A DNA stretch of 39,567 nucleotides from Candidatus Eiseniibacteriota bacterium (GCA_043819135.1 JBDRFG010000044.1:1-39567), one strand, 5' to 3'; positions 1-39,567 are shown, numbered from the stretch's first letter. The notes: generated from the letters alone by a model not told the origin. Translations and numbers: made by a program.

Positions 1-1
1 G

Positions 2-1261
2 ACGTCGAGCCTCCCCCGTGGCGAGAACGTCGTCATCGTGACCAACGGCGGCGGCATCGGAGTGCTGGCGACCGACGCCTGCGAGAAGTACAACGTCAAC
101 CTCTACGACGACAACGAGACCCTGCGGGGCATCTTCGATTCTGTAACGCCCGACTTCGGCTCGACGAAGAACCCCATCGACCTCACCGGAGGGGCGACTT
201 CGCCCGATTTCACGGGCGCGCTCGACGCCGCGCTAACCCACGACGAGATAGACGCGGTCATCTCGCTCTACTGCGAGACGGCGGTGTTCGACGCGGACAA
301 TCTGGCAGCGATGATAGAGCAGTCCTCCTCACGGTACTTGGCCGCCGGGAAACCCGTCGTTTTCTCCATCTTCGGCGGCGCGACGACCGAGGCGGCTCTG
401 GACACCCTGACGAAGAAGGGAGTGCCCGTCTTCGGCGACGTCTACGAGACGGTGGCCTGCCTGGGCGGGCTCTACAGGCACTGGCGAAACGCCACTTCCC
501 AACCCGCGGGCGTCGACGAGGAAGAGATCGACGAGGCCGCCATCTCTGAGATCGTCGACGCGGCCCGCGCCGACGGCCGCAGCTTCCTGCTTGCGGAGGA
601 GGGCCGTGACCTCATGGAGGCTGCCGGTATCGGCATGCCGGAGACCAGGGTCGCAAGGAACATGGACGAGGCGGTACGGTTCGCGGAAGAGATAGGTTAC
701 CCGGTCGTCATGAAGGTCGTCTCCCGCGACATCCTGCACAAGAGCGACGTCGGGGGCGTCGCGCTCGACCTCGAGAACCGTGAGGAAGTGATAGACGCCT
801 ACCAGGCCATCATGAGCAACTGCCGGACTCGCGTGCCGCACGCACGCATCAAGGGCATCCAGGTCTCGGAGATGGCACCTTCCGGAGTCGAGCTCATCGT
901 GGGCGCCAGGAAGGACCCGGCCTTCGGCCCCACCATCATGTTCGGCATGGGCGGCATCTACGTGGAAGTGCTCAAGGACGTGACGTTCCGTGCGGTCCCA
1001 TTCAGCAGGGCCGAGGCCATCGAAATGATGAAGGAGATACGCGCGTACCCCCTGCTCCTCGGAGTGCGCGGCGAGGAACGCAAGGACATCGAGAGCGTGC
1101 TCGATACCGTCATGAGGCTCGGGACGGTGATCCAGAGGTGCGACGGAATCTCCGACATAGAAGTGAATCCTCTCATGGCATACGAACAAGGTCAGGGGGC
1201 GAAGGCCGTTGACATTCGCGTCCTCCTTACCGAGAACGCCGGAGGTGGGGCAAATGCGTAG
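2..1261 (+). CDS. ADP-forming acetate/acyl-CoA ligase family protein (fused alpha/beta, C-terminal ATP-grasp), 5' truncated by window edge
   Basis: Frame is open from base 2 (..ENVVIVTNGGGIGVLATD). Motifs NPIDLTG, GYPVVMKVVSRDILHKSDVGGV, ELIVGARKDPAFGPTIMFGMGGIYVE and DIEVNPL are typical of AcdAB / succinyl-CoA-ligase-like ATP-grasp proteins. Confidence 0.9.
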   Translation, partial: TSSLPRGENVVIVTNGGGIGVLATDACEKYNVNLYDDNETLRGIFDSVTPDFGSTKNPIDLTGGATSPDFTGALDAALTHDEIDAVISLYCETAVFDADNLAAMIEQSSSRYLAAGKPVVFSIFGGATTEAALDTLTKKGVPVFGDVYETVACLGGLYRHWRNATSQPAGVDEEEIDEAAISEIVDAARADGRSFLLAEEGRDLMEAAGIGMPETRVARNMDEAVRFAEEIGYPVVMKVVSRDILHKSDVGGVALDLENREEVIDAYQAIMSNCRTRVPHARIKGIQVSEMAPSGVELIVGARKDPAFGPTIMFGMGGIYVEVLKDVTFRAVPFSRAEAIEMMKEIRAYPLLLGVRGEERKDIESVLDTVMRLGTVIQRCDGISDIEVNPLMAYEQGQGAKAVDIRVLLTENAGGGANA

Positions 1262-2294
1262 GCTGGTATTCGCGTCGATGCGGGAAGGGGCCGGCAAGAC
1301 CAGCGTGATCGTGGGTCTGGGCCGCGCCCTGGGCAAGCCGTTCGGCTACATGAAGCCGTTCGGCGACCGCCTTCTCTACAGAAAGAAGCGGCTCTGGGAC
1401 TACGATTCGGCGCTCATCGCGAACATCTTCGAGCTGGACGAGAACCCGGAGGACATCAGTCTCGGGTTTGACCACTCCAAGCTCAGGTTCATGTACGACG
1501 AGGCGGGGACGAGGGAGAAACTCAGGGAACTGCTGTTGCACATCGAGAAGGACAGGGACATCGTGTTCATCGAGGCCGGGAGAGACCTGGGTTACGGCAT
1601 CTCGGTCAATCTGGACGCGATCTCGGTGGCGAAGCACACGGACTCGTCGCTGGTCATCGTGATGAGGGGTGACGAGAGGACCATCCTCGACGACGTCACG
1701 TTCGTGAAGAGGCACCTCGACCTCAAGGGCGTCTCGTTCGCAGGTATCATCGTCAACCGCGCGTACGACGTCGACGACTTCAAGACCACCTACGCAGAGG
1801 CCATCGCCGGACTCGGCGTTCAGGTGCTGGGAGTCATCCCCTACGAGGCGGAGCTGACTCACCCATCGGTTGGATTCCTGTCGGAGATCCTATTCGCCAA
1901 GGTCATCGCGGGAGAGGTCGGCCTGTCTACCGTCGCCAGGAACATCTTCGTCGGAGCGATGTCCGCCGATCAGGCCCGGAGGCACCCGAGTTTCGGGAAG
2001 GCGAAAAAGCTGGTCATCACGAGCGGTGACAGAAGCGACATGATCCTGGCGGCTCTGGAGGGAGACACGGCGGGACTCGTCCTCACGAACAACATCTCGC
2101 CGCCCAGCGCGATCATCGCGAAGGCCACGGAGATGGGTGTGCCACTTCTGCTGGTTCCCGACGACACGTATCAGGTCGCCAAGCAGATCGACGACGCGCA
2201 GTATCTTCTGAAACGGGACGAGGAAGACAAGATAGTGCTTCTGGAGAAGCTCGTGAGGGAGAACGTCGACATGTCGGCGATCGTCGGTGGGTGA
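1254..2294 (+). CDS. Stand-alone phosphotransacetylase N-terminal-like protein (BioD-like P-loop + DRTGG domain)
   Basis: ATG at 1254 follows GGAGG and overlaps the upstream stop. P-loop GAGKTS, GYMKPFG, VGAM and ITSGDRSD..LAAL...GLVLTN (DRTGG-type). No PTA_PTB catalytic domain. Confidence 0.85.
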   Translation: MRRLVFASMREGAGKTSVIVGLGRALGKPFGYMKPFGDRLLYRKKRLWDYDSALIANIFELDENPEDISLGFDHSKLRFMYDEAGTREKLRELLLHIEKDRDIVFIEAGRDLGYGISVNLDAISVAKHTDSSLVIVMRGDERTILDDVTFVKRHLDLKGVSFAGIIVNRAYDVDDFKTTYAEAIAGLGVQVLGVIPYEAELTHPSVGFLSEILFAKVIAGEVGLSTVARNIFVGAMSADQARRHPSFGKAKKLVITSGDRSDMILAALEGDTAGLVLTNNISPPSAIIAKATEMGVPLLLVPDDTYQVAKQIDDAQYLLKRDEEDKIVLLEKLVRENVDMSAIVGG

Positions 2295-2309
2295 TGACGA
2301 CACGCCGCC

Positions 2310-3968
2310 TCAACGCTCCAGGCCGGACCCTGCTGTGAAGAGCGGCGGAACGTCGACCGGCAGGCGCCCGATCAGAGGAACTTCCCCGAAGAGCGCCTCC
2401 ACCGCGGCGTTCTGCAACGGCTCCGAGGCGTCGTAGCAGCAGATGAGAGTCGACGCGTCCGGTAGCTCCAGCGCGATCGAAGGCCCGGTGAACGCCAGCA
2501 CGACCGCTCTGGGCGCGGCCTCGATCAGCCGCCGCGCCGTTCCCAGAAGTTCCTCCGAGGGTCCCGACCTCCCCTTCCACGCCACGACATCATCGAAGAC
2601 CGCGACTATCGACACGTCGGACGAGGCGGCGGATGCCGCCAGACGGTCGAGTTCATCCGGCGTTGCGCGCTCGTCCACGAGCGCGTCCCGGATGTCGGGC
2701 AGCGTGCCCTCGAGCCTGGAGCGGAACCAGACCAGGTTCATCGACCGGTCGGAGTCCTTGAGCGTGAAGACCGCGACGCGCTTGCCCGCCAGCGACGCCG
2801 CGTCGAGCGGGACCAGCCCCGCATCGTCGCGCAGGAGCGTGATGGCACGCCTCGCGATGTGGTCGGCGACGACCTCGTGGCCTTTGTTGAGACCGACACG
2901 GTGGTTGCAGTCGGGCAGGTCTTCGTGACCGAAGGCTCCCGCTATCTCCGGCGGGAACTCCACGTGGTTGTCGTCCGCCTCCCTGTAGTCGCCGAGCCAC
3001 TTGTGAAGCGCATCGATGCGTTCGAGCGACAGGTCGATGCGCTCTTCCGTGACGCGCCCGGCCCTCACGGCCTCCCTGACGGCGCTTATCGCGCTCTCCA
3101 CATCCGGAGGCATGAGGAGGATGTCGACGCCCGCCTCGAGCGCCATGACGGCCGCCTCTCCGCACGCATACCGCTCAGCAATTCCTCCCATCATGAGCGC
3201 GTCCGTCACGAGCACACCGTCGAAGCCCATGTCGCCCCGCAGAAGGTCGGTCATGATGGCGCGGGAGAGCGTCGCCGGCACGTCCCCGCCCGTCAGAGCT
3301 GGGTAGGCGACGTGCGCGGTCATGATGACTTTCACTCCGGCGCCGATGGCCGCTCGGAAGGGCACGAACTCACGCGACTCGAGCGTCGCACGGTCTGCCG
3401 CGACCGAGGGCAGCTCTATGTGGGAATCCAGCCGCGTGTCGCCGTGTCCCGGGAAGTGCTTAGCGGTCGCAGCCGCGCCCGCCTGCTGGCATCCACGCAC
3501 GAAGGCGGCGGTCATGTCCGCGACCATCGTCGCGTCTCCCCCATATGCGCGTATGCCAATGATGGGATTCGTGGGCTCGCTGGCAACGTCCGCCACCGGA
3601 GAGAAGACGAGGTCCAGCCCCACCGAGAGCGCCTCGCGGGCGGTGGCCCATCCCTGAGCGAAGGCAAGGTCGGTGACGCCGGTGGCGCCTACCGCCATCT
3701 GGGTCGGGAAGACGGTGCCGCCGTCGAGCTGCTGGCCGAGTCCGCGCTCCAAGTCGGACGCGACCAGCAGCGGCTGGCTCGCCTCGTCCGCCAGCGCGCG
3801 GGTCAGCTGGGCCGTCGAGTCCACATTGCCACCGAAGATGATGTAGCCACCGACGCCCAGCTCGACCACCTCGCGTCTCAGCCGATGATACTGCTCCGCG
3901 AGATCGTCGCCCGGACGGTCGCTGAAGCTGCTCATCACCAGACGAGCTATCTTCCGTGTCAGTTCCAT
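2310..3968 (-). CDS. nagZ: Beta-N-acetylhexosaminidase, GH3 (two-domain NagZ type)
   Basis: Contains KHFPGHGDTRLDSH (NagZ signature), ASDLERG and VTDALMMGG (nucleophile Asp), plus a C-terminal GH3_C-like domain. No evident signal peptide. Co-oriented with anmK and murQ. Confidence 0.9.
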   Translation of the reverse strand: MELTRKIARLVMSSFSDRPGDDLAEQYHRLRREVVELGVGGYIIFGGNVDSTAQLTRALADEASQPLLVASDLERGLGQQLDGGTVFPTQMAVGATGVTDLAFAQGWATAREALSVGLDLVFSPVADVASEPTNPIIGIRAYGGDATMVADMTAAFVRGCQQAGAAATAKHFPGHGDTRLDSHIELPSVAADRATLESREFVPFRAAIGAGVKVIMTAHVAYPALTGGDVPATLSRAIMTDLLRGDMGFDGVLVTDALMMGGIAERYACGEAAVMALEAGVDILLMPPDVESAISAVREAVRAGRVTEERIDLSLERIDALHKWLGDYREADDNHVEFPPEIAGAFGHEDLPDCNHRVGLNKGHEVVADHIARRAITLLRDDAGLVPLDAASLAGKRVAVFTLKDSDRSMNLVWFRSRLEGTLPDIRDALVDERATPDELDRLAASAASSDVSIVAVFDDVVAWKGRSGPSEELLGTARRLIEAAPRAVVLAFTGPSIALELPDASTLICCYDASEPLQNAAVEALFGEVPLIGRLPVDVPPLFTAGSGLER

Positions 3969-4008
3969 GCGTCTCCCCTGCCGGATTCGGACGCGCTATC
4001 CGAAGCAG

Positions 4009-5223
4009 CTAAGCTCCGGGGCTCACCTTACCCAGGACCACAGGTTCCGAGGCGCCGGTCGCCGCAGGAACGTTTCCGAACCTGCCGCCGAGCGCCCGGT
4101 CGGCGAGTACGGCGAAGGCCACGGCTTCCTTGGCGTCGGGGTCCATCCTCGCCTCCGGGGCCATGCCGGGATCGTCCAGCGCAAGAACGGGACACGGCTC
4201 GAGCAGCATCGCCAGCTCGTTCATAAACGCGCGGTTCTTCACGCCCCCGCCGCTCACGACGACACGGGCGGGCGTGGGGTCTTCGGGCAGGAACGCGAGC
4301 GCGTCCCGGACCGATCGCGCGGTGACCGAGACCGCCGTCGCCAGGAGGTCGGCAAGACCCGCCTCATCCATGGCTCTGATGTCACCCCCGGGGCGGACGA
4401 GCTCGACGAGACTGCCGGCCGCCTCACGACCGAACATCTCCTTCCCCGTCGACTTCGGAGGTGGGGCCGCGAAGTACGGGTGAGCCAGAAACTCATCGAC
4501 CGCCCGCGTGTCGACGGTGCCGCTCAGGGCCAGCCTCCCGCCGGCGTCGATGGCGTCCGCGCGGCCCGTAGCCGTCCGGACTACTTCGTCCACGAGAGCG
4601 TTCCCGGGACCCGTGTCGAACGCCAGCACGTCGTCCAGGCGCTCGGTGACGTAGGTCAGGTTGGCGATCCCGCCGACGTTCAGGAACACCTGCGCGCTTC
4701 CTGCCCTGCGGAAGAGCAGCCAGTCGACCAGCGGAACCAGCGGCGCGCCGGAGCCTCCGGCGGCCACGTCCGCGGTGCGGAAGTCCGCGACGGTCGGAAT
4801 GCCGGTCCGCCTGGCGATCACGTCCGCCTCCCCTATCTGCAGGGTCGCGCCGGATCGGCCTTCGTTTGGCGGGTCGTGATGGACGGTCTGACCGTGGGAG
4901 CCTATCAGGTGGACGTCGGAGATGGCGCGGCCACTACCGGCCGCGAGTTCGAGTGCCGCGGCGGCGAAGGCCTCGCCGACATCGAAGTTGAGTCTCGTGA
5001 GTTCGGGCGCGTCGCTTGAAGAAGCGCGCATGGCGCGCGCTCGCAGCGAGGGGTCATACGGCACGCAGATGAACGAGAAAAGCTCGACGCGGACGTCGTC
5101 CCCGTGCCCGCGAATCCGGACCAGCGCGGCGTCTATGCCGTCACAGGATGTCCCCGACGAGAGACCGATGACCAGGCGCTCGTCCCGCGACGCTATCCCG
5201 TGGAGCTTCTCTCCGAGAGTCAT
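4009..5223 (-). CDS. anmK: Anhydro-N-acetylmuramic acid kinase
   Basis: Motifs GLSSGTSCDGID, GSHGQT, DFRTADVAAGGSGAPLVP, NVGGIAN, FDTGPGN, PPKSTGKE and KEAVAFA. ATG at 5223 with AGGAG RBS overlaps the upstream stop. Confidence 0.95.
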   Translation of the reverse strand: MTLGEKLHGIASRDERLVIGLSSGTSCDGIDAALVRIRGHGDDVRVELFSFICVPYDPSLRARAMRASSSDAPELTRLNFDVGEAFAAAALELAAGSGRAISDVHLIGSHGQTVHHDPPNEGRSGATLQIGEADVIARRTGIPTVADFRTADVAAGGSGAPLVPLVDWLLFRRAGSAQVFLNVGGIANLTYVTERLDDVLAFDTGPGNALVDEVVRTATGRADAIDAGGRLALSGTVDTRAVDEFLAHPYFAAPPPKSTGKEMFGREAAGSLVELVRPGGDIRAMDEAGLADLLATAVSVTARSVRDALAFLPEDPTPARVVVSGGGVKNRAFMNELAMLLEPCPVLALDDPGMAPEARMDPDAKEAVAFAVLADRALGGRFGNVPAATGASEPVVLGKVSPGA

Positions 5224-6143
5224 CGAGTCTCCTGTTGCCGTGACTCCGCGCCGTTCAGGAACGTCTCGAGCGTGCCGTCCCGCATCGACGCCCAGGCCAT
5301 CGCCCGCGTCGAGAAGCACTGCGCGACCGCGCCGTTCTCTTCCACGCCGATGATACCGAACTTGACGTCGTGACCCCGTCCGATCTCGATCGCCATGTCG
5401 ACTGCTTCCCGCACGCCGACGCTGCCTACCGCGTCCACCGTCACCTTCGAGAATACGTGACGAATGATGGGCTCTCCGTGCCCGGTGGCGGAGGCGCCCC
5501 CGAATTCGCCGGCGTAGGTCCCCGCGCCGATGACCGCGCTGTCGCCGACGCGGCCTGGCAGCTTCATCATCATCCCGCCGGTCGACGTCCCCGCAGCGAT
5601 GCGCCCGTCCGCATCGACGGCGGCCGCACCGACGGTGCCGAGTTCGATGTCTCCGGCAAGCGCGTGGAGCTTAGGCATGAACTTGAGGTCCTCTCCGCCG
5701 GCGAACTGAGCCCTCAACTTCGCGTGAAGGGCAAGCTGCTGTTCGGTTCTGAGATCGCCGCCCTCAACACCCATTCGTCGCGCGAACTCATCGGCTCCGC
5801 GCCCCGCGAGCATCACGTGGTCCGTTCGCTCCATCACGAGCCTGGCCACCTTGATTGGGTTGGCGGCAGCGGTCAGGGCCGCGACCGCGCCGCAGGAGAG
5901 GTCACCCTGCATGATCGACGCGTCCGTCTCGACCGCGCCCTCGAAGTTGAGGGCCGAGCCTAGCCCGGCGCGGAATATGGGATCGTCTTCCATCACAACG
6001 ATGGCCGCCACCACCGCATCCAAGGCGGAGCCCCCGGCCTCGAGGATCTCCCATCCCGCGGATACGGCGCTCGTGACTCCGCGCTCTTGGATTTCGTCGG
6101 GGTCGTAGTCACCGGCCCCGCCGTGGACGATGATGGACGGCAA
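5220..6143 (-). CDS. iaaA: Isoaspartyl peptidase / plant-type L-asparaginase (Ntn hydrolase, Asparaginase_2)
   Basis: N-terminal IIVHGGAG, ALDAV..A...MEDDP.F.AG.GS, DASIM, autoproteolysis site G|TVGA, GTSTGG, GRVGDS and TGHGE. TTG start at 6143 lies just after AGGAG and the murQ stop. Confidence 0.88.
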   Translation of the reverse strand: MPSIIVHGGAGDYDPDEIQERGVTSAVSAGWEILEAGGSALDAVVAAIVVMEDDPIFRAGLGSALNFEGAVETDASIMQGDLSCGAVAALTAAANPIKVARLVMERTDHVMLAGRGADEFARRMGVEGGDLRTEQQLALHAKLRAQFAGGEDLKFMPKLHALAGDIELGTVGAAAVDADGRIAAGTSTGGMMMKLPGRVGDSAVIGAGTYAGEFGGASATGHGEPIIRHVFSKVTVDAVGSVGVREAVDMAIEIGRGHDVKFGIIGVEENGAVAQCFSTRAMAWASMRDGTLETFLNGAESRQQETR

Positions 6144-6145
6144 GT

Positions 6146-7054
6146 CTACTCCTGGCCCCTGCGCGAGAGCGCTTCCCGCACGAATCCCCCGGACTCGGCG
6201 AGAAGACGATTCGCCTCCTCGAGGGCGACGCCGGTCTTCTGCATGACGATCGCGGCCTTGACGGAGCCTCCGGCCCGTGTGAGGACGGCCGCAGCCGCCT
6301 CGTAATCGACGCCGGTGGTTTCCACCATGATCCTGCAGGCCCGGTCTCTCAGCTTGTCGCACGTGGCCTGGAGGTCGACCATCAGGTTCTCGTAGGTCTT
6401 CCCGAGGAGCACCATCGACGCGGTGGTGATGGTGTTCAGCACGAGCTTCGTCGCCGTTCCCGCCTTCATTCGCGTCGAGCCCGTGACGACCTCGGGACCC
6501 GTGAGCGGGGTGATGACCACGTCAACCGGCACGGCACCTTCCGTCACTGGAGTACAGCAGAGGAACACGGTCCCCGCGCCCGCCCGGACGGCCTCCTCCA
6601 GAGCGCCCTGAACGTAGGGTGTCGCCCCGCTCGTCGCGATGCCCATCACGACGTCGTCCGGGCCGACGTTCCTCTCAAGCAGGCCGCGACTCCCGGCGCC
6701 GCGTTCGTCCTCGGCGCCCTCTTTGGCGCGCACCAGGGCGTCGTAACCACCGGCTATCACGCCCTGGATCATCTCGGGATCGGTTCCGAAGGTCGGCGGG
6801 CACTCGGCGGCGTCCAGCACGCCCAGACGCCCGCTCGTCCCCGCGCCCACGTAGATGAGTCGTCCCCCGCGCTCGAGCCTAGAAACGACCAACTCGACGG
6901 CGGCAGAGATCTGGTCCTTCTCGCGGGCGACCGAGGCCGCGACGGTCGCGTCCTCGGCATTGATGAGCTCGACGAGCTCATTCGCGCTCATCGTGTCGAT
7001 GTTGACGGAACGGGGATTCCGCTGCTCGGTGAGAACGGAGCCTGCGCCGCTCAT
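6146..7054 (-). CDS. murQ: N-acetylmuramic acid 6-phosphate etherase
   Basis: Motifs TEQRN, GAGTSGRLGVLDAAECPPTFG, EGAED, GPEVVTGSTRMKAGTATKLVLN and NLMVD. Confidence 0.96.
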   Translation of the reverse strand: MSGAGSVLTEQRNPRSVNIDTMSANELVELINAEDATVAASVAREKDQISAAVELVVSRLERGGRLIYVGAGTSGRLGVLDAAECPPTFGTDPEMIQGVIAGGYDALVRAKEGAEDERGAGSRGLLERNVGPDDVVMGIATSGATPYVQGALEEAVRAGAGTVFLCCTPVTEGAVPVDVVITPLTGPEVVTGSTRMKAGTATKLVLNTITTASMVLLGKTYENLMVDLQATCDKLRDRACRIMVETTGVDYEAAAAVLTRAGGSVKAAIVMQKTGVALEEANRLLAESGGFVREALSRRGQE

Positions 7055-7085
7055 GTCGCGCTCGGGAGGACGCCATGCTCCGCGA

Positions 7086-8009
7086 TCAGATGTTTTCGTC
7101 ACCGGCGCCCTCCGAATCGCGCCACAGGTCTGGTGGGCGATCGTCGCCCCTTGGCGCCGCAAGCTCGCCGTACATCAGAGTCCAGAGTGAGTGGTCGTAC
7201 GTGCTGTGAGCCGAGACGGCCAGGATGAGCACTACGATGCCCACGGGAATGCCAAGCACGAGACCCAGCACCAGATTCGCGACCCCTATCAGGATGAAGG
7301 GTATCGCCATCGCGAGAAGCGCGACGATCAGGCTGAGGAAGAACGCCATCGCGGAAGCGAACGACACGATCCACATCAGGAGCGACTGCCAGAAGTAGGA
7401 TCTCGTCAGCTCCCACCCGGCGAGAAGCGCGTCCGCAACTCCTCGCCCGCCTATCACGTACTCTCGCTCCGCGTATATGATGGTGAACCCGAGGAGGAAC
7501 AGGAAGAGGAGATATGGAATGAAGAGGATTGCCCCGATCAGGACCGCGATGGCTATTCCAGCGGCGCCTCCTATGAGCGGCAGCACGACGGCGAGAACGC
7601 ACACCGTCGTCACCACCAGGAATGTGAGGAGCGCGATCAAGGCGATCCCGAGCATGCCCCAGAACGCCTTGAGCCCGGCCCGCCACCCGTTTTCGAACCG
7701 GATGGTCTCGCCGGCGTCGGCGCGACTGATGCACGAGAGCAGCGCTCCCTTCGAGATGAGACTCATCACCATGAGGACCAGCCAGAGGACCACGAGCCCC
7801 ATGATGATGGCCACCATCACTCCGGCGTGCGACATGAAGAAGTTCTTGATCTCGTCGACTCCGTGCTCGCCCAGGTTCCCGTAGTTTCCGCCGCCTCCGC
7901 CGCCCGAGCCCGCGAAGAAGCCGAAGAACCACAGGAACTTGTGGTCCCAGGCTATCCGAGCCGATCTTGTCACGATCCCCCAGTAGTCGATGTTCCGCGC
8001 TGCCGTCAT
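7086..8009 (-). CDS. Polytopic membrane protein of unknown function (about 6-7 TM, Gly-rich loop)
   Basis: Multiple long hydrophobic segments and KFLWFFGFFAGSGGGGGG. ATG at 8009 with AGGGA RBS. Confidence 0.7.
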   Translation of the reverse strand: MTAARNIDYWGIVTRSARIAWDHKFLWFFGFFAGSGGGGGGNYGNLGEHGVDEIKNFFMSHAGVMVAIIMGLVVLWLVLMVMSLISKGALLSCISRADAGETIRFENGWRAGLKAFWGMLGIALIALLTFLVVTTVCVLAVVLPLIGGAAGIAIAVLIGAILFIPYLLFLFLLGFTIIYAEREYVIGGRGVADALLAGWELTRSYFWQSLLMWIVSFASAMAFFLSLIVALLAMAIPFILIGVANLVLGLVLGIPVGIVVLILAVSAHSTYDHSLWTLMYGELAAPRGDDRPPDLWRDSEGAGDENI

Positions 8010-8051
8010 GGCTGTTTCCCTTTGCGTTGGGTTCACGTTCTCGGTGCCTTG

Positions 8052-9074
8052 CTAGGCGTTTCTGTAGACGAGGAAGAGGCAGAGAAGGTAGACAGGGACC
8101 ATCAGAGCCACCATCGTTTTCGCGATCGCCCTGCCCGCGCGGTGGGATCTGCTGAGAATTCCCACCAGAACGAACAGCGTGAGCACGAACGCGCCTGCGA
8201 TACTTACAAGGTTGGACCCCGAGATATTCGTCCAGGCTGACTCCGAGAATCTCAGGGCCATGAGCGGCGCGCCGACGGCGAACACGAGGATGTTGACGGT
8301 GTTGCTGCCCAGAAGCGTCCCGAGCGCCATGTCCTCCAGCTTCGATTTCCTGACGGCGGCGTACGCGACGGAGACCTCGGGCATGGATGTGGCAACGGCG
8401 ACCAGGAGCGTCCCGACGAACGTGTGCCCCAGCCTCAGGCCCCCCGGGAACTCGTACAGCGCGATGCCGTTGGCGCCGCTCGCGATCATGAACCCGCCGA
8501 CGACGACCACCGCCGAGAGTGCCAGGAAGCGCAGGACGATGCCGGACGTGCCGCCGCCTACCTCGCGGGGCCCCGTGGTCGCGCCGCTTCTTCTCTGCAC
8601 CTTCCGATGGGTCAGCAAGTCGTGCAGGAAGACAACGATGATGGGCACACTGAAGAGAAGCGTCGTGAGCGCCGGGGACGCTATCCTTCTGCCGAAGACG
8701 ACGCCCAGACCCGCCAGACACGTGAGGATGAGCAAGTAGACGCAAGTTCTCGCGTAGCGGGCACTGTCGACGTTGTGGAGGAAGACGCCGACCACCAGCA
8801 GCTCGAGAACCACGATGCTCGTGATGTTGAAGTTGTTGCTGCCGAGGATGTTCCCGAAGGCGAGATCCGGTGCCCGCTCCTTGAGCATCGCCGCAAGCGT
8901 CACCGACAGCTCAGGAAGAGAAGTGACAATGGAGAGCACGAAGAGGCCGATAGCAGTCGCGCTTATGCCGAGCTTCCCCGCGAGGCTGTTTCCCGTCTCG
9001 GGCAGGCGACCGCCGCCGAACCATATGGCGATCGCCCCGACAGCGAACAGCGCTACGGACAGGGAGAGAGGCAA
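8052..9074 (-). CDS. Sodium:calcium antiporter (CaCA / YrbG family)
   Basis: Two alpha-repeats, TSLPEL...GNILGSN and TSMPEV...GTLLGSN, with about 10 TM segments. TTG start with GAGG RBS. Confidence 0.88.
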   Translation of the reverse strand: MPLSLSVALFAVGAIAIWFGGGRLPETGNSLAGKLGISATAIGLFVLSIVTSLPELSVTLAAMLKERAPDLAFGNILGSNNFNITSIVVLELLVVGVFLHNVDSARYARTCVYLLILTCLAGLGVVFGRRIASPALTTLLFSVPIIVVFLHDLLTHRKVQRRSGATTGPREVGGGTSGIVLRFLALSAVVVVGGFMIASGANGIALYEFPGGLRLGHTFVGTLLVAVATSMPEVSVAYAAVRKSKLEDMALGTLLGSNTVNILVFAVGAPLMALRFSESAWTNISGSNLVSIAGAFVLTLFVLVGILSRSHRAGRAIAKTMVALMVPVYLLCLFLVYRNA

Positions 9075-9115
9075 TGAACCGTCCTCGTGAGTGGGCCTGC
9101 GTTGATTCCATCCGT

Positions 9116-9145
9116 AGTATAGGTAGGCTCCTCAAGGGGTGTCAA
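9116..9145 (-). promoter_or_regulatory. Putative sigma70 promoter for the antiporter-murQ-anmK-nagZ operon
   Basis: Minus strand reads TTGACA (9145-9140), 18 nt, TATACT (9121-9116), about 40 nt upstream of the antiporter start. Confidence 0.7.
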
Positions 9146-9167
9146 CGGAAACGCGGGGGTACGCGGA

Positions 9168-9195
9168 GGGGCCCCGGCCGACAGGCCGGGACCCC
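9168..9195 (-). terminator. GC-rich stem-loop downstream of the small lamin-tail gene (terminator-like, no U tract)
   Basis: Minus-strand RNA GGGGUCCCGGCC-UGUC-GGCCGGGGCCCC forms a 12-bp stem with one U.G pair. The same position is a C/A mismatch on the plus strand, which favours the minus orientation. Confidence 0.5.
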
Positions 9196-9220
9196 GGAGC
9201 CGCCGCCGATGGTTCTTCCG

Positions 9221-9841
9221 TCAGCGAAAGAGCGCCTTGATCCGTCCCCAGTCTGCAGTCTCGACGGGAGCGCCGACATTCGGTTCGCCCGGCGTCGGCG
9301 GGAATCCGGTACCGGGCGGGCTGGCCGGGTTCAGCCCGTCGATGCAGGCCCAGTCCGGCGACCCGTCCGGAACGCGTCCCCAGGCTCTGTCGTCACCGAT
9401 GTCCGGGCCTGCGTAGCTCACCAGGTCAACCACCGTGACGAGATCTGCCGACACGAGGGTTATCGTATCCCCGCTGTTGTTCATGGAGAGCCCGTACTTC
9501 GGGTACCCGTTCTCGTCCTCCCACTGGTAGGCCTCGTTGCCGTACACGACGAAGAACTCCCCGGGTGCGAGCACTCCGCTGAATCCGAACCGCCAGCTCG
9601 AATCCGAGACGGCGTCGCGCAGCCTCCACCCGGTTACATCGACGGCCTCAGAGCCCGAGTTGAACACCTCGACCCATTCGTCTTCGAGCGAGTGGTACTC
9701 CTCGTCTCCGTCGGTCGGCGACCAGTCGCTGGCCGGATCCGGCATAAGCTCGTTCAGCACGACCTGGGCCCGCGCGGAATTCGCGAGAACCGTCAACATC
9801 AGCGACAACGCAAGCACGACAACCAACCGCACCGTTCTCAT
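9221..9841 (-). CDS. Secreted lamin-tail-domain (LTD) protein with C-terminal WGRIKALFR motif
   Basis: ATG at 9841 with AGGAGG RBS. Signal peptide (..SARA|Q), VVLNELMPDP, DEWVEVFN..VDVTGWRLRD, LSMNNSGDTITL and PTPGEPN. Ends PVETADWGRIKALFR. Confidence 0.85.
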   Translation of the reverse strand: MRTVRLVVVLALSLMLTVLANSARAQVVLNELMPDPASDWSPTDGDEEYHSLEDEWVEVFNSGSEAVDVTGWRLRDAVSDSSWRFGFSGVLAPGEFFVVYGNEAYQWEDENGYPKYGLSMNNSGDTITLVSADLVTVVDLVSYAGPDIGDDRAWGRVPDGSPDWACIDGLNPASPPGTGFPPTPGEPNVGAPVETADWGRIKALFR

Positions 9842-10111
9842 AGAGCGCACCTCCTGCGTGTGAGTGTCAGGGGCGACATTATGCAGCAGGGAGGGGCAGA
9901 CAGAGGGAGACAGCGCGTGCCGAGCGGGATGAGCGGGGCCAGATCGGGAACACGGTGATACACGGAGCGGACGCGCGCCAAGACGCACCGTCCCGCCCAG
10001 ACGAGCCTGCTGACGCGCCGTGTCAACGGAATAGACAAAGGCCAGGAGCGTCAACGAAACCCTGCAGGTTGCGTTCCACTCCCGGCCCCGATGCATGTGC
10101 CAGGTCTCCGT

Positions 10112-10146
10112 CCCGGTCTTCGGCGGCTCAGGCCGCCGAAGCCGGG
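10112..10146 (-). terminator. Stem-loop just downstream of the 975-aa gene (terminator-like)
   Basis: CCCGG(T)CTTCGGCGGC-TCAG-GCCGCCGAAG-CCGGG gives a 15-bp stem with one bulge, 17 nt past the stop codon. No U tract. Confidence 0.55.
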
Positions 10147-10162
10147 TTGGAGCCAGACAGTG

Positions 10163-13090
10163 CTACTTGAGCAGCACCATCTTTCTGCTGGTCTTCTGGT
10201 CGCCGGCCGCCAGCTTGTAGAAGTAGACGCCGCTCGCGGCGCGCTCTCCGTCGCTGGTCGTTCCGTCCCAGTGCGCCAGGTGGGCGCCGGCGTCCATGCG
10301 ACGATCGATAAGCGTGGCCACCCTGCGGCCCGCCACGTCGTAGACCTCGAGCATGACGTCGCCGGGCTCAACAAGGTTGAAGGCGATCGTCGTCTTGGGG
10401 TTGAACGGGTTCGGTATGTTCTGCGCGAGCCCGAACTTCCCGCCGAACTGATCGTCCGACACGCCTGCCGGGTTAACAGCGATGTCCTCGTTGCCGCGCG
10501 GCTCGATCTTGAAGTTGCCGTAGACGTACTGGACCACGCCCCTGACGTATACGTTGTCACCGTTCACGGGCACGTAGTCGTAGGCCGCGTAGTCGTCGAC
10601 GCGACATGTGTCTGTAGCGGTGCCGTTGGAGATGGCCCACTCGCCGAAGCCCAGGTCTTCATCGTAGACCGTGCAGTCCTCGGCGTGCACGAACACGCTC
10701 TCGTACTGCTCAGCGGACACGACGTTCTGCAGCATGCCGGTGGCGATGCTGACCGGCTCCACTTCGTCTCCCTTGACGGCCGTCAGCTGCGCCGCCTCCG
10801 GGAAGTGCAGCGCGAGTTCCGTCATTCCGAAGTACTCACTCACTTCACCGCAGGCGACTACGTAGTCACCTCTCTCGAAGGAGACCGTGCCGCTTCCGTC
10901 GTAGACCATGATGCCGTGCCAGGCTCCGGACTCTTCCTGGATGTAGAATGAGTTGTCGTTGAAGATACCGGGCTCAACCGTTACGTATCCCTCGACATTC
11001 ACGGCCAGAGTGTCCATCGGTGACGCGTCGCCGCCCGGCGGAACCTCCTGCACGCTCTGAATGGTCGCGGTGCCGACGTAGTAGCTGTAGCCACCAGTGC
11101 TCGGCCTGTCCGCGTCCATACCGACAGGAAAGACGCCGTCCCTGCACTCTACGTAGTAGTAGACGCGCGTGCCGGCCACCTGCGCCGGGATGTCACCCTC
11201 CCAGGTGCCGCTGTACTTCGCCTCGGCCATGGTCACCTGGTTGGCGTATGGCCTGGCCTTGGTGTACGACCAGTGCAGCGTGGCGGAAACGACGTCCACG
11301 TCATCACTCATCGTTGCGGAGATGGTCGTGATAACACCGGCCGCCGGCGGAACCGGCGAGTATCGCACGTCGCTGATGCGCGGCGGGCCGATGATGTCCT
11401 CATCGTACCTGGGCTGGACCTTGTACTCGTCGAAGTCATAGAGCAGAACACCGCGTAGCTCCGCGAGCACATCGAGGACCTGTGGGTTGTAGGTGTAGTA
11501 GGCCTCATCGTCGACCTTACAGGGGACGGCCGATGCGTCCTGGCAGGACCAGATGCCATAGTTATCCGGCACGACCGTCACCGTGGCGTTCTGGACGCGC
11601 ACGAGCTGACTTTCGTAACCCTCCGATGCAACGTTGGCGAAGGGGATCTGGGACGTTGTCACGTTCGTGTAGCCGTGGTTGGGGTTGCCGGAGGACACGA
11701 TGTCCATCGACCCCTCGAAGTGCCGCGTGATCTCAGTCATCCCGTAGTATTCTGACACCCGTCCGCAGAACGTGACCAGGTCACCCTCCTGCACCGGTGT
11801 AGGCGTTCCACCCATGTAGCAGGCGATGCCGTGGAACTCGCCCGTGTCATCGTGGACGTAGAACATGTTATCTTCCATGATGCCGGTCGCCATGGTGACG
11901 ATACCCTGGACGTTCACCGGCTGTCCTACGTAGGCCGACGCGTCGCCACCGGCGGTCACGAACTGGACGTTGTAGATCGGCGTAATGCCAACGCGGTAGG
12001 AATACGGACCGCTCATGGCCCCGGCCGGGTAGTTCATCGTGGCGCCGAGATTGTCGACCGCACGCATGAAGTAGTCCACGATGTCGCCGTCGTAGACCCC
12101 CGCCGCAGGAATGGCGCCGGTGTAGAGCGAATCGCTCGTCGTCGCTGCGACCTTGGCCCAGCTGCCCTCGTTGACCCTGTAGTAGACCATCACGGAGTCT
12201 ATAGAACCATCATCGGTCACGTACGCGCTGATCATCGTGTCGTCGTCCTCGTTCGGCGGTATCGGCGCGTAGGTCAGAGTGCGGATCCACGGAGGCGTGT
12301 TCGCGACGTTCATGGCACCAGGTGTCGGCGCCTGCAACGTCCAGTCGTTGATGCTCATGTCCGTGTCGGTGCCGGACGAGTCGCGTCCCAGAGTGTTGCC
12401 GAGGAAGGGAATGCCCTGGTAAGCGTTATCGTCGGCGCCGTCAACCGAGAACGCGCCCACGCACGGATCGGTCGCGCACTGGGACGGGTCGATGTACTCG
12501 ATCGCGTCGACCAGATTCGCCGGACCGCTGCTCGGGTCGGCGTCGTACAGATAGACGATGTCCGAGTCGCTCGTCGGGACCGAGCAGATGACGCCGTAGC
12601 CTTTGCCGCCGACCAGCTGGATCTCGTCGCTGTAGTTCGTCGCTATATCATCAACGACAATGAGCATGTTGACGGCGGCGGGGCCGTCGTAGTCGTAGGC
12701 GAAGGTCGGATCGAACATCTCGAAGTCCGCGTCGAACCCGAACTCCCACAGGAACGAGTCATCGTTCGGGGGGTCGATGCTGTCGTCACCGTCCTTGGTA
12801 ACGATCTTGTAGCCACCGGCCGGGATGTAGATCGGCGTCCCGACAGGGAACTGCCAGAGATCTTCGCCTCCGCAGGTCTCGTCGTACTCAACACCCGTCA
12901 ACACCCAGCCTTGGATGTCAATGGGACCGGCCGTCGGGTTGTAGAGCTCGATGAACTCCGAGCCGTCGTAGAAGCCGTTGCCATCGCAGTAGATCTCGTT
13001 GATCACAACGTTGTCGCCCGCCGGAGTGGCCAAGGCCACGCCGAAGGCAAACACGAGGACCACCAGGATCATGATGGTTAGTCTCGTCAT
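10163..13090 (-). CDS. Large secreted modular protein: LTD + 2x(Ig-like + paired ExeM/YhcR-type OB folds) + FlgD-Ig/T9SS type-A-like CTD
   Basis: Signal peptide; VVINEIY..SEFIELYNP (LTD); repeated TPIYNVQ..VNVQGIVT..FYVHD..GDLV...GRVSEYYGMTEI and ATIQSVQ..VNVEGYVT..FYIQE..GDYV...GEVSEYFGMTEL; C-terminus LAQNIPNPFNPKTTI..YDVAGRRV..WDG..SGVYFY..KMVLLK. Confidence 0.82.
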   Translation of the reverse strand: MTRLTIMILVVLVFAFGVALATPAGDNVVINEIYCDGNGFYDGSEFIELYNPTAGPIDIQGWVLTGVEYDETCGGEDLWQFPVGTPIYIPAGGYKIVTKDGDDSIDPPNDDSFLWEFGFDADFEMFDPTFAYDYDGPAAVNMLIVVDDIATNYSDEIQLVGGKGYGVICSVPTSDSDIVYLYDADPSSGPANLVDAIEYIDPSQCATDPCVGAFSVDGADDNAYQGIPFLGNTLGRDSSGTDTDMSINDWTLQAPTPGAMNVANTPPWIRTLTYAPIPPNEDDDTMISAYVTDDGSIDSVMVYYRVNEGSWAKVAATTSDSLYTGAIPAAGVYDGDIVDYFMRAVDNLGATMNYPAGAMSGPYSYRVGITPIYNVQFVTAGGDASAYVGQPVNVQGIVTMATGIMEDNMFYVHDDTGEFHGIACYMGGTPTPVQEGDLVTFCGRVSEYYGMTEITRHFEGSMDIVSSGNPNHGYTNVTTSQIPFANVASEGYESQLVRVQNATVTVVPDNYGIWSCQDASAVPCKVDDEAYYTYNPQVLDVLAELRGVLLYDFDEYKVQPRYDEDIIGPPRISDVRYSPVPPAAGVITTISATMSDDVDVVSATLHWSYTKARPYANQVTMAEAKYSGTWEGDIPAQVAGTRVYYYVECRDGVFPVGMDADRPSTGGYSYYVGTATIQSVQEVPPGGDASPMDTLAVNVEGYVTVEPGIFNDNSFYIQEESGAWHGIMVYDGSGTVSFERGDYVVACGEVSEYFGMTELALHFPEAAQLTAVKGDEVEPVSIATGMLQNVVSAEQYESVFVHAEDCTVYDEDLGFGEWAISNGTATDTCRVDDYAAYDYVPVNGDNVYVRGVVQYVYGNFKIEPRGNEDIAVNPAGVSDDQFGGKFGLAQNIPNPFNPKTTIAFNLVEPGDVMLEVYDVAGRRVATLIDRRMDAGAHLAHWDGTTSDGERAASGVYFYKLAAGDQKTSRKMVLLK
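10481..12295 (-). repeat. Intragenic tandem duplication of about 303 aa (Ig-like + OB + OB), diverged
   Basis: Unit 1 is 12295-11387 (PPWIRTLTYAPIPP...KVQPRYDEDIIG). Unit 2 is 11386-10481 (PPRISDVRYSPVPP...KIEPRGNEDI). Shared motifs: GGDAS, HGI, VSEY.GMTE, E.YES..V and C.VDD.A.Y.Y.P. Confidence 0.8.
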
Positions 13091-13259
13091 CTCAGGTCCC
13101 CCCTATCAAAAGGACACTCCGTCTCAATGCTGCCGGGATCGCTAGGAACACGTGTCGTCTCGCCGTCGCACCTCCTTTGTGCCCACAGATAGATATCCGC
13201 TCCGCGTCAGGCAATACGATGCCCTCGGCGCGCTCTAGCGGGTTGATTTGCGTCACGTC

Positions 13260-13288
13260 ATTATATCACATTCAATATTGCTTGTCCA
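13260..13288 (-). promoter_or_regulatory. Strong putative sigma70 promoter (extended -10) for the 975-aa gene
   Basis: Minus strand reads TGGACA, 17 nt, TATAAT, with TGn directly before the -10 (TGTGATATAAT). It sits in an AT-rich island, and the spacer contains the palindrome CAATATTG. Confidence 0.78.
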
Positions 13289-13315
13289 GCCCTCTGGGGA
13301 TTCCGGAACATACGA

Positions 13316-13346
13316 AGGGCCCGCGAGCCGCTCAGCCCCGGGCCCT
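13316..13346 (-). terminator. Putative intrinsic terminator ending the 29061-13428 operon
   Basis: Minus strand AGGGCCCG-GGGC...GCTC-G-CGGGCCCT followed by TCGTATGTT, about 80 nt after the 5'-nucleotidase stop. Confidence 0.6.
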
Positions 13347-13427
13347 CCTGATGATTCGCACGATCGCTCTGCTCTGCCGCGATCCGACTGGCCTGATCAC
13401 GCGGGGGACCAGGCCTGGTGACGCTTT

Positions 13428-15179
13428 CTATTCGTATGCTCCTCCCGATACGGACTCCGGCGGAGCGAGCGGCTCCATGCCCTCCATGGCGGCCGCGAGG
13501 GCCGGATCCAGTTCCGAGGTGTCGTCGCGTGCCCAACGCCCGTCCATGGTGTTCCCTATGGGCGAATGACGCTCAATATAGTGCACGGCGGCGTCCATAC
13601 ACGTGGTGGAGGTCCTCATCTTCCTGTCCTCCGGCACCAGTGGCAGCATGTAGAGACCAGCGTTGCCGGTCGCGAGGAAGTCGGATGTCACCACCTTGTA
13701 GATTCTGTCCGGATCCCACGGTTCACCCCCGACCTCGAAGTAGGTTATGCGGTCGTAATCGGGTCGCGTCTTGTTGAAGATGACCTTGCCACCCGACATG
13801 TACACGCCGTGGTGCCCGCCGCTGACGCGGAACTCAATGACTTCCTTCAAGAGCCGCCCGTCCATCTCGAAGACCATGAGGCTGTTGCCGAACGGAAGAA
13901 CGCGGAAGACCTGACGCGGAGTCACGGAACCCGCGGGGATCTCGTCCCTGATGCCGCCCAGGTTGGTGAACGCGAAGTCGGCCGATACCTCCTCACGCAT
14001 GGCGTCACAGACGAGGTTACCCATGCGGGTCTCGCCCTCCCCGCCCCTTGTGAGGTCGACATCCGTCTGGCCTATTACCCGGTCCATGCCCTGTTCGGCC
14101 TCTTCCACGCGAGCCTCGACCATGGCGGCCATCTCTGCTTCGGGCCACCATTCGTCCTCGAAGAGCGTGATGAGTGCGCCTCTGTAGTCAGACAGTTCGT
14201 AGCCCGCAAGCGTCTTCGTTTCTGCATCGATCAGGAGATCGACGTGTCCAAGGCCCGAGCCCCTGCCGTAAGTCTGGAAGTGAAGCGTGTGATTTGTGGG
14301 CTCCTCCCACGCCTTGTCGAAGCCCTTGTGGATGTGCCCCCCGAAGAAGGCATCGATTCCAGGAGTGTAATGCGAGATCTCCATCGCGCTGGGGCCCCAC
14401 TTGCTCTCCTCCAGCGGCTCTCGCGTCTCCTCGGCCTCCCGCTCCTCCTCCTCGTTTATCATCTCCTCGTAGCCGACCTCCGGATCGTACGGTAGACCCA
14501 TGTGACCACTCACGAGGACGATGTCGGCGCCCTTCTCGCGCACCTCACGAACGTACTTCTTGGCGGTCTCAATCTCGTCCAGGAACGCTACCGGCTCGAC
14601 GTGGGCCGGAAACGCCATCTTCGGTGTGTCGGTGGTCGTCAGACCTATGATCGCCACCTTGATACCACCGTAGTCCTTGATGACGTAGGGCTCGACGTAC
14701 TCGACGGGCTCCTGCGAGTCGGCCCAGACAAGATTCGCCGAAAGCACGGGCATCCTAGAGTATTCGATGAGATGCCACAGGTTCTCGAAACCCTCGTCGA
14801 AATCGTGATTGCCAACCGTCCAGAGGTCGACCCCGAGCTGATTGAAGTACTCGATGACCGGTTCGCCATCGTTGTAGTTGCCGACGGGCGTTCCCTGGAA
14901 TATGTCACCCTGATCGATGACGAGAACGTATCCGCCCTCTCTCTCAGCACGCTCTCTGAGCGCAGCTATGTAAGTGGCGGCCGACGCCCCCCCGCCCAGC
15001 GGCGGTGGAAACTCCCTGTTCATGAACGTCGCGCCGGTTCTGTCTATGCCTCCGTGGATGTCGTTCGTGAAGACGACCGACAGCCTGACGAGTCCATCCC
15101 CACCCGACGCGGGCAGTGCTGCCGCCACCACCAGGGCGGCCGCCAACAGTATCGCTGCCGGGCATCTGACGCTTCTCAT
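13428..15179 (-). CDS. Secreted/periplasmic 5'-nucleotidase (UshA/CpdB-type metallophosphoesterase + 5'-nucleotidase C-terminal domain)
   Basis: Signal peptide; metal motifs FTNDIHG, DQGDIFQGT, GNHDFD, GHMG and GGHIH; C-terminal NLGGIR and LPFGN. ATG at 15179 with AAGGAG RBS. Confidence 0.93.
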   Translation of the reverse strand: MRSVRCPAAILLAAALVVAAALPASGGDGLVRLSVVFTNDIHGGIDRTGATFMNREFPPPLGGGASAATYIAALRERAEREGGYVLVIDQGDIFQGTPVGNYNDGEPVIEYFNQLGVDLWTVGNHDFDEGFENLWHLIEYSRMPVLSANLVWADSQEPVEYVEPYVIKDYGGIKVAIIGLTTTDTPKMAFPAHVEPVAFLDEIETAKKYVREVREKGADIVLVSGHMGLPYDPEVGYEEMINEEEEREAEETREPLEESKWGPSAMEISHYTPGIDAFFGGHIHKGFDKAWEEPTNHTLHFQTYGRGSGLGHVDLLIDAETKTLAGYELSDYRGALITLFEDEWWPEAEMAAMVEARVEEAEQGMDRVIGQTDVDLTRGGEGETRMGNLVCDAMREEVSADFAFTNLGGIRDEIPAGSVTPRQVFRVLPFGNSLMVFEMDGRLLKEVIEFRVSGGHHGVYMSGGKVIFNKTRPDYDRITYFEVGGEPWDPDRIYKVVTSDFLATGNAGLYMLPLVPEDRKMRTSTTCMDAAVHYIERHSPIGNTMDGRWARDDTSELDPALAAAMEGMEPLAPPESVSGGAYE

Positions 15180-15285
15180 CGTTGCCTGCTCCTTTCCCGC
15201 TACGCCAGACAAGGCTCCTCCGCCCGTCCCGGCGGCGGGAACATCTCCGAGCCCCCCGCCCCTGTGGCGGCAGGCAGTAGCCTCT

Positions 15286-16548
15286 CTAGAACGTATGCAT
15301 GACGGTTGCCATGGCGAGCGTTGTGGTCTCGCGTATGCGTCCGCCTTCTATGTCGTACTCCCTTAGACCAACCTGCCCACCTATGTCGACCCTGACACCG
15401 GCAACATCGAGACCCAGGCCGATGCTGAACGCCGCGGTCGTGTTCTTCTCGTCCGCGTACGAAGGCATGTACATGAAGCCGAAACGGGCGAACGAGGTGT
15501 CGAAGAACCCGTGCTCGACACCCAGGCGGTAGACCAGCGTGTCGTCCAGCTCGGGATCAACTTCCTCCGTGACGCCCCGGAGAGCGGGAACGTGCTCTCT
15601 GAAGTCCGACCAGCGCGCGTACTCGACGTCGCAGCTGACCGTCGTCGTGAGCAGGTTGCGTGGATGGTACTCCAGGCCCAGCGCAAGCACGCCCGGGTAG
15701 TCATACTTGAAGTCTCGCGACGAGCTTTCCTCCGAGCCAACGGCGCTCATCTTGTATTCGCCTTCCAGTGAGAACGGCGCGCGATAGACCGCGGCAACGT
15801 CCACCCTGTGGAAGCGCTCAAAGAGCACGCCGAGCGTGAAACGGGTCCCGGTCGCGTCGTTGTATTCGGCGGACGAGCTCACGTCCTCTTCGGCGGAGTC
15901 CGCTGGGTACACCCATCTCTCACTGACTTCGTAATCGCCGCGCAGAAAATCAACGCCGAGTCCCACGAAGACCTCCGGCGCCACCTCCTGTCCCAGCGCC
16001 ACCGAAAAGGCGTCGATCCCACCGTCGCCCTCGGTGTAGTAGTCGTAGAGGATCTTGTCGGGCGGCTCGGTCTGGAAGTCGGGGTCCCTGTACTGCACGT
16101 GATAGTCGTAGCTCATGTCGATGCGCGGAACGTACCCGACAGCGACCACGGGCGCCCACTCGAACTCCGAGAACTCGTTCGTGGGGTTGAACGCCACCGC
16201 GCCGACGTAACGATCGTAGACCTCGGTGTTCAGGGCGTACGTGTTGTATCCGATGACGCCGTCGAAGCTGTCGTGGAGAGGCGTTTCTCTCGCCTCCTCC
16301 GCGAGGACAAGTATCCCCGTCACGGAGACATCGATGCCCTCCGTCTTGCTGATCAGCGCGGGATTGAGAGCCATCCCTGCCGCTCCCTCTATCGAAGCGA
16401 TCCCCGCACCTCCCATCGCCAGAGACCTGGCGTCGTACGTCGACATCACATAGCCGTAGCGCTCCCACTCTGCGAGCGTGAACGCGCCCGCGCTTCCCGC
16501 GAGCGCCACAAGCGCAATGACTGCTGTCGCAGCCGTCAGGCGACGCAT
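15286..16548 (-). CDS. Outer-membrane beta-barrel, FadL/OmpP1/PorV superfamily
   Basis: Signal peptide; DARSLAMGGAGIA...ALNPALI N-terminal hatch motif; amphipathic beta strands; C-terminal Phe (VMHTF). ATG at 16548 with GGAGG RBS. Confidence 0.78.
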   Translation of the reverse strand: MRRLTAATAVIALVALAGSAGAFTLAEWERYGYVMSTYDARSLAMGGAGIASIEGAAGMALNPALISKTEGIDVSVTGILVLAEEARETPLHDSFDGVIGYNTYALNTEVYDRYVGAVAFNPTNEFSEFEWAPVVAVGYVPRIDMSYDYHVQYRDPDFQTEPPDKILYDYYTEGDGGIDAFSVALGQEVAPEVFVGLGVDFLRGDYEVSERWVYPADSAEEDVSSSAEYNDATGTRFTLGVLFERFHRVDVAAVYRAPFSLEGEYKMSAVGSEESSSRDFKYDYPGVLALGLEYHPRNLLTTTVSCDVEYARWSDFREHVPALRGVTEEVDPELDDTLVYRLGVEHGFFDTSFARFGFMYMPSYADEKNTTAAFSIGLGLDVAGVRVDIGGQVGLREYDIEGGRIRETTTLAMATVMHTF

Positions 16549-16631
16549 CTCTACCCTCCTCCTCTTCTGATTCCCTGCTGACATCGTGGATTCCATGGCC
16601 TTGTCCTCAAACACGCCCCGCCCCCGCCCGG

Positions 16632-19115
16632 CTACCATGAGTAGTCGAACTGAACGCGGAACGTGCCCGTGTCATTCCTGACGTACCATCCGTCGGGCTC
16701 AGGGTTCGTGGGTGGATCGTTCTCGTTGTAGGCCCTGGGATCGACGTACGTCAGCGGATACGAGTGGTCGTTCGACCACCGCAGCCTTAGCGCGACGTGG
16801 TCGGATATGCGATCCGAGATCGATATCCAGTACTTCACGGCCTGCCCGTCCATAACCTGGAAACTGCCGTCCTCGAACATCCACAGGAAGCCGTCGTAGT
16901 AGGTCACGGCGCCTACGATCTTGAGCCAATCGCTGACGTTGTGGGTTACCTGTGCCCCGACGGCGTACGACGGAACAGCCGCCGAACCGATGTCCGGATG
17001 GCCGCCGTCCGCGTCCACGTTGTCCGAGAGACGAGGCCTCGGCGGCCACTGGATCCATGACCGCGAGAACAGGAATTCCACCTCGTCGTATCTCGACAGC
17101 CTGTACTCGAGACTCACCCTCGATTCGACCTGATCGTAGTTCTGGGGCGTGAGCCAGTTTGACCCCAGCCGGCCCTGCCACTTGTGCCTCAGGTTCATCA
17201 CTATGTTGTAGATGGGCTGGAATCGCAGCTTCAGCACGACCCTCGAGTAGTCGGCGCCGTCGGCCTTCCGCTCCCACGTGTCGAACTCGAAGGAGGGAGT
17301 GAGGCGGTGCGAGAATCTGTATCTGGAATTCAGATAGAGCCCGCGCTCGGCCTGCGGCATGTAGGAGTTGTCGTACAACAGGCCATAGATGGGATCCTCG
17401 ACGTAGTACTGGTCCTCGAGAATGGTCCCTTTGTAACGCTTGTACTCCGAGAAACCCCGGTTGTACGGGTTGTCGAATCCCACGTCGTAGTCGCGGTAGA
17501 GCGCCAGCACGCTGAGGTTGCTGTAGGACGCGTAACCGTTCACCACGAAGGCCTTGGGGTCGTCGCCGAACTTCGTGAGTTCGCCGTCCGAATCGAGCCC
17601 CGCGTATTCACCCGCGAACGAGTAGTTGTCGTGGACCCACTGGAATTCGGCTCCGTACACGCGCCGGAACTTGCCGGGGCTGGTGTAGGAGCTGAAGTAC
17701 TCGCTGTCCACGTTGACGATGTTATCTTCGTCCGAGTCCGGCACTATCCAGCTGACGTCGTTCGTGCCGTCGGGGTCGTACGCCGCCTTGAAGAACCTGT
17801 TGTAGCGTGCTTCGTAACCCGAGAGCCCGACCCACGTGCCGGGGCCGAAGAGGTACTTGACGTTCCCGCCGAGGGTTCTCTCGTGAAGGACGTCACGCAT
17901 CGGGTCCATCCCTGCGGCCTCGAGGTCGTCGTTGTCGATCCGTGGCGTCATGATGATGTACTGGTTGGCCGTGCCGTCGGGATTAAGGACGGCGTCCTTC
18001 TTATCGTCGGAGTAGAACAGGATGCTCCTGACGTTCCCGACGTCAAACTCGGTCGCGACTCCGTGAAGCTGGAATTCCTGAGTCTGCGAAACATCGCCGA
18101 TGACACCGATGTAGCGCTTGTCCCAGCCGTGACCCGAGTTGCGCGGCTTGAAGAAGTCCGTGTTCTGCATCACGAGACCCTGGCCGAACGCAACGGCGTA
18201 GTTGCCGACGATGACGTTGTCGAAGTGAACGGGACCTGCGTCCTTGTTCTCGACCGTCACGTGGTACTTCAGCGCGTCGAATTCATCGCTGGCGCCAAAG
18301 CCGCTGTAGGCAAGGGCGCCCGCCCGAACGTCCTGACCCCATCTCAGTCGCAGCTTGTGCTGGTAGCTCGGGTTCGCGCGGCCGAGGTCGAGGCGGTCCC
18401 ACCACGTATCGAACGAGCCGTTCGCGGGGTTCCTGTCCTCCTGCAGGCACTCGCTGATGTCGAAGAACGAAGGAGTATCGTACACCCGGAACTGGTAGCT
18501 GCCCCTGAGTTCATCGGACTGATCGGTCTCCTTGTAGCGCACGAAGCTCCGCGCGTTGTAGTAGCCCCAGTAGGTGAGCCCCGGAACGTTGCGAAGAGCG
18601 CTCTGCTGCTCGATCCTGTTCTGCCTCGTGAAACGGTAGATGGCAGCCGCGTCCGGAGGCGAGAGAGACTGCAGATTCGCAATCTGCCAGTAGCTCGCCT
18701 CGTTGATGTTGAACGGGTCCTTCGCCAGATCGATCCAGTGATCCACGAGCGCCTCGCTGGCCCCTTCCTCAGCCTCCCAGCTGCGGATCCTGTAGTAGAT
18801 GTCGTTGACCCTCTTGAGTTCCTCGTCCTCGATCGGGACCGCGACTATCTTCACAAGCGGCTTAAGAAGATTGAGCTCCTTCTGTCCTATCTCGGGCAGC
18901 TCTCGCAGCTCGTACACGCTGGTGAAGTAGGACCTGAACTCCTTGCGCTCCCACATCGCGCGCGCCGCGCCCTCTGAGATCGGGAGCTTCATGATCTCCT
19001 CGAGCGTCGCGCGGTTCAGGTCCAGCGGTTCCTCCGCCCGAACACATGGGGCGATCGAGGTCAGAAACAGGCCGACCAGGATCGTGAGGAACCCCATGGC
19101 TTTCAATCGTCTCAT
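16632..19115 (-). CDS. Helix-hairpin-helix (ComEA-like, x2) domain protein fused to a large outer-membrane beta-barrel
   Basis: Signal peptide; LDLNRATLEEIMKLP..A.A....F.SV.EL..LPEIG and FNINEAS..QIANL.SL..DAAAI...ALRNVPGL; VGNYAVAFGQGLVM; many alternating aromatic strands; ends FRVQFDYSW (beta-signal). Confidence 0.8.
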   Translation of the reverse strand: MRRLKAMGFLTILVGLFLTSIAPCVRAEEPLDLNRATLEEIMKLPISEGAARAMWERKEFRSYFTSVYELRELPEIGQKELNLLKPLVKIVAVPIEDEELKRVNDIYYRIRSWEAEEGASEALVDHWIDLAKDPFNINEASYWQIANLQSLSPPDAAAIYRFTRQNRIEQQSALRNVPGLTYWGYYNARSFVRYKETDQSDELRGSYQFRVYDTPSFFDISECLQEDRNPANGSFDTWWDRLDLGRANPSYQHKLRLRWGQDVRAGALAYSGFGASDEFDALKYHVTVENKDAGPVHFDNVIVGNYAVAFGQGLVMQNTDFFKPRNSGHGWDKRYIGVIGDVSQTQEFQLHGVATEFDVGNVRSILFYSDDKKDAVLNPDGTANQYIIMTPRIDNDDLEAAGMDPMRDVLHERTLGGNVKYLFGPGTWVGLSGYEARYNRFFKAAYDPDGTNDVSWIVPDSDEDNIVNVDSEYFSSYTSPGKFRRVYGAEFQWVHDNYSFAGEYAGLDSDGELTKFGDDPKAFVVNGYASYSNLSVLALYRDYDVGFDNPYNRGFSEYKRYKGTILEDQYYVEDPIYGLLYDNSYMPQAERGLYLNSRYRFSHRLTPSFEFDTWERKADGADYSRVVLKLRFQPIYNIVMNLRHKWQGRLGSNWLTPQNYDQVESRVSLEYRLSRYDEVEFLFSRSWIQWPPRPRLSDNVDADGGHPDIGSAAVPSYAVGAQVTHNVSDWLKIVGAVTYYDGFLWMFEDGSFQVMDGQAVKYWISISDRISDHVALRLRWSNDHSYPLTYVDPRAYNENDPPTNPEPDGWYVRNDTGTFRVQFDYSW

Positions 19116-19138
19116 CGTGCCTCCCCTGGTTCACTCTG

Positions 19139-19167
19139 CGGAGAACCGGACCAGTCCGGGTTCTCCG
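19139..19167. other. Intergenic stem-loop within the operon
   Basis: CGGAGAACCGGA-CCAG-TCCGG(G)TTCTCCG is a 12-bp inverted repeat with one bulge, between the PorV-like and HhH-barrel genes. Confidence 0.5.
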
Positions 19168-19183
19168 GGTCGCCCGGACCGAC

Positions 19184-20065
19184 CTAGAACGCCACGCCCA
19201 ACCCGAAATGATGGCTGCCGGGCAGAGTGGCGTGCGAGGTGTAGCTGTAGTCGACGCGGACCGCCTGCCATCTGGCGCCGAACCCGGCCGAGACCCGGTT
19301 CGGGTTATTCTGCAGGCCGGCTCGCACCTTGAAAATGTCCGTGACCTCGGACTCAACGCCGAAACAGGCCCTCAGGTCCTCGTCGTCCTGTTTCTGCAGC
19401 TCGAGAGATGTCGTGACGCTACTGTACGGGCTGTAGGCCACTCCGGCCGTGAACCACTGGGGCAGGTCCTCGGTGTCCGTCTCTCCCATCTTCGGGTTGT
19501 TGATGTTCTTCATGAAGAACCCGAAGCTGGTCCTGCCTCGCAGCGTGCCGAGCACGCCCACGTCGAATCCGACGGTGTTCGCCGAGCCCAGGTCGTCTCC
19601 CGAGACGCTGGGCGCCTCGAAGGACAGACCGTAGAGATTCGCGGCGTAGCCGAACGCGAGCGAGGAGTGGACGTCCTTCATCAGCGAGAAGCCCTGTCCG
19701 AGCGTGATCGTATACTCTCTCTCGAGATCGACGTCGTTCTGCTGGACCTTGAACATCCTGGCGCCGAACCCGACAGTCCCGTAGCTCGTCGGCACCACCG
19801 CCGAGAGCGAACCGAGATCGAAGTAGGGATAGCCGAACAGGTCCACGTAACTCCCGTAGACGCCGATCGAGCTCTGGCCGGCCAGGCCGGCGGGGTTCGT
19901 AAATATGGCAGTCTCGTCGTCCGAAACCGCGACGAACGCTCCGCCCATGGCGCGGGCCCTGGGCGACAGGATGAGATTGTCGAACACGCCCTCTGCGTAG
20001 GTCGCGCACGGCACGAGCAGGACTGCCATCGCCGCGATGACGATGATCGTTCTTGCCCCTTTCAC
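19184..20065 (-). CDS. PorV/PorQ/PorP-like outer-membrane beta-barrel (T9SS shuttle-like)
   Basis: GTG at 20065 after AAGGAGG; signal peptide; SPRARAMGGAFVAVSDD..AIFTNPAGL; about 290 aa; FDVG.L, G...KNIN.P and DYSY..H..L..SHHFGLGVAF. Confidence 0.8.
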   Translation of the reverse strand: MKGARTIIVIAAMAVLLVPCATYAEGVFDNLILSPRARAMGGAFVAVSDDETAIFTNPAGLAGQSSIGVYGSYVDLFGYPYFDLGSLSAVVPTSYGTVGFGARMFKVQQNDVDLEREYTITLGQGFSLMKDVHSSLAFGYAANLYGLSFEAPSVSGDDLGSANTVGFDVGVLGTLRGRTSFGFFMKNINNPKMGETDTEDLPQWFTAGVAYSPYSSVTTSLELQKQDDEDLRACFGVESEVTDIFKVRAGLQNNPNRVSAGFGARWQAVRVDYSYTSHATLPGSHHFGLGVAF

Positions 20066-20125
20066 ATGTACCTCCTTCGGTGCTGAGACCATTCGTGTCA
20101 TCAACGTTCTTACCATCCGTTCCCG

Positions 20126-23100
20126 TTAGTCCAGCTTGATGCCGACGACTATCGGCACCGCCGCGCTGCTGCCTTCACCCGGTCCCCTGTCTCTGGCCAG
20201 AACGTGGCACAGATAGGCGCCCATCGGCACGCGCTTGCCCGCGTCGTCTCTTGCGTCCCACGTGGTCCGCTGCGGACCCAGGCAGATACCGTCGTAGACC
20301 GTGGCCACCTTTCTTCCCTTGAGGTCGAATATGCGCACCGTGACGTGGGTTGCCGCCGGAGCGTTGTAGTTGATCTCGATGGCCTCGTCGGAACTGAGAT
20401 CGAGCACGCGCGCGGATATCTCGATGTCCGCGCTCGCTGAGTACTGCGATTCCAGAATTTCCATGTCCCAGTCGTAGCGCGGCGACAGCTCGTAGCCTGA
20501 GAGGAAGGGCATGCTCTGGTCGTACTGCAGAATGACGCCCGTCATTCTCACGTGGTCGCCGACCGCGAACTGACTGAAGTCCAGGTCGTTGAAGTTCTGG
20601 TAGATCTGTATGGACCCCGAACCGTCGTCGATGTAGAGGGCGAAGCCCTGGACGCTCACGATGATCCCTGATGTCTGCACGAACAGGCCTTCGTTGTCCT
20701 CGTGGCCGACGTCGCCGGTCTCCATGACGATGGGCTCCACCGGGTCGAACCCGCGCGCCAGCACCGTCACGGAACTCGCCTCTATCTCCGTCGTCGCTCC
20801 GGCGCCGGAGCTGCTGCTGATGTAGTCGACGATCTCGCCGGTCGCCGAGACGAGGTCCCCCTCCCGCGCGGGCTTCTGCATCAGCCCGAACGCGAAAACG
20901 TTCACCCCGGCACCACCGGGCTCCTGGATGTACATGCTGGTGTACGTGGGCTGGAACACGCCTGGAGGAACGGTAGTGAAACCGACGGTCTTCACCGTCT
21001 GACCCGCCCGTATCGAGAAGCCGTTCTCGTCGTATTCCTGCACCGCGGTGATCGGGATCGTGGTCGCACCTATCTGCATCGCGCCCGAGAAGCTCTCCAT
21101 CGGGTTGCCGGCAATGTCGGCTACGCCGGCGACGTCGATCGAGTAGGACGCGCCGGGAGTCCGGTCGGTCGTGCGCAATAGGACCGTCCGCCCGTCGCGC
21201 GACAGCGTGGCCTCGAGGACCGTTACGCCGCCCCCAACGGTGTAGTTGGAATGGTTCTCCGCATCTGCGGGGTCCACCGGTTCGCTGAACACTACCAGCG
21301 CCAGGTTGTAGCTTGCGCCCGATGCGGAACTGACGGAAGGAGCCGTGGCGTCCGAATCGGGGTTCTGGTCGCCCGGTGTCGGGGCCGCCAGGAAGAAGTC
21401 GTCACGGCTCACGTCCGTGTCCGTGGAGACCGCATCCCTGGCGAGCGAGGTGTCCCGCGGCGGTGGCCCAGGGGTCCACGCGTCGTAGAGACCTCCCAGC
21501 CCGGGGGCGCCTGCGCACGGGTCCTCCTCCAGAAACACGGGATTGCGGTACTCGACCGAGTCCACGAGATAGTTCGTGGTCTGGTCGGTGTACAACAAGA
21601 TCGCCTCGTAGGCAGGCGTTCCATCGACGACCGTGCCGTTGCCGTCGGATCCGCCTATCAGTCGGATCTCCTGGCTAACGGACGCGTTGCCGTCGTCGGG
21701 GCTCACAAGGATCATGCTTCGCACGCCGTTGCCCTCCGAGTCGTGGTCCGTCCCGTAGGGATCGACCATCTCGAAGTCCGGCCACTCCCCGAACACCCGG
21801 TAGAAACCCGCAGTTTGGTTGCTATTGCTGAATACGGCGTCCTTGGCGATCACGACGTACTCGCCGCCCGCAAGCGCTGTCCCTTCGGGGAACGCCCAGA
21901 GGTTCGACCCACCGCACGCTCCCGAGTTGCTTATGTCGGTCAGCACCCAGCCCGTCAGATCGACCGCCGTCGCGCCCGGATTGTAGAGTTCGATGAATTC
22001 GGAGCGGTCGAGCAGATCGGCTCCGCCGGAGTGGGCGTAGATCTCGTTGATGAGCACGACTCCGGGTTCGGCGAAGACCCCGACTCCGATCTCGGGATGC
22101 GTCTGTATGCTGGCGAGGTCGCCGCCGTCATCCGCGGTCTTGACCTCGAACTGATAGTCGCCGGCCGACGAGGGCGCTATGACGCCCGCGAGCGTCACGG
22201 TCCCGGAATTCCCCTGGCTCAGCTCGCACCCCGTCACGACCACGACGTCGGGAGTCGCGGCCGCCACGGCGGTCGCCAGAGCGGGACCATCGAGAGTCAC
22301 GTCGGACGCGGAACCCGAGAAAGTCCATCCGCCCGGCACTCCGATCGACAGCTGCGTGAGCTCGCCGCCGTCCGCGCGGACGGTAAACGAGAGGTCGACC
22401 ATGTTGTCCGCAAACACGCGTCCTGGGTCGACGGTGGCAAACCCGCTGCCGGGACCGGTTGAAAGCACTTGAGACCTCATCGCGGGGAGTATCCCGTGAC
22501 CGGTCCCCGGGGCGGTCCTGATATCGGGGACTACGACACCGTAAATATCAAACGTCTCGAGCGGCTCGTCGGAGCCACACAGGTCCGTGTCGCTGTCGAA
22601 CCAGAGCCAGCAGTAGTAGTCCTCGTCCTCCACTCTCGTGCGGCGGTTGGACGGAGGGTCACCGCAGTTCACCCACGTGCTGCCGGGCGCGAGTGATACT
22701 CCTCTGACGACAGCGTAGCGTCCCTCGTATAACTCGTTGCCGGATTCCGAGATCTGGCGCGGTGTCAATTCGAGCGGTGCGGGAATCTCGTTGTCGCTGT
22801 TCACAACGACCATTCGCGTGTCCGGATACAGCGTTCTCACGATGAGCGCCGTCCTGCCGCTGCTCGTGGCGTGATCCACGTAGCCGGTAACCCGAACGCT
22901 GTCGCCCAGAGCGATGATGGGAGACGCCATCTCCGGCTGGAGTATGTTCACGCCTCCGGTCGCGTCCTGGATGTAAATGTCCGTGTTATCGTCCAGCGCC
23001 CCGGTCGCGACGACCGCCACACCTTGCACCGTCACGATGCTTCCCCTTAGCACCGGGAATCCGCTCGCGCCGTTCTCGTTGACGTCCGATATGGGGATGA

Positions 23101-23170
23101 CATCGGCGGCCGCCATCGCCGGCAAGGCGACGATGAACATCCCGATCAGAATTATCCGCATCACATGCAT
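20126..23170 (-). CDS. Large secreted modular protein: OB-fold pair + Ig-like + LTD + bacterial Ig + OB-fold pair + FlgD-Ig-like CTD
   Basis: Signal peptide; IPISDV..GSIVTVQGV..IYIQDATGGVNI..GDSVRVTG; VLINEIY..SEFIELYNP; VVFSEPVD...NYTV; IFDLKGRKV..WDARDD.G..VPMGAYL; ends PIVVGIKLD. Confidence 0.8.
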   Translation of the reverse strand: MHVMRIILIGMFIVALPAMAAADVIPISDVNENGASGFPVLRGSIVTVQGVAVVATGALDDNTDIYIQDATGGVNILQPEMASPIIALGDSVRVTGYVDHATSSGRTALIVRTLYPDTRMVVVNSDNEIPAPLELTPRQISESGNELYEGRYAVVRGVSLAPGSTWVNCGDPPSNRRTRVEDEDYYCWLWFDSDTDLCGSDEPLETFDIYGVVVPDIRTAPGTGHGILPAMRSQVLSTGPGSGFATVDPGRVFADNMVDLSFTVRADGGELTQLSIGVPGGWTFSGSASDVTLDGPALATAVAAATPDVVVVTGCELSQGNSGTVTLAGVIAPSSAGDYQFEVKTADDGGDLASIQTHPEIGVGVFAEPGVVLINEIYAHSGGADLLDRSEFIELYNPGATAVDLTGWVLTDISNSGACGGSNLWAFPEGTALAGGEYVVIAKDAVFSNSNQTAGFYRVFGEWPDFEMVDPYGTDHDSEGNGVRSMILVSPDDGNASVSQEIRLIGGSDGNGTVVDGTPAYEAILLYTDQTTNYLVDSVEYRNPVFLEEDPCAGAPGLGGLYDAWTPGPPPRDTSLARDAVSTDTDVSRDDFFLAAPTPGDQNPDSDATAPSVSSASGASYNLALVVFSEPVDPADAENHSNYTVGGGVTVLEATLSRDGRTVLLRTTDRTPGASYSIDVAGVADIAGNPMESFSGAMQIGATTIPITAVQEYDENGFSIRAGQTVKTVGFTTVPPGVFQPTYTSMYIQEPGGAGVNVFAFGLMQKPAREGDLVSATGEIVDYISSSSGAGATTEIEASSVTVLARGFDPVEPIVMETGDVGHEDNEGLFVQTSGIIVSVQGFALYIDDGSGSIQIYQNFNDLDFSQFAVGDHVRMTGVILQYDQSMPFLSGYELSPRYDWDMEILESQYSASADIEISARVLDLSSDEAIEINYNAPAATHVTVRIFDLKGRKVATVYDGICLGPQRTTWDARDDAGKRVPMGAYLCHVLARDRGPGEGSSAAVPIVVGIKLD

Positions 23171-23200
23171 ACGATCATCCTTTCAGTCCGATTACGCCCG

Positions 23201-24292
23201 TCAGTCCGTCAGCCCGATGCCGACGACGATCGGCGCCGTCGAAACGCTGACCTGCCCGTCCCTGTCTTCCACCTCGAGACGGCAGACGTACGCTCCCGCG
23301 GGAACCAGCCGCCGAAGGTCGTCGCGGCCGTCCCATCCGTTCATGCCTTCCTCGAAGAAATCGCCCTTCTGAAACTCGGGTATCGTCGAATAGCCCGTGT
23401 ACTCGCCCTCGGTCAGCGTCCGCACGACCCTGCCCTGAAGGTCGTAGATCTCCACCGTGACCGCTGCGCGGTCGGGCGCGAGATAGGCGATGGGTATCAC
23501 CTCGTTGCCGTCCGGCCTGAAGACCTGCGATGGGATCCGAAGCGTGGCGTTCGGATAGAACTCCGGATCGGGGAGCGGCGGCCCAACGGCCAGCTTCATG
23601 TCGCTCTGGAACCGCGGCGACAGCTCATAGCCGTCGAAGAACGGAGCCGTCCTGTCGTACTGCATGATGATGCCCGTTACGTCGATTGTGTCGCCGACGT
23701 CGTAGACGCCAAGGGCAACCTCGGGATTGGCCCCGTAGACCTGGACGTTGGCGCCGGACCACGGCTGGTGTATGTAGATGTCGTACGGCAGGTTCTCCTC
23801 GCGAACCACGCCGATGGTCCGACAGAGCCTGCCCTCGTTCCGTTCCATCGGCAGTTCCTGGAGGTTCAGGTACGTGGGCTCGAATTCGCCGTCGCCCTCC
23901 CCAACCATAGTCCACGAAACGCCGGAATTCGGCAGTACGATCTCCGTCGTCGAGCCGGCCCCGGTTCCGGAGCTCTGGTACTCCGTGACCGTACCCGTCA
24001 CGTCGATGGTGTCGCCCACGGCTGCTGTGACGAGACCGGGATTGAAGTTGTATACGTTGACTCCACAGCCTTCCCACTCGATGAAGAGCGAGGTCATGGT
24101 GGGCTGAAACAGCCCGGCTTCGGCCGTGACCACGCCTCGCACGGTCACGGTCTGCCCCTCGAGCGGCGACAACCCCATCGCGTCATACGCCTGAACGTCG
24201 CAGATCGTCACGGCAAGCCCGGCTACCGGCGCCGCCGTCAGGATCGCGAGGGCGACCGCCAGAATCACCCCACCTCTCCGCCTCCGCATCAT
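23201..24292 (-). CDS. Secreted OB-fold pair protein with FlgD-Ig-like CTD (paralog of the C-terminal third of 20126-23170)
   Basis: ATG at 24292 with AGGAGG RBS; signal peptide; SPLEGQTVTVRGVVTA, VGDTIDVTGTVTEY, ERNEGRL and GYELSPR; IYDLQGRVVRTL..WDGRDD..VPAGAY; ends PIVVGIGLTD. Confidence 0.8.
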   Translation of the reverse strand: MMRRRRGGVILAVALAILTAAPVAGLAVTICDVQAYDAMGLSPLEGQTVTVRGVVTAEAGLFQPTMTSLFIEWEGCGVNVYNFNPGLVTAAVGDTIDVTGTVTEYQSSGTGAGSTTEIVLPNSGVSWTMVGEGDGEFEPTYLNLQELPMERNEGRLCRTIGVVREENLPYDIYIHQPWSGANVQVYGANPEVALGVYDVGDTIDVTGIIMQYDRTAPFFDGYELSPRFQSDMKLAVGPPLPDPEFYPNATLRIPSQVFRPDGNEVIPIAYLAPDRAAVTVEIYDLQGRVVRTLTEGEYTGYSTIPEFQKGDFFEEGMNGWDGRDDLRRLVPAGAYVCRLEVEDRDGQVSVSTAPIVVGIGLTD

Positions 24293-24379
24293 CGATGCCT
24301 CCTGGAATTGGGTGCTACCCGTCAGTTCGTCCGTCTGTTTGAAAGTCCCAACCCCGCGTCGCCGCGGGCCGCACATCCG

Positions 24380-25660
24380 TTACTGCCTGGCCAACTCCGC
24401 ATTCACGAGCCGCGCGGCCTCCGCAAGGGCCTCGGGCGAAGTCATCCGCTGCCTGAGCGCACTCTCGACGCCCACCTCTTCCAGGTGCTTGCGCCCGGCG
24501 TACCACGCCGCCGACCTCGGCTCGTATGACGCGAACTCGAGCTGCCGGAGAACGTCCTCCAGCCCCTGTATCTCTGCGAATCGAGCCACCATCGCCCCAG
24601 ACTCCATCGCGCTCATTCTGACTGGTGCGTAGCCGGTGCGCGCGGCCCACCGTGCGCTGATCTCGGGAGTCGTGAACCACTTGATGAACTTCCACGCGGC
24701 GTCCTTCTGCGCCTGAGACGCGTCCGAGAAGATGACGACGTTGGTCCCGGCGACGTAGCAGCCCTTCCCCTTCTGCTGGGGCAGGGGCGCGACCGCCATG
24801 TCGAACGTGTACTTCCCCTCCATGAACGAGAGCGACACGGTGGAGCCCTCGATCATCGCGACCTTGCCGGCCTGGAAGTCGTTCTGATACTCGTAGCCGG
24901 AGGTCACCTTGCCCCATCTGGTCAGGAGCCTGACCATAAGATCGAGAGCCTCCACGCCCTCCGGGCTGTCGAACGCCACGGCCGATCCGTCGTCCGTCAG
25001 GATCCGGCCGCCGTTCTGGAGCAGCAAGTTCTCGAACATCCACGCGCTGATCTGGCCTGCTGTCCCCCACTGGTCCGTCTCACCGTCGCCGTTCGTGTCC
25101 TTGGTCAGCCGGCGCGCGAACTCCTCGTACTCCGACCAATTGGCCGGAGCGCGGTCGAGATTCGCGGCGGAGAAAAGGTCCTTGTTCCAGTAGATGGCTC
25201 TGACGCTCTTGTTGAACGGGAACGAGTAGACGATGCCGTCCCACGAGTTGTTGTCGAGCATCCCCGGTACGAAATCATCGAGTTCGGCGGCCGTCAGGCC
25301 GTCCGCGCCGTCGATGTAGCCGTTCAGCGGCTCGGCGCTGCCGTTCTCGATGAGTTCGCCCGTCCACGCCTCGTAGGCCTGCGCGAGAACCGGCGGCTGG
25401 CCCGCCGCGACGGCGGCCATGATCTTCTGGGAGAGAGCCTGATATCTCCCCATGCTGACCGACTCGATGTCGATCCCGGGATGGGTCTCGTTGAACTCGG
25501 CCACGAGTTCGTCCAGCGCGTCCCCGAGCGGACCTCCCATCGCGTGCCAGAACTGCACCGTGACCATACCGGCATTCGACTCGTCACCGCCACCGCCGCA
25601 TCCCGCAACAAGCACCCCGGCTGCGAGCAGCGTGGTTGCGACCATCGCAAATCGTTTCAT
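24380..25660 (-). CDS. ABC transporter substrate-binding lipoprotein, UgpB-like (CUT1 family)
   Basis: Lipobox VAG|C; VQFWHAMGG, FNETHP.I.I, SFPFNKS, F.AGKVAM and AAWKFIKWF..PE...W...TGY.P. Confidence 0.9.
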   Translation of the reverse strand: MKRFAMVATTLLAAGVLVAGCGGGGDESNAGMVTVQFWHAMGGPLGDALDELVAEFNETHPGIDIESVSMGRYQALSQKIMAAVAAGQPPVLAQAYEAWTGELIENGSAEPLNGYIDGADGLTAAELDDFVPGMLDNNSWDGIVYSFPFNKSVRAIYWNKDLFSAANLDRAPANWSEYEEFARRLTKDTNGDGETDQWGTAGQISAWMFENLLLQNGGRILTDDGSAVAFDSPEGVEALDLMVRLLTRWGKVTSGYEYQNDFQAGKVAMIEGSTVSLSFMEGKYTFDMAVAPLPQQKGKGCYVAGTNVVIFSDASQAQKDAAWKFIKWFTTPEISARWAARTGYAPVRMSAMESGAMVARFAEIQGLEDVLRQLEFASYEPRSAAWYAGRKHLEEVGVESALRQRMTSPEALAEAARLVNAELARQ

Positions 25661-25693
25661 TGTCTCCTCCGTCCGGCCCCTCGTGCCCGACCG

Positions 25694-26710
25694 TTAGCTC
25701 TTCATGCCTGACGTTGCCAGGCTCTGGATGATCTGCTTCTGTGCGAAGAAGTACGCGACGACGAGAGGTGCAATGGAGAACGCCGCCGCCGCCATCATCA
25801 GCTCGTGGCTGGTGCCCTGTTCCTGTGAGAATCGCGCCAGCCCGACCTGCAGCGGCCTCACCTCCGGTGTGTTGGTCATGACGAGGGGCCACAGAAACGA
25901 GTTCCAGGTCCCGACTATGGTGAAGATGACCACCGCGACCAGCACCGCCTTTGACAGCGGAAGCATGATGCGCCACAGGAACCCGAACCGGCTGCAGCCG
26001 TCGATGATGGCCGCGTCGTACAGGTCGTTCGGGATCGTCTTGAAGTGCTGCCGCAGAAGAAAAATGCTGAAGATGTGCGCAAGCCACGGAATAATGAGCG
26101 CCTGATAGGTGTCTATCCACCCGAGCTTCACCAGAATGATATAGGACGGGACGATGTAGACCGGCTGCGGCACCATCATCATTGAGAGGAAGATCAGGAA
26201 AATGTTGTCCCTACCCCAGAACTTCATCCGCGCGAACGCGTATGCCGCGAGCGACGACGTTACCAGAACGCCCGCGACCACAAAGAGCGTCACGAATACC
26301 GTGTTGAAGTAGTACCGGGCGAACGGCGCCTGGCTCCAGGCTTCGGCGTAGTTCCCGAAGCGCAGGCGGAAGCGGTCGACCACCAGCGACGTCGGGAGCA
26401 CCATCTCCGGCCCGCCCTCGATGGATCTCACGGTCGTCGTGCGGGCCTCGTTGTCGGACGACATGACGTAGACCTCGCTCCACTCCCCGCCTCCTGTTTC
26501 CGCGAAGTGCCCCGTCGGGATCCACGTGGGCGGAAACTCGAGGATCTCTATTGGAGACTTGAGCGACGTCGAGAGCATCCAGAAGAAGGGCACGATCATG
26601 ATGACGATGCCGACCCAAAGCCCGGCATAGACGCAGACCCGCCCCAGCGTCCTCCTGGCCCGATGACCGGCGTTGACCTCGAGATCGTGCTGAGATGTCG
26701 CAGAACTCAT
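25694..26710 (-). CDS. Carbohydrate ABC transporter permease (UgpE/MalG-like)
   Basis: PFFWMLSTSLK, LAAYAFAR, EAA-loop LLRQHFKTIPNDLYDAAIIDGCS and WNSFLWPL. Confidence 0.92.
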   Translation of the reverse strand: MSSATSQHDLEVNAGHRARRTLGRVCVYAGLWVGIVIMIVPFFWMLSTSLKSPIEILEFPPTWIPTGHFAETGGGEWSEVYVMSSDNEARTTTVRSIEGGPEMVLPTSLVVDRFRLRFGNYAEAWSQAPFARYYFNTVFVTLFVVAGVLVTSSLAAYAFARMKFWGRDNIFLIFLSMMMVPQPVYIVPSYIILVKLGWIDTYQALIIPWLAHIFSIFLLRQHFKTIPNDLYDAAIIDGCSRFGFLWRIMLPLSKAVLVAVVIFTIVGTWNSFLWPLVMTNTPEVRPLQVGLARFSQEQGTSHELMMAAAAFSIAPLVVAYFFAQKQIIQSLATSGMKS

Positions 26711-26789
26711 CCGCCGAGGTCCCTCTGGGCGCCCTGGTGGGGCGCTCGATCTTGGGGAGAAACGCCACGCCAGGCGGGGCGCCTCTCCC

Positions 26790-27764
26790 CTAATAGTAGA
26801 CCCTCCGCTCCACGATCCGCCTCTGGATCAGAGTGAGCGTCAGGATGATGCCGAAGAGCACGAGCGCGACGGCGCTCGCGTAGCCCATGTTGCCGCCGGC
26901 GTCGAATCCCTTCTCAAACAGGTAGTAGACAATGACCTTCGTCGTTCCCATCGGCCCCCCGACGGGCGGACCGGTCATGAGATATATCTGTGCAAAAACC
27001 TGGAAGGACACGATCGTCGTCGAGAGCAGTACGTAGAAGGTGGTCGGCGAGAGCAGCGGCCAGGTGACCTTCCAGAAGACCTGCCGCGGACTCGCGCCGT
27101 CTATCCGCGCCGCCTCGTAGTACTGGTCCGGGATGTTCTGGAGCCCGGCGAGGAAGATGACGATGTTGTAGCCGATGCCACGCCAGATGGCCACGATGAT
27201 GACCGCGATCAGAGCGAGGCTCGGCCCGGCCATCCAGTCCGGCCACCAGCCCCAGCTCAACGCGCCCGCCGCCATCTCGAAGATGCCGCGCGGCTCCTCC
27301 AGCCACTGCAGCGACCCGCCCCCCAGGAACTGGAGGAAGTAATTCAGGAGTCCGAGCCTCGGGTGGAAGATCCACTTCCACACCATCGAGACCGCCACGA
27401 GCGACGTTACTACGGGCAGGAAGTAGACCGTCCTGTAGAAACCGAGCGCGCGGATCTTCTGATTGAGGAGCACTGCCGCGAGGAGCGAGAGGAAGAGCGA
27501 GAGCGGAACGACACCGACGACGTAGTACGCCGTTGTGCCCAGCGAACTCCAGAACGTGGGATCCTGGAACAACCTCGCGTACTGCGCGAGACCCACGAAC
27601 CCCCGGATCCTCCCCATCTTGACGTCGAAGAACGAGAGCAGGAACGCCGAGCCGATGGGTATCATGCGGAAGATGAGCACGATGACGCCGGCGGGTACCA
27701 GGTACAGCGCCGCCGTCAGGGGGTCCATGTACTTCTTCCGCTTGAGCTTCTCGAGCCAGGTCAT
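26790..27764 (-). CDS. Carbohydrate ABC transporter permease (UgpA/MalF-like)
   Basis: FVGL.QY..LF.DP.FW.SL, YRTVYFLPVV, EAA-loop FLAGLQNIPDQYYEAARIDGAS and MGYASA. Confidence 0.93.
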   Translation of the reverse strand: MTWLEKLKRKKYMDPLTAALYLVPAGVIVLIFRMIPIGSAFLLSFFDVKMGRIRGFVGLAQYARLFQDPTFWSSLGTTAYYVVGVVPLSLFLSLLAAVLLNQKIRALGFYRTVYFLPVVTSLVAVSMVWKWIFHPRLGLLNYFLQFLGGGSLQWLEEPRGIFEMAAGALSWGWWPDWMAGPSLALIAVIIVAIWRGIGYNIVIFLAGLQNIPDQYYEAARIDGASPRQVFWKVTWPLLSPTTFYVLLSTTIVSFQVFAQIYLMTGPPVGGPMGTTKVIVYYLFEKGFDAGGNMGYASAVALVLFGIILTLTLIQRRIVERRVYY

Positions 27765-27786
27765 ACCGCCCGCCTCCGCCCGCTCG

Positions 27787-29061
27787 CTACCAGTCGTGTT
27801 CCTCGGTCACTATCTCGATCGTCTCACCGTCCGTCACGGCGATGAGATCGCCGTAGGTCGGCGCGACGTTGCGCGGCGTGTTCGGGACGATGCGGTCCGT
27901 GGCCATGTAGTCGGCATCGGCGGCGCGCAGGGCCGTCAGTACCACTTCCTTCTCGAGCGCCGCCTCGACCATAGCGTTGGAGATGAGCCCGACCCTGGGA
28001 TCGACGTTGCGGAGCCAGAACGGGGACGTGCCGTCGTCGTTGCCGTGGTGGGCGACCTGGAGGAGGTCCGCCCTGACGCCCGCCCTGCCGTATCTATCGA
28101 TGATGTAACGCTCTACGAAGAACTCGGCGTCGCCCATGGTCACGTATGAGACGCCGCCGAAGGTGAAGCGGAAGACCACGGAATCGTTGTTGCCCTCCGC
28201 GTCCTCGGGGATGTAATCAGGACTCGGCGCGAACTGAGTGCCGACGCCGGCCGAGAGGACCTGGACGTTGAAGCCGGGCGTATCGTCCCAATCGAGTAAA
28301 TCGCGGTTCGAGGAATCGTCGCCCTGCTTCACGGTGTAGATGTCTATGTTCCTGGCGTTCAACTTGTCGCGGAGACCCCGATCCATCGGGTCCAGGATGT
28401 AGGTGGTGTCCGGACCGATGAAGTCCCCGACCCAGAAGGTGTCCAGGATCCCACCGTCCTCCATGAAGCCGCCGATGTGGTCTGCGTGGTAGTGGGTGGC
28501 AACGGCATAGTCCAGGTAGGTGATGTCGTGGTCGAGCAGGAACGCCTCCACGTCGTCCAGGTGGTAGTCGGCGCCGGAGTCAATGAGAACGTGCGTCCCG
28601 CCCGGGGATTCGAGAGCCATCGAAAGCCCCCACCCGACATCGATCACAGAGAGCGTCATGGTCGGGCCGCCGAAGGCAACCCCGACGGCGGTAGCCGGCA
28701 ACTGCACGTCGGTGAGGTAGGCCTCGTTCCCGGCGCGGTCCATGCTGCGGACGCGGAACTCGTAGCTGCCGCCGTCGTCCATACTCAGCACGGTCACGGA
28801 GTGCGCGGTCGAGTGCTCCTTCGTGGACTCGTAGACGTAGTTTCTGAAGTCACCGCCGGCCGGCGCGTACTCGAGCACACACAGTGCCGGCTCGTTGGTC
28901 GTCCACGTCGCGACGCCCCCCGAGTATGCGAAACCCGTCACGACCGGCGGGTCCGGATCCTGTGACGGGTCGAACGGGTTCGTCTCATTCTCTGCGCAGC
29001 CCGCGGCGAAAACCAGCGCAAGGACAACAAGGGCCACAGGCCAGAGCCTGGCTCTTCTCAT
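27787..29061 (-). CDS. Lipoprotein with Fn3-like domain + ComEC/Pce-type metallo-beta-lactamase-fold hydrolase
   Basis: ATG at 29061 with AAGGAG RBS; lipobox FAAG|C; Fn3-like WTTNEPA...HSVTV..YEFRVRS.D.AGN; IDVGWG, LIDSG, THYHADHIGG, NNDSVV, MGDAE and ADLLQVAHHG. Confidence 0.82.
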   Translation of the reverse strand: MRRARLWPVALVVLALVFAAGCAENETNPFDPSQDPDPPVVTGFAYSGGVATWTTNEPALCVLEYAPAGGDFRNYVYESTKEHSTAHSVTVLSMDDGGSYEFRVRSMDRAGNEAYLTDVQLPATAVGVAFGGPTMTLSVIDVGWGLSMALESPGGTHVLIDSGADYHLDDVEAFLLDHDITYLDYAVATHYHADHIGGFMEDGGILDTFWVGDFIGPDTTYILDPMDRGLRDKLNARNIDIYTVKQGDDSSNRDLLDWDDTPGFNVQVLSAGVGTQFAPSPDYIPEDAEGNNDSVVFRFTFGGVSYVTMGDAEFFVERYIIDRYGRAGVRADLLQVAHHGNDDGTSPFWLRNVDPRVGLISNAMVEAALEKEVVLTALRAADADYMATDRIVPNTPRNVAPTYGDLIAVTDGETIEIVTEEHDW

Positions 29062-29138
29062 GGTCGTCTTCTCCTTCGTCTGTCGTACGCGGTAGGAAAA
29101 CCCTGGCGGGGCTTCGGCGTTCCCCGTCAAGAGGCGCG

Positions 29139-29167
29139 ATTGTAGGCTCATTCAGGCCGGAAGTCAA
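29139..29167 (-). promoter_or_regulatory. Putative sigma70 promoter heading the core 29061-13428 operon
   Basis: Minus strand reads TTGACT (29167-29162), 17 nt, TACAAT (29144-29139), about 78 nt upstream of the ATG at 29061. Confidence 0.75.
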
Positions 29168-29248
29168 GAAATGAAGGCGGGTTCACAGCACCCCTCGAGC
29201 ATGTGGGATGCGGTGGTACCGGCGGGGTTCCACCTGTTGAGCGGCGCG

Positions 29249-31291
29249 CTACTCCGGGCCGTCGGTCGCGCCGTAGGATGTGAGGTCGCGCACCTCATCG
29301 AGCAGGGCGCCGTTGGCCGCGTAGACGTGCAGCGACACGCGTTCCTGGTCGGCGTCGAACACACAATAGTGGTTAACGGGAGCGAAGGCGGCGACCTTGT
29401 TGACCCACGTGACGGACCTGTCTTGAGCGTAGAATGGAGCTCCCGCACCGCCGCTCACCAGGTGCCACACGGGATGAGCGAAGTCGGCGCGTATGTCGGC
29501 ATCGATGAGGGTCCGGCTGTAGTTGTGCTCGTCCCCACACATGAACGCGACCACCTTGGGGCTGTGCGCAAGTGCGCTCCAGAAACGGTCGCGCATGTCG
29601 ATGACATCGCCCAGGGGTACGGTGGGGTCGTTGAGACCTCCCTCGTGCCCTTTCCCGGGCTCGCCCCAGAACATCGCGTCGTACAGGTGGCCACCGTTCG
29701 GGAACGCGGGCTCGTGCGAGAAGACGAACACCCAGTCGATGTTCTCGTCGGCCTCAGCGGCGGCCAGGTCCTCCTCGAGCCACTCGAGCTGGTACGGCAG
29801 GACGTATCCCTCGCGGTTGCCGCCCAGAAGCCCAAGCGCGAGTGCGGTCCCTTCCTTGTCGCTCGGGTAGCGCACGGTGGTGCCGTCGTACATGACGCCC
29901 GTGAACCAGTAGTTAGTATTGATTGAGACGAAATGGCAGTTCCCGCGATTGAAGGAATAGACGGTCTCCGCGTAGTCGGGGCCCGCAACGACGCGCCCTC
30001 CGTCCTGAGGCAGCTCCTCAGGGCGCAGGCAGAATCCGTAGCAGCTGCCGGCTGGGTTCGCGAACTCGCTCGAGAACACGGCCTCGAGGCTCTCGGGCCC
30101 CTCGCGATCGCGATGAAGGATTAACCTGGCGCCGGGCTGCCCCGGCTCCGGCGCTGACAGGTAGTCGCCGAGCTGCTCGTGATTGCCCACTCCCTCATAG
30201 ATCGGCAGGGAGAAAGCGACCGAGCCCGCCGCCCGCTTCCAGGAATCCAGCTCGGACCGGAAGGCGCCCTCCGACGTCGTGTAGCCGTCGACGAGGTCGC
30301 CGCCGAACAGCATGAGGTCCACTTCCTTCGAGACCGCATCGGCAAGGATCGCCTTGAGCGTCGCGTGGTTGACTCCCTCCAGCGAGTGCTCGCCGCCGGC
30401 GGCGCCGCCGCGACTGTCCGATGCGAACGCGAAGCGGCATCCACCCCCCGCCCCATCGACCGGCGCGGTTCTGACGCGGAAGGGTCCCACCACGGCATCG
30501 TCCGAGCCGTAGCGCACGCGGTACTCATACTCCAGGGCGGGCTCGAGGCCCCGCACCGCAACCTCGTGAGTCAGGGAGACCTCCGGGTCGGCGAAGGTCG
30601 TATCCGCCAGGACGACCGCGCCCGGGGCCGGAACGTCGGTCTCCCACGAGACGACGAACGAGTCGGGGCCGACCAGGTCCACGAATGGGCCGAACGTCAT
30701 GGTCGAGGCGACGGCGTAGTCGCCCGTCTTCCTCGGACCCTCTCTCGTGTAGCGGAATCGCCGGTCGTACAGGTCGGAGGAGCCAGCCCGTGGATCGTAG
30801 ACCTCCAGCCTGTAGGCCACGTCCCCTCCCCCGTTCTCGATGTAGTGAAGGTCGTACGACGACGACTCGAGACTCGAGACGTCAACCTCGATGCGGTGAG
30901 CCGTCGAGGTCTCTCCCGGTCCGAGCGGCTCCACCGAGGCCTTGCGGAAGAGAGCCTCTCTGACGTTGCCGGAGAACGTGAACGGGCCGAAGCGCACGAC
31001 GGCGGCCGGAGTGGGAACGCTCGTCTCGAACTCGATGGTCGCCTTCGATCCGTCGAATCCGACGACGACGGGTCCACTCACCAGAAGGCGGTCGGCATTA
31101 AACTCGATCGGGCGGAGGTCGTCGGCCGTGATGCTGCTGAAGTCGTCCGCCGTTGCTCCGTCGAGTCCATCCGCCCTGGTGCCGTCGAGACCGTCCGCCT
31201 CGACGCCGTCGATGGCCGCGCCACATCCCGCCGAGTGGACGACCGCGACCAACAGAACAGCCGCCAGCGCGAGCGCGTTGGTTCCACGCAT
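29249..31291 (-). CDS. Exported metallophosphoesterase, purple-acid-phosphatase-like with Fn3 domains (possible lipoprotein)
   Basis: AGGAGG RBS; hydrophobic N-terminus with SAG|C; GPFVD..VVSWETD..HEV...GLEP..EYEYRV; motifs SDSRG, GGDLVDG, GNHE, FSHEP and GDEHNY. Confidence 0.82.
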   Translation of the reverse strand: MRGTNALALAAVLLVAVVHSAGCGAAIDGVEADGLDGTRADGLDGATADDFSSITADDLRPIEFNADRLLVSGPVVVGFDGSKATIEFETSVPTPAAVVRFGPFTFSGNVREALFRKASVEPLGPGETSTAHRIEVDVSSLESSSYDLHYIENGGGDVAYRLEVYDPRAGSSDLYDRRFRYTREGPRKTGDYAVASTMTFGPFVDLVGPDSFVVSWETDVPAPGAVVLADTTFADPEVSLTHEVAVRGLEPALEYEYRVRYGSDDAVVGPFRVRTAPVDGAGGGCRFAFASDSRGGAAGGEHSLEGVNHATLKAILADAVSKEVDLMLFGGDLVDGYTTSEGAFRSELDSWKRAAGSVAFSLPIYEGVGNHEQLGDYLSAPEPGQPGARLILHRDREGPESLEAVFSSEFANPAGSCYGFCLRPEELPQDGGRVVAGPDYAETVYSFNRGNCHFVSINTNYWFTGVMYDGTTVRYPSDKEGTALALGLLGGNREGYVLPYQLEWLEEDLAAAEADENIDWVFVFSHEPAFPNGGHLYDAMFWGEPGKGHEGGLNDPTVPLGDVIDMRDRFWSALAHSPKVVAFMCGDEHNYSRTLIDADIRADFAHPVWHLVSGGAGAPFYAQDRSVTWVNKVAAFAPVNHYCVFDADQERVSLHVYAANGALLDEVRDLTSYGATDGPE

Positions 31292-31303
31292 GTGTTCCTC
31301 CTG

Positions 31304-32206
31304 TCAGTAGGGCTTCCCGCTCGCCGCGGGAGGACGGGCGCGGCCGATGACTCCGACGAGCGCGACCATGGTGAGAACATAGGGGATCATCTGGACGAAC
31401 TGGGTAGGGACCGCCTGGCCCTGGAGCCCCATCTGCACCGCCTCCGCGTAGCCGAAGAGCAGACACGCCATCAGCGCGCCGACGGGATTCCACTTCCCGA
31501 ATATCATGGCCGCGAGCGCGATGAATCCTCTTCCGGCCGACATGTTCTTCACGAACTGATGAGTATTGAGCGCCAGGAACGCGCCTCCCAACCCGGCGAA
31601 CGCCCCGCTCATCAGCACTCCGGCAAACCGCATCGCGCGAACGCTGACGCCGAGCGTGTCGACGGCCTCGGGGTGCTCGCCGGTCGCCCTCAGCCTGAGC
31701 CCGAACGGAGTCTTGAAGAGCACCACGTGCGAGATGGCCACGAGCGCCAGAGCCACGTAGACGAGCGGCGGGTAGTGTCCTACGACGGCGTTCACGCCGT
31801 GCGCAGCGGGTCCCCAGCTCTCGGGAAGCGTCCAGTGCGCCATGCCCTGGACGGGCGGGGAATTGGCGGAACTGCCCCAGATGATCCACGTGAGGAACTG
31901 CGTGAGCCCCATCGCCAGGATGTTGATGGCCACACCGCTCACGATCTGATCGGCCTTGAACACTATGGACACGACCGCGTGAATGAGGGAGATGAGCATG
32001 CCGGCGAACACGCCGGCGAATACGCCGGCCCACGGATTGCCCGTGTAGAAGGTCGCGACGATGCTCGCGAACGCCCCCGTCAGGAGGATGCCCTCGAGAG
32101 CGATATTGACAACGCCGGAGCGCTCCGAGAAGAGCCCGCCGAGCGCGGCCAGTATGAGCGGTGTGGCCATCCTGAGGGCCGAGTCGAGCACCGCCAGTTC
32201 GAACAT
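31304..32206 (-). CDS. Nucleoside ABC transporter permease (NupQ/NupC-like, BPD_transp_2)
   Basis: ATPLILAALGGLFSERSGVVNIALEG, TPFGLRLRATGEHP, GRGFIALAAMIFGKW and IPYVLT. ATG at 32206 lies 8 nt after GGAGG (alternative GTG at 32215). Confidence 0.9.
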   Translation of the reverse strand: MFELAVLDSALRMATPLILAALGGLFSERSGVVNIALEGILLTGAFASIVATFYTGNPWAGVFAGVFAGMLISLIHAVVSIVFKADQIVSGVAINILAMGLTQFLTWIIWGSSANSPPVQGMAHWTLPESWGPAAHGVNAVVGHYPPLVYVALALVAISHVVLFKTPFGLRLRATGEHPEAVDTLGVSVRAMRFAGVLMSGAFAGLGGAFLALNTHQFVKNMSAGRGFIALAAMIFGKWNPVGALMACLLFGYAEAVQMGLQGQAVPTQFVQMIPYVLTMVALVGVIGRARPPAASGKPY

Positions 32207-32251
32207 CCCTTCCACCTCCCGCCGGAACCGGTTTGCGTCACGGGTCGCGTG

Positions 32252-33853
32252 CTAGCCGGACCGTGCTCGCCGCTTTCCGAGTATCTCCCTGAAACCGTCC
32301 CTCGCGGCCCGAACCGCCTCGCGGAGTTCACCTCTGCAGAAGAAGCGAGCTGCCGCTGCATAGACGATTGCTCCCACGGCCGCAGACGCAGCGATCACGC
32401 CCGCCCGCGCCGCCAGCGAGTCGGCCACGTCCATCCCGCTGAGACCACGCGCCAGGAAAAAGAGGGTCGCCGCCATGACCGCGGTCGCGAGAACCGTCCC
32501 TCCGAACGCACGGAAGAGCTTGCGATAGCGCCCGTGCCTGATGACCGGAGGAAGAACGATGAGGAAGATCCCAAGTTTGAACACGTGCGACACCGACGTC
32601 GCAAGCGCGATGCCGGAGTGCTTGTACGCGCCTATCAGCCCGAACACGAGCGCGATCTTGAAGACCAGCCTGACGAGCCCAGCGATCACCGGCGTCTTAG
32701 TGTTCTTCATCGCGATGAAGCCCGCGGCCATGATGCTGGTGAGGCCCAGCGCCCAGATGGTCGGCGTGTACAGCAGGAGCGCCGAGACTGTGTAGCGAAC
32801 CGACTCCTCTCCAAAGGCGCCACGCTGGAAGATCAACCGGACGAACGGCTCGCCGAGCATGGCCATCCCCACCGAGACGGGCAGCAGTACGAAGAACGCC
32901 AGCCGCATCGAAGTTATGATCTTCTCGCCCAGCTCGTCGTACTGCTCCCGCGCCGCCAGACGGGAGAACAGCGGGAACAGGACGACGGAGAACGCACCCA
33001 CGAGTATTTCCTTCGGCAGCTCGATGAGGCGCAGCGCGTACGCCAGGCCCGAGATGCTGCCCTCAGCGAGTCTCGAAGCGAAGATCCTGTCGATGACGTC
33101 GTCCAGTTTCGCTCCTGCCATTCCTATGAGCAGAGGCAAAGCCAGCCGCACCACGCCCCTGAACATCGGGTTCGAGAAGTCGATGCGGAGACGGAGGTTC
33201 TTACGAAGACGCCAGACGGCCGGCCACATCACTGCGGCGTGCGCCGCGCTACCGAGTACGACACCGTAAGCGAGTCCCTTGATGCCGTGCGTAGTGGTGA
33301 GCGTCAACGCGGCCAGGATGATCATGAGGTTGCTCAGCGGCTGCGTGGCTGCGGGAAGCGCGAAATTGCCGTGCACGTGAAGCACGTGTGTCAGGATGCC
33401 CGCGCCGGCCCCGATGAAGAGCGACAGCAGCATGATGCGGGTGAGGCTGACGGCCACCGCCTGGTTCTCGAGATCGAAGCCTGGGGCCACGACGGAGACG
33501 AGCCACGGAGCCGCGACCATGGCGACGACCGCGAGAGCGACGGCCACGAGCATGAAGTTCGCAATGAAGATGCCGGCGGCGCGCCAGGCCTCGTCCTCCC
33601 CCTGCTTCTCGAGCGCTTCCGTGAAGAACGGGACAAATCCGGCCCGCACCGGGGTACGCAGCCAGTGCGTGACTAGGGTGGGTATGGTGAAGGCCACAAA
33701 GAAGGCGTCCATCGAGGCCGTGGTCCCGAACTTCGAGGCCACGATGACGTCCTTGAACAGGCCGAGCGCCTTGACTACGACGGCGAATCCGATCACCCAC
33801 ACAGCGGAGACGATGACCCCGGCGGCACTGCTTGTTGCCCGGTTCTTGGTCAA
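32252..33853 (-). CDS. murJ: MurJ/MviN lipid II flippase family (MOP exporter)
   Basis: TTG at 33853 after AAGGAGG overlaps the permease stop. K.LGLFKD...A..FG...DAFFVAFTIP, IDRIFAS.L.EGSIS.L.YA.RL..LP, LIFQRGAF, F.AMKNTKTP and GIALATS. Confidence 0.85.
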   Translation of the reverse strand: MTKNRATSSAAGVIVSAVWVIGFAVVVKALGLFKDVIVASKFGTTASMDAFFVAFTIPTLVTHWLRTPVRAGFVPFFTEALEKQGEDEAWRAAGIFIANFMLVAVALAVVAMVAAPWLVSVVAPGFDLENQAVAVSLTRIMLLSLFIGAGAGILTHVLHVHGNFALPAATQPLSNLMIILAALTLTTTHGIKGLAYGVVLGSAAHAAVMWPAVWRLRKNLRLRIDFSNPMFRGVVRLALPLLIGMAGAKLDDVIDRIFASRLAEGSISGLAYALRLIELPKEILVGAFSVVLFPLFSRLAAREQYDELGEKIITSMRLAFFVLLPVSVGMAMLGEPFVRLIFQRGAFGEESVRYTVSALLLYTPTIWALGLTSIMAAGFIAMKNTKTPVIAGLVRLVFKIALVFGLIGAYKHSGIALATSVSHVFKLGIFLIVLPPVIRHGRYRKLFRAFGGTVLATAVMAATLFFLARGLSGMDVADSLAARAGVIAASAAVGAIVYAAAARFFCRGELREAVRAARDGFREILGKRRARSG

Positions 33854-34971
33854 GAGGCCTCCTTCACAGCTCCAGGCGCGGGCGAGGCTGTTCCGGCGGC
33901 GCGGCCCTCGCGCGCGGCCGCCCTTCTGGCGAACACCTCGTTCCCGACTACCACCAGAATTATGGTTATTGCCTGCAGCACCAGAATGAGCTCCCGCGGC
34001 ACGTCGGTGAAAACATCGATCTCGAGCGCGCCTGTGTTCAGCACGCCGAAGAGGAGCGCGGCCAGGAGAACGCCGAGCGGCGTGTTCTTTCCCAGAAGCG
34101 CGACCGCGATGCCCATGAATCCGAGACCGCTCGAGAAGTTGTCGAGGAACCGGTGACGGAATCCCATGACCTCGTTCGTCGCTACCAGGCCGGCGAAGGC
34201 CCCCGAGAGGACCATCGCCAGCACAACGGTGCGGCGCACGTTGATGCCGGCGTACTCCGCCGCAGCCGCGTTCATGCCCACGGCGCGGATCTCGTAGCCC
34301 AGGTTGGTCCTGTAGAGGATGTACCAGGCGAGCCACACGGCGGCCAGGGCGAGTACTATGGAGAAGTTGAGGGGATTGGCCTGCGGCAACGGGATACCGG
34401 CGCGCGACAGGGGTCCGGCCAATCGCGGCAGGTGGCCGGCGAGCACTATCTCCGATGTCTGGGGTGTCATCTGCCCGGGTTCGCGCAGCATGTTAATGAC
34501 GAAGTAGCTTGTCACCCCGACGGCAATGAAGTTCATCATGATCGTATTGATGACCTCGTGCACGCCGAAGCGCGCCTTCAGGAGCCCGGGCACGGCGGCC
34601 CACGCGGCTCCTCCCGCCGCCGACGCGAGAACGAGCAGAGGAATGAGCAGCACGGCCGGAAGTCCCCCGAACGCGAGACCGGCGAGCGTGCACACGAAGG
34701 CCCCGATGTAGAGCTGACCCTCGCCGCCGATGTTGAAGAGCCCGGCGCGGAACGCGAACGCCACCGCCAGCCCAGTGAAGATGAGCGGCACCGCGTTGAA
34801 GAGCACGAGTCCGATCGCATCGATGCTCCCGAACGCGCCACGGAACAGGATGGAGTAGATCCTGAACGGATTCTCGCCGATGGCCGTCACGACCAGGCCT
34901 CCGACGAGAAAGGCCGCGGCGACCGCGACAACCGGGGAGAGCAATTGGGATAGCTTTGCGAACCGGCTCAT
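33850..34971 (-). CDS. Nucleoside ABC transporter permease (NupP/NupB-like)
   Basis: PLIFTGLAVAFAFRAGLFNIGGEGQ, EVINTIMMNF, GYEIRAVGMN..AAEYAGI and GFMGIAVALLG. Confidence 0.92.
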   Translation of the reverse strand: MSRFAKLSQLLSPVVAVAAAFLVGGLVVTAIGENPFRIYSILFRGAFGSIDAIGLVLFNAVPLIFTGLAVAFAFRAGLFNIGGEGQLYIGAFVCTLAGLAFGGLPAVLLIPLLVLASAAGGAAWAAVPGLLKARFGVHEVINTIMMNFIAVGVTSYFVINMLREPGQMTPQTSEIVLAGHLPRLAGPLSRAGIPLPQANPLNFSIVLALAAVWLAWYILYRTNLGYEIRAVGMNAAAAEYAGINVRRTVVLAMVLSGAFAGLVATNEVMGFRHRFLDNFSSGLGFMGIAVALLGKNTPLGVLLAALLFGVLNTGALEIDVFTDVPRELILVLQAITIILVVVGNEVFARRAAAREGRAAGTASPAPGAVKEAS

Positions 34972-36554
34972 TGCACTCTCGCCCCCGCGCGTCCGTCGGT
35001 CGCGTCACCGGTGGCCCGATCCGCACCGCCGGCCGCCTGACCCGCGCCACCCGTCATGGCGACGCCGAGTTCCTCCTCCCCGACCGCCCCACCCTCGAAC
35101 TCCGCGACGATCCTCCCGCCGAACATGACCGCTATGCGGTCGGAGAGCGTCATTATCTCCGTGAGTTCGGCTGATATCAGGAGTATCGCAGCGCCCCGGT
35201 CCCTCATTCGAAGCAGGCTCGTGTGAACGAATTCGATGGCGCCGATGTCCACGCCTCTGGTGGGCTGCGAGGCGATCAGAAGAGCGGGCCCGCCGTCGAA
35301 CTCCCGGGCCACGATAAGTTTCTGCTGGTTCCCACCCGACAGATGTCCGGCATCAGCATCGGGATCCGCGGGTCTCAGGTCGTGCTCTTCTATCAGACGC
35401 TCCGCGTGGACGCGAATCGCGTCGAGAGAGAGCAGCCCGCGGCTGGAGAACGGCCGACGGTGATGCCTGCCGAGAACGAGGTTCTCTGCGATGGTGAAGC
35501 CCAACACGAGCCCGCGCGCCTGGCGGTCTTCCGGGATGTGAGCGACCCCCAGGTTGCGAACCTGACGCGGAGACCTGTTCGTCGTCTCGTTGCCGCACAC
35601 GGCAACGCTCCCGGCGCTCGCCTTCTTGAGACCCGCGATGACCTCTACGAGCTCGGTCTGACCGTTGCCCTGAACACCGGCTATCCCAAGGACCTCTCCG
35701 GAACGCACCTCGAGGTTGATACCGTCGAGCACGAGCGAGCCCTTGCGGCCCGCCGCGGACAACCCGCGAACTTGAAGTACCGGGCCACCGGGGCTGGCCT
35801 CCTCCCTGGTGACACGAAGGAGGACGTCCCGTCCGACCATCATTCTCGCGAGTTCTTCCTTCGTCGTCCCCGCGGCGGGCACGACACCGGCCACGCGACC
35901 GTCCCGCATGACCGTGATGCGGTCGGCCAGTTCGAGGACCTCCTCGAGCTTGTGAGTAATGAAGACGATCGTTCGCCCGGCGTCGCGGAGGGCACGGAGG
36001 ATAGCGAAGAGTTCGCGCACTTCTGCCGGAGTCAGGACGCCCGTGGGCTCGTCGAGAATGAGGATCTTCGCGCCGCGATAGAGCACCTTCACGATCTCGA
36101 CGCGCTGCTCCAGCCCCACCGAGAGGTTCTCAATGAGTTCGTCCGGGTCGAGCGAAAGGCCGTACTCCGACGATAGCTGTCTGACTCGCTCCCGCGCGGC
36201 CGCCGTATCGATCAGGCACCCGCAGCGCACCGGCTCAGTACCCAGCACGACGTTCTCGGCAACCGTCAACGTGTCCACGAGCATGAAGTGCTGGTGGACC
36301 ATCCCGACACCTTCGCGGATCGCATCGGATGGGCGGTGGCCGGTGAGTTCCTTGCCCCACAGCAGAATCTGTCCTGCGTCGGGCGGCGTCAGGCCGTAGA
36401 GCACCTTCATGATGGTGGACTTGCCGGCGCCGTTCTCGCCGACGATCGCGTGGATCTCCCCGTCTTTCACATCGAGGTCCACACCGTCGTTTGCGAGGAC
36501 GCGCGGATAGCGCTTCGTGATGCCTCGCATCTGGACCGCGTGGTGTTCCGACAT
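34968..36554 (-). CDS. Nucleoside/sugar ABC transporter ATP-binding protein (NupO/NupA-like, tandem ABC domains)
   Basis: [45 protein letters not shown] and QPTRGVD. Confidence 0.93.
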
Positions 36555-36643
36555 GAGAAGGGTGTCTCCCCCCGAGAAGCGCACGGGTGTGCTTATCGCC
36601 GTCGCGCGCCCGGGGCGGGCGCCGCGCCGTTCGCTCTGGCCTG

Positions 36644-37669
36644 CTATTCCCTGGGCACCGACACCGCTCCGTCGATGATCTTCTGTCTCGCCTCTTCTAC
36701 CGTCGCAAGCATCTCTTCGGTCAGGAGAGCCTCGTTGTACTCGTCCACGGCGTAGCCCACGCCGTCATCGGCGAGGCCAAACTCCCTGAGTCCACCCTGG
36801 AACTGCCCATCTACGACGGACTTGACCGTCATGAACACGGCATTGTCTACCCTCTTTATCATGCTGGTCAACACGTTCCCGGGGGCCATGTAGTTCTGAT
36901 TCGAATCGACGCCTATCGCCTGTCTGTTGACCTCGCGAGCCGCCTCGATCACGCCGTTGCCGGTGCTGCCGGCCGCGTGATAAATGACGTCGGCGCCGCG
37001 CCCGAACTGCAAGAGCGCGAGTTCCTTTCCCTTCGCGGGGTCGGCGAACGCCTGAGGTGTCGTCCCCGCGTAGGCGACCGTCACGGAGGCCGCCGGATTG
37101 GCGTACTTCGCGCCGGCGACGTAGCCTGCCTCGAACTTGTGAATCAGTGGGATGTCCATGCCTCCGACGAAGCCGATTCGCCCGGTCTCGCTGAACAGTC
37201 CCGCAATGACGCCGACCAGGAACGAGCCTTCCTCCTCCCTGAACCGGAGGCCCGCGAGGTTCTGCGGAAGTACCTCTCCCGGCCTGGCGTCGAAGTCCAC
37301 GCACGCGAACTTCACGTCAGGATAGTCGGCCGCGACCTTCCGCATGGCATCGCTGAAGAGGAAACCGACACCGATTATGACGTCGTACCTGGCCTGGGCG
37401 AGTTTCCTGAGACCGGTTTCCCTGTCGGCGTCCTGCCCGGGCTCGAACTCCGTGTGCTCGACGTCGAACTGGTCCGCCGCGTACAGAAGCCCTCTGTAGG
37501 CGGAGTCGTTGAACGATTTGTCACCCTTTCCGCCGACATCGAACACCATTCCGACCCTGATGGCGCCCTCGGCGCCGGCCGGCTGCTCCGTGCTGCAGCT
37601 CACGAGCACGGCCCCCATTGCGAGGACGATCAGGAACGCTATCGACCGGAGCGCGATGATCCTGCTCAT
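36644..37669 (-). CDS. BMP-family nucleoside-binding lipoprotein (NupN/PnrA/TmpC-like)
   Basis: Lipobox LVS|C; GDKSFN, F.EEEGSFL.G, GFVGG, GADVIYHAAG, IGVDSNQ and TSMIKRVD. Confidence 0.92.
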   Translation of the reverse strand: MSRIIALRSIAFLIVLAMGAVLVSCSTEQPAGAEGAIRVGMVFDVGGKGDKSFNDSAYRGLLYAADQFDVEHTEFEPGQDADRETGLRKLAQARYDVIIGVGFLFSDAMRKVAADYPDVKFACVDFDARPGEVLPQNLAGLRFREEEGSFLVGVIAGLFSETGRIGFVGGMDIPLIHKFEAGYVAGAKYANPAASVTVAYAGTTPQAFADPAKGKELALLQFGRGADVIYHAAGSTGNGVIEAAREVNRQAIGVDSNQNYMAPGNVLTSMIKRVDNAVFMTVKSVVDGQFQGGLREFGLADDGVGYAVDEYNEALLTEEMLATVEEARQKIIDGAVSVPRE

Positions 37670-37684
37670 GATTCTCCCCTTCCG

Positions 37685-38926
37685 TTACTTCCGTGCCGAC
37701 GCGATGCCGACGTCATCCGGGACGCCGCCCGCGCCCGCGGTCTCGGCCGCATCGAGTATCTGCCTTAGTGAACCGTCCAGGCGGGCCCGCCGCATGAGAA
37801 CCAGAAAGGCGCCCAGGCCCACCAACATCACGAGAGAACCACCCTTGAAAACGAAGTCAAGCCCGAAGATTCCTTCGAAGAAACCGCCCCCCATGGGTCC
37901 CAGGATCAGGCCCATACTCATCCCGCTGTTGAACACGGCCATGACCGTACCCATTCCATTGAACCTCCTCCCCGCCATGGCCGCCATGCCTATCGCAGCG
38001 GGGAACCCGATCGCGCTGACCACTCCCGTCGCTATCTGCAGGAAGACAAGGTGTGTGATCGTTCTGCAGTACGGAATTGCGAAGATGGCCAGAGCGCTTC
38101 CAAGCATGCCCAACGACATGAGGAGAGGCTTGTTGACGCGGTCGGCGAGCCGGCCGAACGGGATCTGCAGGAATCCGGCGAGCAGGATGTGCGTCGCCAG
38201 CAGGACTCCGATGACCGATATCGATGCGCCTCGCGACTCCGCCACGAACGGAAGGAACGGAACGACCACGCCTCTGCCGAACGCAACGGTCGTGCGGAAG
38301 ACAACGAGTGCGACTACCACTCCGTGGCCGAGGACACTCCTGACTGGAGCCCGATTGGCCCACTTCTCCTTGTGGATGCCGATCTCGGGAAGGAAGATAA
38401 GGACCATGAGGAACGCGACGGCGCTCAGGATGCCCATGACGTAGAAGGGGACCGTCATGCCGAACCGGTCGGCGAGCGGCCCCCCCAGGAGCGGGCCAAT
38501 GCCGAAGGCGGTGAACGTGGAGACCGTGAAGGTCCCCATGAACGAACTCTCCCGACCCTCGGGCGAGATGTCCCCGATGTAGGCCTGAGCTACGGGAATG
38601 ACCATGCCGGCGGACGCGCCGTGAAGCGACCTGACGAGGATGAGCTGCCCCGCGGTCGAGGCCCAGATGTAGAGCAGAGAGAATCCGGAGAACGCAAGGA
38701 GGCCGCAGGCGAGGAACGCCTTCCGCCCAAGCTTGTCGGAGAAGCGCCCGATGAACGGTGTCAGAAGGAACCGCGCCATCGCGAATCCGGAGAATATCAT
38801 CCCGAGCTGGAGACCCGACGCGCCCAGGTCGCGCGCGTACAACGGCAGAAGGGGGCCGATGAATCCGACCCCCATCGTAGAGGCGAAAACAGCCATGAAG
38901 AGAACGATGTAGACGCGTCTGTGCAT
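37685..38926 (-). CDS. MFS transporter (DHA1-like)
   Basis: Motif A GRFSDKLGRK with its repeat GRLADRVNK, GPLLGG and about 12 TM segments. ATG at 38926 with GGAG RBS. Confidence 0.88.
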   Translation of the reverse strand: MHRRVYIVLFMAVFASTMGVGFIGPLLPLYARDLGASGLQLGMIFSGFAMARFLLTPFIGRFSDKLGRKAFLACGLLAFSGFSLLYIWASTAGQLILVRSLHGASAGMVIPVAQAYIGDISPEGRESSFMGTFTVSTFTAFGIGPLLGGPLADRFGMTVPFYVMGILSAVAFLMVLIFLPEIGIHKEKWANRAPVRSVLGHGVVVALVVFRTTVAFGRGVVVPFLPFVAESRGASISVIGVLLATHILLAGFLQIPFGRLADRVNKPLLMSLGMLGSALAIFAIPYCRTITHLVFLQIATGVVSAIGFPAAIGMAAMAGRRFNGMGTVMAVFNSGMSMGLILGPMGGGFFEGIFGLDFVFKGGSLVMLVGLGAFLVLMRRARLDGSLRQILDAAETAGAGGVPDDVGIASARK

Positions 38927-39020
38927 GCGTTCTCCGGGTTCGGATCCGGTCGAGTGTGGGCCGCGCCGCACGCCCCGGGGGGCGCACCGCGACCGGTCTT
39001 GACCGGCAGGTCACTGCCGC

Positions 39021-39567
39021 CTAGACGAAGAGGCTCGTCAGTTCGAAGGCGTCGACGTCGACGAGTCCCTTGTCGGTCAGTTTGAGCGACGGAATGACCG
39101 GCAGCGCCAGGAACGACATCGCCATGAACGGGTCGTCGGTGCGTGAGCCCAGCCTCCGCGCGGCCTTCCTCACCTTGTCGAGCCCGGCGACGACCTCGCC
39201 CAGGGTGCCCTCGGACATCAGGCCGGCCACGGGAAGCGGCATTCCCGCCAGGAGCTTCCCGTCACGCACTACCGAGAGGCCGCCTCGCATTTTGGAGATC
39301 TCGACGACCGCCGCCATCATGTCGTCGCTCGACGTCCCGATGACAACGATGTTGTGCGAGTCGTGCGATACGGAACTGGCGATGGCGCCCTTCTTCAGCC
39401 CGAATCCCCTACCGAGACCGAGTCCTATGTTGTCGCTGGCGAGGTGGCGCTCAACGACCGCGATCTTGAGAACGTCCCGCTCGGTATCGGACACGACGAA
39501 CCCGTTCTCGATCGTGGCGGGCTCGACCGTCGCCTCGGTGATGATCTGGTCGGGCACGAGGTTGATG
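39021..39567 (-). CDS. ade: Adenine deaminase, C-terminal part (5' end outside window)
   Basis: KIAVVERH, GAIASSVSHDSHNIVVIG, LPVAGLMS and PFMAMSFLALPVIPSLKLTDKGLVDV. Confidence 0.93.
   Translation of the reverse strand, partial: INLVPDQIITEATVEPATIENGFVVSDTERDVLKIAVVERHLASDNIGLGLGRGFGLKKGAIASSVSHDSHNIVVIGTSSDDMMAAVVEISKMRGGLSVVRDGKLLAGMPLPVAGLMSEGTLGEVVAGLDKVRKAARRLGSRTDDPFMAMSFLALPVIPSLKLTDKGLVDVDAFELTSLFV

Follow-up and report, generated by a model that had tools for sequence, protein, structure and literature searches.

A candidate oligonucleotide feeding locus, free of SusC/D and built from T9SS parts, in Candidatus Eiseniibacteriota and other FCB lineages

Background

Extracellular DNA is a major P, N and C pool in sediments, and few of its consumers are known, according to the available part of PMC8289736. 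The same text presents the DNA-degradation loci of Ca. Izemoplasma, in which nucleases, phosphohydrolases, ABC importers and a LTD/nucleic-acid-binding protein are clustered; the nucleases lie inside the locus, and no outer-membrane step is described in the part available. In Bacteroides thetaiotaomicron, a PUL-like DNA-utilisation locus, ddbABCDEF, has been reported (10.1101/2025.03.18.642099). As far as the accessible text goes, it combines a TonB-dependent transporter with three nucleases, encoded in the locus and carrying lipoprotein or SPI signals, includes a tandem-OB DUF5689 binder, DdbD, which resembles HIN-200, and ends in deaminated bases. The transformation genes RA0C_RS04915/04920/02645 of Riemerella anatipestifer encode a DUF5689 surface protein, a barrel and a HhH protein (PMC8459023); in the sections available, the barrel is TonB-receptor-like and the HhH protein is predicted to be periplasmic. 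Partially available papers on the nucleases ExeM and Xds state that the OB is required for activity, and the LTD dispensable (PMC6085458, PMC6746945).

The locus described here occupies positions 9221 to 39567, on the minus strand throughout, of the window (the whole 39,567-nt stretch analysed, from a Candidatus Eiseniibacteriota genome). It shares with ddb, so far as that system can be judged from the available text, the PUL-like DNA logic and the proposed end point in deaminated bases, and a parallel to DdbD is drawn by weak DUF5689 matches in homologues of its cargo proteins and by HIN-200 structural neighbours of its OB proteins; it differs in the T9SS-type CTD cargo, the HhH-barrel channel and the attached inner-membrane ABC importers. 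A DUF5689 protein, a barrel and a HhH protein, all implicated in FCB DNA entry, recall Riemerella, and the LTD and OB modules recall nucleases of the ExeM/Xds/YhcR type, from which the locus proteins differ, on the same partial sources, in having no catalytic domain. Profile searches of the window proteins found no SusC/D-type TonB-dependent transporter with an adjacent binding lipoprotein, and the whole genome holds a single PF00593 match, on another contig. The sequence-only reading knew of no described system of such composition. This architecture was indeed not found described, most subscription papers falling outside the scope of the search, and the main text of two papers on related phyla mentions neither nuclease, nucleoside nor secretion system; yet nucleic-acid PUL-like loci made of other parts are on record (ddbABCDEF, Izemoplasma). 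The concept of a nucleic-acid feeding locus is already known from ddbABCDEF.

Results

The features of the locus are collected in the table.

Table 1. Features of the locus (positions in the window; strand; basis or remark)
Feature	Position	Strand	Basis or remark
Small exported LTD protein, WGxIK-type C-terminal motif; peripheral	9221..9841	-	PF00932
LTD, two tandem-OB pairs, type-A T9SS CTD; own promoter	10163..13090	-	TIGR04183 above cut-off
Sigma70-type promoter TGGACA-17-TATAAT, extended -10	13260..13288	-	conserved; drives 10163-13090 separately
GC-rich hairpin 3' of 5'-nucleotidase gene; possible terminator	13316..13346	-	z -3.35, no U-run
UshA-type 5'-nucleotidase	13428..15179	-	signal peptide (by eye), no CTD
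FadL/BamG/PorV-related outer-membrane barrel	15286..16548	-	PF03349 above cut-off
Two N-terminal ComEA-fold HhH domains and ~24-strand beta-barrel; candidate channel	16632..19115	-	AF2 pLDDT 85.7
PorV/PorQ-like barrel; candidate surface anchor for upstream OB proteins	19184..20065	-	NF033709 85.7 vs 90
OB, LTD, Ig, tandem OB, dedicated CTD; end PIVVGIKLD	20126..23170	-	profile searches
Two OB folds and CTD; end PIVVGIGLTD	23201..24292	-	AF2 pLDDT 90.3
CUT1 lipoprotein binding protein, phosphodiester clade	24380..25660	-	nearest U3G dinucleotide binder
CUT1 permease, UgpE-like (below cut-off)	25694..26710	-	profile search
CUT1 permease, UgpA-like (below cut-off)	26790..27764	-	profile search
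Lipoprotein, FN3-like domain and ComEC-type metallo-beta-lactamase (MBL)	27787..29061	-	HYHADH motif
Promoter TTGACT-17-TACAAT	29139..29167	-	opens 10-gene core, upstream of MBL gene
Exported purple-acid-phosphatase-like metallophosphoesterase; variable	29249..31291	-	profile searches
BMP/Nup-type ABC permease	31304..32215	-	PF02653
MurJ lipid II flippase, inside BMP operon between permeases	32252..33853	-	TIGR01695 292.7 vs 235.55
BMP/Nup-type ABC permease	33850..34971	-	PF02653
BMP/Nup-type ABC ATPase	34968..36554	-	profile searches
BMP/PnrA-family lipoprotein, probable nucleoside binder	36644..37669	-	PF02608
MFS transporter	37685..38926	-	family matches are to generic DHA-type efflux transporters, none reaching cut-off
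Adenine deaminase (Ade), C-terminal part, cut by contig end	39021..39567	-	profile searches

The run had been taken for one ordered pipeline. Gene content and orientation agree with this, but MurJ had been overlooked, the CUT1 importer has no ATPase, and the co-oriented genes are at least three transcription units, with the 10-gene core among them. Since promoter-like sites are no more frequent than in shuffled sequence, support for the core promoter, already recognised earlier, comes from conservation: it lies upstream of the MBL gene in 15/15 regions, the window counted in, and no promoter was found in the same set upstream of the permA, OB, PorV, barrel or 5'-nucleotidase genes. The second promoter is matched in 16/19 regions, and the three misses are those which have no gene of the 10163-13090 type. 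The proposed terminator stands as a strong hairpin, but is absent from the output of a terminator scan; relatives carry hairpins of unrelated sequence (with no shuffle control). Rfam and ARAGORN gave no match on the window. The RNA data (one run, share 0.07, contigs, 15 short pieces) are uninformative on level, strand or operon.

The 10-gene core is complete in 13/13 family regions, and the HhH barrel is present in 24/24 family genomes. Conserved synteny, which the earlier reading had named as a check, extends well beyond the family. In a set of 55 distant loci, a PorV-like gene is located upstream of the HhH barrel in 53/53, an OB/CTD protein in 43/51, a FadL-like barrel downstream of the HhH barrel in 42/47 and a 5'-nucleotidase in 34/38, the remaining four being devoid of it. 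OB/CTD protein, PorV-like barrel, ~24-strand HhH barrel, FadL-like barrel and 5'-nucleotidase are the set recurring across many FCB lineages; 379 stretches were confirmed in GTDB, and the barrel has 2,188 representatives. Other components are less constant. The MBL gene occurs in 11/55 distant loci, in five of which it has been relocated between the FadL-like barrel and the 5'-nucleotidase, a CUT1 ABC is found within 10 kb in only 10/31, and a protein of the 10163-13090 type downstream in 9/34. The BMP ABC with Ade or an amidohydrolase lies upstream of the MBL gene also in genomes G044-G046.

HMM searches and structure models confirmed, with corrections, the domain content assigned earlier, including the four exported LTD and/or OB proteins. 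The small LTD protein has no match with the OB profile, and its WGxIK-type tail is one of 54 such ORFs in the genome. The protein with the type-A CTD has a sub-threshold match (E 7e-17) to the N-terminal region of ExeM, and profile searches found no catalytic domain in it. OB folds of HIN-200, RPA, POT1, MCM and aaRS are neighbours of the modelled two-OB protein at Z 10-12, as is YgiW (Z 9.7), and its CTD matches those of PorU and PorZ (6za2, 5m11). Each OB module carries a net charge of about -10. Searched against the genome, the OB profile retrieves four ORFs, three in the locus and an unlinked secreted LTD-OB-Endonuclease I, which is present in 23/26 family genomes. Nuclease families were found in none of the OB/LTD cargo proteins scanned, in the window and among homologues, and the locus proteins are best described, on their predicted domains, as accessory modules of extracellular nucleases minus the catalytic domain. 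Cargo length in related loci spans about 350 to 2,200 aa, and repeats of PKD, Ig and LTD type occur in these proteins; in one locus (L123) a MBL+OB fusion lies downstream. The Ig-like C-terminal CTD fold and a SprA above cut-off in the genome agree with export by T9SS. The tail motif PIVVGxxL marks 49/50 proteins encoded upstream of the PorV-like gene, versus 1/77 CTD-like matches in the genome.

All three outer-membrane barrels are predicted as earlier proposed. As in T9SS with PorV/PorQ, a PorV-family barrel adjoins CTD cargo with a PorU/PorZ-like fold, and SprA is present; the differences are scores below the PorV, PorQ and BamG cut-offs (the NF033709 match covers the full length) and the distinct tail. 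Gene adjacency and the co-occurring tail make the PorV-like barrel a candidate holder of the cargo. The FadL-like barrel scores 57 bits for BamG (cut-off 250) and 42 for PorV_fam (cut-off 90). The HhH barrel protein scores above cut-off for PF12836, and its domain 1 superposes on ComEA 8dss (Z 11.6, rmsd 1.4, 64 aligned), as expected of a (HhH)2 fold. The barrel has the size of the usher class; among the matches listed, fold searches gave generic ones only and no close solved homologue. A G-x-K-K lysine pair is needed for DNA binding by Vibrio ComEA (PMC3879209). At the K63-equivalent, assigned by eye, K/R is found in 3/89 sequences in domain 1 and 0/89 in domain 2, where Asp is found in 85/89; domain 1 is net acidic. 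Because the lysine pair is missing, the dsDNA binding of ComEA, on which the earlier reading relied, is not transferable to this protein. Conserved charged residues of the HhH barrel are balanced (by manual count, about 19 basic and 21 acidic). A predicted complex of HhH and PorV-like barrels scored 0.00, which has no bearing either way. The genome hosts a second cassette, made of LTD protein, PorV-like barrel and short HhH barrel, with no adjoining nucleotide genes. Homology of the short HhH barrels is indicated by hhalign (99.9); the matches listed for them, in a search aimed at named cultured Bacteroidota, are mainly from KSB1, Calditrichota, Ignavibacteria and Kapaibacterium.

ComEC-type MBL, UshA-type 5'-nucleotidase and second phosphoesterase were all recovered by profile search. 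ComEC MBL domains are the best solved matches of the MBL lipoprotein, a candidate periplasmic nuclease or phosphodiesterase. The 5'-nucleotidase has a signal peptide and no CTD, and is therefore probably periplasmic. It scores below the UshA profile cut-off, yet D41, H43, D84, N116, H117, D120, H217 and H252, which we take to be the dimetal ligands and catalytic His-Asp, are kept in 12/12 rows including E. coli UshA. Among residues of the base-stacking pocket in the C-terminal domain, F429 and N431 are likewise kept in 12/12, R410 in 11/12, and F/Y498 is kept; neither D504 nor the R375/R379 pair is clearly kept in the 12-row alignment. This counts against the feeding reading, as does the promiscuity of UshA-type enzymes. 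The depolymerisation step proposed earlier could not be upheld: a proven enzyme is absent from the locus, the MBL being a candidate, and Endonuclease I is unlinked.

The Ugp-like ABC importer survives in part, as a UgpB-related binding protein with two permeases. No CUT1 ATPase was found within the window, a MalK-type ATPase residing on another contig, and the binding protein falls far below the UgpB equivalog cut-off (118.5 bits versus 411). Among solved structures it matches the PDB 7c0x series best, along its entire length (E 1e-42), ahead of UgpB (5e-29 to 3e-27); 7C0F is a U3G dinucleotide binder (PMC12718374). The similarity is moderate, and the ligand is predicted by sequence. As a control, the binding protein of a glucan locus in this genome matches maltose binders, and the U3G binder at 1e-13 only. 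In the UgpB/GPC/U3G clade Y65, S144, S270 and Y346 bind phosphate, and in UgpB W195/W192 form a two-Trp glycerol clamp (PMC12718374). The phosphate set is retained (Y65 and Y346 in 12/12 rows, S144 and S270 in 11/12, E. coli UgpB included), and R397, beside an alignment gap, is probably kept. W195 is lost, being Ala or Ser in 11/11; the status of W192 varies with alignment register. The BMP-type importer is fully recognisable, with permeases, ATPase and lipoprotein. Solved relatives of the latter, a probable nucleoside binder, include BmpA, BmpD and TmpC.

MurJ is the sole copy found in the genome, and is present in 11/12 family regions; its absence from the BMP operons of G044-G047 led us to reject it as a component of the system. 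The MFS transporter is there as predicted, but no nucleoside specificity was seen in its family matches, and it is missing between Ade and the BMP genes in G024 and G044-G046. The metallophosphoesterase occupies its site in 7/13 other family regions spanning it. All three are dispensable or passengers.

Only the C-terminal part of Ade is in the window; the N-terminal part is encoded on contig C168, where it follows genes for a carbamate kinase and an OTCase-like protein. Upstream of the locus, outside the window, a purine-catabolism-like cluster (Ade, Xdh-type, carbamoyltransferase, carbamate kinase, transketolase) was identified. Judging from the available text of 10.1101/2025.04.24.650524, the gene set upstream of Ade (Xdh-type subunits, an amidohydrolase, a PLP enzyme, a carbamoyltransferase and a carbamate kinase) recalls the anaerobic 2,8-dioxopurine cluster; the differences are the location outside the window, carbamoyltransferases below the YgeW cut-off (in G019 and G046), and the lack of a match to YgeY in the genome of the window (92% complete), YgeY being above cut-off in G046 only. 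Ade, assigned earlier to salvage, looks linked to catabolism instead. The genome also encodes deoC-pdp-rpiB and a nucleoside phosphorylase. PurC, of de novo purine synthesis, is found in 23/26 family genomes, and purine auxotrophy was rejected as a driver.

Discussion

We consider it fairly likely that the locus is a SusC/D-free oligonucleotide feeding system built from T9SS parts. Of the original proposal of nucleic-acid utilisation, synteny, the U3G-like binder, OB modules shared with Endonuclease I only and the purine-like cluster speak in favor; HhH binding, depolymerase and salvage find no support in the form proposed. Acidic OBs, the absent ComEA lysines, the balanced barrel charge and the lack of a proven nuclease in the locus count against feeding, as do a CUT1 ABC often not nearby, the four distant loci devoid of the nucleotidase, the short HhH cassette free of nucleotide genes, and carbamoyltransferases below the YgeW cut-off.

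Sequence or model establishes the domain content, the operon limits, a conserved gene order and active-site motifs that are intact, and places SprA and a secreted Endonuclease I elsewhere in the genome; a plausible scenario can be drawn on this. LTD-OB-Endonuclease I, exported by T9SS, would cut environmental DNA. Non-catalytic OB/LTD proteins, exported as well and anchored by the neighbouring PorV-like barrel through the PIVVGxxL tail, would gather the fragments, perhaps via divalent cations, as the OB proteins are acidic. Oligonucleotides may then pass the outer membrane via the HhH barrel, the HhH domains acting as gate or trap; lying before strand 1, these should be on the periplasmic side or fill the lumen as a plug. 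In the periplasm, MBL lipoprotein and 5'-nucleotidase would trim oligonucleotides; di- or mononucleotides would be taken up by the CUT1 ABC with the shared MalK-type ATPase, and nucleosides by the BMP ABC. Phosphorylases, DeoC and the upstream Ade/Xdh/carbamoyltransferase/carbamate kinase/transketolase cluster could finally yield C, N, P and ATP from sugar and base.

An alpha-glucan locus of the same design, in which the barrel bears CBM48 and the cargo is of glucan-binding type, is found in the genome and, by analogy, shows a layout that tracks a polymer. Because hhalign detects no homology between its barrels and the HhH barrel (probability 0.7 and 0.2), the parallel concerns the layout only. 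Whether non-Bacteroidota FCB lineages host a second, TonB-independent class of polymer-utilisation systems, in which a T9SS binder sits on its own PorV-like barrel, a large barrel gates or ratchets oligomers inward by means of a periplasmic substrate-binding module (HhH in the case of nucleic acid, CBM48 in that of alpha-glucan), and an ABC importer matches it, is a tentative suggestion, on balance doubtful. If it holds, the HhH barrel would represent a novel type of oligonucleotide channel, and the carriers would be unrecognised DNA recyclers with an attached ATP-yielding purine pathway.

The locus could alternatively serve natural transformation, the HhH barrel replacing PilQ and ComEA and feeding ComEC, with nucleotidase and transporters recycling the degraded strand. 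Full ComEC is encoded in 23/26 family genomes, DprA is present, a HhH and a DUF5689 protein are essential in Riemerella transformation (PMC8459023), to which, in the parts of the two reports available, the ddb loci are related (10.1101/2025.03.18.642099), and the short HhH barrels are homologous. Yet a 5'-nucleotidase is the constant companion, the genome has a separate, stand-alone ComEA with intact motif, comEC, dprA and comF were not seen among recurrent neighbours, and the ComEA lysines are absent; such a role is improbable. We hold equally unlikely that the same transport logic scavenges other phosphodiesters (glycerophosphodiesters, teichoic acid or lipid head groups, NAD, cyclic dinucleotides). 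The UgpB/GPC/U3G clade of the binding protein (PMC12718374) fits, and a peptidoglycan-recycling cluster and MurJ neighbour the locus in the family. UshA-type and ComEC-type MBL families include non-DNA hydrolases, which also fits, but the U3G binder leads UgpB by 13 orders, W195 is lost, OB modules recur in Endonuclease I only, and the locus is linked to BMP, Ade and Xdh-like genes.

Little probability is also left for a T9SS accessory module of display or envelope, in which acidic LTD/OB surface proteins, akin to adhesins or an S-layer, would be anchored or assembled by the barrels, with the HhH domains serving as a structural plug and the nucleotide genes being co-regulated neighbours. The constancy of PorV-like gene (53/53) and dedicated tail (49/50) would suit it, together with cargo of variable size and make-up, degenerate HhH motifs, the short-barrel cassette free of nucleotide genes and the weak BamG match of the FadL-like barrel. 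It accounts poorly for the 5'-nucleotidase in 34/38 loci, for the MBL gene re-inserted inside the cassette in five, and for a glucan twin whose cargo, barrel and ABC carry modules that fit its substrate.

Going back to the feeding system, binding-protein and OB predictions can be assessed on purified proteins, with no need of culture, and the HhH barrel, unrelated to PilQ and TonB-dependent receptors, is a testable candidate nucleic-acid channel. The twin glucan locus suggests a general design rule, by which substrates of similar loci may be read from their binding modules, and the cassette may be exploited as a marker to predict extracellular-DNA consumers in uncultured FCB lineages. As sequences and models suggest, uncultured Bacteroidota-related bacteria probably use this cluster to catch, import and digest environmental DNA/RNA fragments with no TonB-driven transporter.

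Gene content and transcription units

The window is one entire contig (G000:C44) of a 2.7 Mb genome (G000), 92% complete. The closest named relatives of its HhH barrel protein are labelled by their submitters Ca. Eisenbacteria and, in one case, Ca. Effluviviaceae. The genes listed in the sequence-only reading, which had proposed a nucleic-acid utilization locus, were all found again by scanning 30 proteins against Pfam and 22 against NCBIfam. The BMP ABC importer is present, but a MurJ gene between its two permeases had been overlooked. It is the sole MurJ found in the genome, is not at the BMP site in the relatives G006 and G044-G047, and is most plausibly a passenger. The Ugp-like (CUT1) importer has its binding protein and permeases, but the ATPase is missing from the window. 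A MalK-type ATPase gene was found on a different contig of G000, and the relative G028 has one immediately downstream of its own cassette.

The promoter assigned to the 10-gene core is conserved in 15/15 regions, and no such promoter precedes five internal core genes, for each of which 15 to 18 regions were covered. At the proposed terminator there is a strong hairpin that lacks a U-run, and a second promoter is found upstream of the downstream OB protein. Promoter and hairpin findings therefore define several units rather than one transcript, namely the 10-gene operon, the Ade-MFS-BMP genes upstream of it as a unit of their own, and the downstream OB protein. The contig also hosts a peptidoglycan-recycling cluster, whose synteny is kept across the family.

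Location of features in the window, on other G000 contigs and in relatives (other G numbers); L numbers denote stretches of DNA
Feature	Location	Content
Acyl-CoA synthetase (ATP-grasp) fragment, DRTGG/Pta-N-like gene	window 38-2294, plus strand	
Peptidoglycan-recycling cluster	window 2310-9145	GH3 NagZ-like, AnmK, asparaginase-2, MurQ-like, DUF7544, Na/Ca exchanger
Own promoter of this cluster	window 9145-9116	conserved 10/10
WGxIK-like tail	window 9221-9250	
Downstream OB protein	window 10163-13090	
Proposed terminator	window 13316-13346	
Shorter OB/CTD protein	window 23201-24292	
Promoter of the 10-gene core	window 29167-29139	
Secreted LTD-OB-Endonuclease I-CTD	L149:10348-13164 (G000:C50)	
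Alpha-glucan locus	L148:633-18227 (G000:C75)	1,800-aa glucan-binding CTD protein, PorV-like barrel, 524-aa probable barrel, CBM48 barrel, CBM48 lipoprotein, maltose-type ABC, debranching enzyme
Second cassette	L152:1-4385 (G000:C75), beside the glucan locus	LTD-CTD protein, PorV-like, short HhH barrel
Ade-upstream cluster	L168:4693-17974 (G010), L164, L146	amidohydrolase, PLP enzyme, Xdh-type subunits, split transketolase, two OTCase-like paralogues, carbamate kinase, Ade
Tricorn protease	L145:12227-15448, L146:7833-11180 (G044, G046)	inserted between BMP and its ATPase

Conservation of the gene set

The HhH barrel is present in 24/24 family genomes and in 5/16 other genomes sampled. All ten core genes occur in the 13/13 family regions spanning them, the second phosphoesterase in 7/13. 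A GTDB scan confirmed 379 stretches. Of the best 80, 25 close ones (>=68% identity) were set aside and the neighbourhoods of the other 55 tallied. The 55 distant loci (labelled Eisenbacteria, Zixibacteria, Gemmatimonadota, KSB1, Calditrichota, Krumholzibacteriota, Latescibacterota and others) are best hits, mutually related and not independent, three being from one assembly, and denominators include only loci with enough flank. Among these distant loci (from the best 80 of 379), a PorV-like gene lies upstream of the HhH barrel in 53/53, and an OB/CTD protein (43/51; 7 of the 8 misses carry a weaker blastp label), the FadL-like barrel (42/47) and the 5'-nucleotidase (34/38) recur. A CUT1 binding protein resides within 10 kb in 10/31 loci. 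The MBL gene was found in 11/55, inside the cassette in 5 loci, and the downstream OB protein in 9/34. According to these counts, the true core is five genes, and the remainder a lineage-level extension. BMP ABC and Ade or amidohydrolase genes lie upstream of MBL in G044-G046; the linkage was not seen in G047. L098, L104 and L106 are three core-cassette copies from a single assembly, which may reflect expansion or a mixed bin; their cargo proteins reach 2,217 aa and six LTDs.

Surface proteins and the HhH barrel

In its model (pLDDT 90.3), the shorter OB/CTD protein consists of a pair of OB folds plus an Ig domain. In structure comparisons the OBs match those of HIN-200, RPA, POT1, MCM and tRNA synthetases, but also the non-nucleic-acid protein YgiW, and the Ig domain resembles the CTDs of PorU and PorZ. 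SprA is encoded in the genome, which contains at least 13 PorV-like ORFs versus a single TonB-dependent receptor match. A P-I-V-V-G-x-x-L tail ends 49/50 proteins encoded immediately ahead of the PorV-like gene, versus 1/77 CTD-like hits in G000, that one in this locus; the contrast suggests that cargo so tagged and the PorV-like barrel are a dedicated putative cargo-anchor pair. A short WGxIK-like motif ends 54 G000 ORFs (one in the window, 53 others), and looks like a further sorting signal besides the type-A CTD.

A tandem-OB profile matched four G000 ORFs, three in the locus and a secreted LTD-OB-Endonuclease I. The OBs of both the locus proteins and this Endonuclease I are highly acidic, and Endonuclease I was matched in 23/26 family genomes. 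In ExeM and Xds, OB domains are required and the LTD is dispensable (excerpts of PMC6085458, PMC6746945). No nuclease family was found in any cargo by a family scan of 47 proteins, about 36 of them cargo.

The HhH barrel model (AlphaFold2, 89 sequences, pLDDT 85.7) has two HhH domains, then about 24 long strands, counted by eye. Being located before strand 1, the HhH domains should, given the barrel topology, face the periplasm or lie within the lumen. Fold searches with the barrel portion returned generic matches to ushers and porins, and a barrel-only profile gathered 2,188 representatives. HHH_3 was matched in 16/16 barrel proteins checked (15 hand-picked hits and one from a locus), 14 above cut-off. 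In the 1,251-aa homologue P0189, TPR repeats are fused to the HhH barrel.

HhH domain 1 superimposes on ComEA over 64 residues (Z 11.6, rmsd 1.4). Vibrio ComEA requires K62/K63, and K63E abolishes transformation (PMC3879209, in part). The K63 equivalent is K/R in 3/89 sequences in domain 1 and 0/89 in domain 2, where Asp is found in 85/89; the dsDNA binding assumed by analogy with ComEA is hence not transferable. Domain 2 has a net basic charge and retains R148, W156, Y158 and R162, and may for this reason bind bases differently, or serve as a plug.

Function of the locus

Compared with E. coli UshA, the 5'-nucleotidase retains every metal and catalytic residue, and most of the base pocket. 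The MBL lipoprotein is closest to ComEC MBL domains. The CUT1 binding protein has the 7c0x series as top solved matches (E 1e-42), followed by UgpB and GPC binders (5e-29 to 3e-27). According to the accessible text of PMC12718374, 7C0F binds the dinucleotide U3G in a pocket of 1,291 A3, versus 315-320 for UgpB; two Tyr and two Ser residues serve as phosphate ligands throughout the UgpB/GPC/U3G clade, and two Trp clamp glycerol in UgpB. By residue alignment, the phosphate-binding Tyr/Ser set is kept in our protein, and W195 is lost. As a control, the glucan-locus binding protein has maltose binders as its first matches, with 7C0F reached at 1e-13. Oligonucleotide feeding is the best explanation of the locus, and probably the right one; scavenging of other phosphodiesters is improbable. 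Competence has an equally slim chance; ComEC, DprA and a stand-alone ComEA are located elsewhere, away from the locus.

A surface display or structural module is likewise unlikely. This view stays alive because the second C75 cassette, whose short HhH barrel is homologous to the long one, carries no nucleotide genes. The neighbouring alpha-glucan locus is laid out like the one in the window, and one of its probable barrels begins with CBM48; homology of its barrels to the HhH barrel is not detectable.

By inference, the locus works like ddbABCDEF of Bacteroides thetaiotaomicron (10.1101/2025.03.18.642099), the Riemerella transformation genes (PMC8459023) and the Ca. Izemoplasma loci (PMC8289736), as far as the accessible portions of these sources describe them. 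It is not a member of these systems, since a TonB-dependent transporter is absent, and no description of the gene set was found in a literature search.

Downstream, G000 encodes rpiB-deoC-pyrimidine nucleoside phosphorylase and one further phosphorylase. Upstream of Ade, 7/8 family regions carry carbamate kinase together with an XdhB-like gene and two OTCase-like genes, and the eighth shows carbamate kinase only; in G010 the set is extended by XdhC, a MobA-like gene, an amidohydrolase, a PLP enzyme and transketolase. The cluster resembles an anaerobic purine pathway making ATP via carbamoyltransferase and carbamate kinase (10.1101/2025.04.24.650524, in part), but its carbamoyltransferases fall below YgeW cut-offs, and those of G019 fit no equivalog well. 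Since PurC is present in 23/26 family genomes, purine catabolism fits better than rescue of auxotrophy.
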